Shown here: piece by piece, positions 1 through 64,000 of the stretch
Position numbering within the stretch: the first letter of the stretch is position 1
Layout: each line of letters opens with the position of its first letter
IMG/VR virus record: IMGVR_UViG_3300028888_000067
Location: 32,001 to 96,000 of that record
Strand: one strand, 5' to 3'
Origin: a virus
Lineage: Duplodnaviria; Caudoviricetes
DNA: 64,000 bases
Notes under the pieces: generated by a model
Seen by the model: only the letters and a program-made list of their open reading frames with translations
Database searches by the model: none
What the model was told of the DNA's origin: nothing
Program-made: the position numbers and the translations under genes

Positions 1-54
1 GACTTAAAATCTGGTGCTCGCAAGAGCGTGCGGGTTCAAGTCCCGCTCCCGGCA
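1..54 (+). tRNA. tRNA-Leu(TAA), 3' part only (5' end outside window), CCA not encoded
   Basis: Anticodon loop CTTAAAA (3-9), long variable arm with GCTC-GCAA-GAGC hairpin, T-arm GCGGG-TTCAAGT-CCCGC (30-46), acceptor 3' strand TCCCGGC + discriminator A, followed by CGA. Confidence 0.9.
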
Positions 55-79
55 CGAATATCATAAATAAATTAAAAAT

Positions 80-595
80 ATGGAAAAATACGCGTTTCTA
101 ATGGTTGACTACAACATGCCAGACTATATAAAGAATATCCAGAAAAGCATTCCTGAAGATGAGCTTTATATCCCTGAAGATCCAGATTCTAAATTCAGCT
201 ATGGCTTAGAGACAGAAAGCCATGTGACATTAGCGCCATGTCTTGACACTGATGTAGATATCGAGACTCTCAAATCATATCTAAAACCGTTGAGCGAATA
301 CCGTGTCATGCTTTCAAATGTCAGTATGTTTGAGAATGAAGAGTACGATGTGCTTAAATGCGATGTAGTATGTGATGCTTTGAAAGAGACAAACAAAATC
401 ATTGCTGATAATTTTGAATTGCATACAGAATTCAAGAAGTATCATCCACATATGACTGTTGCGTATCTCAAGAAAGGTGAAGCAAGCAAATACACTAAAC
501 ATGTAATAAATGAGCCGGTGTTCTTGAAACCCGTGTGTTTTTCTTTCGGATACTTTGATGATGACGAATACAAAAGAGTCACATTCAGTGAATAA
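80..595 (+). CDS. 2H phosphoesterase (T4 57B/Acb1-like)
   Basis: Two HxT motifs, ESHVTL and HPHMTV, about 75 aa apart in a 171-aa protein. Confidence 0.75.
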   Translation: MEKYAFLMVDYNMPDYIKNIQKSIPEDELYIPEDPDSKFSYGLETESHVTLAPCLDTDVDIETLKSYLKPLSEYRVMLSNVSMFENEEYDVLKCDVVCDALKETNKIIADNFELHTEFKKYHPHMTVAYLKKGEASKYTKHVINEPVFLKPVCFSFGYFDDDEYKRVTFSE

Positions 596-635
596 CATTT
601 ATTTCTTTGTCATATTCAATTAAATACTATATAGA

Positions 636-818
636 ATGTTTAGTAATAATACTGACTTAGTTGATCATAATCTCAAAAAAGATGTTGAAGACAGATTGTG
701 GATGGAAGAATATATTGACAAACATATGAGAGATATGTATACATCTTTTATGAAAGGTTTTTATGAAAAACTTCCAGACAATTTGAAAATACAAACATTT
801 GAATCTAAACCAGACTGA
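636..818 (+). CDS. Small hypothetical protein, MFS[DN]N N-terminal family
   Basis: Starts MFSNN; TTTGTCATATT motif upstream (606-616). Confidence 0.55.
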   Translation: MFSNNTDLVDHNLKKDVEDRLWMEEYIDKHMRDMYTSFMKGFYEKLPDNLKIQTFESKPD

Positions 819-834
819 TATAAAATAAAAAACA

Positions 835-1050
835 ATGAGTGAAAATAACAAAAGTGTCATAACAGTGAATTTTACAGGATTGCTGTTCATAGTCTTTCTT
901 GTGCTGAAACTCACACACGTGATTGACTGGTCTTGGTGGTGGGTGACTGCGCCTTTGTGGGCTGTTCCTGCTTTAGTAATAGTGTTTAGCCTTGCCGCGT
1001 TTGTCGTTAACTTTATAGTTTTGATTGTAGAACATTTTTTAGACAGATGA
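835..1050 (+). CDS. Small membrane protein (two hydrophobic segments, IDWSWWWVTAPLW)
   Basis: Hydrophobic runs flanking a Trp-rich motif common in small phage membrane proteins. Confidence 0.7.
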   Translation: MSENNKSVITVNFTGLLFIVFLVLKLTHVIDWSWWWVTAPLWAVPALVIVFSLAAFVVNFIVLIVEHFLDR

Positions 1051-1457
1051 TTGACATAAAAGAAATACAGCTCGGAAACATCGTCTATCGATTATCATTT
1101 TCTGCCGGTGATGTGTACTACACTGAAGTGAACAAAGATGTGTATGACATGATATACAATCACCCAGATGATTTCTTCCCAGTTGAGCTGACTGAAACCG
1201 AACTCGAAATGCTTGGCTTGACCAAAACTGTGTTAAAAACCGTTAATCAGAACAATGAAGAAATTGAGCAAGTAAGTTGGGAGTCATCTGACAAAAGAGT
1301 GATTATGCGTAAAGATTACTTGAACTCGAACAATGAATGGTATGTGCATGTTGACACTCAAGACATGAGCACTCAAGCAACCTGTGAACTTACATATCTT
1401 CATCAATTACAAAACTTTTTGAAAATTTGTGGAATAGAATATGAATTTAAAGTATAA
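1047..1457 (+). CDS. Hypothetical phage protein
   Basis: ATGA overlap with upstream stop; PVELTE..LE.LG and YLHQLQN motifs. Confidence 0.6.
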   Translation: MIDIKEIQLGNIVYRLSFSAGDVYYTEVNKDVYDMIYNHPDDFFPVELTETELEMLGLTKTVLKTVNQNNEEIEQVSWESSDKRVIMRKDYLNSNNEWYVHVDTQDMSTQATCELTYLHQLQNFLKICGIEYEFKV

Positions 1458-1480
1458 TTAACTTTTTTTAATACATTATT

Positions 1481-3085
1481 ATGAAAAATATTTTCAGCAA
1501 ATCAGAGAATTTCAAGCAAGAGTATTCAGCAACCATTGTGAAAGTTGGCGAGCTGAAAGACATCGAGAATTCAGACAATCTGAAACAAGTGATTATCGAC
1601 GGCTTCAGTGTAGTAGTGAACAAAGATGATGTCAAAGAAGGTGACTTGATGATTTACTGCAAGAATGAGACTGAAATCAATTCAAGGTTCTTGTCGGTAA
1701 ACAATATGTACGAAATCAGTGAGCGTGCATTGAATGCTAACTATGCAGAAGTCGAGAAACTTGTCGAGGAAGGCAAGAACGATGAAGCAAAGAAGCTTGT
1801 CGGCTATTTCAACAAGCACGGACGTGTGAAGATGATAAAGTTGAGAGGCTGCCCGTCAATGGGCGTCATGTTCAGACTTGAGTCATTCATCAAGTGGGAC
1901 CCGACTTTGGAATCTGTCAATCTTGAAGACTATATCACTTATGATGAGAACGGCAATTTCATTCCGTTTGACTTTGACACAATCAATGATGTCTTGTTCA
2001 TCAAAGCATATGTCCCCAAAACTAACCAAGTGAGAAGTGGCGGCGGCACAGGCAAGAAGAAAGACAAGACGAAAAAATTTGACAGAATGATTGAAGGAGA
2101 GTTCGTGTTTCATTATGACACAAACCAACTGAACTCAAACATGTGGAAGTTCAGTCCTGAGACTGTCGTTGACATTTCAGTCAAAGTGCACGGAACGTCG
2201 TTTGTCATGGGAAACATTCTGGTCAAACGGCCGACGATGCTGAACAAGATTCGTGATTTCTTCAATGGAATCAAAGATCGCAAAATCAGAAACATCGAAC
2301 GCCAGATTGGCAAAATCAACATGAGTTCTGGAATGTCTGACATTTCTGATTCTAACGCTAAAAAGATAGTAGAACTTGAAAAGAAAGCGACAATACTTGC
2401 TAACCGCAAATTCAACAAGTTCGACACAGAATACTATGACGTGTATTCTTCAAGAACTGTCATCAAGAACAAGTACATCAACAAGCAAGTGAACAGCGGT
2501 TTCTATTCTGTTGATGTGTGGGGCGAGTACAATGAACTGCTCAAAGGAAAGATCCCGAAGAATATCACCATATATGCCGAAATCGTCGGATATCTTCCTG
2601 GTTCTACAACAATGATTCAGAAAGGCTATGACTATGGCTGTGAAATTGGAACGAACAAACTGATGATTTATCGTGTCAGTGAAAAACTAGAAGATGGCAC
2701 TCATAAAGAATATGAGATCTCAGATGTCATCAAATTTGGAAATGACTTGAGAAATGCATATCCGTCTATTTATGACCGGATAATGCCGTTCACCTTGCTT
2801 TATCATGGAACACTTTCTGATTTGTATCCTGAAATCGACACCAAGCAGCATTGGAACGAGAATGTCCTTGAAGCAATGAAGCAAGACAAGCAGAACTTTG
2901 GAATGGAGCTTGATGAGCCAATGTGCAAGACAAAAGTTCCAAGAGAAGGAATCTGCGTTAGAATCGCAAATGATCCAGCAAAAGAATGCTTCAAACTGAA
3001 ATGCTTGGCGTTCCTTGGAAAAGAAGCAAAAGAAATCGACAAGGGAAATGTCGACATCGAAATGCAAGACAACTACGCTCAGTAG
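1481..3085 (+). CDS. ATP-dependent RNA ligase (Rnl2/DRB0094-like) with N-terminal OB-like domain
   Basis: Motif I KVHGTS, YAEIVG, REGICVR, FKLK; N-terminus like the DRB0094 family. Confidence 0.8.
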   Translation: MKNIFSKSENFKQEYSATIVKVGELKDIENSDNLKQVIIDGFSVVVNKDDVKEGDLMIYCKNETEINSRFLSVNNMYEISERALNANYAEVEKLVEEGKNDEAKKLVGYFNKHGRVKMIKLRGCPSMGVMFRLESFIKWDPTLESVNLEDYITYDENGNFIPFDFDTINDVLFIKAYVPKTNQVRSGGGTGKKKDKTKKFDRMIEGEFVFHYDTNQLNSNMWKFSPETVVDISVKVHGTSFVMGNILVKRPTMLNKIRDFFNGIKDRKIRNIERQIGKINMSSGMSDISDSNAKKIVELEKKATILANRKFNKFDTEYYDVYSSRTVIKNKYINKQVNSGFYSVDVWGEYNELLKGKIPKNITIYAEIVGYLPGSTTMIQKGYDYGCEIGTNKLMIYRVSEKLEDGTHKEYEISDVIKFGNDLRNAYPSIYDRIMPFTLLYHGTLSDLYPEIDTKQHWNENVLEAMKQDKQNFGMELDEPMCKTKVPREGICVRIANDPAKECFKLKCLAFLGKEAKEIDKGNVDIEMQDNYAQ

Positions 3086-3116
3086 AATTTGTTTTGGCAT
3101 TTAAGTTAATGAGAGA

Positions 3117-3146
3117 AAGGACTGCAATGTTGCGGTCCTTTTTTTT
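3117..3146 (+). terminator. Intrinsic terminator
   Basis: AAGGACTGCA..TGCGGTCCTT hairpin followed by a T-run. Confidence 0.75.
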
Positions 3147-3153
3147 ATAAATA
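3146..3153 (+). promoter_or_regulatory. T4-type late promoter TATAAATA
   Basis: Exact match immediately upstream of the 3165-5654 operon. Confidence 0.7.
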
Positions 3154-3164
3154 AATAAACATAT

Positions 3165-3548
3165 ATGAATGATATGAAAGTATTGAAAACGCACAATTTC
3201 ATTTCAGAACGCATTAAGATCAGACCGGTGACGAATGCTGAATTTGGCAAGATTCAGCAAGACATACACAAGAATCCATTTGGTCTGACAAAGAAAGATT
3301 TGGATCGTCAAATGTCAAAAGTTCCGATGGGCATTGCTGTTCGTATGTTAGAAGAGCAGGAAATGCAGAACAATGCTGCTGATATCACTATATTTTGCTA
3401 TAATTGTTGTAGTGATAAAGATGAGGGTGGATTTAACTGGAAAAATACTGAACAAGGCACAGATTTTTGGAAAGATGTGTTAGGTTACTATAATTTTGAT
3501 GTTTTTTTTGACAGATATCCTGAATACGAAAAATACAATTTAGATTAA
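3165..3548 (+). CDS. Leader-family protein, cargo type A (leader starts at ATG 3174)
   Basis: MKVLKTHNFISERIKIRPVTNAEF; C-terminus YPEYEKYNLD shared with 12589 and 13464. Confidence 0.85.
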   Translation: MNDMKVLKTHNFISERIKIRPVTNAEFGKIQQDIHKNPFGLTKKDLDRQMSKVPMGIAVRMLEEQEMQNNAADITIFCYNCCSDKDEGGFNWKNTEQGTDFWKDVLGYYNFDVFFDRYPEYEKYNLD

Positions 3549-3549
3549 A

Positions 3550-4029
3550 ATGAAAGTGCTCGACATATACGATTTCATTTCAGAACGCATGAAATTCAAG
3601 CCAGTCACGAATGCAGAATGGGAGCAAGCACAGAAAGACTTTGCTGGAAAAACATATTGTGAAAAAATAAATAATCCAACATTTGCCGACATCAGAAAAG
3701 GGAATGCAGTTTATGTTGATAGTGCTGGAGAACGTAATGTGTATATTGTGTTTGACACCAAGACTTTGCCTTTGTTTCTTAAGTCTAATCTTTCTAGGCA
3801 TGCTTTTGACAACAATCCGGAAACAATCATGATAAGATACGACAGCACGCTGAAATGCTGTTACCGGAATGTAGAGCCATTCAAAAACAGGTTTCCCTAT
3901 AAAGAACATTTTGAGGAAGTGGAAATAATCGGGATATACCACACTAACATAAATGTCGATGACATGCAAAGTTTTGAAGACTTGAACAAAGTATGGACAG
4001 CGTTATGTGAAAAAATAAATATACAGTGA
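3550..4029 (+). CDS. Leader-family protein, cargo type C
   Basis: MKVLDIYDFISERMKFKPVTNAEW; cargo similar to 5187. Confidence 0.85.
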   Translation: MKVLDIYDFISERMKFKPVTNAEWEQAQKDFAGKTYCEKINNPTFADIRKGNAVYVDSAGERNVYIVFDTKTLPLFLKSNLSRHAFDNNPETIMIRYDSTLKCCYRNVEPFKNRFPYKEHFEEVEIIGIYHTNINVDDMQSFEDLNKVWTALCEKINIQ

Positions 4030-4034
4030 ACATT

Positions 4035-4613
4035 ATGGAAATAAAGAAAGCTAATCTGAAATTCGTGAAACCTCTGTCAAAGAGAAAAAAGACGACAGAG
4101 ATCATAATACATTGCAGCGCCACAAGAGAGGGCAAGAACTTCACCGTCGAGTCTATTCATAAGATGCATTTGCAGAACGGCTGGGCTGGAATAGGATACA
4201 ACTATTACATTGACATAAACGGTGACATCTGGGAAGGAAGACCTGAATCTTGTGTGGGTTCTCACACGACAAACCACAACTCAAACTCAGTGGGCATCTG
4301 CTATTGTGGAGGACTTGACTCTGCAGGACGGCCGAAAGACACACGCAACGCAAAGCAACTTGCAGCAATGATTTGGCTTTGTCGTGAAATGCACCGCAAA
4401 TACCCAAATGCTACTTTCCACGGACACCGTGAGTTCGCGAACAAAGCTTGCCCGTGCTTTGATGTCCAGTCTTGGATAAAGACATTCTCACTTGACATGC
4501 CAGACAATGGCATCTCGCAGCCAATGGTGACGAATCTCGCACAGACAGAAATGGCGAAGAAAATCGCAGATGCGTTTTCGAAGATATTCAAAAGAAACAA
4601 CAATTTAGTATAA
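4035..4613 (+). CDS. N-acetylmuramoyl-L-alanine amidase (Amidase_2, T7-lysozyme-like endolysin)
   Basis: IIIHCSAT, GWAGIGYNY, SVGICYCGG, GHREFANKACPCFDV Zn-binding motifs. Confidence 0.9.
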   Translation: MEIKKANLKFVKPLSKRKKTTEIIIHCSATREGKNFTVESIHKMHLQNGWAGIGYNYYIDINGDIWEGRPESCVGSHTTNHNSNSVGICYCGGLDSAGRPKDTRNAKQLAAMIWLCREMHRKYPNATFHGHREFANKACPCFDVQSWIKTFSLDMPDNGISQPMVTNLAQTEMAKKIADAFSKIFKRNNNLV

Positions 4614-4622
4614 ACGAAAAAT

Positions 4623-5177
4623 ATGACAAAGATATTAGGAATCAAAGATTTTGTGGTGAGCGAAGGCTACACGAAACTTCACAAGGTGGTCGAAGACATT
4701 CTCAATCTAACATCTATTAAAACAAGATGCTCTTGGGACGGAGAGCACTGGTATTACTATGACCGTGAGAAGAAAGGGACACTTGAGGAATTCAAGTCGC
4801 TTCCAGAAAACAAGAACAAGAATCTTGAAATCTATGTATACTATGAGTTCAAGATGAATGATGACGTTTTCAAGATAGAAGAACTCGTCACGATCCATTT
4901 CTATGACATGATGGAAAATGACTATGAAGTCGAATGGAAATACTGCCACGGCATGAAAGACTTCACAAACACCATGTATGAGTATGACTCTGATGAGAAT
5001 GATGAGCTTCTCGAGAATGTCCGTGAACTGATTGAAACTGACTTTGAAGAAGTCAAAGACACCATCGCGAATGACATAGAAGACTACACGGGAATCAGAA
5101 ATAACGAAACACTGCTGAATGAAGTGTATGGCGAAATCATCGAAGGTTTCATGGAGAACTTTGAGATTGGACAATAA
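4623..5177 (+). CDS. Acidic hypothetical protein with short leader-like N-terminus
   Basis: MTKILGIKDFVVSE; lies within the late operon. Confidence 0.7.
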   Translation: MTKILGIKDFVVSEGYTKLHKVVEDILNLTSIKTRCSWDGEHWYYYDREKKGTLEEFKSLPENKNKNLEIYVYYEFKMNDDVFKIEELVTIHFYDMMENDYEVEWKYCHGMKDFTNTMYEYDSDENDELLENVRELIETDFEEVKDTIANDIEDYTGIRNNETLLNEVYGEIIEGFMENFEIGQ

Positions 5178-5186
5178 CAAAAAACT

Positions 5187-5654
5187 ATGAAAATATTAGA
5201 TACCAGCCAATTTGTTTCTGAACGGATGAAAATCAGACCGGTAACGAATGCTGAATTTGACAAAGCTAAAGAAAATGCCAAACACACGACAATGGAAAAT
5301 ATTAGAGACTCGGAAACAATAATAAAGCCAACATATGAAGACATATGCCAAGAAGGCAATGTCGTTTTTGTATATGATGGTAATAATATCAGATCTTTTG
5401 TTGTTATGCATGACAAAGAAGATTCATCTATAAGTTTAACTGGATTTTCAGCACATCTTAACACCAGATATGGCTCTATCAGGCGTCGTGAGTATTGGAT
5501 CGCAGAACGCTTCAAAAATGATTTTCCATATTATTATAGTGCTAAAATCGTTGCAGTATATAAAGCCAACATAAATACAGAAGACATAAAAACTGATGAT
5601 GACTTAAAAAATGTTTTAAAACCATACGATGATATGATTAAAACCATACGATGA
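5187..5654 (+). CDS. Leader-family protein, cargo type C
   Basis: MKILDTSQFVSERMKIRPVTNAEF. Confidence 0.85.
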   Translation: MKILDTSQFVSERMKIRPVTNAEFDKAKENAKHTTMENIRDSETIIKPTYEDICQEGNVVFVYDGNNIRSFVVMHDKEDSSISLTGFSAHLNTRYGSIRRREYWIAERFKNDFPYYYSAKIVAVYKANINTEDIKTDDDLKNVLKPYDDMIKTIR

Positions 5655-5661
5655 TATGATT
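5616..5661. repeat. 22-bp exact tandem duplication across the stop of 5187..5654
   Basis: TTAAAACCATACGATGATATGA x2. Confidence 0.9.
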
Positions 5662-5684
5662 CAAGTTAAATACTAAATAAATTA

Positions 5685-5712
5685 AAAAAGCCACTCAACT
5701 GAGTGGCTTTTT
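5685..5712. terminator. Bidirectional intrinsic terminator
   Basis: AAAAAGCCACTC-AACT-GAGTGGCTTTTT between convergent genes. Confidence 0.85.
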
Positions 5713-5773
5713 AGTTTATGCAGAAGTTCATTAGATGACTTCTAGAACACTTTCATTATTTAGACATATAATT

Positions 5774-7765
5774 TTATATCTTGAACGCCAAACCGTCTTT
5801 CTCCTTGTTCAATGAAACTGAAATCTCTTTGTTCTGTGATTCTTCTTCATTGATGATGATTTCAGTGAGTTCATCAACGAGATCTTGCTGGATGTTTCTG
5901 ATAAGTGAACGAGCACCCATTTTCTCTTTTTCAGATTTCTCGACAAGCCATTGCTTCACGCCTCTGTTGAGTTTCAGTCTGTATCCGAGTTCTTTGATTG
6001 ATGAGTGGACTTCTGCCATCTCGTTGTCGAAAATTTTGCTCATGTTGTCGACTGTCAAGTCATTGAAATAGCAGATGCTGTCGATTCTGTTCAGGAATTC
6101 TGGCGAGAACAGTTTCTTCATAGATTTCTCGATGATTCCCTTCCTGTTGTCGCTGTTGCGTTTTTCTGATTCTTCTGCGGTTGATGAGAATCCGATGAGG
6201 CTGCCGGCATTTGCTGCTTCTTTGACGCCGATGTTGCTGGTGAGAATGATGATCGTGTTTGTCGCAGAAATGTGCGTGCCGTTCGCGTCAGTGATTCTGC
6301 CTTCATCCATCAACTGCAAGATTGTGTTGTAGATGGCTGGATGCGCTTTTTCGATTTCATCAAACAGCACTACAGAATAAGGGTTGTTCTTTATTGCGTT
6401 GCAGAGAACGCCGCCTTCGCCGTAGCCCACATATCCCGGAGGCGCGCCAATCAGTTTGTTCACTGAGATCTCATCAGTGTATTCACTCATGTCAAGACGT
6501 ATAAGTGACTCCTCAGAGCCAAACATATATTCGGCAAGTTTCTTTGCGAGGAACGTCTTGCCAACACCAGTAGAACCGATGAAGATGAAATTGCCGATTG
6601 TGTGGTTTTTCTTTCTCAAGCCCAGACGGTTTCTCTTCACTGTCTTGCAGACTTTAGTGACAGTGTCGTCTTGACCTATCACCTTGCCCGTCAGCGCGGG
6701 TATCATGTTCTTCAGTTTTGAAGTGTCTGTCTCGGTGAGTTTAGCGACAGGGACGCCAGCAATGTCTGATATGACAGTGTAGATGTCATCATCGTTCAAA
6801 GCGACTTCGTCGGCATTTATATTGCTTGGTGTGTCTTCAATGTAACTTTTCAGATTTTCGATTTCAACATTCTTGTCAAGAAGTTTAAGAAGGTCTCCGC
6901 CATTCTTAGCATCATTGATTGCAGCATCAAGCTCGTTCTGCAGTTCAGTTATCTTGTGTATCTTTTTTCTTGTAGACTCATTGGGATTGTGTATCTGGTT
7001 CGTGTGTCTCACTACTGCGTTCTCTAAAACAGAAAGCGCTTTCTTCGGCATGCAGAATCCGTTCTTGACATATTTGTCGCACAAGACCACAAGTTTGTCT
7101 ACCATTTCCGGGCTCACTGTCGTGTGATAGACATTAGTCAACTCATTTGACTTCAGTCTCACGATAGTCTTCACATCATCGATGATTGGCTCTTTTATCT
7201 TGACTTCAGTGAAATGCCGTATCAGATTGTATTTTGACTCGAGATGTTTTTTCTCATTAGTGCCGCAGCAGCAGATGATCTTGATGTTTGACTTGATTGC
7301 ATGCTCGAGATGCAGAGCAGTCATCACATTGATGGAATTGTCTGCGACGAACTCATTCAAGTTGTCGATGAACAGTATTGCTTTGCGGCCCTCATCTGCC
7401 ATAGCTGTGATTGACGTGAACATGTCATTTATGCGTTCCTCATATTCAGCAATGCTTTTGATGCAGTATCCCAAAGCAAGCTGGCTCATTTCGAAGATTT
7501 CTGCGTTGTAGAAACTTTTCGGGCAGTTGTATGTGTTTATCAGATGCTGAACGTGCTTCACTAAAGCAGTCTTGCCAGTTCCTCTTCCTCCAGTTATGAG
7601 AACACTGTGGTTGTTCGTGGACAATGCATCAAATACTCTTTCCGCATACTTGTCCATCATGAGCGCTTTTTCCGCTTTCAACGGAACACAATATTCTACA
7701 TTGAGACTTTCTTTCTTGTTCCAGTCGTTCTTGTACACATTGACTGGTGTTTTTTCTGGTAACAT
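5774..7765 (-). CDS. ClpA/ClpC-like AAA+ ATPase (two AAA modules)
   Basis: GGRGTGKT; GSTGVGKT, RLDMSEY, LIGAPPGYVGY, LFDEIEKAH, FSPEFLNRID, GARSL; LIGF loop. Confidence 0.92.
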   Translation of the reverse strand: MLPEKTPVNVYKNDWNKKESLNVEYCVPLKAEKALMMDKYAERVFDALSTNNHSVLITGGRGTGKTALVKHVQHLINTYNCPKSFYNAEIFEMSQLALGYCIKSIAEYEERINDMFTSITAMADEGRKAILFIDNLNEFVADNSINVMTALHLEHAIKSNIKIICCCGTNEKKHLESKYNLIRHFTEVKIKEPIIDDVKTIVRLKSNELTNVYHTTVSPEMVDKLVVLCDKYVKNGFCMPKKALSVLENAVVRHTNQIHNPNESTRKKIHKITELQNELDAAINDAKNGGDLLKLLDKNVEIENLKSYIEDTPSNINADEVALNDDDIYTVISDIAGVPVAKLTETDTSKLKNMIPALTGKVIGQDDTVTKVCKTVKRNRLGLRKKNHTIGNFIFIGSTGVGKTFLAKKLAEYMFGSEESLIRLDMSEYTDEISVNKLIGAPPGYVGYGEGGVLCNAIKNNPYSVVLFDEIEKAHPAIYNTILQLMDEGRITDANGTHISATNTIIILTSNIGVKEAANAGSLIGFSSTAEESEKRNSDNRKGIIEKSMKKLFSPEFLNRIDSICYFNDLTVDNMSKIFDNEMAEVHSSIKELGYRLKLNRGVKQWLVEKSEKEKMGARSLIRNIQQDLVDELTEIIINEEESQNKEISVSLNKEKDGLAFKI

Positions 7766-7795
7766 ATAATATTCAAGTTTAAGTTTTATTACAGT

Positions 7796-7809
7796 TTAAT
7801 ATAACAAAA
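7796..7809 (-). promoter_or_regulatory. TTTTGTTATATTAA promoter-like motif
   Basis: Exact 14-mer also at 20962, 28128, 45592, 57683 and 58651, each shortly upstream of a gene start. Confidence 0.7.
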
Positions 7810-7815
7810 CTAACA

Positions 7816-7974
7816 TCAGTTATTACTATCGTTGCTTTCTTTTTTTGACTCTTCCCACATTTCTTTCAGCACACTAAGTTTAGAGTTTTTCTCTTCTGTC
7901 TTTTTCTCTTCTGACTTAGGTGATGGCCTCTGAATGTGTCTCACCCGATATTTTTTAGAACAGTTGCAGCCCAT
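7816..7974 (-). CDS. Small 52-aa protein starting MGCNCSKK
   Basis: ATG at 7974 within ORF 7816..8274; reverse-strand TATAAATA at 7998-8005. Confidence 0.55.
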   Translation of the reverse strand: MGCNCSKKYRVRHIQRPSPKSEEKKTEEKNSKLSVLKEMWEESKKESNDSNN

Positions 7975-7976
7975 AA

Positions 7977-8005
7977 TATAAATATTTTGATACAATTTAT
8001 TTATA
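7977..8005. promoter_or_regulatory. Divergent pair of late promoters
   Basis: TATAAATA (+, 7977-7984) and TATTTATA (-, 7998-8005). Confidence 0.65.
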
Positions 8006-8007
8006 CA

Positions 8008-11000
8008 ATGAGCATACCAATCAAAGACATAAACGCAGGCGACACTATGTCTGCAATGGTAGACAAGATAAACTACAACTTCTCTCTTGTTGCGTTGAAA
8101 GGCGGCGGCCCTGCTGGCATACAGGGAATCCAGGGAATAAGAGGCGAACTTGGCCTGCAGGGAGAAACGGGAGACACTGGCCAAGCTGGTTCTGGAATAT
8201 ACAGCTATCCCAATCCAGATCCAGACAACATGCAGCCCGGCGACATCAACATCTATGATGGCGTCATCCAGCAAGTGTACAGCACGCCAGCCGGAAACAC
8301 TTTGCAGACTATAACAGATCTCAACATGTCTCTACAGTCGCCATTTGGCACCAGTGAATATGAGACTATAAACCCAGTGACGAACTTTGTCAGCTATCCC
8401 ATCGTGTTTGGCGTCGGGACTGGGGACCAGTCTAATGCTACTGTGCATAGTGACACATCAAAGTCTTTGCTCAACTTGCGTCGCAATGGCACTGATGATC
8501 TAATCAGATTCTACAGGGCTGGAATGCCAATGACGTCATCTACTTTTTCTGGGCACATAACTGCTGGAACAGATGGTTTCGTTATAGGTTCCGGAACAAC
8601 AGACAACTTGTGTTTGAATGGTCCGGGATCACATTCGATCCGTTTCACTGTGAATGACACTTACCTCAACGGCAGGATTCATGCGATGACTGCTGACCCT
8701 ACATATGATGATTCAGCGTTCATAGTCGCGACAAAGAATTCTGACGGCAAGATAGACAACACTGCCGCTTGGGCGATTGAAGAGTCAAAGCTGTTTCCTG
8801 TCACTGTTGCTTCATCAAAAAGCGCGATTGGCTTGAAAGACAGAGAAAACAACAGGATTGATGAGATTTATCTAAACAAAGATGCTTCTATATTCGTCAA
8901 TTCCCCATCTGATGTTTCTGAGTATGTCACCATAAAAGCAGATGGGTTGAGTGGAACTACGACACAAGACATTCTTGCTTTGTCTAAATATGGCGTCGCA
9001 ATTGGAGGATTGAAAGGAAACAACACATTAGATGATGATTTCATTGAAGATGCATTCTGTGCTAAAATAACTACGCCATTCGACAATGCTATGTATGGCA
9101 CTAAACTGGTAATAAGTTCAAGGACAGCAAAGCAGTCATCTCTCGTCGCGAGTTCTACAATAACAGCAAATCTGAGCAGTTTCACAGCCAATTATGCAGT
9201 GACGACGACGCCAAGCGAGAATGTCGCTGGCAACATACAACTCGCAAGTGGCATCGACAACAACATGTTTGCTCAGAACATGTATGGCAACACAATCTCA
9301 GCTGACAAGAATCGTGACATCTCTGCAGCCGGCAAGAACACGAATGACACTTTGCACATTCATGGTGCAGATGCAGCAGCAGGAACGGGAAATGACGTTG
9401 TGATTACTGGCGGAAACAGCATAAACACTACAAACTACAATTATGTCGGCGGTGATGTTTACATTTCAGGCGGTTCTGCTGTAAAGACAAATTCAGCAAT
9501 TTTGAAATCAGATTTGAGAAGAGCCGGCAATGTCATAATTGGTGTGAATCCCCTCAACCACAAGAACACATTCAACACAAGCAACTACACATCAATCACG
9601 AATGGCGGCAGCAATGAAGGCAAGAACTCATCAATGAACCCGAGTGAAATCGGTTTCTTTGATGTGAACAATGTAGCTATACACGGCAACCAAATTGTGA
9701 TTGACTCTAATGCTAACTTCAGAAAAGCGACAGACGACTATGACCATACTGCTCAGACAACAGCTGATGTGTCACCGTATGTAGACAAACCAGAGAATGC
9801 GACGCTTCAAGTTTCTGGCATCAACACAATGGTGCACAGCAATCCTGTCGTGGTCGAGAAATCTGACGTGTGCTCTTACCAGTTCATGTCAGGCGTGATG
9901 AGAAGAATCATACGTTTCCAGTATATAGACCAATGGGAAGTTACCACAGTAGATCCCGCTATATTCAATGCAAGCAACAAGAATCATTCATATATAGGCG
10001 GAGACTCTAATGGATCTGTGTATTTCATAACGGACCAAGTGTGGCAGAAGGTTGGGAATGTTGTGAACGTGCAAGCTTATGGGCGCTGGGTTGCTAACAA
10101 GCCTGGAGACTCGAACTTGTATCACATAACAGACTACATGTTCTACAAGCCAGGAACTACTAACACAGGATCTCTTTTTTCAACAGTGTGGGTGAAGAAC
10201 AATGCGCCATATTGTGTGAACAGGACATTGGGAATGTTCCTGCTGCAAAAGAGAGACAATCATATAGATTACAAAAAGCTGAGTAATGTCAATGGGAACT
10301 CAAAGCAGCCAATGACCACATTTTCTTTGCCGTTTGTCATAAAGGGGATGCATTCTTCTCACTGTTACGGAAACGGGAACATCTTCACGGAATCTCCTTA
10401 CATAAGCAAGGTGAGCACAGACAATATAATATCGACTATACCTGAACCATATGTGATTCGTGACACAATATCTTCGCAATATAACCCTAATTTAGTCATA
10501 TATAGACGCAGCACGACATTTGACGCTGAGCCAAGTGGTTCAGTCATAGTTTCTAGTCCCGTGACAGTCGGAGCATACTACACAAAAGAAAACTATGACT
10601 ACAATGCTGGATTCGGGACTCCACTGAGTGGAAACGACTATACTGGCGGATATGGAGCTATACACAACAACTCATTCAATTCTACAAGTGGAGCGTATGA
10701 CATGAAATCAATGTCGATAAAAAACACCGATCCAAGATTCACTGCTACAAACACCACTCACACTTGGGACGAAAGCCGTTTCATCAAAACAGAAATAATG
10801 TCTTCGTCTTCAAATGACTTGTGCTTCATTTGTCCAGAAATGATGACTGACTATGGCAATAGAAGTCTGTGGAATCCAACCAGTGGTGACATTTATGTCG
10901 GAAAATATCTAAGACCGTGTGTTGGGCTGTACACTTGGATGTCACTGGACTACAGTTACACGATTGTGCCAGACTTCACAGACAAATTCATCACTTTCTC

Positions 11001-11046
11001 GTATTCATCTTCAGATGTTTCCACACAGTCTACGCGCCCAACATAA
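8008..11046 (+). CDS. Large virion fibre/structural protein with short collagen segment (start corrected to 8008)
   Basis: MSIPIKDINAGDT..KINYNF N-terminus, G-X-Y run, Ser/Thr/Asn/Gly-rich body; late promoter upstream. Confidence 0.65.
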   Translation: MSIPIKDINAGDTMSAMVDKINYNFSLVALKGGGPAGIQGIQGIRGELGLQGETGDTGQAGSGIYSYPNPDPDNMQPGDINIYDGVIQQVYSTPAGNTLQTITDLNMSLQSPFGTSEYETINPVTNFVSYPIVFGVGTGDQSNATVHSDTSKSLLNLRRNGTDDLIRFYRAGMPMTSSTFSGHITAGTDGFVIGSGTTDNLCLNGPGSHSIRFTVNDTYLNGRIHAMTADPTYDDSAFIVATKNSDGKIDNTAAWAIEESKLFPVTVASSKSAIGLKDRENNRIDEIYLNKDASIFVNSPSDVSEYVTIKADGLSGTTTQDILALSKYGVAIGGLKGNNTLDDDFIEDAFCAKITTPFDNAMYGTKLVISSRTAKQSSLVASSTITANLSSFTANYAVTTTPSENVAGNIQLASGIDNNMFAQNMYGNTISADKNRDISAAGKNTNDTLHIHGADAAAGTGNDVVITGGNSINTTNYNYVGGDVYISGGSAVKTNSAILKSDLRRAGNVIIGVNPLNHKNTFNTSNYTSITNGGSNEGKNSSMNPSEIGFFDVNNVAIHGNQIVIDSNANFRKATDDYDHTAQTTADVSPYVDKPENATLQVSGINTMVHSNPVVVEKSDVCSYQFMSGVMRRIIRFQYIDQWEVTTVDPAIFNASNKNHSYIGGDSNGSVYFITDQVWQKVGNVVNVQAYGRWVANKPGDSNLYHITDYMFYKPGTTNTGSLFSTVWVKNNAPYCVNRTLGMFLLQKRDNHIDYKKLSNVNGNSKQPMTTFSLPFVIKGMHSSHCYGNGNIFTESPYISKVSTDNIISTIPEPYVIRDTISSQYNPNLVIYRRSTTFDAEPSGSVIVSSPVTVGAYYTKENYDYNAGFGTPLSGNDYTGGYGAIHNNSFNSTSGAYDMKSMSIKNTDPRFTATNTTHTWDESRFIKTEIMSSSSNDLCFICPEMMTDYGNRSLWNPTSGDIYVGKYLRPCVGLYTWMSLDYSYTIVPDFTDKFITFSYSSSDVSTQSTRPT

Positions 11047-11066
11047 AATTTGACACATAAAATATT

Positions 11067-11297
11067 ATGACTATGAACGAAAAAGACATCAATGTATTGA
11101 GAGAAATTGTCTATGAATATTCTGAAATAGACCAGAAGATGCGCAGCAATGAAGAACTTCTGAAAAAGATATCAGCAGAACAGACTAAACTCATGGAGCG
11201 CCTTGAGAAAAACGAGCTTAAAGAGAAGAAGTTCATGGACAAGATGAGCAAGAAATATCCAGGAATGGGGCTGATGGATTTAGTCAAATACTTATAA
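11067..11297 (+). CDS. Small coiled-coil hypothetical protein
   Basis: Charged heptad pattern; operonic spacing. Confidence 0.6.
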   Translation: MTMNEKDINVLREIVYEYSEIDQKMRSNEELLKKISAEQTKLMERLEKNELKEKKFMDKMSKKYPGMGLMDLVKYL

Positions 11298-11302
11298 TCT
11301 AT

Positions 11303-12100
11303 ATGAAAGAAAAAATAACGAAGATATTTGTCTTCATAAAAGACCACATCTGGTGGTTTGCCGCATTCGTGCTTTTTGCTCTGGTAGCGCTTAACGCACA
11401 CACATGTTCAAGACTGAGTTCCGAAAAAGAAGAGAACCGTCGCCTGAACAACAACATACTTGCGATGAACGACACTCTGGAAAACTACAGAAATGGCAAA
11501 TACCAAGTTGCTGAAATGAGAGCTCTGCAACTGAAGCTGGATGAACTTGCAGACAGCCTTAAGCTTGAACGTTCCAAAAAGCCAGTAACAATCATAAAAT
11601 ATATAGCTAAAGTGTCAGACACTATAGTCATTCCAGCAAAAATCATACACGACACTCTGTACATAAGTGATGAGACTAACATCTCTGATGCGGGCGTGAT
11701 CTATTCACACGAGCATTCTGTATTTGGAAACTCATCACGCACTATAACTATCGAGACTCCTTACTATGTGAACTGTGATGACGGCAAAGTCTATGCTGAC
11801 GGCGAAAGCACCGTGAATCTCGAGCAGAACATCTGGTTCGACAATGTGCTTTACAAAGACAAGAAAGGCTACACTTACGCAAGACTCAAGACTGACTATC
11901 CTGGAATAAACTTCAATTCAGGCACAGCTATACTTGTGTCAGACCCCAAGACAGAAAAAGCCAGCCGCAAGAGTTTCGGACTTGGCTTGGGACTGCAAAT
12001 TGGATATGGAGTGGCATTTCCAGATGGAACATTGAAGATGTCACCTTATGCTGGACTGGGAATCGGACTTCAGTGGAACCCAAAATTCCTGCAGTTCTAA
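11303..12100 (+). CDS. Membrane-anchored coiled-coil protein with C-terminal amphipathic beta-hairpin (spanin-like candidate)
   Basis: N-terminal TM segment, coiled coil, C-terminal FGLGLGLQIGYG...YAGLGIGLQW. Confidence 0.55.
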   Translation: MKEKITKIFVFIKDHIWWFAAFVLFALVALNAHTCSRLSSEKEENRRLNNNILAMNDTLENYRNGKYQVAEMRALQLKLDELADSLKLERSKKPVTIIKYIAKVSDTIVIPAKIIHDTLYISDETNISDAGVIYSHEHSVFGNSSRTITIETPYYVNCDDGKVYADGESTVNLEQNIWFDNVLYKDKKGYTYARLKTDYPGINFNSGTAILVSDPKTEKASRKSFGLGLGLQIGYGVAFPDGTLKMSPYAGLGIGLQWNPKFLQF

Positions 12101-12107
12101 ATCATCT

Positions 12108-12587
12108 TCATAGTTGTTTCAAGTATTCTGTTAAATCAGGCATGTTGTCAAGATACCACTTGACAAACGATTGTCTGCTCTCACAAATGTTTTTCAAATC
12201 AGGTATAAAGTATTTGTAAACTGCTTTTATATTAAACTTTGGATGCATGTAATGTTCTGGAAAGTGATGGCCATATGAGTCACTTGGCACATACATTGGT
12301 TCGTTGCTGCTGTTTAATCTAACAAAACACCATTTGCATTTTATATTTTCTTTTAAAAATATTTTTGTCGCATATTCCAGAGCAATGACGATTCTTATCT
12401 TGTTGTCATCCATTTGCAACAACCAGCCCAACTGAAGATCATCAACACTTTTGATTGTTGATAAATCAAGTTTAACTGGCATAGTAATAGGCATCATGTC
12501 TTCTTTTGCTTTTTCCCATTCTGCATTTGTGACCGGTCTGATCTTCATGCGTTCAGCAACAAAGTCATATGTGTTTAATACTTTCAT
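12108..12587 (-). CDS. Leader-family protein, cargo type B
   Basis: MKVLNTYDFVAERMKIRPVTNAEW; PVKLDLSTIKSVDDLQLGWLL shared with 12965. Confidence 0.85.
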   Translation of the reverse strand: MKVLNTYDFVAERMKIRPVTNAEWEKAKEDMMPITMPVKLDLSTIKSVDDLQLGWLLQMDDNKIRIVIALEYATKIFLKENIKCKWCFVRLNSSNEPMYVPSDSYGHHFPEHYMHPKFNIKAVYKYFIPDLKNICESRQSFVKWYLDNMPDLTEYLKQL

Positions 12588-12588
12588 C

Positions 12589-12963
12589 TCAATCTAAATT
12601 GTATTTTTCATATTCTGGATACTTTTCAAAAAACACGTCAAATTTTCTTTTAGTTATCACTTTATGCCAGAAAGCATATTCATCTTTTGTACGAATCCAT
12701 TCGAATCCACCGTTTGCGGCTGTTGAGTCTGCACGTTTCTGGAACACTGTCACATCGGCTTTGTTTCCCTGTTTCTCTTGTTCCTCTAACATTTTGACGA
12801 CAACACCCATTGGAAAATTTTTTATGGACATTGTCAAATCTTTGTCAGTCAAATCAAATGGATTCTTGTGCAGTTCTTTCATCGCTTGCTCCAATTCTAC
12901 ATTCGTCACTGGCTTGAATTTCATGCGTTCAGAAACGAAATTGTCTGTGTTCATCACTTTCAT
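12589..12963 (-). CDS. Leader-family protein, cargo type A
   Basis: MKVMNTDNFVSERMKFKPVTNVEL; ends YPEYEKYNLD. Confidence 0.85.
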   Translation of the reverse strand: MKVMNTDNFVSERMKFKPVTNVELEQAMKELHKNPFDLTDKDLTMSIKNFPMGVVVKMLEEQEKQGNKADVTVFQKRADSTAANGGFEWIRTKDEYAFWHKVITKRKFDVFFEKYPEYEKYNLD

Positions 12964-12964
12964 T

Positions 12965-13462
12965 TTAATTCAAATATTTTGCTATATACGATGTCTCATC
13001 ATATATGTTGCTGATATACCAGTCAGCAAATGACTTTTCATTTTTACATATGCTTTCCAGATTTCCTATTGTATACTTATATACTGCTGTTATGTCAAAT
13101 ATAGTATTATAAGAAAATCTTTTATAATATTTTGGAAAAGTAGACGCATATAAATCGCTTGACAGAAATCCAGCAATTCCATTCTCTGCCACTTTCACAA
13201 AACACCATTTGCGGTCTATATGGTCATTAAGCTCCACTACATTTTTAGCATATTCCTCTGTGAGAACGACTCTTATGTAGTCATCAGCAGTGCGCAACAA
13301 CCAGCCCAACTGAAGATCATCAACACTTTTGATTGTTGATAAATCAAGTTTCACCGGTGTTATAGATTTTATGTCTTCTTTTACTTTATCCCATTCTGCA
13401 TTCGTGACAGGCCTGATCTTCATGCGTTCAGAAACAAAGTCATATGTGTTTAATACTTTCAT
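12965..13462 (-). CDS. Leader-family protein, cargo type B
   Basis: MKVLNTYDFVSERMKIRPVTNAEW. Confidence 0.85.
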   Translation of the reverse strand: MKVLNTYDFVSERMKIRPVTNAEWDKVKEDIKSITPVKLDLSTIKSVDDLQLGWLLRTADDYIRVVLTEEYAKNVVELNDHIDRKWCFVKVAENGIAGFLSSDLYASTFPKYYKRFSYNTIFDITAVYKYTIGNLESICKNEKSFADWYISNIYDETSYIAKYLN

Positions 13463-13463
13463 C

Positions 13464-13832
13464 TCAATCTAAATTGTATCTTTCATATTCTGGATATTTT
13501 TTGAAAAATATGTCAAATTTGTGATAGTTTATGACATCAGGCCAGAATGTACGTTTTTCATCTGTACGTGACCAGTCAAATAAGCCAGTAATACAGGTCT
13601 GCATTATTTTGAGTAATTTAAGATTTGTTTCACTTCTTTGCTGCTTTGCTATTTCCATCATCCTCACGACAACTCCCATTGGAAAATTTTCGATGTCTCC
13701 AACTAAATCACGTTTAGTCAATCCAAACGGATTCTTGTTCAGTTCTTTCATCGCTTGCTCCCATTCCGCATTCGTCACTGGTCTGATCTTCATGCGTTCA
13801 GAAACGAAATCATATATGTTCAGTATTTTCAT
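13464..13832 (-). CDS. Leader-family protein, cargo type A
   Basis: MKILNIYDFVSERMKIRPVTNAEW; ends YPEYERYNLD. Confidence 0.85.
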   Translation of the reverse strand: MKILNIYDFVSERMKIRPVTNAEWEQAMKELNKNPFGLTKRDLVGDIENFPMGVVVRMMEIAKQQRSETNLKLLKIMQTCITGLFDWSRTDEKRTFWPDVINYHKFDIFFKKYPEYERYNLD

Positions 13833-13842
13833 TTCAATACAA

Positions 13843-13858
13843 TATAAATATATTTATA
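13843..13858. promoter_or_regulatory. Adjacent divergent late promoters
   Basis: TATAAATA (13843-13850) directly followed by TATTTATA (13851-13858). Confidence 0.7.
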
Positions 13859-13871
13859 AAATTATCATAAT

Positions 13872-15359
13872 ATGCATTATATTGACAATTTACGAGAATA
13901 TGAAATGCGTGTTCTGAATGAAAGTCTTTCTCTATCAAGAAGAACTGGCAACAAAGTCGCTGACATGCTTGGCGTTGATGAACGTGCTGGAAAAGAGATT
14001 TTCAAGACTATAAACTCTAATGTAGAAGCACTTGAGAAAATCATAGACAACTACAACAAGAAACACAATGTCAAAGTGAGCAACAGTCCGCTTGAAGTCA
14101 AAATCGACAAAAGCAAGCTTGACCTAGAATATCTTCTTTCTATGACTAAGCTGAAACGCACATCATTCATCAGTGACATAATTGTCGCAAACATTCTAAA
14201 CTACAAGATTCTGATAAGGCCCATAAAGAACGCGAAGATAATCACACTTGCATACAGATATTATCTCGCGATGATCCGTCACACTCTGCAGTCTGCGTTG
14301 GTGATGATCGAAGTGTCAAGCGACTTGTTCTTCTCTCAAATCAACATGAACCTTTCTGGCAAACGCCGCCAGATGAAAGAGATGTCTGAGATGCTCGTGA
14401 ACCAGACAAAGTCAATGATGACGAACTTCTTGATGGGGCAGTCGTTCATAGATGACAAAGGCCGTGTGAAGAAAATTCAAGATGTCGTTGGCGTGAAGCA
14501 AGCTGACCAGATTGCTAAACTTCTCAAGACATTGAAGACGACTAATGACTCCTTCAATGCATATGACCGTTCTATGGGCTACAACCAGAATGTGTTCCAA
14601 GAAAGCGGGAGAACTGTCGAGTCTATGCTGAAGGCAAACCAAGACAAAGAACTGCAGTCCATTGCTGAACAGTTCACTAACATCGCGAACGCGACAACAG
14701 GGCTCACTAAAGACGACAGAGCTGACGCAAGAGAGCAAGTCTCCAACTATGCTGCAGCTGTCAAGCTTTCAACTGAAAGACGAGCAATGGAAGTGTGCCA
14801 GCAGATAAACATGAACATGCTTGACATATTGAAGATATTCTCGATTAGAAACATCGATGGCTTCAGCGAAGCATTTGAAGACGGCAGTGAACTTGAGAAG
14901 AAGATGGATGAGTACGAGCAGGAGCGAGACAGCATGTACAAGAAGCTGAATGACATGGTCCAGCAGAATGAGTCAGAATACCAGAAAAAAATCGACGAGT
15001 TCACGAACAAGTTTTCTGATGAGCAGAAAGAGAAGATTCTTGATGGCTACAAGAAGAAAGGACTTGATGAACTGTGCTCCGAAAAAGAACTGCATGAAGT
15101 CGTATATGACGGCAAAGACCTCAGACACATTCTCGTGCACAAACATCATTTTTCTCCACAGCAAGCATCTGACATTCTTGACAGCAAAGGCAAAGTGCCA
15201 GACTATGACAAAGTGTTCTATGGCGATATGAGAGAATATGCTAAAGAGCACTCTGACATAGACTTCAAAGATGACAAGAAAAAAGATGATGATGACTTGT
15301 ATGCTTGGATGAGAGTGAAAGACAAGAAATACAAGAAAATAAAAGAAGAAAACTATTAA
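13872..15359 (+). CDS. Helical late protein, possible internal head protein
   Basis: 495-aa ORF after a late promoter; N-terminus ends ..VLNE. Confidence 0.7.
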   Translation: MHYIDNLREYEMRVLNESLSLSRRTGNKVADMLGVDERAGKEIFKTINSNVEALEKIIDNYNKKHNVKVSNSPLEVKIDKSKLDLEYLLSMTKLKRTSFISDIIVANILNYKILIRPIKNAKIITLAYRYYLAMIRHTLQSALVMIEVSSDLFFSQINMNLSGKRRQMKEMSEMLVNQTKSMMTNFLMGQSFIDDKGRVKKIQDVVGVKQADQIAKLLKTLKTTNDSFNAYDRSMGYNQNVFQESGRTVESMLKANQDKELQSIAEQFTNIANATTGLTKDDRADAREQVSNYAAAVKLSTERRAMEVCQQINMNMLDILKIFSIRNIDGFSEAFEDGSELEKKMDEYEQERDSMYKKLNDMVQQNESEYQKKIDEFTNKFSDEQKEKILDGYKKKGLDELCSEKELHEVVYDGKDLRHILVHKHHFSPQQASDILDSKGKVPDYDKVFYGDMREYAKEHSDIDFKDDKKKDDDDLYAWMRVKDKKYKKIKEENY

Positions 15360-15373
15360 AATAAAGACAACCT

Positions 15374-16921
15374 ATGAGCCTTAACCTACAGGAACTTGTT
15401 ATATTTAGAGAGGAAGCCGGGAGAGAACTCACTCATCATGAAGTAGACAACAACTTCAAGAAAGTGGCTAATCCTTGGGAAGCAACAAGAGAATATTTTT
15501 CTCAAGATGTCGTGTTTTGGCCAAACGGCAATGGACTTGATGTCTATATGTATGTGAACAATGTGTCTACAATAGCACCGGCAACAGTTGGAGTGAATCC
15601 GCCAAGCAATCTGTTCAATGGGACAGAAGGATGGGTGCAGATTGGTACTGGTGGAGGCGGAGGTGGTGAAGGCCCGCAAGGCCCTCCAGGAGAGCAAGGT
15701 GCTCAAGGCACTCAAGGTGCTCAGGGAACACAAGGCACTCAAGGAACTCAAGGCTATCAAGGACATCAGGGCTATCAGGGCTACCAGGGATATCAGGGCT
15801 ACCAGGGTTATCAAGGTGCTCAGGGAACTCAAGGCCCTAAAGGTGTTGGTGAGCAGGGAGCTGTTGGAGCACCTGGTGCTCCCGGTTACCAAGGATACCA
15901 GGGATACCAGGGCGCTAAAGGCGAAGCTGAAGTGTATGTCGAATCTACGCAAGAGACTTTCAGGATATACCAAGGCGCTCAAGGCGTTGAAGGTGCTCAA
16001 GGCTACCAAGGCTATCAAGGTTACCAGGGCTACCAGGGTTACCAGGGATATCAAGGCTATCAGGGATCACAAGGCATACAAGGCCCTCCTGGTGAGGTGA
16101 CAGTCATAGATCCAACGGGAATGCAAGAATACTATGTAATCCAGGGAACTCAGGGACTACAAGGACTTCAAGGAATTCCTGGTTTTGGAATGCAAGGATA
16201 CCAGGGACTTGCTGGTTCGATGCAGGGAACGACTGGCGCACAAGGCTATCAGGGATTCCAGGGATGGGACGGCTACGGGATGCAGGGAATCCAGGGACCT
16301 GCTGGTTCGATGCAGGGAACAACTGGCGCACAGGGAATCCAAGGAATACAGGGCGGTCTTGGAATCCAGGGCTCAAGAGGATATGATGGCGAAATTGGCT
16401 TGCAGGGAATCACAGGTGGCCAAGGTGATATTGGCATGCAAGGAAGCCAAGGCATCCAGGGATACACAGGTGTCGGCAAGTCGACATATGATGTGTGGTA
16501 TGAATATATCCAGTCGACTACCGGCATCCAGGGAACAGTGCAGATGTTCTTAAGTTCTATGCAGGGAATCCAGGGTCCAAAAGGTGCAGATGGTGGTGGC
16601 TCAGGCGGCGGAGGTTGTGGCTGTGGCTGCGGTTGTGGCTGCAACAATGAATGCAAAGTGAGAGAAACAATAACTCAGTTCATTCCTGCAAATGAAGAGA
16701 CAAGTCTTTCTTTTGAGGACATGTTCTACGAGATATGGAACGACGGCATTGTCGTGTATGTAGATTCTGTATTGCCAGCAAAACTTTCCATAGAAGACAA
16801 CACTCTTACTGTTGAACCTGAAGAAGAGTCAAGATGGTTGAGCGTCTATTATGAGTATTATGACCAGACAATGGGCAACTACATACTTATCGCGCCAAAG
16901 ATTTTCGTACAATCAACATAA
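15374..16921 (+). CDS. Collagen-like fibre protein (G-X-Q triplets, GCGCGCGCGC)
   Basis: R..GRELT..EVDNNF fibre N-terminal motif; long GYQ/GAQ/GTQ/GIQ runs. Confidence 0.85.
   Translation: MSLNLQELVIFREEAGRELTHHEVDNNFKKVANPWEATREYFSQDVVFWPNGNGLDVYMYVNNVSTIAPATVGVNPPSNLFNGTEGWVQIGTGGGGGGEGPQGPPGEQGAQGTQGAQGTQGTQGTQGYQGHQGYQGYQGYQGYQGYQGAQGTQGPKGVGEQGAVGAPGAPGYQGYQGYQGAKGEAEVYVESTQETFRIYQGAQGVEGAQGYQGYQGYQGYQGYQGYQGYQGSQGIQGPPGEVTVIDPTGMQEYYVIQGTQGLQGLQGIPGFGMQGYQGLAGSMQGTTGAQGYQGFQGWDGYGMQGIQGPAGSMQGTTGAQGIQGIQGGLGIQGSRGYDGEIGLQGITGGQGDIGMQGSQGIQGYTGVGKSTYDVWYEYIQSTTGIQGTVQMFLSSMQGIQGPKGADGGGSGGGGCGCGCGCGCNNECKVRETITQFIPANEETSLSFEDMFYEIWNDGIVVYVDSVLPAKLSIEDNTLTVEPEEESRWLSVYYEYYDQTMGNYILIAPKIFVQST
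15672..16590 (+). repeat. Imperfect 9-bp collagen-coding repeats, with an internal duplication of AGSMQGTTGAQG
   Basis: CAAGGCTAT/CAGGGATAC-type units; GCTGGTTCGATGCAGGGAAC at 16211 and 16301. Confidence 0.85.
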
Positions 16922-16928
16922 ATGAATC

Positions 16929-17879
16929 ATGCCTGAGAAAAAAATCATAAACCCATCAGCAAACACAAGCACGCCAGTGTCATCATCGTGTGATGTCACT
17001 TACCATGTAGTCGATGACAGTCTTGACATACAGTTAAGTTTCACTTTTGTGCCGTTTGATTTCCGCAAGTACAAATGGACTTTGTTTGATGACGTCGCAA
17101 GAGACAGGCGACGCTCTTTCATGAACAACCAGAAACTTAACTGGATAAAATGCACATTATACAATTACATTCCATTCGCGTTATGCAGAGCAGAGCAAGA
17201 AGGACTGTACACTAACTTCAATGATGCTTCATTTTCAGAAATAGACTGGAACTTGGACGCATTTGCCCACAACATTGACTTGACTTCATATGCTGAAAAC
17301 CACTTGGACACAGCTGTGTTTGAAACCGGATTGAGAGAGAAAGCTGAAACTATACTTGAGCCAAGTGATTCTTGGTTTGACATAAACCAGATGGGAATGA
17401 CTTACAATTTCTCTTATGGCCTGAATGCTAACAAGTTTTTCAGCATAGTCACGCCGCCTTCATATGAGAGCTTTGACCAGCTTCTACTTGACGTGCATGA
17501 TGGAGACCCGTCAGCTATAGCAGCAACAAAAATCTGGAATGACAATGATAGTGTGTGCAAAGCATATTTGCATATGTCTCTTCCACTTGCTGATGATGGC
17601 GAGCAGCGCACTTACGCAGTCCTGTTTGCTAATCCAGCAACAAGGCAGATAACGACAAAGTTCATACCCGTCACACGGACTGAACCTGAGACGCATACGA
17701 AACTTGTGTATGTGCAGAATTCTATGTCTATAAACGGTGATGAGGGAAAGCTTGCTGTCAGCATATCACAGAGAGACGACACATCACTTGACATGCATAT
17801 AGGCAAAAATACCGGCTCGAGCAACTGGACAGCGATACATCCGAGAATAACTTTCAAGGTCAAAAAAATCGTGGAATAA
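16929..17879 (+). CDS. Hypothetical protein (late/structural context)
   Basis: 316-aa ORF directly after the collagen gene. Confidence 0.7.
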   Translation: MPEKKIINPSANTSTPVSSSCDVTYHVVDDSLDIQLSFTFVPFDFRKYKWTLFDDVARDRRRSFMNNQKLNWIKCTLYNYIPFALCRAEQEGLYTNFNDASFSEIDWNLDAFAHNIDLTSYAENHLDTAVFETGLREKAETILEPSDSWFDINQMGMTYNFSYGLNANKFFSIVTPPSYESFDQLLLDVHDGDPSAIAATKIWNDNDSVCKAYLHMSLPLADDGEQRTYAVLFANPATRQITTKFIPVTRTEPETHTKLVYVQNSMSINGDEGKLAVSISQRDDTSLDMHIGKNTGSSNWTAIHPRITFKVKKIVE

Positions 17880-17894
17880 TTTTATTATTTTGTT

Positions 17895-18167
17895 ATGGAC
17901 AATGTAGAAAGAAACAAGTTCCGTGAACTCATAGAAGCTTTTTCTGATGAAGACATGTATCTTGTTTTAGTGTCATTCATATCAGCTGACACTCTGGTTG
18001 ACCAGAAAAGCTGTGAGAATGCATATGAACTAATTGGTGAAGTGATGTCGGGAATAGAAGAAGCTGACATACCAGAAAAGAAAAAGCAAGAATGGCTTAG
18101 TTATGCGGACAAGTCGAAAAAAATAATAGAACAAGAACTAAACAATTTCAAGAGCAATGAACAATGA
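17895..18167 (+). CDS. Hypothetical protein
   Basis: Co-oriented ORF, operonic spacing. Confidence 0.6.
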   Translation: MDNVERNKFRELIEAFSDEDMYLVLVSFISADTLVDQKSCENAYELIGEVMSGIEEADIPEKKKQEWLSYADKSKKIIEQELNNFKSNEQ

Positions 18168-18894
18168 CATTTCATGTGTAGTGGTTCCTGATGTGCACGG
18201 AAGACAGTTCTGGAAAGACGCAAAATACTATGACTGTGGCATCATATTCCTTGGTGACTATTTAGATCCCTATGGATTTGAAGGGATAAACAATGTGCAA
18301 GCACTGGACAATTTCAAAGAGATATTAGAATTCGCGAAAGCAAACAATAATGTGACACTGCTTCTCGGGAATCATGACTGTGAATACATGATAGGAACAT
18401 ATGTGTGTGAATGCCGCTGTGATTATTTCTACTTTGATGAAATCAGAAATCTGTTTTTAGAAAACAAGAATCTGTTCTCATTCGCGACAATTAGGCAATA
18501 TGGCAATGGGAAGCCCTATTTGTTCTCACATGCTGGATTCAATCTTGAGTGGGTGAAATACCATGACATTGTTATTGAAGACTTGTGTGACAAAGACTTT
18601 GAAACTGTAATGAATGAGCAGAAGAACTTCGATTCTGCACTTTCTGACATAAGCCGTTACAGAGGTGGCTACAACCTTGCGGGCTCTGTCGTGTGGTGCG
18701 ACATCGCTGAACATTTAGAAAGCAAAGAGAACGATGAAAACTATCACCAGATAATAGGGCACACTTACTTGAAACAGCACCCAGTAGGAAACAAATACGT
18801 CACTTGTGTGGATGCACGAAGAATATTCTTGATAGACTCAAATGGCAGTCTTCTAGAAAAAGACATGACGCCAATGCAGAAGATATCAATATAA
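18157..18894 (+). CDS. Calcineurin-like metallophosphoesterase
   Basis: DVHG, GDYLD, GNHD, SHAG, GHT motifs. Confidence 0.9.
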   Translation: MNNDISCVVVPDVHGRQFWKDAKYYDCGIIFLGDYLDPYGFEGINNVQALDNFKEILEFAKANNNVTLLLGNHDCEYMIGTYVCECRCDYFYFDEIRNLFLENKNLFSFATIRQYGNGKPYLFSHAGFNLEWVKYHDIVIEDLCDKDFETVMNEQKNFDSALSDISRYRGGYNLAGSVVWCDIAEHLESKENDENYHQIIGHTYLKQHPVGNKYVTCVDARRIFLIDSNGSLLEKDMTPMQKISI

Positions 18895-18904
18895 ATATAC
18901 TGTT

Positions 18905-19186
18905 ATGCTGAATGAATACAAACAGATAGAGCAGCAGCTTCGCGAATCATTGGACATGTGGGGAGAAGTGATGGTTGAGTCTAATGAAGCAGGCTGGGGA
19001 GCAAACATGGACTTCACCGCTGAGGATGCTTTCAACGCACTCAACATCATGAATTCGATATGTGCTAACATTGCTATAAAATCTGGCGTGATAAAAACCG
19101 AAAAAGATGTGAAACGCATTAGTTCAACAATATTGCATATGATGGAAGACTGCTTTGGATTAGTGTTTCCTGAGAAAAAAGATTGA
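18905..19186 (+). CDS. Hypothetical protein
   Basis: TATAAATA at 18890-18897 upstream. Confidence 0.6.
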   Translation: MLNEYKQIEQQLRESLDMWGEVMVESNEAGWGANMDFTAEDAFNALNIMNSICANIAIKSGVIKTEKDVKRISSTILHMMEDCFGLVFPEKKD

Positions 19187-19288
19187 TAGTATTGCAAAAA
19201 ATTGTAGAGAATTTATTATTTTGATATTGCAATTGTCCATTTGGACATCTTAAAAAAAATAAAAAACTTTAAAAAAATTGTAGTAATT

Positions 19289-20218
19289 ATGAGTAACTTA
19301 AAAGATTTGAATTTAGACGATTTGTTTAACATGAGCGGTTCAATCGAAAACTTTTCAACCGAACCCGCGAAGAAGAAAGTTGATGAGAATGTGTATTCCG
19401 TCAATCTTGCTGATGCCACAGATGGCGTCTACCGCGCAAAAGTGCGTTTCCTCCCCAACATCAGGAACATGAAGAAATCCGTCATCAGCAAGTACAATTA
19501 CTGGCTTACTGACGCAAACGGAGAGAACGGAATCTTTGTAGATGACCCGAGCACTATTGGCGAAAAGTCACCCATTGGCGACTTGTTCTGGAAACTTAAA
19601 AAGTCAAGCAACCCGATTGATGTGAACCTTTCCGACAAGCTGAAACGCGGCCGCAGATTTTTCTCACTTGTGCAGATTGTTGAAGACAACCAGCACAAAG
19701 AGTATGAGGGCAAAATCATGGTGTTTGGCTATGGCATCAAAATCAAAGAGAAAATCGATGCCGAGTTCAATGATGTTGACGAGGGCGGCAACCCGTTTGA
19801 CTTGTTCAATGGTAGAATCTTCAGACTTGAAGTGAAGAAAGTCGGTGGATTCCAGAACTATGACTCTTGCAGATTCATCGGTGGAAGTTCTCCAATCGTC
19901 GTCGATGGCATGAAGATGACCTCATCAAAAGAAGACAAAGCCAAAATCGTCGACTATCTTGAGACTTCTCCTGATCTCAGCGAATATGAATTCAAGCCGT
20001 GGAGCGCTGAATTGAGAGAGCAAGTCGATGAAAGACTTAGAACATTCAAGAGTGGCGGCAGATCAAGTGTTCCCACTGCGGCAGCTGCACCCACCAAAAA
20101 CACTGTTGTAGAGAAAGCCATTTCTCAAGACACTTACGAAGAGGAAGATGCAGTTGAAGAAAAGTCTTCTAAATCAGATTCGTTTGACGATGACTTCCTA
20201 GCTGGCATAGATTTATAA
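19289..20218 (+). CDS. T4 gp32-like single-stranded DNA-binding protein (start corrected)
   Basis: KVRFLP, G.KIKEKI, NPFDLFNG..F.L..KKVGGFQNYD.C.F, acidic tail DDDFLAGIDL. Confidence 0.9.
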   Translation: MSNLKDLNLDDLFNMSGSIENFSTEPAKKKVDENVYSVNLADATDGVYRAKVRFLPNIRNMKKSVISKYNYWLTDANGENGIFVDDPSTIGEKSPIGDLFWKLKKSSNPIDVNLSDKLKRGRRFFSLVQIVEDNQHKEYEGKIMVFGYGIKIKEKIDAEFNDVDEGGNPFDLFNGRIFRLEVKKVGGFQNYDSCRFIGGSSPIVVDGMKMTSSKEDKAKIVDYLETSPDLSEYEFKPWSAELREQVDERLRTFKSGGRSSVPTAAAAPTKNTVVEKAISQDTYEEEDAVEEKSSKSDSFDDDFLAGIDL

Positions 20219-20226
20219 TAACTAAC

Positions 20227-20244
20227 GGGGGACTCAAGTCCCCC
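20227..20244 (+). terminator. GC-rich hairpin after gp32 (terminator or RNA-stability element)
   Basis: GGGGGAC-TCAA-GTCCCCC; weak T-tail. Confidence 0.55.
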
Positions 20245-20260
20245 TTCAATTCAATTTAAT

Positions 20261-20890
20261 ATGGACGACAATAAAGAAAAAACTATTTCTGAAGAAGTTG
20301 TGGAGACTCCAAAGCCAAAGAAAAGTGAACTTATCAAAGAGCAGATCGCACTTGAGAAACAGTACACTACTGAGTCAAACGCAATGATTGAGCAGACCTA
20401 CAGTGTCAAGGTTGGCACCAAAGGAAACTTTGACCGTTTGATGAAATATATCGAACATGATGCCGAATTTGATCATTCTACTGCTACTGGCATCGCTTTG
20501 CTGTTTTCTAATCTGAAACAACAGAAGCCATTCACCAGAAAAGATGACTGGAACGGAAGCATTCTGCTGAAGACTTCAAGCTGCCTTATCTTGTGGAAGA
20601 GTCTCATGTCATACAAAGGCAAGGGATTCTATGAAGCAAAAAGCTTCCTTGAGACTATCCAGCTGATTGGCCCCGAACTGTCAAAAGCAGTGAACACTAT
20701 TGACGAGAAAAACGTTGCTTTGCGCGGGCTTCATAACCGTCTCAACGAAATCGACAACATTCTTGATGCTGGCGAGTTTGAGAATGACTTGACTGAAGAA
20801 GAAGAGAAAGCATTGCTTGAAGAGTCATCTTCTGTGATCAAGACAGAACAAGCGATTGAGAACGAAGTGAATCCTGAAGTCGAAGTGTAA
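20261..20890 (+). CDS. Hypothetical protein
   Basis: 209-aa ORF followed by a terminator. Confidence 0.7.
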   Translation: MDDNKEKTISEEVVETPKPKKSELIKEQIALEKQYTTESNAMIEQTYSVKVGTKGNFDRLMKYIEHDAEFDHSTATGIALLFSNLKQQKPFTRKDDWNGSILLKTSSCLILWKSLMSYKGKGFYEAKSFLETIQLIGPELSKAVNTIDEKNVALRGLHNRLNEIDNILDAGEFENDLTEEEEKALLEESSSVIKTEQAIENEVNPEVEV

Positions 20891-20918
20891 TTTGCTGGTA
20901 ATATTTTGTCATAAGATG

Positions 20919-20955
20919 ATAAGGCACGGTTTTTCAAGTCGTGCCTTATTTTTTT
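20919..20955 (+). terminator. Intrinsic terminator
   Basis: ATAAGGCACG...CGTGCCTTAT followed by a T-run. Confidence 0.8.
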
Positions 20956-20961
20956 GCGAGT

Positions 20962-20975
20962 TTTTGTTATATTAA
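20962..20975 (+). promoter_or_regulatory. TTTTGTTATATTAA promoter-like motif
   Basis: Exact 14-mer after a terminator, 24 nt before ATG 21000. Confidence 0.7.
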
Positions 20976-20999
20976 ATTGTAACCTTAAAGAATACCGAT

Positions 21000-21353
21000 A
21001 TGAATCTTAAAGAATTAGTGAAGCAAGCAAATGAACTCGCAGGCAGAAAGATTGTCGCAAGAGAATTCACATTACTGAGTGTCAAGCCCAAAGATGCTTA
21101 TGGCTATGTCGGAGCAACCATTGAGATTGATGGCTTAAAGTACAAGGGCTCTTTCAAAGAAAACGGCTACCTTTGGCACGTGACTTATGGGGAATCTGGT
21201 GACCAGTTCAACCCTGTCTTGACAGATGAGCAAGCAGCAGAGTTCTATGAATTCCTGTGCGAGCAACTTCACGAAGAAGAACTGAAATTCTGGACCGAAC
21301 AGAAAGCTACAGCTGAAAAACGTCTCGCTGAGCTGGAAAACGATAAAAAGTAA
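21000..21353 (+). CDS. Hypothetical protein
   Basis: ORF after the 14-mer motif. Confidence 0.65.
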   Translation: MNLKELVKQANELAGRKIVAREFTLLSVKPKDAYGYVGATIEIDGLKYKGSFKENGYLWHVTYGESGDQFNPVLTDEQAAEFYEFLCEQLHEEELKFWTEQKATAEKRLAELENDKK

Positions 21354-21389
21354 TCCAGCTTTTATTATTTGTTTATAAAATATAATGAT

Positions 21390-22226
21390 ATGAGCAAAGA
21401 TAAAGACTCTCTTGGCGACAGAATGAAATGCTATGAAAGAGTGCCGCAGTTGCAGTTGACACGAAGGACTCCCGTCATCATCAGGATTGACGGCAAAGCT
21501 TTCCACACATTTACCAAGGGTTTCAACAGACCTTATGATGTCGTGCTTTCAAACGCAATGATCCGCACAATGAAAGACTTGTGCAGGAACATCCAGGGCT
21601 GTGTGTTTGGATATACGCAATCAGATGAAATCACACTTGTGCTGGTTGACTACAAGACGCTTGACAGCTGTGCGTGGTTCGACAACAAAGTGCAGAAAAT
21701 ATGCAGTGTTGCTGCGTCTATGGCAACCGCTTATTTCAATAAAAATTTCACTGACGAAGTGGACAGATTTCACGGATCTATGTTGGATGATGAAACCCAT
21801 TATTTCACAAGGAAATATCGTATGTCCGACACATCTAAAGCAATAAGCCTTTATGCAAACTACACAAAGGCGACAAAAAAGTCTGCGATGTTTGACGCAA
21901 GATGTTTCAACATACCCAAAGAAGAAGTGTGCAACTGCATCTTGTGGAGACAGCAAGACGCGACACGCAATTCAGTTGAAATGCTGGGGCGTGCTTATTT
22001 CTCTGACAAAGAACTGTTCAAGAAGAACTGTTCTAACATACAAGACATGCTGATGGAGAAACACAATGTGAACTGGAATGACGTGGATACTCGTTTCAAA
22101 AGAGGCACAGCTTGTTTCAAGGATGTCGATGACGATGGACATTCTTTCTGGGTAATTGACTTCGATATGCCAGTCATCACTCAGAATCGTGATTATATAG
22201 AGAAACATGTTTTTGTTGGTGAATAA
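21390..22226 (+). CDS. thg1: tRNA(His) guanylyltransferase Thg1-like 3'-5' polymerase
   Basis: LGDRMK.YE, IRIDGKAFHTFT, YTQSDEI, FDAR, WRQQDATRNS. Confidence 0.92.
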   Translation: MSKDKDSLGDRMKCYERVPQLQLTRRTPVIIRIDGKAFHTFTKGFNRPYDVVLSNAMIRTMKDLCRNIQGCVFGYTQSDEITLVLVDYKTLDSCAWFDNKVQKICSVAASMATAYFNKNFTDEVDRFHGSMLDDETHYFTRKYRMSDTSKAISLYANYTKATKKSAMFDARCFNIPKEEVCNCILWRQQDATRNSVEMLGRAYFSDKELFKKNCSNIQDMLMEKHNVNWNDVDTRFKRGTACFKDVDDDGHSFWVIDFDMPVITQNRDYIEKHVFVGE

Positions 22227-22238
22227 AAAACAACTGTC

Positions 22239-22640
22239 ATGCTCAATGAAGAATTACTTGACGAAAAAGACAAGAAAATCGCACAACTTGAGATTCTCAT
22301 AAAGAGATTCAAAGCATATGACAAGAAACGTATGGAATATGTGCGTGGTCTTGAATCCAGATACAATGAACTCAAATCGCAGTTTGATGAAGAAGGCAAT
22401 CTAGACACGGCCAGACGGCTTAAAGAACTGCAGAAAGGGTTTGATACAGTGAACAAGAAACTTGCAATCGCGACATATCCAGAATACATAGATGAATACA
22501 ACGAAGACATGCTCAACAATGCATACAAGTTTGTCAATATGAAAAAGCAGATCAGACAGTTGCAAGAAAAAGTGAAATCGCAAAGCAAGGAGATCAGTAG
22601 TCTCGTTTACAAATTAGTGCAAAGCAATGAAACCATATGA
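22239..22640 (+). CDS. Coiled-coil hypothetical protein
   Basis: Operonic ORF. Confidence 0.6.
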   Translation: MLNEELLDEKDKKIAQLEILIKRFKAYDKKRMEYVRGLESRYNELKSQFDEEGNLDTARRLKELQKGFDTVNKKLAIATYPEYIDEYNEDMLNNAYKFVNMKKQIRQLQEKVKSQSKEISSLVYKLVQSNETI

Positions 22641-23082
22641 TGACAGCAAGATAATAGAAGCTAATGCCGGTCTTGAGAAGACATTCAGAGAAGAAAGAGA
22701 GAAATGGCAGGGCTGGGTGACGACACTTGTAGAAAGCATACGTTTTTCAGACAAGTTGACTGACGCGATGGTGATGGGTCTCTCGTACAGGCAGCAGATT
22801 GTAGAGAAAATCGCTTATTACCGGCAGATATTGTACAAGAGAAAATCTCAGTATGATGTGCTGAAAGCCGACCGTTACCGCAAATACACGATTGAAGGTG
22901 ATCTGAAGATGACTGGCTCAGAAAAGAATGAAGCTGTCTCTGCCGACTTGACTTCAGTGAGTTACCAAATCAATCTGCTGCAAAGCCAGATTGAGTACCT
23001 GTCTGACACTAACCAGACTTTGACGAATCTCCAGTTCGCGATAAAGAACAAAATCACAATCATCACAGAAGAATTGATGTGA
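22627..23082 (+). CDS. UvsY-like recombination mediator
   Basis: 151-aa helical protein, Y..Y...EK...V.AD pattern and C-terminal FAIKN.I like T4 UvsY; gp32 and UvsX in the same window. Confidence 0.6.
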   Translation: MKPYDDSKIIEANAGLEKTFREEREKWQGWVTTLVESIRFSDKLTDAMVMGLSYRQQIVEKIAYYRQILYKRKSQYDVLKADRYRKYTIEGDLKMTGSEKNEAVSADLTSVSYQINLLQSQIEYLSDTNQTLTNLQFAIKNKITIITEELM

Positions 23083-23525
23083 TGAAACACGCAAGAAAAA
23101 TAAAGCATCTGTATCACCTGTCAGACAGAAACCACGACGGTGAAGTGTTTGCCCCGAGAGTGCCAGCAAGTATTGCTCAGCATGAAAACTCATCTGTCAA
23201 GAGAGTCTGCTTTTCTACAACGATGTCAGGCGCGTTCAAGGCGATAAGCCAATGCTATTATGACCATATACAGAAACTTTATATCCATGTTCCAGAATCT
23301 ATGCCAGAAAAAATACTGAAACCAGATGAATATGATGTGTATGATGTGGAACTGACTAAAGAGAAATGGGTGATAGAAAAAGTGAAGATGAAATGCATCG
23401 GATGTGCTATATTCAGAGGATACGAACACGATGATGACGAGATACCAGCAAAAGTGAACATACAATGGATTGAAAAATACAATCAGGATGAAACTCAAAA
23501 AAGTAAGAGCAAAAGAAACCGATAA
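23082..23525 (+). CDS. Hypothetical protein, possible ADP-ribosyltransferase-like fold
   Basis: LYHLS, FAPRVP, RVCFS, TKEKW motif order. Confidence 0.45.
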   Translation: MKHARKIKHLYHLSDRNHDGEVFAPRVPASIAQHENSSVKRVCFSTTMSGAFKAISQCYYDHIQKLYIHVPESMPEKILKPDEYDVYDVELTKEKWVIEKVKMKCIGCAIFRGYEHDDDEIPAKVNIQWIEKYNQDETQKSKSKRNR

Positions 23526-23895
23526 TGGCAAATGGGTGTTTGGCTGGCTCTATCACAAAGACCAGTCTGATGTTGTCGTCGCAGTCACTTCGAGCAATGT
23601 GGCATCATATATTGATTTAGTTCACGACAAATACAAGAAGCTGGTTGTAGTTGATGAATCTACTTTATGTGACTTCACTGGCAAAAAAGACTGCAACGGC
23701 AATGACATATATGTGAATGACGTCTTCAATGACGGAACGAGTGTCGTGAAGCAGACTGGTGACTTATATGTGATACAGACAGTGTGCGGGACATTCCCGC
23801 TTGTCAATACAAATCTTGAATATCTTAGGGTCACTGGCAATATTATAGATAATCCAGAAAAAATCTTTAAGCCGAGATCTATGCAGGCTTACTGA
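23488..23895 (+). CDS. YopX-family protein
   Basis: RAK..NGKWVFG, TL..FTGKKD.NG.DIY..D, V.GNI.DNPE. Confidence 0.75.
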   Translation: MKLKKVRAKETDNGKWVFGWLYHKDQSDVVVAVTSSNVASYIDLVHDKYKKLVVVDESTLCDFTGKKDCNGNDIYVNDVFNDGTSVVKQTGDLYVIQTVCGTFPLVNTNLEYLRVTGNIIDNPEKIFKPRSMQAY

Positions 23896-23917
23896 TGAGA
23901 TGATGGTTTTTTGGTTT

Positions 23918-23945
23918 GGGCCGGATTGTTAGTCCGGCCCTTTTT
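23918..23945 (+). terminator. Intrinsic terminator
   Basis: GGGCCGGA-TTGTTAG-TCCGGCCC-TTTTT. Confidence 0.85.
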
Positions 23946-23951
23946 GCAATT

Positions 23952-23959
23952 TATAAATA
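23952..23959 (+). promoter_or_regulatory. Late promoter TATAAATA
   Basis: Between the terminator and ATG 23979. Confidence 0.7.
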
Positions 23960-23978
23960 ACAAAAGCATTGTTGAACC

Positions 23979-24464
23979 ATGAATATATTGCAGCTTAATG
24001 ATTTTGTTTCTGAACGTATGAAAGTGAAGCCAGTCACCAATGCAGAATGGGAAAAAGCTCAGAAAGAATATAAAAATCTTAAAAATTTGCCATTCACTAA
24101 AGATTTGCCATTCACTAAAGACAGTATCACCTGTGGAACGATAGTCATGTTTAGTGATGGAACTTTAGGCGTGTATATGGATGGCGCCATTTCGCATACA
24201 ATATCAGTCTTTTTTGGTAAAAACAGACACGGCAAAGCGTTTTATTTGACTATCCCTAATGCGACTCGTATCGACTCATCCACATTGCTTGACTCAGATA
24301 ACTTTACGAATGACCTGAAACTTCATGTAAACAAAGAACTCTATATTATTAGAATATACAACAACGCTATCACACTAGATGAGATGAAATCATTGGCTAA
24401 TGATGATTTCTATTCTGTTATTGAAAAAATGGCTAAAGATAGAACATATATAGAAAGACAATAA
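23979..24464 (+). CDS. Leader-family protein, cargo type D
   Basis: MNILQLNDFVSERMKVKPVTNAEW; FTKD.ITCGTIVMF shared with 24467. Confidence 0.85.
   Translation: MNILQLNDFVSERMKVKPVTNAEWEKAQKEYKNLKNLPFTKDLPFTKDSITCGTIVMFSDGTLGVYMDGAISHTISVFFGKNRHGKAFYLTIPNATRIDSSTLLDSDNFTNDLKLHVNKELYIIRIYNNAITLDEMKSLANDDFYSVIEKMAKDRTYIERQ
24085..24120. repeat. 18-bp exact in-frame tandem duplication
   Basis: ATTTGCCATTCACTAAAG x2. Confidence 0.9.
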
Positions 24465-24466
24465 AC

Positions 24467-24937
24467 ATGAAAATATTAAAGACATATGATTTCATTTCTG
24501 AACGAATGAAGTTCAAGCCAGTGACTAATACAGAATGGGAGCAAGCAAAAAAAGATATAGAAAATCTTAAAAATTTGTCATTCACTAAAGACTGCATCAC
24601 TTGTGGGACTATAGTTATGTTCAGAGATAAAACTTTTGGCGTGTATGTAGATGGTGACATTGCAAAAGAAATACGAGAGCATTTCAGAATATTTGAGGCT
24701 AGAACTAGTTTTTTCTTATGCTCTACGTCTAAAGATGATATTAACTTTACATATTGTAGCTTTGATAATATTAATGATAAGTTGTTTCACCATCTGCTTG
24801 CTGATATAGACATTGTCAGGATTTATGAAAACCCACTTACAATAGATGAAATAAAATCATTTGAAACTAATTTCAAGCAGGCGTACACTAATCTTGTGGA
24901 TATGGCTAAATCCAGAAAATATATAGAAAGAAAATAA
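24467..24937 (+). CDS. Leader-family protein, cargo type D
   Basis: MKILKTYDFISERMKFKPVTNTEW. Confidence 0.85.
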   Translation: MKILKTYDFISERMKFKPVTNTEWEQAKKDIENLKNLSFTKDCITCGTIVMFRDKTFGVYVDGDIAKEIREHFRIFEARTSFFLCSTSKDDINFTYCSFDNINDKLFHHLLADIDIVRIYENPLTIDEIKSFETNFKQAYTNLVDMAKSRKYIERK

Positions 24938-26850
24938 TGGTACAAGGGCAAAGCACATCAGCGAACAATGACCAGCTTCTAATAAGTCTAAAATCTCCAT
25001 ACAAGAATCTTGTGGAGATTTCAGGCTTCAACTATTCCGTGAAAGGCGAAACAGACACTCTCTATTATCAGAAAGATTTTCGCTGGTCTACTGATGGGAT
25101 TCTGTACAATGACTGGCAGCCACTTGACAACGAGCATATCAAAAAGATACTGCTGAATCCAGAAAAAGATTTCTGGCCACAATACCGTTTCACTCAAATT
25201 GGCGATGGCGAACTTGAGTTTGAAAGCATATCTTTAGAAACGACAAGCATAGACGGCCTTATGACTGAAATACCAATGTGCGGAGTGAACGACAACAGCA
25301 CTTGCTGCGGCCAGCAGAATCTCGTCTTCGAATGCTGTGAGGGCGGGTTCAACCCTTATGCGCTCGGCAACTCGTCTGCAATATACACTCAGATATCTCA
25401 AGTCGTCTCTAACATGTTTGGCTTCTGTGTGCAGTATTTCAAGACAAGTGCCGACCAACGTTCAAGGGACATCATACTTCATGAATACTCTCTATTGAAT
25501 GTCATACAAGACGGCAACATAAAAATCGTCATTCCAGACAACCAGCTTCCCACAAGAGAAATCAACTTCAACCCATTGATGATGGACTATCCCACTGTGT
25601 TTGAAGTGCATATCGTGAAAGCTCCGTTCAGGCAAGTGTTCGGGCAAGACGCGAAGCCAGAAGTCGGCGACTATCTATATTTTGAACAGTACATGAACAA
25701 GATGTATGAGATAAGTGCTACTTCTGAGACCGATGACTACCTCTACAGTGGAGCATACTGGAGAGTGAGCTTGTCACAGTACCAGAAACGCAGCGCAGTC
25801 AAGTTCGACACTGAAGAGCTTGAAGAGACTGTGGACACGCTGGTATTCAACACTGACAAGTTCAACATAGAGTCACTCGAGCAAGAGGCTGATGTGCGCA
25901 AGCCAGAACAGTACAACACAGTCGGCAAGCTTGAGAATGACTATGTGAGACGGATACTTGACAAGAGACTGAAGATTGAAACTGAAAACATATACAACAA
26001 CTGGACAGTTATATCTAAATCTCATTATGCATTGAAGTCTGTTCCTGAGAGATCTGATGTAGTCGTTTACAGATACGACAAAGGCTGGGGAGCATCTGAT
26101 GAGAGAATGATAACGATGTGGTTCAGGCCAAAATACAACAAAGAGAAAACCGCTACTATAAATGTTGGAGAACTTATGGAGTATGATGGCAAACTTGCTA
26201 TATTCGTCGGCAATCCAGCAGCAGTCATAAAGCCAGGAGACTTGGTGAACCTCAATGGGACAGACTACCCGAAAATGGTCCGTGTGGAATATGTCAAAGA
26301 CGGTGTCTTGTACACGAATGTGAGATTTAGAGACAACTGCATGTACAACGCGACTTTGAGTCCATATTCTACAGCGACACTGCTTTCTTCAATGGGTGGC
26401 TTTGACATGTCATTCACAGCAAACAATGTAGTGGTATCAACAAACAACAAAGATGTAGTGTTTGAACTTGGAAACAAAAATGAGTCTGTTCTCAAAGCAG
26501 ACCAATGGTATGGCATAGTTGTCATGTTCAAGCCTGCTGACAGCAAATGCGGACTGTGGGTGTATTCACTTAGCCAGGGCTCGAACAATCTGAGAAACAT
26601 GGATTCTGAACTTTCATTGGTATACTACAAGATGAAAGAAGCCACAGGCCTCACATGTCCTGATGGAGCATGGATGCTGAAGTCCGGACAAGTCGACATC
26701 ACTAACATAAGGATATGGAACCAACTGTGCGAAGAATCACTACACAACTTGATACTTTCGCAATATGTGGTGAAGGACAGCCACCTCTGCGAACTTGTAG
26801 ACAATGCACAACCCGAACTGATGGTCGACAAAGTCACCAATCCAAGATAA
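24937..26850 (+). CDS. Virion protein with T4 gp14-like neck domain plus extra domains
   Basis: F..VFG...KPEVGDYLYF....KMYEI resembles the gp14 P.EGDLIYF...LFEI motif; late operon. Confidence 0.5.
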   Translation: MVQGQSTSANNDQLLISLKSPYKNLVEISGFNYSVKGETDTLYYQKDFRWSTDGILYNDWQPLDNEHIKKILLNPEKDFWPQYRFTQIGDGELEFESISLETTSIDGLMTEIPMCGVNDNSTCCGQQNLVFECCEGGFNPYALGNSSAIYTQISQVVSNMFGFCVQYFKTSADQRSRDIILHEYSLLNVIQDGNIKIVIPDNQLPTREINFNPLMMDYPTVFEVHIVKAPFRQVFGQDAKPEVGDYLYFEQYMNKMYEISATSETDDYLYSGAYWRVSLSQYQKRSAVKFDTEELEETVDTLVFNTDKFNIESLEQEADVRKPEQYNTVGKLENDYVRRILDKRLKIETENIYNNWTVISKSHYALKSVPERSDVVVYRYDKGWGASDERMITMWFRPKYNKEKTATINVGELMEYDGKLAIFVGNPAAVIKPGDLVNLNGTDYPKMVRVEYVKDGVLYTNVRFRDNCMYNATLSPYSTATLLSSMGGFDMSFTANNVVVSTNNKDVVFELGNKNESVLKADQWYGIVVMFKPADSKCGLWVYSLSQGSNNLRNMDSELSLVYYKMKEATGLTCPDGAWMLKSGQVDITNIRIWNQLCEESLHNLILSQYVVKDSHLCELVDNAQPELMVDKVTNPR

Positions 26851-26854
26851 TGAA

Positions 26855-27220
26855 AAAGTTTTTTCATCGTAACTTGTTATTATATAATTCATTAGATGAA
26901 AAACATTCAAAATCTGGATTATATCTAAATAATGGAGGAAATTTTCTTTTTAGATGACTTTAGAATGACTTTAGATTTTGGAGAGCTCTGGAGCTTGAAG
27001 CAATCTAGATAATATTAAGCAATTTATGACTTTGATTTAAATGTTTAAAGTTTTTTCATCATAACTTGTTATTATATAATTCATTAGATGAAAAACATTC
27101 AAAATCTGGATTATATCTAAATAATGGAGGGAATTTTCTTTTTAGATGACTTTAGAATGACTTCAGATTTGAAAGCTCTAGAACTTAAAGTAATCTAGAT
27201 GACATCTAGTGAATTTATAA
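26855..27220. repeat. Intergenic tandem direct repeat, 2 copies, period 192 bp
   Basis: AAAGTTTTTTCATC.TAACTTGTTATTATATAATTCATTAGATGAAAAACATTC... at 26855 and 27047; first ~120 bp nearly identical. Confidence 0.92.
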
Positions 27221-27295
27221 ATCATTTAATATAATTATATATCTGAGACAAGAAAGTGTCATAGATGTCATTAGATGAAACCACAGTTGTTTATA

Positions 27296-28090
27296 TTATA
27301 ATGTGCCTGCAGCTGAATCTTTGAATTTTGGATGTTTGTCTGTATCATATCTCATAGGAGTTCCATGAAAAATGTCAAAAGCAAATTCAACATTTCTGAC
27401 ATCCCAGCCAGACAAATCTTGGCTGAAACATTTTGCGTCTTTGAACATGTTCCGCATATCAATGACGCTTGAAACAGTCCATCTAGATATGTCACAGTTG
27501 AATGATCCAGCACCATCAAACATAGAATTCATGTCAATGACTTTCGAGACGTGCCAATCTGACAAGATTCCTTTGAATGACACTGCTTTGCAGAACATGC
27601 CATGCATGTCTTCTACATTGTCTACCATCCATCCAGAAATGTTTCCATTGAATGATTCTGCATAAGAAAACATCCAACTCATGTCTTTCACATTTGAGAC
27701 ATCCCAATCTATCAAATCGCAGTTGAACACTTTGTTCTTGTAGAACATGCCTTCCATATTGGTCACGTTTGAGACATCCCATTTAGATATGTCGCCACAG
27801 AACTTAGAAAAATCGTCAAAATAGCTGCGGCTAAAACCTTTTTCATTCACATCTGAAAACAAGTAAGACATGTCAGTCATGTTTCCGGTATATATGTCAT
27901 TCAAGTCACATGCATTTCCCTCTTTTTCGATTTTTTTGTGTATTATGTCTCTAAGTTCTTTTTCTGTGTTTGGACTGTAATTGTATATGCAATGCCCGTG
28001 TTTTTTTGCCAGCTTGTCTAGTTCAGTGTTAGTCACTGACTTGACTTTCATCCGTTCAGAAATGAACCGTTCAGAATCCAATATTTTCAT
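27296..28090 (-). CDS. Leader-family protein carrying BspA/DUF285-type ~25-aa repeats
   Basis: MKILDSERFISERMKVKSVTNTEL followed by F..DIS.WDVSNV..M..MF repeats. Confidence 0.88.
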   Translation of the reverse strand: MKILDSERFISERMKVKSVTNTELDKLAKKHGHCIYNYSPNTEKELRDIIHKKIEKEGNACDLNDIYTGNMTDMSYLFSDVNEKGFSRSYFDDFSKFCGDISKWDVSNVTNMEGMFYKNKVFNCDLIDWDVSNVKDMSWMFSYAESFNGNISGWMVDNVEDMHGMFCKAVSFKGILSDWHVSKVIDMNSMFDGAGSFNCDISRWTVSSVIDMRNMFKDAKCFSQDLSGWDVRNVEFAFDIFHGTPMRYDTDKHPKFKDSAAGTL

Positions 28091-28105
28091 TATTTTAGTT
28101 TTTAA

Positions 28106-28141
28106 TATTTATAATTTTTGATGAAATTTTTGTTATATTAA
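28106..28141. promoter_or_regulatory. Divergent late (-) and 14-mer (+) promoters
   Basis: TATTTATA 28106-28113; TTTTGTTATATTAA 28128-28141. Confidence 0.7.
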
Positions 28142-28156
28142 ACAAAGACTGATGTT

Positions 28157-28882
28157 ATGCATATATTAGATGACTATATCGTTTTGAAAAGAGAAAATCT
28201 TGAAACAGTGTCCACAGTCAAAAGCAAGGACTGGCTTTTCAAGAAAAACTTGTTCAGCTTCATCATTGCTGGCTGCATTTTAGTCACTGCAGTGTCTTTA
28301 AGTCTTCTCACTGTGTATGAGATAAAGCATTTTAGACATATACAGTTCCTTGAGAAGATGCATGAGTATGAAGTGAATGTCCATCTGGCAGCAAATGACT
28401 CATTGCAGTCAGAATTAGACGAGACTGTCAGAGCAAACACACTTGCTGACAAATGCTATGAGTCAGTAGTAGAGAAATGCCCGCCAATCACTAATGACCG
28501 TCTGTGGGAGTTCATTTTAGAATGTGATCCCTGGTATCCCGACATCATAATGACACAAGCAGTCCAAGAGAGTGGCTGCGGTAAAAGCGCAGTTGGCAAG
28601 AGATGCTGCAACTTGTTCGGGATGAAGAAGCCGTCTTCTCGTTCTTGGCGTTGCGACTCAAACAGGCACAACAAGAAAGAGCAGTATGCTGAATACGAGA
28701 ACTGGAAGCTGAGCGTCATCGACAGGATACTGTGGGAGAAATGGATGTTCCGCAACCACAAGGGCAAGCCTGAATTAGACAAGTACCTTGAAGCTATCAG
28801 CAAAGTCTACAACACTGAGACCCCGGGATACGCAGAAACGATATACAAGAATGCAAGCAAGTACCGTAAAATGATTGAGTGA
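28157..28882 (+). CDS. Membrane-anchored glucosaminidase (GH73-like, lysozyme fold)
   Basis: N-terminal TM; QAVQESG, NLFGMK, YAEY.NW..SV.D. Confidence 0.75.
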   Translation: MHILDDYIVLKRENLETVSTVKSKDWLFKKNLFSFIIAGCILVTAVSLSLLTVYEIKHFRHIQFLEKMHEYEVNVHLAANDSLQSELDETVRANTLADKCYESVVEKCPPITNDRLWEFILECDPWYPDIIMTQAVQESGCGKSAVGKRCCNLFGMKKPSSRSWRCDSNRHNKKEQYAEYENWKLSVIDRILWEKWMFRNHKGKPELDKYLEAISKVYNTETPGYAETIYKNASKYRKMIE

Positions 28883-29604
28883 TGTTTTCAGACAACCCAA
28901 ATGCAGTAGGGATATACACGGACCGTTTAGACGAAATAAGATCGAGTTACAACGAGTTCATGACAAAGTATCCAGATTTCAGGTTCCACCATGAGACAAT
29001 AGTATACCGTGATTTCTTTGAGTCATTGCCGGAGTATCTGTGTGCAGGGACTATGTACAACATATGCACTCTATACACAAAGATGAACTTCGACTATGTC
29101 AACGGGAAGTACATATACAAGACAAGCGACAGCCTTATGGATCTCATGATGTCATTGATGAAGACAGGCATTCTGTCTGAAACGCAATGGCACACGCTTC
29201 TCAATCAGGTCGAGTGCTTTGACTTCAATGATGAATATGAGATGTACACAGAAAGACTGCTGAAAATACTGAACAGATATTATTATGAAGCACATGTGAA
29301 ACTGTCAGACATAATGTTCTACATAAGAGACGAGTTCACAGAAAATGGCGTGTTTTCAGAAAAGTTTTTATGCTGTGGTGATTTTGATTTCATGTCATTG
29401 TACAGGTGCAGGACTGACACAACCCCAGTGATAGCTTCCTGCTGCAAAGCAGTGTATGACGAGACAAGCAGTCTTGTCTCAAGATGGCCGAAAGCGGCGC
29501 GTACTCTGCATTTCAGGACACCAGGATTCTTGAATGAGTTTGTTTTAGAAAAAGAAGAAGAGCAAAAGAACAAAGAACGGTCAAAACGCAAGAGACATGT
29601 TTAG
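28882..29604 (+). CDS. Hypothetical protein, MFSDN family
   Basis: Starts MFSDN at 28882; weak similarity to the next ORF (..QW..L...V..FD.N). Confidence 0.7.
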   Translation: MFSDNPNAVGIYTDRLDEIRSSYNEFMTKYPDFRFHHETIVYRDFFESLPEYLCAGTMYNICTLYTKMNFDYVNGKYIYKTSDSLMDLMMSLMKTGILSETQWHTLLNQVECFDFNDEYEMYTERLLKILNRYYYEAHVKLSDIMFYIRDEFTENGVFSEKFLCCGDFDFMSLYRCRTDTTPVIASCCKAVYDETSSLVSRWPKAARTLHFRTPGFLNEFVLEKEEEQKNKERSKRKRHV

Positions 29605-30262
29605 CGACAACAAATCACTTATCGGGCACAACTGGCTTTATGACTATCTGTCTGAAAGCATGAAGAATTTCAATGAGTCAGCTTATTACGATAGAGCTCA
29701 CCCATATCTGGATATTCACGAAGTGCGAGGACTTTTGATGAAGAAAGGTTTCGATTCAGAAGAAACGCAGACTGAACTCAAAAGACTTCTCAACTATGAC
29801 CATAGTTCCTATTATATGGAAGATGATGAAGCAGTATTAGTGCATCAGTATCTTATGTCACAGAATGCATTCACAGCAAACCAATGGGACAAACTTTGCC
29901 CGTTTGTGAAAGTGTTTGACTACAATGCTGACTTTAGATCATTGCTGAACTACATTGTAATCAATGCTGAGTCATATATCATCAAATATGCTGATGATGT
30001 GCTGCATGAACTCAATCGTGGCATACTTGCTGTATTGAAAATATCTCGTGATGACTTTGAAGTGATGTTTGAAATGTTTGAAAAAAGTTTCAGCCATAAA
30101 GATGAAACATTTCTCAAATTGATACATTTCCTTGGAGACTGCTTGCTTGACTTTTATGAGAAATGGCCTGATGATTTTGGCACTGCTCAGAAAAGACTTT
30201 CAAAATACATAGCGTCAATAGCGTCAGTAGACAATCCTTATTGGACTATTTTTCCTTATTAG
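29597..30262 (+). CDS. Hypothetical protein, MFSDN family
   Basis: Starts MFSDN. Confidence 0.7.
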   Translation: MFSDNKSLIGHNWLYDYLSESMKNFNESAYYDRAHPYLDIHEVRGLLMKKGFDSEETQTELKRLLNYDHSSYYMEDDEAVLVHQYLMSQNAFTANQWDKLCPFVKVFDYNADFRSLLNYIVINAESYIIKYADDVLHELNRGILAVLKISRDDFEVMFEMFEKSFSHKDETFLKLIHFLGDCLLDFYEKWPDDFGTAQKRLSKYIASIASVDNPYWTIFPY

Positions 30263-30263
30263 A

Positions 30264-33200
30264 CTATTTTTTAGTCACATCGACATGCAGGCCGAACGTG
30301 TATCTCGTGCCGTTCTTTATGTTGAACACGATCTTCTTGTCCAGTTTGTTCACATCAATAGAAGACACTCCCATCACATGTGTCTCTTTAAGGCCGTGCT
30401 GTCTTTTCTCCAAGTCATTCATCGGCAAGCCATCCCATAGGAAATATGGACCAGTCGAAGCAGATTCTTCTTTCACCCACAATGTGATGCTGTCAAACTG
30501 ATAAAGTTTGATGAGGTTCTGCTTTATGTAAGATTCGACATCATCTTCAACAGTTGTCTTGTCTCCATATGAATACTGTTCATCTACATAATGCTGGAAC
30601 ATATCTATCAATGAAGCGCCAATAGTGTCAGTGAGTTTCTTTTCAATGTTGACTTTCATCTCTATATGAGATCCGTTCACACTTACTACTACATCATTGC
30701 CGTCTGTCTCGCCAAAAGTGAATGTTTCGAAACTGAACTTTTCTGGCATGTTCATGCATTTTGAGCCAAAGAATGACTTGTTCTCTTTCATTGACAGTGT
30801 TCCGTGGCAGTCTTCTTCAAGAGTGTTGGCAATCGTGCGAGTGAAATACCAGGGATCCCAAGATGAGTTGAACACTTGTACATCGCGGTGACCGATTGCG
30901 AAACGGTTGCTTACTGGATAAACGGGCTTGTCACCACCAGTCAGTTTGAACACATTGGGGTTGGACTCATTCGTTCTGTGGAAGCACAAGTCTTTTATGA
31001 TTCCAAAATCAGACAAGTCAGAGTCAAAGCAAGTGTTCATATGTCTTGAGTTCTTGAAGAACTTCTCTTTCACTGGATCCACAAGATCCGGATTCGTCGC
31101 GAAGTCTTTTATGAACGGGTCAGTGTAGTAGAGGACATCGTTCCTCAACGGCGTGAATATGCCTGTGTGCCTGTACATTGGCGCAGCATGACTTGGCAGT
31201 ATTCCGTATGTAACCCATTCGCCGTCAAACAAGAGAGACATGTATTCGTATTTCGCGTTTTCAAGTGGATCCACTACTCTTATAGCATACGGGAATTCTG
31301 CGTTTGCAGATTCTGATGAGTGCAGTGTGCCGTCTTCATCAACAAGCTCATATGTCATCCCGTCATGTTGAGTGCTGTTTATCGTGTGCTTCACCGAAGC
31401 GAAGACGCATTTGTTCATGTTGCTTGCTAACTGGCTGTAGTTGCAGTTTAGTATGTAGTAGTCATTCCAGAAAACTGTGCTTGCCGTAGATCCAACGACA
31501 TTTGCCAGACTGATGATCCCGTCCCATCTGTTGAATATGTCGCACACACTGCTGCTGTCTGCGTTGCCTCTTATCTCGCCAATCATCTTGGTGTCTGAAA
31601 CCACCTCAAGTATCCTTAACACAGCATATATTCTGTTTTGCACGTCAAGTGAAACATCATTGACAAGAAGAATCTCTTTGTAATACGGGTTCTGTGGATT
31701 GTTGTAGTAAACATCTTTCGGGTTGTATGTGTCGAAGTCGCTCAAGAATGAAGTCCCGTTTCCAGTTATGGTGTATTTGCCGCCGCCAATAGAAGACACA
31801 TCTGTTATTTTTCCGCCGCCCTTTGTTGACACTGGTTTCGCTACATTGTCGTTCTTTTTAGCAGCATCTCCAGACGGGTTGTACATTGTGTATCTCTCTA
31901 TTTTGTCAAGGACCATCTTGTATGGACTTGGCAGTTCTAAAATAGTCAAGTCAACAGCATCAGTGTATTCTTGTATGATGTAGTTTATCAGTGTGATGGT
32001 CTTGAACTTGTCGTTTCTGATGACTTTCATCTTCAGGTTAGACACGCTTGAGCCATCATTGACGTACAGAGGCACGCATACAGCAGTGAACTTGTAGTCA
32101 TTCAAGTCATAGCCGCGTTTCACTTTTATGACATCAAGGTTGTTGTCGAGTTTTTCTGACCAGTCAGATTTCATCATGAATTCTAGTTTCGCGCCTCTGA
32201 AGAATGTTTCTGCGTTGACGAAATCATTTCCCTTTCTAAGCAAAGAGTACTTGTTCGCATAGTCAGGCGTAGAATAATACTCATTCGGCACACTGTTCTT
32301 TCCAGTCTTCACATGATCTCTTTTGAAGAACACGTCAAACCAGTTCTCATTGACATCTCTCAACTTGTCTTCAAAGTCATCCACGTCTGATATCTTGAAT
32401 CCCGTGTAGCTCCACAGTTTTCTCTGGTCAACCATAGTGGATCCTGACATCACTGGTGGCTCTGCCATTATGTAGAACCATTCTTGGTTGTATGCTTCTG
32501 TGTTTGGCTCGTAGTTGTTCGCACTCGGTGAGAAGCTGTATTGTCCGAACACCGGATTGCTGTTCAGACGATATGGCTTTTCTCTCACGTCTTTCCCGTT
32601 CTTCATCACCCAAGCGCATATCCAGGGTTGAGTCTTCGACAATGTCATGAGACTCGGGTTCATGTTCTCATAGCATCTCATATACTCATTCTTTAGATAT
32701 GTCAGCATCGGCACATTGAGTGTCGTGGACAAAGTGTCGAAAGAGAAATTGTGCGCAATCGAGTCTTCTGTCTGCCCAGCCATTGCGCCATTGACTGCTA
32801 AAAAGTCTATTGATATGACATATTCGTCATTTTCATTCGGACCTGAAAGAACTTGTATAGAATATGTCGCAGTGTCGCTTGAAATGACTATGTCATCTGT
32901 CGTGTTCAAGAAAACATCCAATATGTCTGAAGCATCTACAGTGACAGACATTTCGGTCAGCTGGTTCTGTATCAGTTCTACTATATGTTGTATCAGTTCT
33001 TCAGAAAGCTGTATCTTTTCTGTCTCGTAGTCAAGTTCACTTGTGTCACCATATTTAGTCACATTGTGCCAAGAACTGAACTCGAAGTCTTTCACTGGGA
33101 AGAATGAAAGTCTTCCGTATGATGGCTTGAATGACTCATATATTTTAGTGTGGTTTGTTCTTGAGACAATCACACCATTGCTGTCAAGCAGCACATCACA

Positions 33201-35021
33201 CCACACACCATCGGGAAAAGAAATCTCATCATTTTCTTTTTTCACTGCATTGTCATAGTCAGTGACTACTGCATCGATTCTGCAGAAACCATTGTGCGTC
33301 GTAGATGGCAGGTAGTCTCCTGGCTTGAATGTGCCAGCAAGTTCTTTCTTGCATTTGACATGTTCCCAGTCATTTGAGCCAAACAACATGCCGTCGTTGG
33401 CAAATGTGATGCAGCTCGGAACAGGACAATTGACAAGTCTTATTCCAAACTGGTTGTATGCTGGAGTCGAGTTGAATGAGATGAAATGTATCGTTTCATG
33501 ATCATAGTAAGCGTGTATCCCCACATCTGTAATCTGGTTGAAAGACCCGCATATCGCTTTCGCAATTTCTTCTAAAGACCCGTCACCGCAGAACATGTCC
33601 CAGTCCCAAGTGCCGGGAATGACTATTGCTCCAGATGGGACACTTTTCAGTTCAGCAAGAACAACTTCAGTAGAACCAACAATCTGGAAAAGCTGCATTG
33701 TAGAATACGCAGGAACAGTGTCAGTCAAAGTGCATGTCATTGATGACGGCGTCTTTGTGTTCTCATAGACACAACTGACACTTTCTACTTTCTCGACAAA
33801 GCCCTTGAACACATCTAAATCAATGCTGCTCTCATCTAAACGCAATGCAGAATATCCAGACGACATAGTTGGTATGTCATTCAACTTATTGATAGAGTGC
33901 AAGTCATTGTTTATGTCTTGAATGCAGAACACTGAATTGTTTGCAGACATTATAGACATGTCAGGAAGCAAGTCAGTGTCAGAAACAGAAGAAGTCTTGA
34001 AAGGGACGACAACGCCAAGTTCATTTTCAGCGATGAACGGCTTGTTGTTGTATATGTCAAAAGTGTGGACGCTGTCTGAGTATGTGTTGCCTGTGTTGTA
34101 GAGTCCATGCTTGCTTATTTCAAATTTGCCATCTTCGATGAAGTTGCAGTATAGTCCAAAGTATCTTGTGAACTTGTATTCATCTGCTTCTGGATCATCA
34201 AACAAGAATTCGATGTTGAGAAGGTTTGCGACAATGATGTTGTTGCGTTCAAAACCTTCTGTTATGTATTTGTCAAATTCTAATACAGTGTCATCGTGTT
34301 GCCAGAACCGTTCAGAATAATTTTCTTTCTTTGACGTGAAAGTTCCGGTCTCGTAGTTTATCCCATTGAAAGAAATCCATTCATCAGTCATAGTGAACGG
34401 AGCTTCTGGGAATCCTTTCTGCGAAGCATATCTTCTGATATATGATCCAATTCTTGAATTTTCAGTCAAATCGATCGTCTTCAATATCTTGCATTTCTTG
34501 AGAATGTCTTCTTTGAAGTCAAGTTCTCTCGGGTCTGTTGCATTCATCACGAAATTCCAGTATGACGGGTCATTTATCTTGAATATGACGAACCTTTCGG
34601 GGATGTTCTTGTCAAGCCACAGTGGGGCAAGCATGCCATATTCTTCATTATATTCTAAAGAATCTATATATTCGCAGCCAGCCCAGTAGAAAGTCTCGTA
34701 TTGCTGGCCATAGTCATCTTTCATCGATGTGTTGTCATGTTCTTGCATGACTTTGTAAGCGAATCCCGTTTCGGTGTTTTTCCAGAACTTTGCCACATCG
34801 GCATTGTACGTGCTTGTCGTGTATGTGTTGAAGTTCTTGTATTTTGAGCTGCTTATTTCTCTACAAGCATTGAAACTGTCTAATGAAACAAAGTCATCGC
34901 CCACCATTATCTTCACGTTTGTAGAAAGCTTCGGATTTGTGCGCAGTATCATTTCAGACACATTGTCGCACATGTCTCTATGTTCAGGCACGGGCTTGTT
35001 GTAAAATGAAATGCTTGACAT
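30264..35021 (-). CDS. Very large (1585 aa) late protein, probably structural
   Basis: Long ORF co-oriented with 35030..38824 behind a late promoter; no catalytic motif recognised. Confidence 0.6.
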   Translation of the reverse strand: MSSISFYNKPVPEHRDMCDNVSEMILRTNPKLSTNVKIMVGDDFVSLDSFNACREISSSKYKNFNTYTTSTYNADVAKFWKNTETGFAYKVMQEHDNTSMKDDYGQQYETFYWAGCEYIDSLEYNEEYGMLAPLWLDKNIPERFVIFKINDPSYWNFVMNATDPRELDFKEDILKKCKILKTIDLTENSRIGSYIRRYASQKGFPEAPFTMTDEWISFNGINYETGTFTSKKENYSERFWQHDDTVLEFDKYITEGFERNNIIVANLLNIEFLFDDPEADEYKFTRYFGLYCNFIEDGKFEISKHGLYNTGNTYSDSVHTFDIYNNKPFIAENELGVVVPFKTSSVSDTDLLPDMSIMSANNSVFCIQDINNDLHSINKLNDIPTMSSGYSALRLDESSIDLDVFKGFVEKVESVSCVYENTKTPSSMTCTLTDTVPAYSTMQLFQIVGSTEVVLAELKSVPSGAIVIPGTWDWDMFCGDGSLEEIAKAICGSFNQITDVGIHAYYDHETIHFISFNSTPAYNQFGIRLVNCPVPSCITFANDGMLFGSNDWEHVKCKKELAGTFKPGDYLPSTTHNGFCRIDAVVTDYDNAVKKENDEISFPDGVWCDVLLDSNGVIVSRTNHTKIYESFKPSYGRLSFFPVKDFEFSSWHNVTKYGDTSELDYETEKIQLSEELIQHIVELIQNQLTEMSVTVDASDILDVFLNTTDDIVISSDTATYSIQVLSGPNENDEYVISIDFLAVNGAMAGQTEDSIAHNFSFDTLSTTLNVPMLTYLKNEYMRCYENMNPSLMTLSKTQPWICAWVMKNGKDVREKPYRLNSNPVFGQYSFSPSANNYEPNTEAYNQEWFYIMAEPPVMSGSTMVDQRKLWSYTGFKISDVDDFEDKLRDVNENWFDVFFKRDHVKTGKNSVPNEYYSTPDYANKYSLLRKGNDFVNAETFFRGAKLEFMMKSDWSEKLDNNLDVIKVKRGYDLNDYKFTAVCVPLYVNDGSSVSNLKMKVIRNDKFKTITLINYIIQEYTDAVDLTILELPSPYKMVLDKIERYTMYNPSGDAAKKNDNVAKPVSTKGGGKITDVSSIGGGKYTITGNGTSFLSDFDTYNPKDVYYNNPQNPYYKEILLVNDVSLDVQNRIYAVLRILEVVSDTKMIGEIRGNADSSSVCDIFNRWDGIISLANVVGSTASTVFWNDYYILNCNYSQLASNMNKCVFASVKHTINSTQHDGMTYELVDEDGTLHSSESANAEFPYAIRVVDPLENAKYEYMSLLFDGEWVTYGILPSHAAPMYRHTGIFTPLRNDVLYYTDPFIKDFATNPDLVDPVKEKFFKNSRHMNTCFDSDLSDFGIIKDLCFHRTNESNPNVFKLTGGDKPVYPVSNRFAIGHRDVQVFNSSWDPWYFTRTIANTLEEDCHGTLSMKENKSFFGSKCMNMPEKFSFETFTFGETDGNDVVVSVNGSHIEMKVNIEKKLTDTIGASLIDMFQHYVDEQYSYGDKTTVEDDVESYIKQNLIKLYQFDSITLWVKEESASTGPYFLWDGLPMNDLEKRQHGLKETHVMGVSSIDVNKLDKKIVFNIKNGTRYTFGLHVDVTKK

Positions 35022-35029
35022 TGTCTATA

Positions 35030-38000
35030 TTATTTTCTTTTCTTGTTCTGGCTGACGATGCTAACGTCAACTGGCGTCAGTGATCCCACGACAGACTTGC
35101 TTTGGTTCTTTGACGCGTTGACTGCTGATGACATCGTTGAAGCAGTGTACTGGATTAAAGATTCTGGAGAAATCTTTGATGCAGAGTCTGTGTATGTAGC
35201 ATATATTTCGATGTCAAAAGACGTCGGATTGTCTTTGTTGTTCCATATGTCGATCCCAACTCGGTTAGCTTGGTAAATCGCATTGAGACTTGTCTTGTTT
35301 GCAGTTGAATATTCTGCAGTTCCAAGAACACGTCCAGTTCCGCTTTCGCCTGTTCCCCAATAGTCAGTCATACGGTATTGGAATGTGAGTGGTATGCTTA
35401 TCTGCGCGCCGCCGACAACCACTTTTGAAGAGTTTCTAGAATCGCCATCGACTTGTATGTCATTGTGGCCTTGCGGGTTAAGATACAGATATGATGTGCA
35501 AGTCTTCGGGCCAATCAAGTACTGGTCTTCGGGATTGTACCCTATCTTGTGAGTGAGTCCAACCGTCATTGTCTGCACAGTGCTGTTTCCTGGATTTATG
35601 ATTTTGCTGAATGCAGTGCCGCTGCTCACATCAAGATCTATGCAGCAGTACTCATACGGAGTCTGCAAGTTTATGATGTTCTTCGCTGTGGCAGATGTAG
35701 TCTTTCTCATCGTTGTCGCGTTCTTCTTGTTGTTGGTTATCGTGTATGGCGTGTTAAGCGGCAGTCTGAACAGGTATTTGTTTGCTTCCTGAATGTAGTT
35801 TGTAGCAGAAGATATAGACGATGACGGGTATGGAGCATAGTCAGTGCCGGGCACGAGATTGAACACTTCAGATATCTTGCTGTACCATTCTTGGAAATTC
35901 GTTATGTATGGATGATCTATATGGATGAACATGTCTGCTGTGCTTGTCGTTTGAGTGCTTGTTGAGCATGGCACGGGCTTTCCCGTTGTCTGGTCAAACT
36001 GGCCGCTCCACACGAATGATTCAGAGACGCCACCATTTCCCTGTGCGTTCGCCGGCAATGTGATTTCATTATTATAGAAACTGTTTTCATCAATAGTCGT
36101 CGCATCACCTGTATAGTCATTAGATGATGAGTTCCTTTGGTACAACATTATGTCTCCACTCACGTCATAGAACCGCATGTTGATGAACTGGTTCTTGCAT
36201 TGAGCTGACTGGTAGCCATTCGGGCAAGAGACGACACCATCAGTCTCATCAGGGTCGGCAGCATACAAATTGACGGGCACTAAATCATATCTCATCAATG
36301 TGTTGTATGTGTTGTCTTGTATGTCAAAACTGTTGAGGTTTGGATAGTTCGGATGCAGTGTGGCGTTGTTCAGCGAGTAACGGTTGCTTTCTTTCACCAT
36401 CACGCTTCTGCTTCCGGCAATCCGTGACAGAAGTCTCAAACCAGTCTGAGCACTGTTCGCAATGTTCAGACTGAAGTTCTTCGTTATGATCGCGCCTTTC
36501 TTCACTGTCAGTTTTCCAGCTTCTGTCATGTATGATCCAGCATAAATCTTGTTCACCGTGTCTTCTTTCAGTTCGTACACGTTTCCATTTTCGTCTGACA
36601 ATGTGACTGTCATGACACCAGTAGAGTTGCCGATTATGTCTAACAACTGGTTGATTGTTGTCTGCATTTCAGCAAGTTTCTGGTAAAGACTTATGGGTGC
36701 TTGCTCGTCAGTGACAAATCCTGAAGCGATGCTGTTTGCCGTATGCAAGAATGTAGCTCCGTTTGTTGTGAATGAGTCAGAAACATGATTTGTGATTCCC
36801 TTTGATGATAGAGTCTGGTCAACCACAAGCTGGCTTTCATCACTTGAGTTCTTTTTCAGTATATTGTCAACAGGACTGTCAGCAGTGAACTCTTCTGGAA
36901 ATTCGATTATGACTGGCTCGCTCCATTCACTTTCAAGAGGATTGCCAGGGAATCCTGCTTCTGATATAGATTTCACTTGGATTTCAACTTTCTCTCCCTT
37001 TGTGATAGGTATATCCAACTGGTTTATGTTGACCTCATCTGAGTCATTTATGTCAATTGGCTTCCAGTAGAAAACACCATTTGAGTCTTTTAGTCTCTCA
37101 CGGAGAACACTTTCGACGATTGCATAATTAGAAAAACTGCCAGTGACACTGCTGCCAATCTGCTCCACATTGTTTGCTGCGCCATCTGGAGAAAGATATC
37201 TGTATCTTATCTTGAACTTGATGATTGCTTGGTTTCCAGTAGCAGGCGTCGACTTTTCAGCAGGCATCTCCCAGAACCCGCGCACTCTGAACTTTGGACT
37301 CACACTTGCGATGCTGCTTGACTGAGACAATGCAGCAATCGTGTTCACTTTTGACGAGTAAGCATTCACTGTCGACTCTTGCTCTTTTATCTTTGTGTCA
37401 AGTGTCGCGACATCAGCGCTTCTCATTGCTGATGAAACATAGTTGGTGGTGTTTATTTTTGTCCGCAAGTCATTTATCGCTTTTGTCTGTGCTGTTATCT
37501 GGTCAGCAAGACTCACTTTCTCAGAATTGAGCTGCTGTATCTTGCTCATGCTTTCAGACTCAGTCACTTGCTTGTTGATCTGGACTACTTTGAAGTTTGT
37601 GCTTTCGAGCACAGGAGCATTCGGAATGACGCCCTCGCTTGATGACGGGTACCAGTCATTAGCATAGCTAAGAAGAAACGCGCCAAAGTCGATGACGCTT
37701 CTCTGGTAATACTGCTGCAGTGTGGTGACAGTGCCGTTTGCGTCAGTGAAAGTCAAGTCATTGGTGAAGAATCCGGTTCCGGGACTCCATTCAGAAGCAA
37801 GTATGTTAGAGTCTTCATCAATTGGCTTGATGAACACTACACAGTGCTCATTGAAGCCAACCGTCACGTCAATAGAGACATCTTTTGACTTTTCAGACGA
37901 GACTCTCAAGATGTCAGCTCCGATTGTGATTGCGCGGTATCCTTCAGCCAAATCAAGTATGACAGTGTTTGTGCTCGTGTCAATGTATTTTATCACATAT

Positions 38001-38824
38001 CTCGTGTCACACGGCTCACTTATGATTTCCAAAGAGTCGCCCACTGCCAGCTGCATAGTGTTGCTATATCCACTGTTGTTGTCAGTATAGTACAAAGTGT
38101 TGAGTTTGATGAGTTTTCTCGTTCTTGAAACGGAAGCCCCGTTTATGAGTTCTGTCACCGTGTCATTGGTTATGCGGATCACATCAAAGTTGCCTTCATA
38201 TCTTCTGCTTCTCGGCGACAGCTGGACGACTTCTTCATCAAGCACATAACTGATTCCATTCTCGACAATGTCATGCAAGAAGTCAGCATAACTGATGTTT
38301 GAGTTGTTTGTGTACTTGTTGTTGAAGAACTCAGTCTTAGAAAGAGTGTCAGTGTCCAGTATGTATCTTCTCACAAGCACTCGTTCTACATCGATGTTCA
38401 CCTGGTCAGTCAAGTCGATGTTCACACAGAGAAGTGGGTTCATCATGTTCTCGAAGAAGTAGTTGCTCTTTATCTTGAATGTGTTGACTGAATTCATGCG
38501 AGTGACACTTGGCGCTGCAGACGGAAGTCTTGACGCAAGCACTTTGCGGTATGTTCCGTCACTGAGTCTCACTGTGCTGCCACCGCCTCTTATGTTAGCG
38601 ATTGCGTTGATGTTGTTGTTCAGTCTTTCTATTGAATTCTTGAGATACCCGAAACTTGGTATGTTGAATGTGTCATGACTTCCATCAGCATTCTCTACAT
38701 TAAGCGTGACGGATTCAGAATCAGAAGTTATAGCTTCATTTATAGTGCTGAAGCTTTCGATTGAATTGTTGCTTAACATCAAGAGTTTTGAAAGAAGGTC
38801 TGAAAGATTGTTTTTTGACTGCAT
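35030..38824 (-). CDS. Large (1264 aa) late protein with central coiled coil, probably structural
   Basis: Reverse-strand TATAAATA at 38852-38859; Ser/Thr/Asn-rich. Confidence 0.6.
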   Translation of the reverse strand: MQSKNNLSDLLSKLLMLSNNSIESFSTINEAITSDSESVTLNVENADGSHDTFNIPSFGYLKNSIERLNNNINAIANIRGGGSTVRLSDGTYRKVLASRLPSAAPSVTRMNSVNTFKIKSNYFFENMMNPLLCVNIDLTDQVNIDVERVLVRRYILDTDTLSKTEFFNNKYTNNSNISYADFLHDIVENGISYVLDEEVVQLSPRSRRYEGNFDVIRITNDTVTELINGASVSRTRKLIKLNTLYYTDNNSGYSNTMQLAVGDSLEIISEPCDTRYVIKYIDTSTNTVILDLAEGYRAITIGADILRVSSEKSKDVSIDVTVGFNEHCVVFIKPIDEDSNILASEWSPGTGFFTNDLTFTDANGTVTTLQQYYQRSVIDFGAFLLSYANDWYPSSSEGVIPNAPVLESTNFKVVQINKQVTESESMSKIQQLNSEKVSLADQITAQTKAINDLRTKINTTNYVSSAMRSADVATLDTKIKEQESTVNAYSSKVNTIAALSQSSSIASVSPKFRVRGFWEMPAEKSTPATGNQAIIKFKIRYRYLSPDGAANNVEQIGSSVTGSFSNYAIVESVLRERLKDSNGVFYWKPIDINDSDEVNINQLDIPITKGEKVEIQVKSISEAGFPGNPLESEWSEPVIIEFPEEFTADSPVDNILKKNSSDESQLVVDQTLSSKGITNHVSDSFTTNGATFLHTANSIASGFVTDEQAPISLYQKLAEMQTTINQLLDIIGNSTGVMTVTLSDENGNVYELKEDTVNKIYAGSYMTEAGKLTVKKGAIITKNFSLNIANSAQTGLRLLSRIAGSRSVMVKESNRYSLNNATLHPNYPNLNSFDIQDNTYNTLMRYDLVPVNLYAADPDETDGVVSCPNGYQSAQCKNQFINMRFYDVSGDIMLYQRNSSSNDYTGDATTIDENSFYNNEITLPANAQGNGGVSESFVWSGQFDQTTGKPVPCSTSTQTTSTADMFIHIDHPYITNFQEWYSKISEVFNLVPGTDYAPYPSSSISSATNYIQEANKYLFRLPLNTPYTITNNKKNATTMRKTTSATAKNIINLQTPYEYCCIDLDVSSGTAFSKIINPGNSTVQTMTVGLTHKIGYNPEDQYLIGPKTCTSYLYLNPQGHNDIQVDGDSRNSSKVVVGGAQISIPLTFQYRMTDYWGTGESGTGRVLGTAEYSTANKTSLNAIYQANRVGIDIWNNKDNPTSFDIEIYATYTDSASKISPESLIQYTASTMSSAVNASKNQSKSVVGSLTPVDVSIVSQNKKRK

Positions 38825-38851
38825 AAATTTATATGTTATTTTAACATAAAA

Positions 38852-38905
38852 TATTTATATTGTTTTTTATGCAATGCATTCAGACATACATCGTTTTTAT
38901 AAATA
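38852..38905. promoter_or_regulatory. Divergent late promoters
   Basis: TATTTATA 38852-38859 (-); TATAAATA 38898-38905 (+). Confidence 0.7.
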
Positions 38906-38920
38906 ATACAAAAAATTTCT

Positions 38921-39508
38921 GTGAGAAACATAAGTGACATAATCTTTGAGAAGAACAATGTTCTAGACAGCATGCACAAGTTTGACGATGCTGCTAAAAA
39001 TGCTGTGTGGAACTATGTAGCAGGATACACTGTTACAGAGATAAACAAGTGTCTGCGCTCTGGAAGAATGTTCAAGCAGCTTTCTAACGAGTGTTCGCTG
39101 ATTGACAGCATGATGAAGCCGGTGAAAGATGCTGTTCTTTACCGCACGGTTGACTGGGACTATCTGCAGAACATATACAAGCTGAACAAAGACAACATAG
39201 ACAACAGCATCGGCTACACATTTGAAGCAAAAGCATACAGCAGCACGACATTGACCAGACAGAACGTGTGGAGTTCTCGCTGGTACGATCCAGAACTGCT
39301 GCTTGAGATACAAGTGGGAAGAAACACAAAGGGAATACACATAAATGACTTGTTCAAGAGAAATGAGATAGACTGTTATGAGCAGAAAGAAGTCCTTCTG
39401 CAGAGAGACTTGAAATTCGTCATAAATGACTATTACATGATGTCGTCTGACGGGACTACAAAATCTAAAGACAAATCTATTTACTGTATCAATATAGTTT
39501 TAGTTTAG
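38921..39508 (+). CDS. R-S-E clade ADP-ribosyltransferase (VIP2/C3/Alt-like)
   Basis: Y..IN..LR, LYRTV, YSSTT, QKEVLL.R. Confidence 0.85.
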   Translation: MRNISDIIFEKNNVLDSMHKFDDAAKNAVWNYVAGYTVTEINKCLRSGRMFKQLSNECSLIDSMMKPVKDAVLYRTVDWDYLQNIYKLNKDNIDNSIGYTFEAKAYSSTTLTRQNVWSSRWYDPELLLEIQVGRNTKGIHINDLFKRNEIDCYEQKEVLLQRDLKFVINDYYMMSSDGTTKSKDKSIYCINIVLV

Positions 39509-39510
39509 TA

Positions 39511-42500
39511 ATGAAAGAGAATTTAGTGTTGTGCGCAATCGCGAAGTGTGAGAACAGATACATAAAGGAATGGGTGCAATGGCACTTCAACATAGGCTTT
39601 GACAAAATCGTCGTGTATGACAACAATGATGTCAACGGTGAAAAGATATCAGATGCCATAGGTGATGTGCCTTGTGTAGAAATAATAGACTGGAGAGGCA
39701 AGACACAGAAATCATGTGAGACTCAAGTAGCTGCATACAATGACTGCTACAAGAAGCATATGAACTCAAAATGGATAATGTTTCTTGACATTGATGAGTT
39801 TCTAGAATTCAGAGAAGGCATGGACCTCATCAGTTTTCTGGAACAAGACTGGGTGAAGCATGCGAATGACATAAAGTTCCACTGGAAGTGCTATTCGGAC
39901 AATGGCTATGTCAAAGCGCCTTCTGGGCTTGTCACTGAAAACTTCACCAGAGAATGCAAAAACAAAACAGCGGTGAACTGCTATGTGAAGCACATGTACA
40001 GATGCGGGCTTCCAAAACTCAGCATAATGAATGTCCACTACAGCTCATCGCTGACGAATGTGTATTACCAGAATGGCAAGACTGCGCCTTATCTGACGAT
40101 AACAGTAGACAAGAACATAAACCATGATGTTGGCTGGATCCGGCACTATGTGACCAAGTCAATGGAAGAGTTCGTGTTCACCAAATACGCAAGACGCGGG
40201 CCCGGGACTTCAAAGAACCGTCTCAATGTCGATTTCTACTTCAAATACAACACACGCACTCCAGAAAAAGAGCAGCAACTTAGAGAAATGATAAACAAGC
40301 TTGAGCCCCAAAAAGAAGAAACGAAGTCGGCAAAAATAGAAAAGCCAAATAAAGAAGCAAAGACATCATGGGTGATTGAACCATATTACGCAAACAAGTC
40401 ATATCCTGGAAAAAACAGTGAGAAACAGAAAGCAAAAGAAGCTGACTTGTCGAAAAGAGACATAAATGAGCAAGACACATATCCTGGCGGACTTAGTATA
40501 TGCATATCTGCTTGGAATGTTGAAAAGTACATTGAAGAATGCCTTGACTCAATCGTTTCTCAGTCTTGGATAAAGAAACACAGCAACTATGAGATATTGA
40601 TTGGCATTGACCATTGTGAGAAGACTTTAGAAAAGCTGATGTCGATTTCTGACAAATACAAAGACTACAACTTGAAAGTGTTCATGATGGACAAGAATGT
40701 TGGCACATATATCGTGTCTAACACATTGATGAAAGAAGGGAAATACAGATGGCTGATGAGGTTTGACAGTGATGATGTGATGTGTCCGGGCATGATAGAG
40801 AAGACACTTAAGTATGCAGTCAATGAAAGAGTTGATGTGCTGCAGCCTTATGCAATCAATTTTGGCTCACGGACAAACCCGATTTTCACAAATCATGGCT
40901 GTGTGCTCATCAAGAAAGTCGTGTTTGAGAAATTCGGCGGCTATCGTCCGTGGAAATGCGCTGCTGATACTGAACTCATAGTGAGACTTCGCAAATATTC
41001 AGTATGCAGGAAATATGAAAACATAGTGTTCAAACGTAGAGTCCATAGCGAGAATCTCACCTGCCGTAAAGACACCGGAATGAAATCTGACTTGAGACAG
41101 CAATATAAGAAACAGACAGTTGTGCCAGCAACAATTAAACAGGCGACAATAAAACTAGTCACTGAAAGCTTCACAATGGTAAAATTAAATGTTGTTGAAG
41201 AAACACCTGAACCAGAACCTGTTGCAGATGAGGTGGAAATTGATGGCATTAGCATCTGCATAACAGCATATAAGTCTCAAGATTATATTGAAGAATGTCT
41301 TAATAGCGTTGTGGCTCAGACTTGGTTTGAGAAGCATGACAATTGGGAAATTATCGTTGGCATAGATGGCTGTGAAAGAACTCTTTTAAAAATGAAAGAG
41401 ATAATGCATAAATACAAGAATCTTCGTGTATTGATGCTTGATAGAAACAGGGGCACATATGTTACAACTAACACAATTATAAAACAAACAAAATATAATT
41501 GGGTTCTTCGTTTTGATAGTGATGACATAATGAGAAGCTATATGGTAGAAAGCGCTGTTGAAGATACGGTAGGCAATGACTTCATAAGATTTGGATTTAA
41601 GAATTTTGGAGTAGAAAATCCACCTAAAAAGTTTGGAATGGGCTGGGGTGTAGTGTTGCTGAACAAATCAATTCTAAATAAACTTGGCGGATATAAAGAA
41701 TGGAGATGCGGTGGAGATGCTGATATGATTCGTCGTTTTAAATATAGCGGGTGCAAAATATTTGAAGATACCAGGATATTATTTGATAGAAGAATACATG
41801 CTAATTCTTTGACACAGGATGTCAAAACCAACTTTGATAGCGATCTTAGAAAACAGACTTTAGCTGAAGTCAAGTCAACAAATTATTCGCTTTGGTCTAA
41901 TAGAATTGCGAATTTCACAACAGAAAACTTTACAGAAATAACACCTGAAAGTGGAATATGTACAAATATAGTGAATCTTGCTGCAGCATCTGATGCTGAT
42001 ATAGAAGAGTTTTTATACAATAGAGCATACAATAGTAGATTCAAACTTCAAATAGATTTCAAAAATCCAAAAACTGTTCAAGAAAAACTTAATTATTTGA
42101 TGGTGTATGACAATTGCAAGATGCTTAAAGCAAAATGTGCTGACAAGATACTTCTGCATGACTATAGTAGACGAAAGCTCGGAAAAGACATTTGTGTTCC
42201 AATCATAGATGTTTATGACAAGCCTGAAGATATCGATTTTGATAAACTTCCAAATAAGTATGTATTGAAGTGCAATCACGGATATGCAATGAACATAATC
42301 TGTACAGACAACAAAAACAATGAATTTCTAAAAATAAAAAATCGTGAAATAAACACAAGGCAAGACTGCATTGATTTCTTGAACACTTGGCTTGATACTA
42401 ATTTTGGTGACGAATATTATCAATGGCATTATGCATTGATTGAACCAAAATGCTATGCTGAAGTCTTTATGGATGATGGGCACGAATCACTTATGGATTA

Positions 42501-42858
42501 TAAAGTCTGGTGCTGCAATGGTGAGCCAAAAATGATAATGGTAATATCAGACAGATACTCAAACAATTTGCACGAAAACATTTATGATGTAAACTGGAAT
42601 ACATTTGACATAGGCTGGAGCTGTGCGAGACAAGACTTTGACAATTTGGATGAAAAACCAGTACATCTTGATGAAATGCTTGAATATTCTAGAAAACTGT
42701 CAGAGGATTTTGATTTTGTAAGAGTTGATTTCTATGTAATCAATGACAAAATATATCTTGGCGAATTGACATTTTCACCAAATGGCGGTATATTTGGATG
42801 TAAAGACGAAGAAACAAGTCTATATTGGGGTGACATGATAAATATAACAAGTTTTTAA
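39511..42858 (+). CDS. Multidomain glycosyltransferase: GT-A (GT92/GT2-like) + GT2 + GT2 + TupA-like ATP-grasp
   Basis: CAIAKCENRYIKEW..WH...GFD, FLDIDEF; two SICI.A....YIEECL.S..RFDSDD units; NPKTVQEKL, ADK, YVLKCNHG, DYK, FVRVDFY, GELTFSP. Confidence 0.88.
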   Translation: MKENLVLCAIAKCENRYIKEWVQWHFNIGFDKIVVYDNNDVNGEKISDAIGDVPCVEIIDWRGKTQKSCETQVAAYNDCYKKHMNSKWIMFLDIDEFLEFREGMDLISFLEQDWVKHANDIKFHWKCYSDNGYVKAPSGLVTENFTRECKNKTAVNCYVKHMYRCGLPKLSIMNVHYSSSLTNVYYQNGKTAPYLTITVDKNINHDVGWIRHYVTKSMEEFVFTKYARRGPGTSKNRLNVDFYFKYNTRTPEKEQQLREMINKLEPQKEETKSAKIEKPNKEAKTSWVIEPYYANKSYPGKNSEKQKAKEADLSKRDINEQDTYPGGLSICISAWNVEKYIEECLDSIVSQSWIKKHSNYEILIGIDHCEKTLEKLMSISDKYKDYNLKVFMMDKNVGTYIVSNTLMKEGKYRWLMRFDSDDVMCPGMIEKTLKYAVNERVDVLQPYAINFGSRTNPIFTNHGCVLIKKVVFEKFGGYRPWKCAADTELIVRLRKYSVCRKYENIVFKRRVHSENLTCRKDTGMKSDLRQQYKKQTVVPATIKQATIKLVTESFTMVKLNVVEETPEPEPVADEVEIDGISICITAYKSQDYIEECLNSVVAQTWFEKHDNWEIIVGIDGCERTLLKMKEIMHKYKNLRVLMLDRNRGTYVTTNTIIKQTKYNWVLRFDSDDIMRSYMVESAVEDTVGNDFIRFGFKNFGVENPPKKFGMGWGVVLLNKSILNKLGGYKEWRCGGDADMIRRFKYSGCKIFEDTRILFDRRIHANSLTQDVKTNFDSDLRKQTLAEVKSTNYSLWSNRIANFTTENFTEITPESGICTNIVNLAAASDADIEEFLYNRAYNSRFKLQIDFKNPKTVQEKLNYLMVYDNCKMLKAKCADKILLHDYSRRKLGKDICVPIIDVYDKPEDIDFDKLPNKYVLKCNHGYAMNIICTDNKNNEFLKIKNREINTRQDCIDFLNTWLDTNFGDEYYQWHYALIEPKCYAEVFMDDGHESLMDYKVWCCNGEPKMIMVISDRYSNNLHENIYDVNWNTFDIGWSCARQDFDNLDEKPVHLDEMLEYSRKLSEDFDFVRVDFYVINDKIYLGELTFSPNGGIFGCKDEETSLYWGDMINITSF

Positions 42859-43574
42859 TGGACAGAAATAATATTTTAAAGATAGCAAAATATATATGTT
42901 TCCCGTATCGAAACAAGCTGTTTGGAAACAAGTATGACAATATTGAAAGAGATATTCATAGACTGCCTATCATCAAAGACAAAAATATGCTATATTCAAA
43001 GATGCCTGGAAACGAACATCATTATACAACTGAATATACATACAAATATGTTTTGCCACTTGTTGATGAACTTATTGGGTTTGGGTTTGATGAAAGTGAT
43101 TTTCATTTGGTATCATTGGTTTTAGAAACAGGAGATCTGTCATATCTATTTCCTGACAAAGAACCAGAATATACGATAATTTGTTTTAACGATAACGAAA
43201 CCATAAGCGGTGGCTATATGAAGCTATTTAATGAAAACTTTATGAAAAATCCATCGTACAGATTGCTTAACAGGTACAACCACAAGTGTTCAAGAATTGT
43301 TAACCATACAATTAAAAGTGAAAGAAAACTAATGGTTAGCGGTGACTCACAAATGATACCATCTATTGCACCGTTGTCATATTATTTCAAAGAGGTGTGG
43401 TATTTCGACAACAGGACGGGATATATCAAGAATGAAAAGACTGGCGAGTTTGAATTTCACGAAGACAAGTTCGTCTCATTTTCTGAAACATACAAAGATG
43501 TTGATTTCACTGATGTCATTGTGCAGCTTTACTGCAGAGATCTGAAATGGTATGAATATTGGAACTTATATTAA
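42858..43574 (+). CDS. AlgJ/DHHW-like (SGNH-related) protein, paralog 1
   Basis: GNEHHYT, LMVSGDSQ, F.EVWYFDNR. Confidence 0.55.
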   Translation: MDRNNILKIAKYICFPYRNKLFGNKYDNIERDIHRLPIIKDKNMLYSKMPGNEHHYTTEYTYKYVLPLVDELIGFGFDESDFHLVSLVLETGDLSYLFPDKEPEYTIICFNDNETISGGYMKLFNENFMKNPSYRLLNRYNHKCSRIVNHTIKSERKLMVSGDSQMIPSIAPLSYYFKEVWYFDNRTGYIKNEKTGEFEFHEDKFVSFSETYKDVDFTDVIVQLYCRDLKWYEYWNLY

Positions 43575-43592
43575 ATATATTATAACAAATAA

Positions 43593-44861
43593 ATGAAAGA
43601 ATGTAAAATAGCGGTAATAGGGTTAGGCTATGTCGGGCTCCCGCTTGCACGATTGTTCTCAACTAAATACAATGTGATAGGATACGACATAAACGAAAAA
43701 CGAGTGGAAGAACTGAACAAAGGGATTGACTCTACAATGGAAGTAGACAACAAGCTTCTAGAAATAGCAGTCAACACAAAGATGCTTGTCTGCACGACAG
43801 ACAAAGAAGACATTAGAGACTGCAACATCTACATAGTCGCAGTCCCGACGCCTGTTGATGACAAGTACAAGCCTGACTTGACTCCTCTTGTCAAAGCAAG
43901 CGAACTTGTTGGATCTGTCGTGAAGAAGAATGACATTGTCATCTATGAAAGCACGACATTCCCGTGCTGCACAGAAGAAGTGTGCGTGCCTGAAATCGAA
44001 AAAGCAAGTGGACTGAAATTCAACAAAGACTTTTTTGTCGGATATTCGCCTGAAAGAATAAACCCTGGTGACAAAGAGCACACTGTAGAGAAAATAAAGA
44101 AAGTCACATCAGGATCTAACGAGAAGACTGCCACCATAGTAGATGAGCTTTACAATTCTGTTCTTTTAAATGGAACATTCAAAGCTACTTCTATCAAAGT
44201 CGCCGAAGCAAGCAAAATAATCGAAAACACGCAGAGAGACATCAACATCGCGTTTTTCAATGAGCTTGCGAAGATTTTCAACGCAATGGGCATTGACACG
44301 AGTGAAGTCATAGATGCTGCTTCGACGAAATGGAACTTCATAAGACTGCAGCCTGGACTTGTCGGTGGACACTGCATCGGCGTAGACCCGTATTATCTCA
44401 TACAGAAAGCTGAAGACTACAAAGTCAATCCCATACTTATAAAAAGCAGTAGACAGGTGAACGAAGACATGCCAGACTACATATCAGAAAAGATAATCCA
44501 TAACATGAACAGACGCGGCATTCTCGTAAAAGGTGCTAACATACTGCTTATGGGAATCACATTCAAGGAGAACTGCCCTGACATCAGGAACACGAAAGTT
44601 GTTAAAATTTACAAAAAGTTGGCAGAATACACAAGCAACATAACCGTTGTAGACAATTACTGCAACAAGCAGTTCACAAAAGAAGAACTTGGAATTGATG
44701 TTGTAGAAAAGATACCGAACAAGAAATACGATGTAATCATTTTAGCAGTGCCGCATGAAAATTTTGCCAGCATAAATTACAATGAGTTCTTGAATGAAAA
44801 TGGTTTTGTGTACGACATAAAGTCAATCTTGCCAAAAGCTGACAACATAATAAGACTATAA
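43593..44861 (+). CDS. UDP-N-acetylhexosamine 6-dehydrogenase (WbpO/TviB-like)
   Basis: GLGYVGLP, AVPTP, YEST, YSPERINPG, ENTQRDINIA, PGLVGGHCIGVDPYYL, FKENCPDIRN. Confidence 0.93.
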   Translation: MKECKIAVIGLGYVGLPLARLFSTKYNVIGYDINEKRVEELNKGIDSTMEVDNKLLEIAVNTKMLVCTTDKEDIRDCNIYIVAVPTPVDDKYKPDLTPLVKASELVGSVVKKNDIVIYESTTFPCCTEEVCVPEIEKASGLKFNKDFFVGYSPERINPGDKEHTVEKIKKVTSGSNEKTATIVDELYNSVLLNGTFKATSIKVAEASKIIENTQRDINIAFFNELAKIFNAMGIDTSEVIDAASTKWNFIRLQPGLVGGHCIGVDPYYLIQKAEDYKVNPILIKSSRQVNEDMPDYISEKIIHNMNRRGILVKGANILLMGITFKENCPDIRNTKVVKIYKKLAEYTSNITVVDNYCNKQFTKEELGIDVVEKIPNKKYDVIILAVPHENFASINYNEFLNENGFVYDIKSILPKADNIIRL

Positions 44862-44862
44862 T

Positions 44863-45579
44863 ATGAAAAGAAAAGACATACTAGACATAGCCAAATACAT
44901 ATGTTTTCCGTTTCATAACGAAAAGTACAGGGAAAAATACGACAACATTGAAAGAGACGTGCATTTTCTTCCAATCATAAGTGATGACAATGTCCTGTAT
45001 GACAAGATGCCTGGAAACGAACACCATTACATAACAGCGTACACATACACATATGTTCTGCCCTTGCTTGAAAGCTTGCTCCATTTCGGCTTTGACATGA
45101 ATGACTTTGATTTAGTTCCACTCAAACATGAAACTGGAGACATGTCTTATTTGTTTCCAAAAAAAGACGGCAGATTCACTTTGACATGTTTTACAGACAG
45201 TGAAACGGTGCGTGGCACATACAAAGACTTGTTTGAGCCAGTGTTCTTCACTAAACCGTCTTACCGCCCTCTCTACAGATACCACCATAGATGTTCAAGA
45301 GTGATAAATCATTCTGTACACAATGACCGCAAGCTTATGATAAGTGGCGATTCTCAGTCAGTGCCGTCAATAGCTCCACTATGCCATTATTTCAGAGAAG
45401 TGTGGTATTTCGACAACAGGACCGGATACAAGAAGAACCCAGAAACCGGAGAATTCACATTCTACAAAGAAAAGTTCAAGTCATTCTGCGACAAATACAA
45501 GAACACTGTCTTCACTGACAGCATCATACAACTTTATTGCCGGAATCTTTCTTGGTATGAATATTGGAATTTGTATTAA
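44863..45579 (+). CDS. AlgJ/DHHW-like (SGNH-related) protein, paralog 2
   Basis: Same length (238 aa) and collinear with 42858..43574. Confidence 0.55.
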   Translation: MKRKDILDIAKYICFPFHNEKYREKYDNIERDVHFLPIISDDNVLYDKMPGNEHHYITAYTYTYVLPLLESLLHFGFDMNDFDLVPLKHETGDMSYLFPKKDGRFTLTCFTDSETVRGTYKDLFEPVFFTKPSYRPLYRYHHRCSRVINHSVHNDRKLMISGDSQSVPSIAPLCHYFREVWYFDNRTGYKKNPETGEFTFYKEKFKSFCDKYKNTVFTDSIIQLYCRNLSWYEYWNLY

Positions 45580-45591
45580 AATCATGACGGT

Positions 45592-45605
45592 TTTTGTTAT
45601 ATTAA
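45592..45605 (+). promoter_or_regulatory. TTTTGTTATATTAA promoter-like motif
   Basis: Exact 14-mer, 27 nt before ATG 45633. Confidence 0.7.
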
Positions 45606-45632
45606 ATTGTAATGTAAAATTGAAATGTTCAT

Positions 45633-46247
45633 ATGAAACCAGCAACCGTAGACAACTTCGACCTGATTGCCAATTTGCTTCCCGAAAAAGCAGACAGCGA
45701 CATATTTTGGGTTATCCGCATCATCAGCCGCAAGAAGGACAATCCAGATCTTTCAAAGAACAGCAAGTTCCACAAAGCATACACTGTCCAAAGCAGAGAA
45801 GAACTTTTAGACTTGTCGGAAAAAATCATTGAATGCGCTGCTCATAATAGAGCACGAGCATATTTCAACCCCAATGCGAGATCTTGGAAGAAGGTGGCAC
45901 TTGCGACTCTCAAGAAAATAGCAGAATATATCGCGTCTGAAGACTACAAGGCTGTGACTGTCGCAGCAGACAGATGCTTGGATGAGGGCGCTGCTCCGGG
46001 GTACACGAAGATATGGGTGATTGACATTGATGACGAAGAACAGGAGATTGTCGCAAAACGCCGGCTTAAACACATCAAAATACCTGTGATTGCAGAGATT
46101 CCAACTGTACATGGAAAGCATCTGCTAGTCAATCCATTCAACCCAGAAGAACTCAGAAAAACATGGAATGAAGATGTAGAATTTCCAGAAATAAAGAAAA
46201 ACAATCCAACTCTATTGTATTATAACAGACTATGGGATGATGAATAA
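45633..46247 (+). CDS. Conserved phage protein with AEP/primase-like DxD and GxH motifs
   Basis: RKKDN, RAY, WVIDID, PTVHGKH. Confidence 0.45.
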   Translation: MKPATVDNFDLIANLLPEKADSDIFWVIRIISRKKDNPDLSKNSKFHKAYTVQSREELLDLSEKIIECAAHNRARAYFNPNARSWKKVALATLKKIAEYIASEDYKAVTVAADRCLDEGAAPGYTKIWVIDIDDEEQEIVAKRRLKHIKIPVIAEIPTVHGKHLLVNPFNPEELRKTWNEDVEFPEIKKNNPTLLYYNRLWDDE

Positions 46248-46273
46248 TTTGTGCTACACTTAAAATAAATTAT

Positions 46274-46666
46274 ATGAATATTAAAAAAATAATTATTAAA
46301 ATTCACAAAATCTTGAATCCACATTCAGATGACCCCATCACGAAAGAAGAACGGAATCTGATGGTTCTTGTGAAGAAACTATTGTTGAAGCCAGATGCGG
46401 ATCTGATGTTGACGCCACATATGCACAAAGCTTACATTGTTGGCGCGGACAAACAGCTGTTTGTCTGCATTGACTTCAACAACTCATTAGCTTCTGTGAT
46501 AAACCACAAGTTTGGCTACAACATACCGTTTTCACAGCGAGTTTCTATGTTTCTTGACAAGCATTTTTCTGATGAGGTGGAGAAACGGCGGCAAGCGATG
46601 GAAGATGAGTTCAGGAACAATGTGCAGTTTTCACTAGCAACAATAATCAAAAACTTAGACAAATGA
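46274..46666 (+). CDS. Hypothetical protein
   Basis: Operonic ORF. Confidence 0.65.
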   Translation: MNIKKIIIKIHKILNPHSDDPITKEERNLMVLVKKLLLKPDADLMLTPHMHKAYIVGADKQLFVCIDFNNSLASVINHKFGYNIPFSQRVSMFLDKHFSDEVEKRRQAMEDEFRNNVQFSLATIIKNLDK

Positions 46667-47340
46667 AACACGTTCTCATTCTTAACAGATGGCGCACGCC
46701 GGATGGCACTATTTTAGTGTCTAACTCCAGACATGATTTCGTCACTCATCACGACACACTTGTGAATGACTTGTATTTTATCGATGGCGGCAGTGACTAC
46801 ATCCGCACCTCAAAAAACAACATTCCGTTGGCTGACATGTGTGTCTACGCAGATGACTCGTACGAGACAGTGAGACTTCATGAACATCGTGGAGCAATGG
46901 TGTCTTTCAAAGACAGCAAAGGCGAAACGCATCATAGAATCGTGTGGGTTCCTTTGAGAGCAATGTCTGACCAGCACTTGTGCAACTGCATCATCTACAA
47001 TCTGAAGAACACGAATGAGATAACCAGTTACAATGTGCACACTCACCTGTATGTCAAAGAGCTTCTATACAGAATAATGCATGACATGTTTTTAGATGAG
47101 TATGACTATACAGAAGAGTCCGTGAACACTGAGCCAAAGTATGAGACCGTAGAAATGGAATACAGGAAAACGGAAGCAGATGAAGCAGTCGTGCAAACGC
47201 TGGATGACATCAAAGAGCAGATAGAGAATGCCGGTTTGGACAAAGACGCGGTGCATTCATTTGACACATATGCTGCTCTCACAATGCTTGACAAAATGTA
47301 TTCTAATTTAGAAGACACGACGGAAGAAATTTTAGTCTAA
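46663..47340 (+). CDS. Hypothetical phage protein (TPDGT.L.S..RHDF...DGG.DY.R motif)
   Basis: ATGA overlap with upstream gene; motif-like N-terminus. Confidence 0.7.
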   Translation: MKHVLILNRWRTPDGTILVSNSRHDFVTHHDTLVNDLYFIDGGSDYIRTSKNNIPLADMCVYADDSYETVRLHEHRGAMVSFKDSKGETHHRIVWVPLRAMSDQHLCNCIIYNLKNTNEITSYNVHTHLYVKELLYRIMHDMFLDEYDYTEESVNTEPKYETVEMEYRKTEADEAVVQTLDDIKEQIENAGLDKDAVHSFDTYAALTMLDKMYSNLEDTTEEILV

Positions 47341-47407
47341 GTTGAATTTTTCTCATGTTTTTGTTATATTGATATAAATAAACAAATATCCTAAAAATAG
47401 AAAAATT

Positions 47408-47746
47408 ATGATTCATTTAATAGTTATATTGTCCTGTATTATAGCATTCTTAATCGGGGCGTTCATTCTGTTCAAACTCTTTGGCGACAAGAGACCTCCG
47501 TTGAAAGTGGGTGATGTAGTCATTCTCTCGTACAAGCAAGAGAACCCGTATCTTGACACCGAGTTTCACTATGAGACTGTCACGGACATCAAGACAAATG
47601 ACATGGGCAAAATCTATTTCAAGTCATACACGTCAGACATCAATGGAGAACGTGCGATTGAACAGCACGACTGGCTTGACAGCCACAAGACTGGCGAATG
47701 CTACACTGACAACATTTGCTGGATAATCGTCAATCATATAAAATAA
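47408..47746 (+). CDS. Hypothetical membrane-anchored protein
   Basis: N-terminal hydrophobic helix; TTTTGTTATATTGA (47359) and TATAAATA (47373) upstream. Confidence 0.65.
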   Translation: MIHLIVILSCIIAFLIGAFILFKLFGDKRPPLKVGDVVILSYKQENPYLDTEFHYETVTDIKTNDMGKIYFKSYTSDINGERAIEQHDWLDSHKTGECYTDNICWIIVNHIK

Positions 47747-47751
47747 CAGAT

Positions 47752-48111
47752 ATGACAATCAAGAAATTTATTGAATTAGCAAGATTCAAACATGACCGGC
47801 ATTATGTAGAAGTTGTGGCTGACAAATGTGACAAAATCATAGAAAGCTGCAACACAATAGATCAATGCCATAATGCTATTTCATTCGTGAACCACGCGAA
47901 AGAGATTATTTTCATCAAAGAGAAACTTGATGAATATCCGAACCTTATGCTGTGGCTTTGCAGGAAAGTGAATCGTGACGAATGTCACAGTGAATTCATT
48001 GATTATGTCAACTCGACGTTTGACAAACTCAACAAGAGAATCTTGGAAAAGATTGGTGAGCTTGGTGTTTTCCAGACGTCACAAAATCCCACAACCGATG
48101 GAGAAAAATAA
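47752..48111 (+). CDS. Hypothetical protein
   Basis: ATG 47752 just after the previous stop. Confidence 0.6.
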   Translation: MTIKKFIELARFKHDRHYVEVVADKCDKIIESCNTIDQCHNAISFVNHAKEIIFIKEKLDEYPNLMLWLCRKVNRDECHSEFIDYVNSTFDKLNKRILEKIGELGVFQTSQNPTTDGEK

Positions 48112-48523
48112 TTTTGACTATTCCATTGACATCGTAAACAAAATGAGAAAAATCCTGTTGCCAGACATGGTATCTCTCATAAAAAGAAAAATCGAAAAAG
48201 AGAAAAAGCTTGATATTCATGACTATTCGCAGAAGCGTCAGTTAATGACTCTAATGCTAATCAATATGCTCGACAAAAAGGTTTTTATAGACGAGTTTGC
48301 AGTAAACAGCAAGCCGTGGGCTATTCTCATATACACTGTGAATGACAACCTTATGGTGACTTTGCGTGAACTTGAGCATGACAGTGTATTCAGATACAAC
48401 ATAGATGAATTTGACAATGACCAGTTTAATGTCATAATCAATTATATTAACGTTATGGCTGACAATGAGTCTGACTATATAAAAAACAAACCCACAATAG
48501 AAAAATCAGTTAAAGATGAATGA
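48098..48523 (+). CDS. Hypothetical protein
   Basis: ATG 48098 overlapping the previous stop. Confidence 0.6.
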   Translation: MEKNNFDYSIDIVNKMRKILLPDMVSLIKRKIEKEKKLDIHDYSQKRQLMTLMLINMLDKKVFIDEFAVNSKPWAILIYTVNDNLMVTLRELEHDSVFRYNIDEFDNDQFNVIINYINVMADNESDYIKNKPTIEKSVKDE

Positions 48524-49229
48524 GATTGAAAAAGTCTGGAAAGAATTTGGCGACAATGTGAAAAACATATCAATCGAGTTCAGTGACAGCAAATGGCGCA
48601 TCGCATACAAGAATGGTAACGATGTGCTGTTTGTCGTCAAGGACGAGGACATGACAAACGGCGCCAAGAAGCTGCTTGAATGGTACAGAGACTCTCACAC
48701 ATTCAGAAGAGCAGCAGAGAACATGTGGCTTCTGCTTGACCACATCGCAAACGAATTTGGAATCGGCAACAATGAGATTTATGAAATCTGCGAAGAACGC
48801 TTGCAGTTCATAACAAGAAATGATGATGGCGAACTTGTGTGGGCTGCTGGATATGAAGACCGCGTGAAGCCTGAACCAAAGCAGATTTCACATGTTGAAG
48901 AACAAAAGAGAGACAACACCTCTTGGATGACTGCAACTGCAGCTTCTACTCTTGACCCCGTCAATGAAACAGTCGAAATCGTCCCTGATGGCTATCCAAA
49001 CTATTTCACTGTCATCTCAAATGACTTCACGAAAACGGAATGCTTTGGATATGTCAATGGCGAACGCATGCGTGTTGTCGTCAATCACGCGGATCCAAAG
49101 AACAGTATCATTGAAGCAGCTAAACCAACAATGGAAACTAAAGAAGTCATCGGGACAACTGAGTCAAACTTCAACTCTTACTATGACGAAGCAAGTGCCG
49201 GAATACAGTCAGCAATGTTCACAATATAA
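48516..49229 (+). CDS. Hypothetical protein
   Basis: 237-aa operonic ORF. Confidence 0.65.
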   Translation: MNEIEKVWKEFGDNVKNISIEFSDSKWRIAYKNGNDVLFVVKDEDMTNGAKKLLEWYRDSHTFRRAAENMWLLLDHIANEFGIGNNEIYEICEERLQFITRNDDGELVWAAGYEDRVKPEPKQISHVEEQKRDNTSWMTATAASTLDPVNETVEIVPDGYPNYFTVISNDFTKTECFGYVNGERMRVVVNHADPKNSIIEAAKPTMETKEVIGTTESNFNSYYDEASAGIQSAMFTI

Positions 49230-49255
49230 AAATAACCAATCAACAAGCCAAACCT

Positions 49256-49855
49256 ATGCCAGACCAAACCAAAGAACTTAACCCAGATGAACTACTATGT
49301 TCAAAGAACTTCAATTCAATCGTCAATGTCATCATATACCGTTTTGGGAGCTTTGACGACGACATTAAAGCAGACATACGCCAAGCATGCGCGTTAGCAG
49401 TGCTGAAAAGCATTGAAAAATACGACCCGATGAAGAACGACAAGTTCTGGGTGTATGCGATGCCAAGAATGGTCGAATATGCAAAGAATGAGCTCAATCT
49501 CCACAAGAACATAATTCATATACCATACAACCGCATCAACTCAGGTTTCAAGAATTATGAGAATGTCTCTTACACTTACAGCAAACTAACTTTTGAGAAT
49601 GGGTGCGACTTGCCGTTGTTCGTTCCTGATGGTGACCAATGTGCTATAATAGACCTCTACAATGCAATCAGCTCACTTGAAGAAAACGAGCAGAATGTAG
49701 TGAAAATGCGCATTGGCATCGAAAACACAGTCAACGGGAAGAATGATTTTGCCAGCATCGGCAAGACACTCAACATGCCTATGCACAAAGCAAGGAACAT
49801 ATTCATCAGCTCACAGAAGAAACTAAAAGAATTCTTGCAAGAATACATCAAATGA
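49256..49855 (+). CDS. Sigma-70-family RNA polymerase sigma factor (regions 2 and 4)
   Basis: D.RQ...LAVLKSIEKYDP....F..YA; L.ENEQ.VV.MR.G....F..IG..L.......I....KKLK HTH. Confidence 0.8.
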   Translation: MPDQTKELNPDELLCSKNFNSIVNVIIYRFGSFDDDIKADIRQACALAVLKSIEKYDPMKNDKFWVYAMPRMVEYAKNELNLHKNIIHIPYNRINSGFKNYENVSYTYSKLTFENGCDLPLFVPDGDQCAIIDLYNAISSLEENEQNVVKMRIGIENTVNGKNDFASIGKTLNMPMHKARNIFISSQKKLKEFLQEYIK

Positions 49856-49864
49856 ACAAAAGCC

Positions 49865-50050
49865 ATGTTTAGCGACAATGAACATCTAAAGAAATTTGTC
49901 AAGCCAAGTGAAGAAGAAAAAAGAAAGGCAATAGAAGAAAAAAATAAGGAAAGACTAGAACAATGGGCACGCAAGATGATGAATAACAGTTTCTATGGCG
50001 CTTATGTGCCAGACTATTCTTGCATTGTCAATATTACACCAAAACTTTGA
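49865..50050 (+). CDS. Small protein, MFSDN family
   Basis: MFSDNEHLKKFV. Confidence 0.6.
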   Translation: MFSDNEHLKKFVKPSEEEKRKAIEEKNKERLEQWARKMMNNSFYGAYVPDYSCIVNITPKL

Positions 50051-50052
50051 AG

Positions 50053-50337
50053 ATGTTTTCCGACAACGAAAATCTCAAAGACATTGTGCATGTCTCGTTT
50101 GAGAAGTTCAGACAAGACGCGCTTAAACGTGCAGAACAGCGTAATGAACACCAAAGAAAGGGACAGTTCATATACATAGACTGCATGTCTCGTTATTATG
50201 AACAACTTGTCGAACTTGAGACATGTACACCAGAATTGTTTTCGAAAGTCGATTGTTTCTACAATGACAACAACATTGACGCATTTCTGGAAGTCATATA
50301 TGAAAATATAAATAAAACAACAAAGTATGACTTATGA
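50053..50337 (+). CDS. Small protein, MFSDN family (start corrected)
   Basis: ATG 50053, MFSDNENLKDIV. Confidence 0.6.
   Translation: MFSDNENLKDIVHVSFEKFRQDALKRAEQRNEHQRKGQFIYIDCMSRYYEQLVELETCTPELFSKVDCFYNDNNIDAFLEVIYENINKTTKYDL
50307..50314 (+). promoter_or_regulatory. Late promoter TATAAATA
   Basis: Upstream of the 50334-53462 gene run. Confidence 0.65.
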
Positions 50338-50873
50338 AATGGGACTATAATCCACGCACAGGAAGAATGGAGCCTCAACGGCAGACTGGCATTGAAGTCA
50401 CTGCACGCCAAGGCGGTGTGATGGTTGAGGATAATGACAAACATGTGCAGTTTCTTATCAACTATGGCACAAGTGCTATTTCGCATTGTGTTGGCTGCAC
50501 TGGCAGAGACATTCATCTGTTCAACGACAATGACGCGAGAAAGATTGCTGAAAGAGTTAGGTGGATTGCGAGAGGCAAAGGGATAGATGAAATGTATTTT
50601 GACTGGAAAACTTATTCAATAAATTATAGAAATATGAGAACTAACGAAAACCACGTTTATAGAATAGATGAATTCAACAATATGAACAAGCAAGCGCTTG
50701 AAGATCTTTATCTTGGCAAGACGATAAGAATCATCAGCTTGAAAGATGAAGATTCAAGATATGCAGGCAGAGAAGGAAAAGTCGAACACATTGACGACCT
50801 TGGGCAGCTTCACGGCACTTGGGGCGGGCTTGCTGTCATCCCTGATGTTGATTCATTTGAAGTTATAGAATAA
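50334..50873 (+). CDS. Protein with C-terminal DUF4314-like domain
   Basis: G..G.V.HIDD.GQLH..W..LA.IP.VD.F.VI. Confidence 0.65.
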   Translation: MKWDYNPRTGRMEPQRQTGIEVTARQGGVMVEDNDKHVQFLINYGTSAISHCVGCTGRDIHLFNDNDARKIAERVRWIARGKGIDEMYFDWKTYSINYRNMRTNENHVYRIDEFNNMNKQALEDLYLGKTIRIISLKDEDSRYAGREGKVEHIDDLGQLHGTWGGLAVIPDVDSFEVIE

Positions 50874-50882
50874 TATACGAAT

Positions 50883-51293
50883 ATGAAAATACTTAAGCTA
50901 GACGAACAAGACACATTTTACCAAGTTGATGCAAGCGGGTTTGAAGGTGAAACTATCACATTTGACTTGAATGACATCCGTACACTTAAAAACGAAAATA
51001 TAGAAATCTTGATTGAAGTTGACTGTAACATAATCGTCAATTATGTGTGGGATTCACACGGCAAGTGCGTGCCTTTTCCATACAATGGCAAGACGACAAT
51101 GAAGCAGAACAATGTTCACGCAAAGATAACAAAAATCGAAAGAACATATGCTTATGATGACGGAGATGTGTCTGATGAAGAAAGCTGGGATCTTGAATTG
51201 AATGGCGAAAAACATCCAGGAGATGTGTACCGTTATTCATACAACGAAAAAAACAACACACTAAGAGTCAAACTTTGTGTTGGAGCTGGATAA
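50883..51293 (+). CDS. Hypothetical protein with short leader-like start
   Basis: MKILKLDE. Confidence 0.65.
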   Translation: MKILKLDEQDTFYQVDASGFEGETITFDLNDIRTLKNENIEILIEVDCNIIVNYVWDSHGKCVPFPYNGKTTMKQNNVHAKITKIERTYAYDDGDVSDEESWDLELNGEKHPGDVYRYSYNEKNNTLRVKLCVGAG

Positions 51294-51302
51294 AAATAAA
51301 AC

Positions 51303-52460
51303 ATGAATATGAAAATACTTAACTTAAACGATTTTATCAATGAAGCACATGCTGCTACAGATCCTTATGTTGATTTGCCGGAAAGAGTAAAAAAATATCA
51401 CAAAAGTTTTTGGGACACAAAAGAATTCGCAAAAGAAGCTAAGGAAAAATACAAAGAATATGCGAAGACTGCTCAGCAGATAAATGGAGACAATCTTGAG
51501 ATTCTTGTTGCTAGACTTAAAGAAGCAGTGACTAATGCAAACGGCAACAAAGCTTTCGTTTTGATGGCAGATGAATGCAAATTTGACAGGTATTATTTTG
51601 AAAGAGAAAGAGAACATGATTTCTTTAGCGAAGTAGAACTGGCACTTTCTTACATCAGAGCTGCATTAGAGCTTGATGATTTCTCAATGGGTGAGTTCAC
51701 GCACACAAGAAAAGACAGCAAGGGCAAAAGCATAAACCTTGGACGTTGGAACGGCAACCAGTCATACACTGCTAATTTATATTACTGGATTTCTAAGATA
51801 GCTGCTGCGTACAATGTAGACATGCCGAAATTTGACAAAGACATCACTTTGCTGAGCACATCGTCAGCTGATGAAAGGTTCGATGCATGGTACAACGACA
51901 GAGTAGGTTTCCGGAAAATATCAGATCGTGCATATGACACTGCTCGTGAGAGATCACAGCAAGAATATGAGAGAGATTCAAAGAAAATAAGGAAAGCTCG
52001 TGAAGCATTCAGAAAGACAGAACTCTACAAAGACTTGAATGAAATCTTAGACATTGTCGAGAATGATTTGAAAGCAGCAGACAATGATTATATCAGATGG
52101 GCTGACAAGATGGCAGAAAAAGCAAGAAAAGATGCATATGAGAAACAGATTCAAGATGCTATAGAAAAAGTGTCAGACTATGTCAAGTCAGAAATAGAAA
52201 AAGAGCTTGATGACGACAATTTCTGCTACGGGCAGACATCTCTGTACCAGTTAGCTGCTATCGCATATGTTGAAGACGGTGACATGCCAGCAATCGTGGT
52301 GAAGTCGTCAAAAACGGGTTCTTGGATGTCTGGAATGCGTCACAGTGCTACATTTGAAGTGATAGGCAAAAACGGCAAGTCTTTCGGCGAAGTCACAATG
52401 GGAGACTATGGCATCACCGATCATGGCCGCACTGTTGATGGATTCGGCGCTTGGGACTAA
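51303..52460 (+). CDS. Hypothetical protein with capsid-targeting-like start
   Basis: MKILNLNDFINE. Confidence 0.7.
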   Translation: MNMKILNLNDFINEAHAATDPYVDLPERVKKYHKSFWDTKEFAKEAKEKYKEYAKTAQQINGDNLEILVARLKEAVTNANGNKAFVLMADECKFDRYYFEREREHDFFSEVELALSYIRAALELDDFSMGEFTHTRKDSKGKSINLGRWNGNQSYTANLYYWISKIAAAYNVDMPKFDKDITLLSTSSADERFDAWYNDRVGFRKISDRAYDTARERSQQEYERDSKKIRKAREAFRKTELYKDLNEILDIVENDLKAADNDYIRWADKMAEKARKDAYEKQIQDAIEKVSDYVKSEIEKELDDDNFCYGQTSLYQLAAIAYVEDGDMPAIVVKSSKTGSWMSGMRHSATFEVIGKNGKSFGEVTMGDYGITDHGRTVDGFGAWD

Positions 52461-52475
52461 ACATAATGGCTTGTC

Positions 52476-52958
52476 ATGAAAATATTGAATGCACATAGTT
52501 TCATTGCTGAACGCATGAAGTTCAGACCAGTCACGAATGTTGAATGGGATAAAATCAAAAGAGAGATAGAACATCAAACATTGCCTGATTTGCCGCTTTC
52601 ATATGACAATATTCTTGTGTCCGGCAACATATTAACTATAGAAACTATCATGGATATTCATTCATTGAATTTCAGCAATGACTATATTGTTATAGAACAA
52701 AAAGACTGGTGGTACAGATTGCACAATAGCGTATTTCGTGTATTAGTAAGATACTGCGAATATAGTCCAACAAACATGTCATACTGGACTGGTTATGAAC
52801 AAGCGTTTAAAGGTTCTCAGTTTCCAACAACGAATGAAAACAAATACAGAATCACAAGAATAAGAGGCACTTTGTCTAAACAAGAGCTTCATGACATAAA
52901 AAATGTTGATGATCTTAAACGGATATATGACAAGTACAATTTGACTTATGATAAATAA
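52476..52958 (+). CDS. Leader-family protein, cargo type E
   Basis: MKILNAHSFIAERMKFRPVTNVEW. Confidence 0.85.
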   Translation: MKILNAHSFIAERMKFRPVTNVEWDKIKREIEHQTLPDLPLSYDNILVSGNILTIETIMDIHSLNFSNDYIVIEQKDWWYRLHNSVFRVLVRYCEYSPTNMSYWTGYEQAFKGSQFPTTNENKYRITRIRGTLSKQELHDIKNVDDLKRIYDKYNLTYDK

Positions 52959-52970
52959 TATATGTGAATC

Positions 52971-53462
52971 ATGAAAATATTTGACATAGATAGTTTCATT
53001 GCTGAACGCATGAAGTTCAGACCAGTCACAAATGTAGAATGGGACAAAATCAGAAAAGAGACTCTTGTAGAGCTGCCTGTCAAATATGAAAACATATTGA
53101 CACTTGGAAATGTGCTAACTATAAAGAAGACATATAAACATAAAGAACGCTCAAATGAAAATAGTGAAACTGATTATATTGTCACATTAAAAGAATATGC
53201 ACCTGTTGAAATAGCAAGAGATGCCAAACAAGTGTTGGTGTCATATAGACTAAACGGAAACACTAATCAGATTACATATTGGGTTGATTTTTTTGATAAC
53301 TTCAAACCAGCTTTTCCAAAACTTGATATTTTAGGTGTATGCGAGTTTGAGGTGACTAACATAAGAGGAACTTTGCCCGATTACATCTTGCGTAAGATGA
53401 AAGACATAAATTATATGAAACGCGTGTATGATGAATATCATTTGGCTTGTGACTGTTCATAA
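52971..53462 (+). CDS. Leader-family protein, cargo type E
   Basis: MKIFDIDSFIAERMKFRPVTNVEW; LP..Y.NIL..GN.LTI and T.IRGTL shared with 52476. Confidence 0.85.
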   Translation: MKIFDIDSFIAERMKFRPVTNVEWDKIRKETLVELPVKYENILTLGNVLTIKKTYKHKERSNENSETDYIVTLKEYAPVEIARDAKQVLVSYRLNGNTNQITYWVDFFDNFKPAFPKLDILGVCEFEVTNIRGTLPDYILRKMKDINYMKRVYDEYHLACDCS

Positions 53463-53485
53463 CAAAGCATTTGTGTCTAAAAAAT

Positions 53486-53516
53486 AAATGGAACATTCAA
53501 AGATGTTCCATTTTTT
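53486..53516 (+). terminator. Intrinsic terminator
   Basis: AAATGGAACAT-TCAAAG-ATGTTCCATTT followed by Ts. Confidence 0.75.
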
Positions 53517-53570
53517 ATTATTTTATATTGTAGAAAATTTGTTATTAGTAATATTAAAACATTTGTAAGT

Positions 53571-54815
53571 ATGGCAAAACAATCAGGAGTCTTTACAATT
53601 AGCGATTTGAACAAAGCATTGTCGAAAAATTCGAAGTTTGGCGCATTGCTGTCCGAAGGTGGCGGCACATCTAAAATCACCGAGTACATCCCTACAGGCA
53701 ACTATCTTTTGAACGCTTGCATGAGTGGAAGCTTGCTGAAAGGAATACCCAACAACAGAAGCATCTGCTTAAGCGGTGAGTCCGGTGTTGGCAAGACGTA
53801 TCTTCTGCTCAACATGTGCAGGGAAGCTCAGAAACTTGGCTATTTCATTATCTATTACGACAGTGAGAATGCTGTGGACGGTGAGATTGCCACGAAATTT
53901 GGAATAGATTTGTCAATGTTCAGATACGAGCCTGTGCAGACAGTCCAGGAATTCAGAAGCAATGTGACGAACATCATAGACACATTGATTGAACAGAAGG
54001 AGCAAGGCAACGAGATTCCAAAAGTGTTCATCGCATTGGACAGTGCCGGCAACCTTGCGTCACAGAAAGAAGTCGATGACGCGAAGTCTTATTCAGACAA
54101 AGCTGACTTGAGCCGCGCGAAGATGATGAAGTCAATCTTCCGTATCATGATGTCAAAACTCGGCATCATCGGGGGAACATTCGTCTTCACAAACCATGTC
54201 TACAAGACAATGGATTTGTATGCACAAGACACTCAAAGCGGCGGAACAGGTCTGGTGTATGGCGCTTCAATCATCCTGAATATGACAAAAGCGAAGTTGA
54301 AAGAAGGCTCTGAACAGACAGGAATCGTCGTCACAGCAAAGCCGCAGAAAAACCGTTTCTGCATTCCGACACCTGTGAAATTCCATATTTCATTCCAGAA
54401 GGGAATGAACCGTTATGTGGGTCTGCAGGACTATATGAGCTGGGATGCTTGTGGCGTTGGTAGAGGAAAGTTCATCAATGCAAAAGAATATTCAAAACTT
54501 GGTGAATCTGAAAAAGAGAAATGCAGAAAGCATCCGATGAGCGATGACGTGTATTTCTTGCCAAGCGATACCGGAAGATATATCTGCACTGACCACCAGT
54601 TAGAGCCGTTCAAATGGTCAGAAGTATGTTCAAGCGGAGTGTGGACGCAAGACGCGATTGAAAGACTGGACAAGAATGTGATTGTCGGGATATTCGCCTA
54701 CAATGACGCGAAGAACAATGATGACATCAAGACGATTCTTGACAATGATGAAGAATACAGCACGGATTCTATTGACGACACTGACGACATCATAAAACAC
54801 CAGTTAGATGATTAA
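53571..54815 (+). CDS. uvsX: UvsX/RecA-like recombinase
   Basis: IPTG...LN..MSG, GESGVGKT, YYDSENA, IALDS.GNL, FTNHVY, SGG.G..Y.AS, KNRF. Confidence 0.92.
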   Translation: MAKQSGVFTISDLNKALSKNSKFGALLSEGGGTSKITEYIPTGNYLLNACMSGSLLKGIPNNRSICLSGESGVGKTYLLLNMCREAQKLGYFIIYYDSENAVDGEIATKFGIDLSMFRYEPVQTVQEFRSNVTNIIDTLIEQKEQGNEIPKVFIALDSAGNLASQKEVDDAKSYSDKADLSRAKMMKSIFRIMMSKLGIIGGTFVFTNHVYKTMDLYAQDTQSGGTGLVYGASIILNMTKAKLKEGSEQTGIVVTAKPQKNRFCIPTPVKFHISFQKGMNRYVGLQDYMSWDACGVGRGKFINAKEYSKLGESEKEKCRKHPMSDDVYFLPSDTGRYICTDHQLEPFKWSEVCSSGVWTQDAIERLDKNVIVGIFAYNDAKNNDDIKTILDNDEEYSTDSIDDTDDIIKHQLDD

Positions 54816-55056
54816 CGAAGACTTAGTCCCATTGAAATACATAACTGGGTCTTACCGGTATGAAAAACGATATCCCACGGCAGAAGACTTGTTGTGGGAT
54901 ATTGTTAGTATTGAGAAAAAGTCAGTTACTGTAGAATACATAGACTGGATTGAGCCCGAGACGAGAGACCAGTTGCTTGAAGAACTTGTTGAGAGCAAGA
55001 ACATAAAAATAAACAACGGAAAAATAACGATATTAAAGACAGACTGGGATGGATAA
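54808..55056 (+). CDS. Hypothetical protein
   Basis: Overlaps the uvsX stop and the helicase start. Confidence 0.6.
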   Translation: MINEDLVPLKYITGSYRYEKRYPTAEDLLWDIVSIEKKSVTVEYIDWIEPETRDQLLEELVESKNIKINNGKITILKTDWDG

Positions 55057-55741
55057 AGTCACAAACAACGAGCAAGTAGTGTTCAAGTATGTTCTTGACC
55101 ACCCGATATATTACAAATACATAGACAAGTCGTTTTTCAAAAACAAAAGTCTTAGTGCATTGATACTCATTTCAAAAAGATTCTATGACCGCTACAAGGA
55201 GATTCCTTCTGAGCGGCAGATGCTTGCGCTTATACATGATAGTTCTAAGATAGACATTGACCCCGAATTCATAAGTCTTGTCTATTCTATCGACACAGAA
55301 TCATATGACCAAGAATGGCTCAAGGGGACGACTGAAGCTTGGATAAAGTGGAAGCATCTGAACAAGCAGTTAGTCGACAGTATTGAGATTGCTAAAATGA
55401 CAGATGTCAACATAGACAATGTCGATGAAGTCGTGCAGAAAATCGTGGACACGATTGATGTATCCAATGAGGTGAACTTCACGTTTGATGAGGGACTTGA
55501 CTTTTTCAATGCTGACAGCCACTACCAAGACACATCTAAAAAGATACCTTCTGGTTATAAATATATTGATATGATCACAGGAGGCTATGACGAGAAGACT
55601 CTCGTGTGTTATATCGGACAGTCTAACATTGGAAAATGCGTATGCGGAGACAGCAGGATAAGAGTAAGGAACAAGAACACCGGTGAAATCGTCGAGATGG
55701 AAATCGGTGATTTTTATAAAATGATAGCAAACAGAAAGTGA
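55049..55741 (+). CDS. T4 gp41-like replicative helicase N-terminal fragment fused to a split-intein N part
   Basis: F..GLDFF, KIPSG...ID.ITGG, Walker A GQSNIGK, then CVCGDS... and a stop 34 aa later. Confidence 0.85.
   Translation: MDKVTNNEQVVFKYVLDHPIYYKYIDKSFFKNKSLSALILISKRFYDRYKEIPSERQMLALIHDSSKIDIDPEFISLVYSIDTESYDQEWLKGTTEAWIKWKHLNKQLVDSIEIAKMTDVNIDNVDEVVQKIVDTIDVSNEVNFTFDEGLDFFNADSHYQDTSKKIPSGYKYIDMITGGYDEKTLVCYIGQSNIGKCVCGDSRIRVRNKNTGEIVEMEIGDFYKMIANRK
55637..55741 (+). mobile_element. Short N-intein (34 aa) of an atypically split intein
   Basis: CVCGDSRIRVRNKNTGEIVEMEIGDFYKMIANRK: intein block A directly after the P-loop lysine. Confidence 0.8.
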
Positions 55742-55743
55742 TT

Positions 55744-56235
55744 ATGGCTGAACGGATAGATGTAGGCAAACTACGTGGAGCTTATTACAACAACAGCAAA
55801 GACTCATATTCAGACAGCACATCGCTGTCTAACATGAAGCAGAGTTTGTCTTTAGAGAATGACGCACTGCTCGTCAATGGCCCTGATGCGTCGTTCAATG
55901 ATGTGGAGACTATGATCGTCGAACACATAAAAACTATGCCGGTCGCAGACTACAATGACATCTCCAACAAAGACAGCAAGACGCTTGCTGACATTGAAGC
56001 TTACACTAATCTCATAAACGTGATTGCGATGTTCAACGACATCGCTTCTTTGTCTACAATAATACTCATATACTGTGACTATTTCAATCTGAAATACCAT
56101 AAAGTGATAATGGAACTTCCGAATGGCTTGAAGCTTAAACTATATGATGAGCTGAAGATGCACACACGTGATCATTCGATACTAGAAAGCTTGTTCGGGT
56201 TTGAAAGTGGCAGTCACGTAAAAAGACTTTTCTAA
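55744..56235 (+). CDS. Hypothetical protein
   Basis: Operonic ORF; no helicase, intein or homing endonuclease motif seen. Confidence 0.65.
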   Translation: MAERIDVGKLRGAYYNNSKDSYSDSTSLSNMKQSLSLENDALLVNGPDASFNDVETMIVEHIKTMPVADYNDISNKDSKTLADIEAYTNLINVIAMFNDIASLSTIILIYCDYFNLKYHKVIMELPNGLKLKLYDELKMHTRDHSILESLFGFESGSHVKRLF

Positions 56236-57278
56236 TGGCAAAAATCTGGATAATTTCTGACACTCATTTTGGAGTGAAAAACAACTCGAAGAGATGGGAG
56301 GACCTGATGCAGGGATGGATGGACAAGTTCTTTTTCCCATTGTTAGACAATGAAGTTGAAGACGGCGATGTGTTCGTCCATTGCGGCGACATTTTCGACA
56401 ACAGGCAGAGTGTCGGACTTTCTACGATGAACATCTGCATAGGCTTCTTTGAAAGACTTTCAAAATATTTCAAAGAAATGTATCTGCTTTGTGGCAATCA
56501 CGACGCTTACTACACGACGAAGAATGACATCACTTCGCTTGAATGCTTGAAACATATTCCAGGCGTGAATGTGATAAAGACCCCGTTAGTGAAGACTGTT
56601 CTCGGGAAGACTATGTGTTTCATCCCGTGGACAGAAGACACCCGTGTGTTCGAGAAAATAGCTGGCATAGACACGAAACCGGATGTGCTGTTCTGCCATG
56701 CTGAGTTCAACGGATGCATAATGAATTCTTATGGCAGCAAGTCAGAAAACGAGCTTGGCGTCCCAGATGTCTCTAAAATCTATTCTGGACATATACACCA
56801 CAAGCACAAGCACTGCAATGCGACATATGTCGGATCACCATATCAGTTGACTCAGAATGACAGGAACAACAACAAATGCGTGTGGACATTCGATCCGGAA
56901 ACATTAGAAGAACATGTGTATTTCAACACATATTCTCCGGAATTCATAAGAGTGAAATATGAAAGTATAAGTGACATGACATTCGGCGAGTTCAAGAAAA
57001 TGTGCGAGAACCGTTTTGTCGAAATCGAAACAGACTACAAGCTAATGTCAAAGTGCAGATTCCAGAAACTGATTTCTCTGGTGAATGACAACTATGACAT
57101 AAAAGACTTGTCTTTCTATCCGACGAAGAAAGATGAGAATGAAAACCAAGATATAAATATTTCTGATTGCATGTCTATCACTGAAATGCTAGACAAATAC
57201 ATTGATGAAATGGTTGTTTGCGATCCAGCAACGAAAAAGTCTGTAAGAACAATTGCAAAAAAACTTATACATGAATAA
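56235..57278 (+). CDS. T4 gp47/Mre11/SbcD-like recombination nuclease subunit
   Basis: SDTHFG, GDIFDNR, GNHD, HAE, SGHIH, Y.GSPYQLT.ND. Confidence 0.9.
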   Translation: MAKIWIISDTHFGVKNNSKRWEDLMQGWMDKFFFPLLDNEVEDGDVFVHCGDIFDNRQSVGLSTMNICIGFFERLSKYFKEMYLLCGNHDAYYTTKNDITSLECLKHIPGVNVIKTPLVKTVLGKTMCFIPWTEDTRVFEKIAGIDTKPDVLFCHAEFNGCIMNSYGSKSENELGVPDVSKIYSGHIHHKHKHCNATYVGSPYQLTQNDRNNNKCVWTFDPETLEEHVYFNTYSPEFIRVKYESISDMTFGEFKKMCENRFVEIETDYKLMSKCRFQKLISLVNDNYDIKDLSFYPTKKDENENQDINISDCMSITEMLDKYIDEMVVCDPATKKSVRTIAKKLIHE

Positions 57279-57672
57279 GAGACAAAACCGCGAAGAAATC
57301 GAGTCAGCGTTAGAAATCATTGCCAAAACCGGCGAGCATGTGGTTCATGACGCAGACGAGAACGCACAGATCGGATGGTGTGAGCTGAATATCGGCGACA
57401 CAGTGTATTTCAAGACATTTGATGACGTCAATGATGTGCTCACTGTTTCAAAGGGCGAAATAATCGAAATCATTTCATCAGAAAAGAAAGTGATGAACAA
57501 GCCAGACAACAACATGAAGACAGATGGCTGGCACAGAGAACGGACAATCACATACCGCGTCAGATGGAACGGGATGACTGCAGCCATAGATTCGAGATAT
57601 GTGTTCACAGACAAACTTGACGCGACACTTGCAGCAATCTGCGAAACAGCAAAAACTTATTTCACAGTATAA
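57271..57672 (+). CDS. Hypothetical protein
   Basis: ATG 57271 overlapping the previous stop. Confidence 0.6.
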   Translation: MNKRQNREEIESALEIIAKTGEHVVHDADENAQIGWCELNIGDTVYFKTFDDVNDVLTVSKGEIIEIISSEKKVMNKPDNNMKTDGWHRERTITYRVRWNGMTAAIDSRYVFTDKLDATLAAICETAKTYFTV

Positions 57673-57682
57673 TAATACATTT

Positions 57683-57696
57683 TTTTGTTATATTAA
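57683..57696 (+). promoter_or_regulatory. TTTTGTTATATTAA promoter-like motif
   Basis: Exact 14-mer upstream of the exonuclease. Confidence 0.7.
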
Positions 57697-57707
57697 ACTA
57701 TAACCAA

Positions 57708-58481
57708 ATGAATTGTATTATGACTAGCAAAAACGAGCACATTGTATTTTTCGACATCGAAACCACCGGTGTAGACATCAACGAAGACCGCATTATCCAG
57801 ATTGGACTTGTCAAGACAGACCAGCAACTCAATGTCATCGACTCCATCGAGCAGAAAATCAATCCTGATGGAGTGAAGTCCCGTCCCGAAGCTTTAGAGA
57901 AACACAAGATCACTGATGAAGAGCTGCTCCAGTATCCAAAATTTGGAGAGGTTGTTGACCAGATTCTTGACTTCATGGAAGGGTGTGATCTTGGCGGCCA
58001 CAACATCGTGAAGTTCGACATTCCGTTCTTCATGAAAGAATGCGAGCGTCACAACAAGTATTTCACCATTGAGAAACGCAGACTCATCGACACGAAACTT
58101 CTTGACAACCACTACAATTTCCGCACGCTTGGCAGCATTCACCAAGAATACTGTCCTGACAGTGAGCTTGGATGCGATGAGCACGATGCTCTGTGCGACA
58201 CTCACATGTCAATTGAAGTCTACAAGGCGATGCTAGAAAAACACCAGCCTGATGCTGCTGAAGTCGATGAAGTCGTCGGGAACAACAGACGAATTGATGT
58301 CGCTGGATTCTTCGTCCTTGGCGAGACTGGTGCCGTAGAAATGGGCAAGGGAAAATACGCAGGCAAGTCAGTCGTGATGGTTGACCCGTCTTACTTTGAA
58401 TGGATGATGAAGCAAGACTTTCCAAAAGAGACAATCAATCTTGCTTCTCGGTGCTTGGCTTTCCGCCGTCGCCAGATTTGA
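57708..58481 (+). CDS. DEDDh 3'-5' exonuclease (DnaQ-like)
   Basis: FFDIETTG, GHNIVKFD, IDT, HDALCD; C-terminal GKY.G...DPSY..W. Confidence 0.9.
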   Translation: MNCIMTSKNEHIVFFDIETTGVDINEDRIIQIGLVKTDQQLNVIDSIEQKINPDGVKSRPEALEKHKITDEELLQYPKFGEVVDQILDFMEGCDLGGHNIVKFDIPFFMKECERHNKYFTIEKRRLIDTKLLDNHYNFRTLGSIHQEYCPDSELGCDEHDALCDTHMSIEVYKAMLEKHQPDAAEVDEVVGNNRRIDVAGFFVLGETGAVEMGKGKYAGKSVVMVDPSYFEWMMKQDFPKETINLASRCLAFRRRQI

Positions 58482-58650
58482 TGAACTCTTCAAAAGACAT
58501 GATGGCATGCCCAGGCATCTGCTTGTAAACCCGGGTTTTCTTTCTCTTTGGTCTGGCAATCACATCGCCAGAACCCGGGTTCCCGTTTTCAGGAAACTTT
58601 ATCGGTCCCATAGAACCGGCAGGAACATTCGGATTTAAAGTCTCACACAT
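58435..58650 (-). CDS. Small Gly/Pro-rich protein, probably late
   Basis: SMG...P....PGSGD; IMSFEEFI near the C-terminus; reverse-strand GATAAATA at 58677-58684; fills an intergenic gap. Confidence 0.5.
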   Translation of the reverse strand: MCETLNPNVPAGSMGPIKFPENGNPGSGDVIARPKRKKTRVYKQMPGHAIMSFEEFIKSGDGGKPSTEKQD

Positions 58651-58664
58651 TTTTGTTATATTAA
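58651..58664 (+). promoter_or_regulatory. TTTTGTTATATTAA promoter-like motif
   Basis: Exact 14-mer, 20 nt before ATG 58685. Confidence 0.7.
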
Positions 58665-58684
58665 ATTATAATAATATATTTATC

Positions 58685-59164
58685 ATGGACAAGAATTTGT
58701 TTTACTGTAATTATGAAACTTGCATGTTGTTGAAGCAAAAAGGCTTCAATGAAATGTGTGAAGTTTTTTATGGCGATGCATTTCTCTACAAGGGTGAATA
58801 CATCATCCCAAATCACGTATATGTCTACCGTGTCGAAGGAAAGACGGTTGATGTGGAACATGGTGGATGGCTGTACCATATGACCAACAAGAATTACGAT
58901 GGGTATATGGACGATGATTCTTGCTCTGTCGTGTCACATCCTGTCGCAGTCAAATGGCTGTTTGAGAAAACGGGAATGTTCATATCAGTGAAGCCCTATG
59001 TGACGGCGGAAGGATTTTTCTATTCATGTGATCTGCTTGAATTGAGAAAACTGCAGGATGACATGGGAGTCTACTCTGTGTTGAAGAAAGCTGGTTTTGA
59101 GAAACCAGAAGATGCTTATGAATATGGCATAAAAGAAACATTGAAGTTAATGAAACAAAGTTAG
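58685..59164 (+). CDS. Hypothetical phage protein
   Basis: YE...LLK.KGF.E.C and KWL.EK motifs. Confidence 0.65.
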   Translation: MDKNLFYCNYETCMLLKQKGFNEMCEVFYGDAFLYKGEYIIPNHVYVYRVEGKTVDVEHGGWLYHMTNKNYDGYMDDDSCSVVSHPVAVKWLFEKTGMFISVKPYVTAEGFFYSCDLLELRKLQDDMGVYSVLKKAGFEKPEDAYEYGIKETLKLMKQS

Positions 59165-59191
59165 TCAAACAATTATTATAGAAGATTTATT

Positions 59192-59440
59192 ATGGAAACT
59201 GTTGATGAAACATTTAAACACTGTGATGATTTAATCAAAAACAGCCAAGAAACATTGAAGGAAATGAAAGAGATGGAAAATAACATCAATTTCCTCATCA
59301 ATGAATACAAGACGAATCCAGGTTATTTTAAAGATGATGATGGCCCTGTAACGATTGAAGATGTCATCAAGACAACCTTCAATTTTGCGTGGGCTTCTCA
59401 GAAACTTTATGACTTTAACAAAAACAGAAACCATGAGTGA
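59192..59440 (+). CDS. Hypothetical protein
   Basis: Operonic ORF. Confidence 0.55.
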   Translation: METVDETFKHCDDLIKNSQETLKEMKEMENNINFLINEYKTNPGYFKDDDGPVTIEDVIKTTFNFAWASQKLYDFNKNRNHE

Positions 59441-59789
59441 TTACGTAAGAAACAAAGCGGTAATGTATCCGATTGATGAAAAGCTTGCCAATGATACATT
59501 ATACAATGAAATTGAAGAACCGTTCTTCATCGAATGCTTTGACGACGGAAATAAAATAACTTATTATTTGTGTTATGAGCTTTATCACACTTACGGTGAA
59601 GAATCTGGTGATTTCGGTAGAAGTAGAGTCTTGACCGAAACCGAACAGGAAAAATACAGCAAGCTGTTTTCTGACTACTTGAATATTACAGACACAAAAC
59701 TGTTCAAGTATGTAGACTATTGCTATTACAATGCTTGTGAATGCAATGACTACTATCTGGATCATGATGACTTTTATGATGAAATTTGA
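59433..59789 (+). CDS. Acidic hypothetical protein (start corrected)
   Basis: ATG 59433, MSDYVRNK. Confidence 0.6.
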   Translation: MSDYVRNKAVMYPIDEKLANDTLYNEIEEPFFIECFDDGNKITYYLCYELYHTYGEESGDFGRSRVLTETEQEKYSKLFSDYLNITDTKLFKYVDYCYYNACECNDYYLDHDDFYDEI

Positions 59790-59791
59790 TT

Positions 59792-60016
59792 ATGAGTAAA
59801 ACAAAGCACATGCGGATAACGCCGCGGATAGCGAAGCTCAAGAAACAATATGACAATATCAGCCGGCAAGTTGAAGGAATCATTGTTGTAAGCGAATACG
59901 ACAGATTATTTTATGGATTGCTTGACGAAAAACGGCGGATCATACGCGACAGGATGAATGCGCTTATAGGGTCGGACTATTATGATTTCAAGAAAAAAAT
60001 AATTGTTATTTATTAA
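59792..60016 (+). CDS. Small basic hypothetical protein
   Basis: Operonic ORF. Confidence 0.5.
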   Translation: MSKTKHMRITPRIAKLKKQYDNISRQVEGIIVVSEYDRLFYGLLDEKRRIIRDRMNALIGSDYYDFKKKIIVIY

Positions 60017-60026
60017 ATACAAGAAT

Positions 60027-60731
60027 ATGAAAAGACAGATAAGGCTTGGCACGTTTGAGACGAATTCCAGTTCGACGCACACTATCGCGATAGCGAAACA
60101 TCTGACGAACGACAATATTGACCGGCGTATCGGCAAATACGATTTGTACGACGAATGGGAAGAAGGCGAATTCGAATTCGGCAGGCAGCCGAAAATCGAG
60201 AATTCGGCGGGAAAACGTATCGCCTACGCTGTTCTCGTGTTTCTCAATTATCCTAATGAAATTGTTCCCGTCGAAAAACGACGGGAGTTTTACGGAAAAA
60301 TATACAATATAATCGACCATAATCTGCCGGACAAACCGGAATCCGTTTACGATACTCCGAAAGAGACCGTTATCGCCGGTGTCATGAAACTTATACAATT
60401 CTGTGAATGGGCAAGCTATTGCTGGCTCAACGAATGGACTCCGACATACACAGCGGAAAACGAGATTATAAACCATGAGCATTACGCATATGTCGACCAT
60501 TGCGAAAGCGCGAGAAAATTTTATGAAAAAATAACCACGGACGATTCCGCCCTTGAACGGTTCATAATGGCGAAGAACAGTTTCGCATACGCCGGAGGAG
60601 ACGAATGGAACGGTTATTATATGCCAAGAGTCGGTTTTGAATATGATTACGATGACGACAAGGAGTTTTTCAAAGCGGCGAAATCTATGGCGAAAAAACT
60701 CGATGTCGAGCTTTTTTTCAAAGGAAATTGA
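60027..60731 (+). CDS. ETNSSSTH-motif protein 1
   Basis: MKRQIRLGTFETNSSSTHTIAI; later YVDH. Confidence 0.75.
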   Translation: MKRQIRLGTFETNSSSTHTIAIAKHLTNDNIDRRIGKYDLYDEWEEGEFEFGRQPKIENSAGKRIAYAVLVFLNYPNEIVPVEKRREFYGKIYNIIDHNLPDKPESVYDTPKETVIAGVMKLIQFCEWASYCWLNEWTPTYTAENEIINHEHYAYVDHCESARKFYEKITTDDSALERFIMAKNSFAYAGGDEWNGYYMPRVGFEYDYDDDKEFFKAAKSMAKKLDVELFFKGN

Positions 60732-60759
60732 TAATTTATTACTTTAAAAACTTAATAAT

Positions 60760-61101
60760 ATGAAAAGACAAATTAGAATGGGTGTGTTCGAGACTAATTC
60801 CAGTTCGACACACAGCTTAGCGCTCTTCAACAAAGAGGAGTATGAGAAATTCAAAAACAACGAGACATTGCTTAAGTATGATCTCCAGACTATCTTGACT
60901 GAAGAAGAGTGCAATGCTTTGAAGACAGATGAATACGAGAAGTTCATCCAGCAGAATGATCTTGAAGATGACATGTCAGCTCTTGCAGAATTCGTTGATG
61001 ACTACTACAGCTATGATTCAATGAATGAATATGAGATCCTTGAGGAAGAAGTCCCCGGAACAGATTATGTCGCAGTGTCGTTTTTCTCTTATGAAGGCTA
61101 G
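60760..61101 (+). CDS. ETNSSSTH-motif protein 2
   Basis: MKRQIRMGVFETNSSSTHSLAL. Confidence 0.75.
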   Translation: MKRQIRMGVFETNSSSTHSLALFNKEEYEKFKNNETLLKYDLQTILTEEECNALKTDEYEKFIQQNDLEDDMSALAEFVDDYYSYDSMNEYEILEEEVPGTDYVAVSFFSYEG

Positions 61102-61103
61102 TC

Positions 61104-61355
61104 ATGGCAGTTGCTGAATTGAGGTTTTCAAAAGAAGTCGCAAAACTTCTTTTTGAAAAGTACAAATACCAGACAATTGTGTTTGGAAAGATAAAGCAGC
61201 TTCTGGGCTGTGACAATGACTATGCGAACGATGTCATGGAAGGGAGAGCAGACTTGACTATCAGTGAAGTGTCAGGACTGCTTGGGAAGGAAGAATTCAT
61301 AAGAATCGTCAAACAATTAAATGAAGAAAAATGGAACTCACGAAACATGAAGTAA
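61104..61355 (+). CDS. Small hypothetical protein (possible HTH)
   Basis: Operonic ORF; LLGC.......MEGR.DLTISEV. Confidence 0.5.
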   Translation: MAVAELRFSKEVAKLLFEKYKYQTIVFGKIKQLLGCDNDYANDVMEGRADLTISEVSGLLGKEEFIRIVKQLNEEKWNSRNMK

Positions 61356-62170
61356 GAGAAATCATACAGAAACCCGGAATCGACGGGATGATCGAACACA
61401 TTGACTATTGTGCTGGAGTCTGCTACAACAGGCATGGGCTCAGCAAAGACTCATACAGATTTGTCAGGAGCTTGTATGACAAAAGGCATATGCGGCCGTT
61501 AGAGTTTGGCACAGCGAATCTGGCGATACCGTTCATCGATTTCATCAATGACACCACAGGAAAACTGTACAGCATTCTTGACTCGCCATACACGAAAAGC
61601 TTCTATGACAATAACGACAAGATGCGGTACATCACGACTAACTTCAGAGGCATCTGTGAAGTGTTTGGCAGCTTTGATGACGCTTTAGACTTTGTAAGGA
61701 ACTATCATTCAGAGCAATCATATTTTGTCAGACGGACAGCCGCTTGGAAATGCGCGAGAGTAATCGCTGATGAGTTCCGCACGCACGTCACTCTGTCATC
61801 ACTTATGAAAAGCACAAGATATGTGAATGAGATGAAGAACGGGATGTCATTCACGATTCCGTATTGGTTTGAATATAATGAGAATGGAGAATATCCTGAA
61901 GACAGCAAAGAGTGGCTTTTCTGCAGCCAGTGCGAAGACACTGAAATCCGGTACAACAGATGCATCAATGAGTTTAACATGAAACCACAAGAAGCTAGAG
62001 ACTTCCTTCCACTCGGACTTGAGACTGAACTGTACCAGTGCGGGTTCATTGGAATCGATGGAACCGGATGGAACAGGTTCTTCGAAATGAGGATAGATCC
62101 GGCAGCGCATCCTGATGCACAAGTGCTTGCTACAGAACTGAAAGCTATCTTTGAGAAATCTCCAATGTAA
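61331..62170 (+). CDS. thyX: Flavin-dependent thymidylate synthase (divergent motif)
   Basis: AGVCY, H..PLEFG, STRY, PQEAR..LP, W..FF..R...AHP. Confidence 0.85.
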   Translation: MELTKHEVREIIQKPGIDGMIEHIDYCAGVCYNRHGLSKDSYRFVRSLYDKRHMRPLEFGTANLAIPFIDFINDTTGKLYSILDSPYTKSFYDNNDKMRYITTNFRGICEVFGSFDDALDFVRNYHSEQSYFVRRTAAWKCARVIADEFRTHVTLSSLMKSTRYVNEMKNGMSFTIPYWFEYNENGEYPEDSKEWLFCSQCEDTEIRYNRCINEFNMKPQEARDFLPLGLETELYQCGFIGIDGTGWNRFFEMRIDPAAHPDAQVLATELKAIFEKSPM

Positions 62171-62209
62171 AACCTGCTCATTCTTTTGTTATATACAATA
62201 AAATGAACA

Positions 62210-62710
62210 ATGATGGAAAAGAAGAAAGTGTATCTTGCCTCATCGATGGAACCGCAGTTCCGAGAAAGCATCAAGTATGCTGCTGAGATTCTGCGCCACA
62301 CTTTTGAAGATGTGTATGTGCCAATGGAACATACTATCACAAATGCCTGGGACTACCCGAACAATGAATGGGGACTTATGGTGTTTGAAGATGATATGCA
62401 TGCAATCAACAGATCAGACTATGTCATTGTTCTGAACTATGGCAGGAAGAACACGACTGCAGGCTGTGCTTGGGAAGCAGGATACGCTTTTGCTCTTGGA
62501 AAGAAAGTGTTCATTGTTGATGTCTATGATCCGAAACGGCCGGACATAAAAACGAAAAGTGATGAGACAAGGGAATACTTCAAAGACAAGTTCATCACTT
62601 CACTTATGATTGAGAATGGTAGATACGCTACAATCAATGGACTTTATGGACTTGAATGTTATGACTGGAAAAACTTGCCGCGAGAAAGGACATTATATGA
62701 ACAGAAATAA
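62210..62710 (+). CDS. Nucleoside 2-deoxyribosyltransferase-like protein
   Basis: VYLAS, D..AI..SD.V, G.AWE.GYA.ALGK.V; TTTTGTTATATA upstream at 62184. Confidence 0.85.
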   Translation: MMEKKKVYLASSMEPQFRESIKYAAEILRHTFEDVYVPMEHTITNAWDYPNNEWGLMVFEDDMHAINRSDYVIVLNYGRKNTTAGCAWEAGYAFALGKKVFIVDVYDPKRPDIKTKSDETREYFKDKFITSLMIENGRYATINGLYGLECYDWKNLPRERTLYEQK

Positions 62711-62790
62711 GCTGGATATATAATTTATTGTCTATTACTGAAAAGTTTGCTAGAAGTCATTAGATGAACATTAGAAGCTAAATATAGAAT

Positions 62791-64000
62791 ATGGATAAAT
62801 CAATTGTTTTCAAGAAAGATTTCGTGAGTCCGAAGACTGGCGAGACGATTGACATGATAAAGATACGAGACCGGATTGACTTTGTCCGCGGCAGTGTCTA
62901 CAATGTGAATGCTTGCTTTGGGGCATTGCTTGACAACCTCAACTTCATCTACACGTTTGACGTCCCGACACAAGCGACAGACGGCACGCGCCTGTTCATA
63001 AATCCAGAATGGACAAACAAGTTGTCTGATGGCGAAATCAGGTTTGTTCTCATTCATGAGCTGATGCATTGTGTGTTTGACCACATGAACAGATCTAAAG
63101 GGCATAGCATGATGCTGTCTAACGTAGCTGCTGACTTTGAAGCAAACGGCGCATGCTTCATCGACAATTTCGTGACTAAATGGCAGATGGAGCATCTTGG
63201 ATCTTATTTCAGCGACAAGTATGCGTCATATGGTGATTTGTGGAGCTATGAGATGATTTACAAAGACTTGCTTGACAGCGGATTCATTCCAAACGCGCCA
63301 GAACTTGACATCATCTGGCCCAAGACAGAAAAGCCAAAGGGCGACCCGAAGATTGAGCACACGACTGATGAATGGAAACGCGGACACAGCGATGCTATAC
63401 ATGAATGCAACAAGACACTCAATGATGAATATTCTAAAATCACTAAAAAAGTTGGCGAACGCTACAAACCCGATGAGATAAAGAGAGCTCTCGAGAACTC
63501 TATCATACGGATAAAGCCGCTGCATGGAAACTATCCAGACAACCCATTCAGAATGAATCATATACCCGAGTATGAGAAATTCATAAAGCCCGAGTTCATA
63601 ACATATGAGCAAGGCTGGGACAGTGCAATTGCTGAAAGCATGAAGTCTATATTGTATGTGATTGGACTGATAGACAAACAGGGTGCTTCAGGCGGACTTT
63701 CTGGAATGAACTCAGACGGTTCTTTTCCTGCTACTGACCCTGCTGAAGAAGCATTGAACATACCAAGGCCGCCGATGCCAAATGTGATTGTCGTTTTGAG
63801 CAAAGAAGACGTCATAAGCCAGCAAGAAGGCGCTAACATGGCACGTGAAGCTGGCTATTCTGGCGAGTTCATAAAAGAGGAGCAGCTGAATGACATTGCG
63901 CAGAAATGGAAAGAGCAAGTCCAGCAGCAAGCTGGAAAAGAGGGCTCGTCATTGTTGACAAGACATCTGTTAGAAACACAAGCGTCGGGATACAACTGGA
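62791..64000 (+). CDS. HEXXH metallopeptidase-like protein (DUF2201 N-terminal type, vWA-associated); runs off the window end and is absent from the ORF track
   Basis: Manual translation from ATG 62791: MDKSIVFKK...TQATDGTRLFINPEW...FVLIHELMHCVFDHM.R...NVAADFEAN; no stop seen before 64000. Confidence 0.85.
   Translation, partial: MDKSIVFKKDFVSPKTGETIDMIKIRDRIDFVRGSVYNVNACFGALLDNLNFIYTFDVPTQATDGTRLFINPEWTNKLSDGEIRFVLIHELMHCVFDHMNRSKGHSMMLSNVAADFEANGACFIDNFVTKWQMEHLGSYFSDKYASYGDLWSYEMIYKDLLDSGFIPNAPELDIIWPKTEKPKGDPKIEHTTDEWKRGHSDAIHECNKTLNDEYSKITKKVGERYKPDEIKRALENSIIRIKPLHGNYPDNPFRMNHIPEYEKFIKPEFITYEQGWDSAIAESMKSILYVIGLIDKQGASGGLSGMNSDGSFPATDPAEEALNIPRPPMPNVIVVLSKEDVISQQEGANMAREAGYSGEFIKEEQLNDIAQKWKEQVQQQAGKEGSSLLTRHLLETQASGYNW

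Follow-up and report, generated by a model that had tools for sequence, protein, structure and literature searches.

The internal proteins of the T-even bacteriophages are diverse, counter defences and have only a capsid-targeting sequence (CTS) in common (PMC3012670, PMC9026906). The function of this N-terminal tag is described for T4, where the prohead protease follows an [IL]-x-E rule and cuts IPI after I-T-E (PMC8442874, PMC9026906, PMC5694885). In the T4 record, IPII and IPIII start with MKTYQEFIAE followed by A, and IPI has its I-T-E at residue 19. In SPN3US and phiKZ, the head ejection or inner-body proteins form large paralogue families with up to 20 members. The diverged paralogues gp53 and gp54 have an identical 15-residue N-terminus with protease motifs, likened to the T4 CTS by the authors of that work. 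Cleavage is after Glu, by a protease that is homologous to gp21 but diverged (PMC5694885).

The stretch of DNA analysed here (the window, 64,000 nucleotides) covers positions 32001-96000 of a viral contig of 128,637 bp, with a completeness of about 42% (CheckV). The contig is a piece of an uncultivated huge phage with head and replication genes of the T4 type. The T4-type genes found on it encode a portal, a gp6-like baseplate wedge, a gp32-like SSB and UvsX. The nearest kin of the portal belong to Mahaphage-clade phages, and the closest complete relative is LR756500.1, with a portal identity of 49%.

The preliminary description of the window listed 12 ORFs in five loci on both strands with a common leader. 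All are present at the positions given, starting at 3174, 3550, 5187, 23979, 24467, 52476 and 52971 on the + strand and at 12587, 12963, 13462, 13832 and 28090 on the - strand. Each opens with M-K-x-L-x4-F-[IV]-[SA]-E-R-M-K-[IFV]-[RK]-P-V-T-N-x-E-[WLF], with the minor variants already described. The leader genes, and two ORFs that resemble the first half of the leader, are the following:

3174-3548, + strand: leader gene, 124 aa, type-A helical cargo
3550-4029, + strand: leader gene, 159 aa, cargo class with a small beta-barrel plus helix
4623-5177, + strand: ORF in leader locus 1, N-terminus like the first half (end D-F-V-V-S-E), without the second half
5187-5654, + strand: leader gene, 155 aa, beta-barrel cargo class (modelled leader residues 1-19 at pLDDT <50, cargo at 80-92)
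12108-12587, - strand: leader gene, 159 aa, class-B cargo
12589-12963, - strand: leader gene, 124 aa, type-A cargo
12965-13462, - strand: leader gene, 165 aa, class-B cargo
13464-13832, - strand: leader gene, 122 aa, type-A cargo (modelled leader residues 1-16 at pLDDT <50)
23979-24464, + strand: leader gene, 161 aa, own cargo class
24467-24937, + strand: leader gene, 156 aa, cargo class as in the 23979 gene
27296-28090, - strand: leader gene, 264 aa, DUF285 repeat cargo, leader variant with S at position 18
51303-52460, + strand: 385-aa ORF directly upstream of leader locus 5, first half only (end D-F-I-N-E)
52476-52958, + strand: leader gene, 160 aa, leader end F-I-A-E (the T4 ending), cargo a distant relative of the 3550/5187 class
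52971-53462, + strand: leader gene, 163 aa, leader end F-I-A-E

The family extends beyond these 12 genes. The leader occurs 24 times on the whole 128.6-kb contig, 20 times on a sister contig (G001) and in 158 metagenomic cluster representatives. A degenerate DNA pattern for residues 1-12 gave 21 matches in the contig and 13 in a sister contig, against none in a reversed control or in a 462-kb relative; consequently, the recurrence of the leader is not due to chance. No match to the leader profile was found in about 50,000 GenBank phage records. In an exhaustive profile search, nearly all of the 150 matches listed have the leader within residues 1-30, and 151 of 159 proteins have the invariant Glu as their residue 12. 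This is the extreme N-terminal placement of a CTS (about 10-19 residues). The invariant positions of the alignment are M1, F9, E12, R13, K15, V19, T20, N21 and E23, with residues 13-23 as the best-conserved stretch.

The conservation resides in the peptide. As the preliminary description had noted for third codon positions, F9, R13, K15, P18, V19 and T20 are each written with two to four codons. Among codon pairs for identical residues, 39% differ, compared with about 60% expected at saturation, and the synonymous sites are some two-thirds of the way to saturation while nine residues remain invariant. Since synonymous codons vary at invariant residues, selection acts on the leader peptide. A conserved 5' nucleic-acid element (for instance a translational operator, a structured RNA or a site of recombination) would account for the nearly identical DNA of some adjacent leaders (lowest synonymous difference 8%), which indicates that local gene conversion occurs. 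Nevertheless, the use of two to four synonymous codons per invariant residue, the 39% of differing pairs and the concentration of the variation at third positions make such an element extremely improbable.

The proteins that follow the leader are diverse, as previously claimed, and fall into six BLAST classes in the window, 11 in the contig and 33 among 177 proteins. The tagged proteins are thus unrelated to each other at this level, as those carrying a CTS are. Two of the six window classes are distantly related (hhalign, 96% probability), and other pairs among the several distantly related classes of about 135 aa give 25-33%. About 91% of the cargos have no Pfam domain. In a Pfam census of 150 members, only DUF285 and beta-solenoid families were recognised. 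The cargos yielded neither a toxin nor an immunity domain, and none could be given a function. The cargo once called BspA-like (27296-28090) corresponds to Pfam DUF285 (PF03382; E = 3.4e-54, 182 bits, cut-off 25), which has three more members in the contig and accounts for eight of the 150 in the census. The cargos span 75-390 residues and are modelled as folded domains.

The leader behaves as a portable module that sits strictly at the N-terminus of unrelated cargos, as is apparent from the profile search and from the tandem and leaderless cargos. The type-A cargo is found twice in tandem behind a single leader in four relatives, and occurs as well without a leader or with variant leaders. 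In some variants, the first half of the leader is replaced, and [LI]-x-E followed by R is still kept. The earlier proposal would have been refuted by a leader that folds as an integral part of each cargo. In the AlphaFold2 models of two unrelated cargos with different folds, the leader has a pLDDT below 50 (residues 1-16 or 1-19) and the cargos 74-92. As modelled, the leader is a separate module that is not packed onto either fold.

These observations bear on a second alternative, in which the leader has simply been inherited as the N-terminal part of a single, expanding multigene family and has no role in targeting or processing. It could be, for example, a short strand plus a helix serving oligomerisation or stability, with cargos diversified by fast divergence and recombination. 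The tandem arrays and the A-B-A-B duplications do indicate active local duplication, the distant relationship among the classes of about 135 aa fits common descent, and AlphaFold2 predicts a helix at residues 21-31. On the other hand, divergence from a single fold cannot have given DUF285 repeats, beta-solenoids, a helical domain and a beta-barrel domain. The single leader on duplicated cargos, the leaderless cargos and the modelled lack of contact between leader and cargo are also at odds with this alternative, and synonymous sites some two-thirds saturated beside nine invariant residues point to strong selection on the tag itself. An inherited family element is thus a rather improbable explanation.

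The T4-like layout previously noticed in the first 12 residues agrees with IPII and IPIII as read from the T4 record, although 10-12 residues are too few for statistics. The tag is 12 residues long here and 10 in T4. The [IV]-[SA]-E end is invariant, and its P3 position is occupied by Val in about 60% of the leaders and by Ile in about 40%, whereas the T4 rule asks for Leu or Ile. The motif [FYW][LIV][ASN]E is rare in the cargo parts, with two occurrences in 24,104 residues compared with 6.8 expected; other proteins have 18 in 34,470 residues (Fisher p = 0.005, for a motif chosen post hoc). For the broad [LI]-x-E motif, the cargos show no depletion (O/E 1.09).

The machinery that could read such a tag is encoded in this lineage. 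No protease gene and no capsid gene were found on the source contig, which is about 42% complete. The sister contig G001, with its 20 leaders, encodes a gp23-type capsid protein and, as a fusion with a scaffold-like region, a gp21-type prohead protease (Peptidase_S77, 40 bits, cut-off 27). Both families pass their cut-offs and, together with the portal of the source contig, indicate a T4-type head. The leader genes are found close to these genes: in G001 they stand on either side of the protease-scaffold gene, and another is the second gene downstream of the capsid gene; in the source contig, the portal has three of them immediately upstream. The scaffold region of G001 contains aromatic-[LI]-A-E 13 times with a 14-residue period. 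In LR756500.1, this repeat often lacks the Glu, and it may therefore have a structural role instead of providing cleavage sites.

The leader loci are also linked to the structural genes by a promoter-like T-A-T-A-A-A-T-A box, with 14 copies in the window where 1.7 would be expected. The box directly precedes four of the five leader loci and reaches the fifth through an operon:

3146-3153, + strand: box 21-28 nt upstream of the 3174 start
13851-13858, - strand: box 19-26 nt upstream of the four-gene array starting at 13832
23952-23959, + strand: box upstream of the 23979 start
28106-28113, - strand: box upstream of the 28090 start
50307-50314, + strand: box heading the same-strand gene run 50334-53462, with leader locus 5 last

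The box is present ahead of the portal, tail-fibre-like and other large genes as well, and none was found upstream of uvsX or the gp32-like gene. Since no gp55 homologue was detectable, "late promoter" is a label given only by co-occurrence with structural genes.

The best reading of the leader, as a lineage-specific, two-part N-terminal capsid-targeting tag borne by a large polymorphic family of small proteins in a huge phage with a T4-type head, has about an even chance of being correct. For the leader proteins we infer targeting, cleavage, timing and injection. The leader genes would be transcribed together with the structural genes, and the tag would bring each of the proteins into the scaffold core while the prohead assembles. 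Subsequently, the gp21-type protease would cut after Glu12 (aromatic-[IV]-[SA]-E), removing residues 1-12 as in the T4 tag. The mature protein, with the invariant new N-terminus R-M-K-x-[RK]-P-V-T-N-x-E, would remain in the head with the DNA and be delivered to the next host cell, the retained half being perhaps a second docking or ejection element. A simple disposable propeptide fits poorly, because the best-conserved residues, 13-23, lie beyond the proposed cut.

These same residues resemble a binding epitope more than a disposable propeptide, which lends some weight to another alternative. The leader could be an N-terminal recognition peptide for a different shared partner, inside the infected cell and not in the virion, and the cargos could be intracellular effectors made after infection. 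It might serve, for example, as a handle for the AAA+ unfoldase (ClpB/ClpA/ClpV-like) of the phage itself, as a degron or timer, or as a peptide docking onto a host complex. Strict N-terminal placement, modularity and selection on the peptide would suit any N-terminal recognition tag equally well, and a gene for a double-ring Clp-type ATPase (window positions 5774-7765) adjoins leader locus 1. In addition, LR756500.1 has the portal, protease-scaffold and capsid module of the lineage but no leader, and the tag is therefore dispensable for such a head. However, an intracellular partner leaves unexplained why residues 1-12 resemble the T4 tag in layout, with a Glu at a set spacing from Met1, and why [LI]-x-E and the R behind it persist in leaders with a swapped first half. 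It equally fails to explain the clustering near the portal, protease-scaffold and capsid genes and the promoter box common to structural genes. Though unlikely, this is the most probable of the three alternatives.

Should the capsid-targeting reading hold, the huge gut-type phages of this lineage would load dozens of small proteins into the head through one portable tag, and the T4 principle of a CTS with polymorphic internal proteins would be enlarged by an order of magnitude. The 33 cargo classes would be candidate injected proteins for host takeover or counter-defence, almost all without a known domain, and the leader would be a candidate packaging tag for foreign proteins in Bacteroidota phages. 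The retained conserved segment would then imply a step after loading (retention, ejection or turnover) with no described counterpart in T4. A more specific and rather doubtful version is a two-stage address, in which a T4-like propeptide is cut after Glu12 and the new N-terminus has a second purpose, with more than 30 cargo classes loaded and delivered. This purpose might be a tether to the DNA or portal for ordered ejection, or control, by way of the N-terminal Arg, over how long the injected protein lasts. If so, this huge Bacteroidota phage would have by far the largest repertoire of injected proteins known for any phage.

Among known systems, the phiKZ/SPN3US ejection family was rejected as a home for these proteins, because the propeptide would be 12 residues long with I/V at P3 and no member matches in the Pfam census. 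In those phages the propeptides mostly exceed 100 residues, the motif is [SAG]-x-E and the paralogues have their mature domains in common, whereas the cargos here are unrelated. RiPP precursors were rejected too, since the cargos have 75-390 residues and are modelled as folded domains, not as a short core peptide. The cargo-loading peptides of encapsulins send diverse cargo into an HK97-fold shell by a short conserved terminal peptide, a likeness to the present leader; they are usually C-terminal and uncleaved, bind the shell protein directly and serve a DNA-free compartment. Polymorphic toxins combine a constant N-terminal trafficking region with swappable C-terminal domains. The leader family shares with them the constant N-terminal address, the cassette-like C-terminal exchange and the tandem arrays; it differs in a constant part of 24 residues only and in its location in a phage genome instead of a secretion-system locus.

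The closest likeness is to the T4 CTS: a short N-terminal tag with an M-K start and an aromatic-aliphatic-small-Glu end, placed on otherwise unrelated small proteins from dispersed loci, in a lineage with gp20-type portal, gp23-type capsid and gp21-type protease. The mature proteins have mixed pI (5.0-9.3), whereas the T4 internal proteins are basic. After the Glu, the leader continues with a 12-residue segment that is conserved even better; T4 has none, and the preliminary description was right to regard it as an extra element. The family comprises 20-24 members per fragment of about 125 kb compared with three in T4, and we know of no phage that comes near 20 or more tagged genes per roughly 125 kb. 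The plug-in address label is a principle already known from the T-even internal proteins; what is new here is the scale of the family and the bipartite leader.

A preliminary description placed 12 ORFs with a common 24-residue N-terminal peptide, here termed the leader, at five loci of the window. All 12 are confirmed at their positions and every one opens with this peptide. The source is a viral contig of IMG/VR with 128,637 bp (CheckV completeness about 42%), of which the window covers positions 32001-96000, and a six-frame scan detects 24 leader copies over its entire length. The sister contig G001 (121.6 kb, 38% complete) carries 20 copies, and LR756500.1 (462 kb), the closest complete relative by portal (49% identity), carries none. 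When residues 1-12 by themselves are searched as a degenerate DNA pattern, there are 21 matches in the contig and 13 in G001, with none in a reversed control or in the 462-kb relative. In a comparison with 1.84 billion cluster representatives, a leader-only profile matches 158 proteins at E <= 0.001. Nearly all of them have 90-320 residues (median 156) and match at residues 1-30, and Glu occupies residue 12 in 151 of 159 leader proteins. Two profile matches, P0071 and P0134, contain the second-half motif (residues 13-24) five times; these ORFs run through repeat arrays of unrelated origin and are artefacts. The leader-carrying sequences are of metagenomic origin throughout. For the leader, tblastn against about 50,000 GenBank phage records gives no match, and the leader and most of the cargos (the protein parts behind it) have no family in Pfam, PHROGs or NCBIfam. 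A full-text literature search for leader strings returned no relevant paper, and the Jug-phage preprint does not mention a family with such a leader.

The invariant residues of the leader are encoded by several synonymous codons: F9 by TTT (12) and TTC (11), R13 by four CGN codons, P18 and V19 by three each and T20 by four. Codon pairs for identical residues differ in 39% of the cases, compared with about 60% expected at saturation. Because of this synonymous variation, selection acts on the leader peptide, as had been proposed.

The leader is a separate module. After its removal, the 24 proteins of the contig separate into 11 BLAST classes and the 177 from all sources into 33; profile comparison unites only some of the classes of about 135 residues. 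The type-A cargo, which is helical, is doubled in tandem in four relatives, with a single leader at the N-terminus. The same cargo is also found without the leader, with the first half (residues 1-12) intact and the second half degenerate, and behind a longer N-terminus of unrelated sequence in which L-I-Y-E, then R, and the whole second half are preserved. For two cargo classes unrelated to each other, AlphaFold2 gives pLDDT values below 50 at residues 1-16 and 1-19, a short helix at 21-31 and cargo domains with pLDDT of 74-92; the helix of the second model leads into a low-confidence linker. On the basis of this modularity and of the two models, the leader does not appear to fold as part of each cargo. 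It is quite improbable that the leader is merely an inherited N-terminal element, a reading ranked behind its being a capsid-targeting tag. P0069 of the source contig (211 residues; minus strand, 778-1413 of L001, a contig piece upstream of the window) resembles the cargo behind the longer N-terminus: the second leader half lies inside the protein, after a basic stretch of 62 N-terminal residues that has a K-K-Q-Q-R-F-F motif, and after L-V-S-E. A fusion or initiation at an internal Met could account for this protein.

In a Pfam scan of 150 members, eight contain DUF285 and four to five beta-solenoid repeats, the remainder having no Pfam domain; no recognisable replication or metabolic enzyme is found among them. 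Foldseek searches against the PDB together with VIA-align wide give no match for the type-A cargo and nothing beyond generic small beta-barrel similarity for the beta-class cargo (best Z 5.5). Used alone as query, the latter retrieves only the protein itself, and the ESM Atlas search returns only generic helical matches. Since sequence, fold and Atlas searches assign no function to any cargo, the anti-defence arsenal of the preliminary description is speculation. Other N-terminal signals were dismissed, since the leader lacks a hydrophobic stretch (signal peptide), a G-F-x-x-x-E context (prepilin leader) and a short core peptide (RiPP leader). A recognition tag acting outside the virion is rather unlikely and is also placed behind the capsid-targeting reading.

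The PHROG matches in the contig include a portal, a gp6-like baseplate wedge, tail-fibre-like proteins, a gp32-like SSB, a UvsX-like recombinase, NrdD and a DNA ligase. The portal is nearest to those of uncultured 462-735-kb phages, Sphingomonas phage PAU and Prevotella Lak phages. The largest of these uncultured phages and the Lak phages constitute the Mahaphage clade, with Bacteroidetes hosts (PMC7162821). A Shine-Dalgarno-like motif precedes only 3 of 157 genes and the upstream regions contain 47% A, which fits a putative Bacteroidota host. The source contig, about 42% complete, lacks protease and capsid genes. G001 encodes a gp23-type capsid protein and a protein of 665 residues with an N-terminal match to Peptidase_S77, the family of T4 gp21 (40 bits against a cut-off of 27). 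The protease genes are:

L020 (a piece of G001) 1-1998 = G001 93353-95350: prohead protease (N-terminal Peptidase_S77) fused to a scaffold-like region
L018 (a piece of LR756500.1) 13724-15622: prohead protease with scaffold-like region, same repeat period, motif degenerate

In the scaffold-like region of G001, a 14-residue unit with Y-[LI]-A-E is repeated 13 times in near-identical form. Leader genes flank this protease-scaffold gene on both sides and others are located near the capsid gene; in the source contig, the portal gene has three immediately upstream of it. When the G001 protease-scaffold protein was co-folded, without controls, with the N-terminal 60 residues of a leader protein from the same contig, the score was 0.00, which speaks neither for nor against an association.

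The window contains 14 copies of the box T-A-T-A-A-A-T-A, where 1.7 would be expected. The box is found 19-40 nt ahead of the portal gene, tail-fibre-like genes and further large genes, and also ahead of the first gene in most leader loci; neither uvsX nor the gp32-like gene is preceded by it. In the window it directly precedes four of the five leader loci, and for the fifth it heads the same-strand gene run. By exact-match counts, 7 of 11 leader locus heads have the box; among the 136 remaining genes, 21 do (Fisher p = 0.0009). A T4 gp55 homologue was not found in the source contig, G001 or LR756500.1, a search that is itself uninformative; late timing is suggested only by the co-occurrence of the box with structural genes.

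The neighbours of the leader loci, and two further shared N-termini, are as follows (window coordinates unless L022, a syntenic ENA contig, is named):

4035-4613, plus strand: Amidase_2 peptidoglycan hydrolase, inside leader locus 1
5774-7765, minus strand: ClpB/ClpA/ClpV-like double-AAA+ ATPase (NCBIfam E = 1e-117, below equivalog cut-offs)
28157-28882, plus strand: Glucosaminidase-domain peptidoglycan hydrolase, divergent from the DUF285 leader gene
28882-29604, 29597-30262, 49865-50050, 50053-50337; L022 8311-9093: second shared N-terminus, M-F-S-D-[ND]
60027-60731, 60760-61101; L022 16695-17399, 17638-17997: third recurrent N-terminus, M-K-[RK]-Q-I-R-x-G-x-F-E-T-N-S-S

The ATPase adjoins leader locus 1 and is missing the usual N-domain. 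The second N-terminus is found on otherwise dissimilar small proteins and is kept in the ENA contig. The slot just ahead of uvsX varies among related phages: in the window (51303-53462) it holds a 385-aa gene and two leader genes, and in L022 (9449-10363) a DUF4314 gene and one variant-leader type-A gene.

About 30 tRNA genes form an array upstream of the window (L001 17793-19882; L002, another upstream piece, 641-7298 and 13633-14055), at contig positions of about 17.8-25.3 kb and 31.6-32.1 kb. Among them are putative suppressors with anticodons TTA and CTA, and one call has a 4-base anticodon. The ORFs end in 99 TAA, 40 TGA and 18 TAG codons. Stop-codon recoding, raised by the suppressor-type tRNAs, was rejected for the leader genes, which end in TAA or TGA and would gain at most 37 residues by read-through; translation table 11 also leaves the large ORFs uninterrupted.

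A capsid-targeting tag, with packaging and cleavage as predicted steps, is the best available explanation for the leader and has about an even chance of being correct. The motif [FYW][LIV][ASN]E, chosen post hoc, is rare in cargo regions, with two occurrences in 24,104 residues where shuffled sequences predict 6.8; the other proteins have 18 in 34,470 residues (p = 0.005). The broad [LI]-x-E is not depleted in cargo regions. Close to the N-termini of non-leader genes, aromatic-[LIV]-x-E is only marginally enriched (5 against about 2 expected, p = 0.055). The weaknesses of the capsid-targeting reading include the common Val at P3 (three residues before the proposed cut after Glu12) and the mixed pI of the mature proteins. 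LR756500.1 also counts against it, as it has the same head module with no tag and a scaffold repeat often without Glu.

In T4, propeptides of 10-19 residues direct the internal proteins into the prohead core and are removed by gp21 at [IL]-x-E, and the internal proteins of T-even phages are diverse, with nothing in common but the tag (PMC8442874, PMC9026906, PMC5694885, PMC3012670). In the T4 record, IPII and IPIII open with MKTYQEFIAE followed by A, and the IPI propeptide has 19 residues ending in I-T-E. Leader residues 1-12 are built alike, with M-K, a variable stretch and aromatic-[IV]-[SA]-E, and two window members end in F-I-A-E. A further weakness of the capsid-targeting reading is that the strongest conservation (R13 to E23) falls behind the proposed cut, in a segment without parallel in T4. 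The tagging principle is already known from T-even phages; what is new is the bipartite 24-residue leader with an invariant half that would be retained, the large number of family members and their occurrence in an uncultivated lineage of huge phages.
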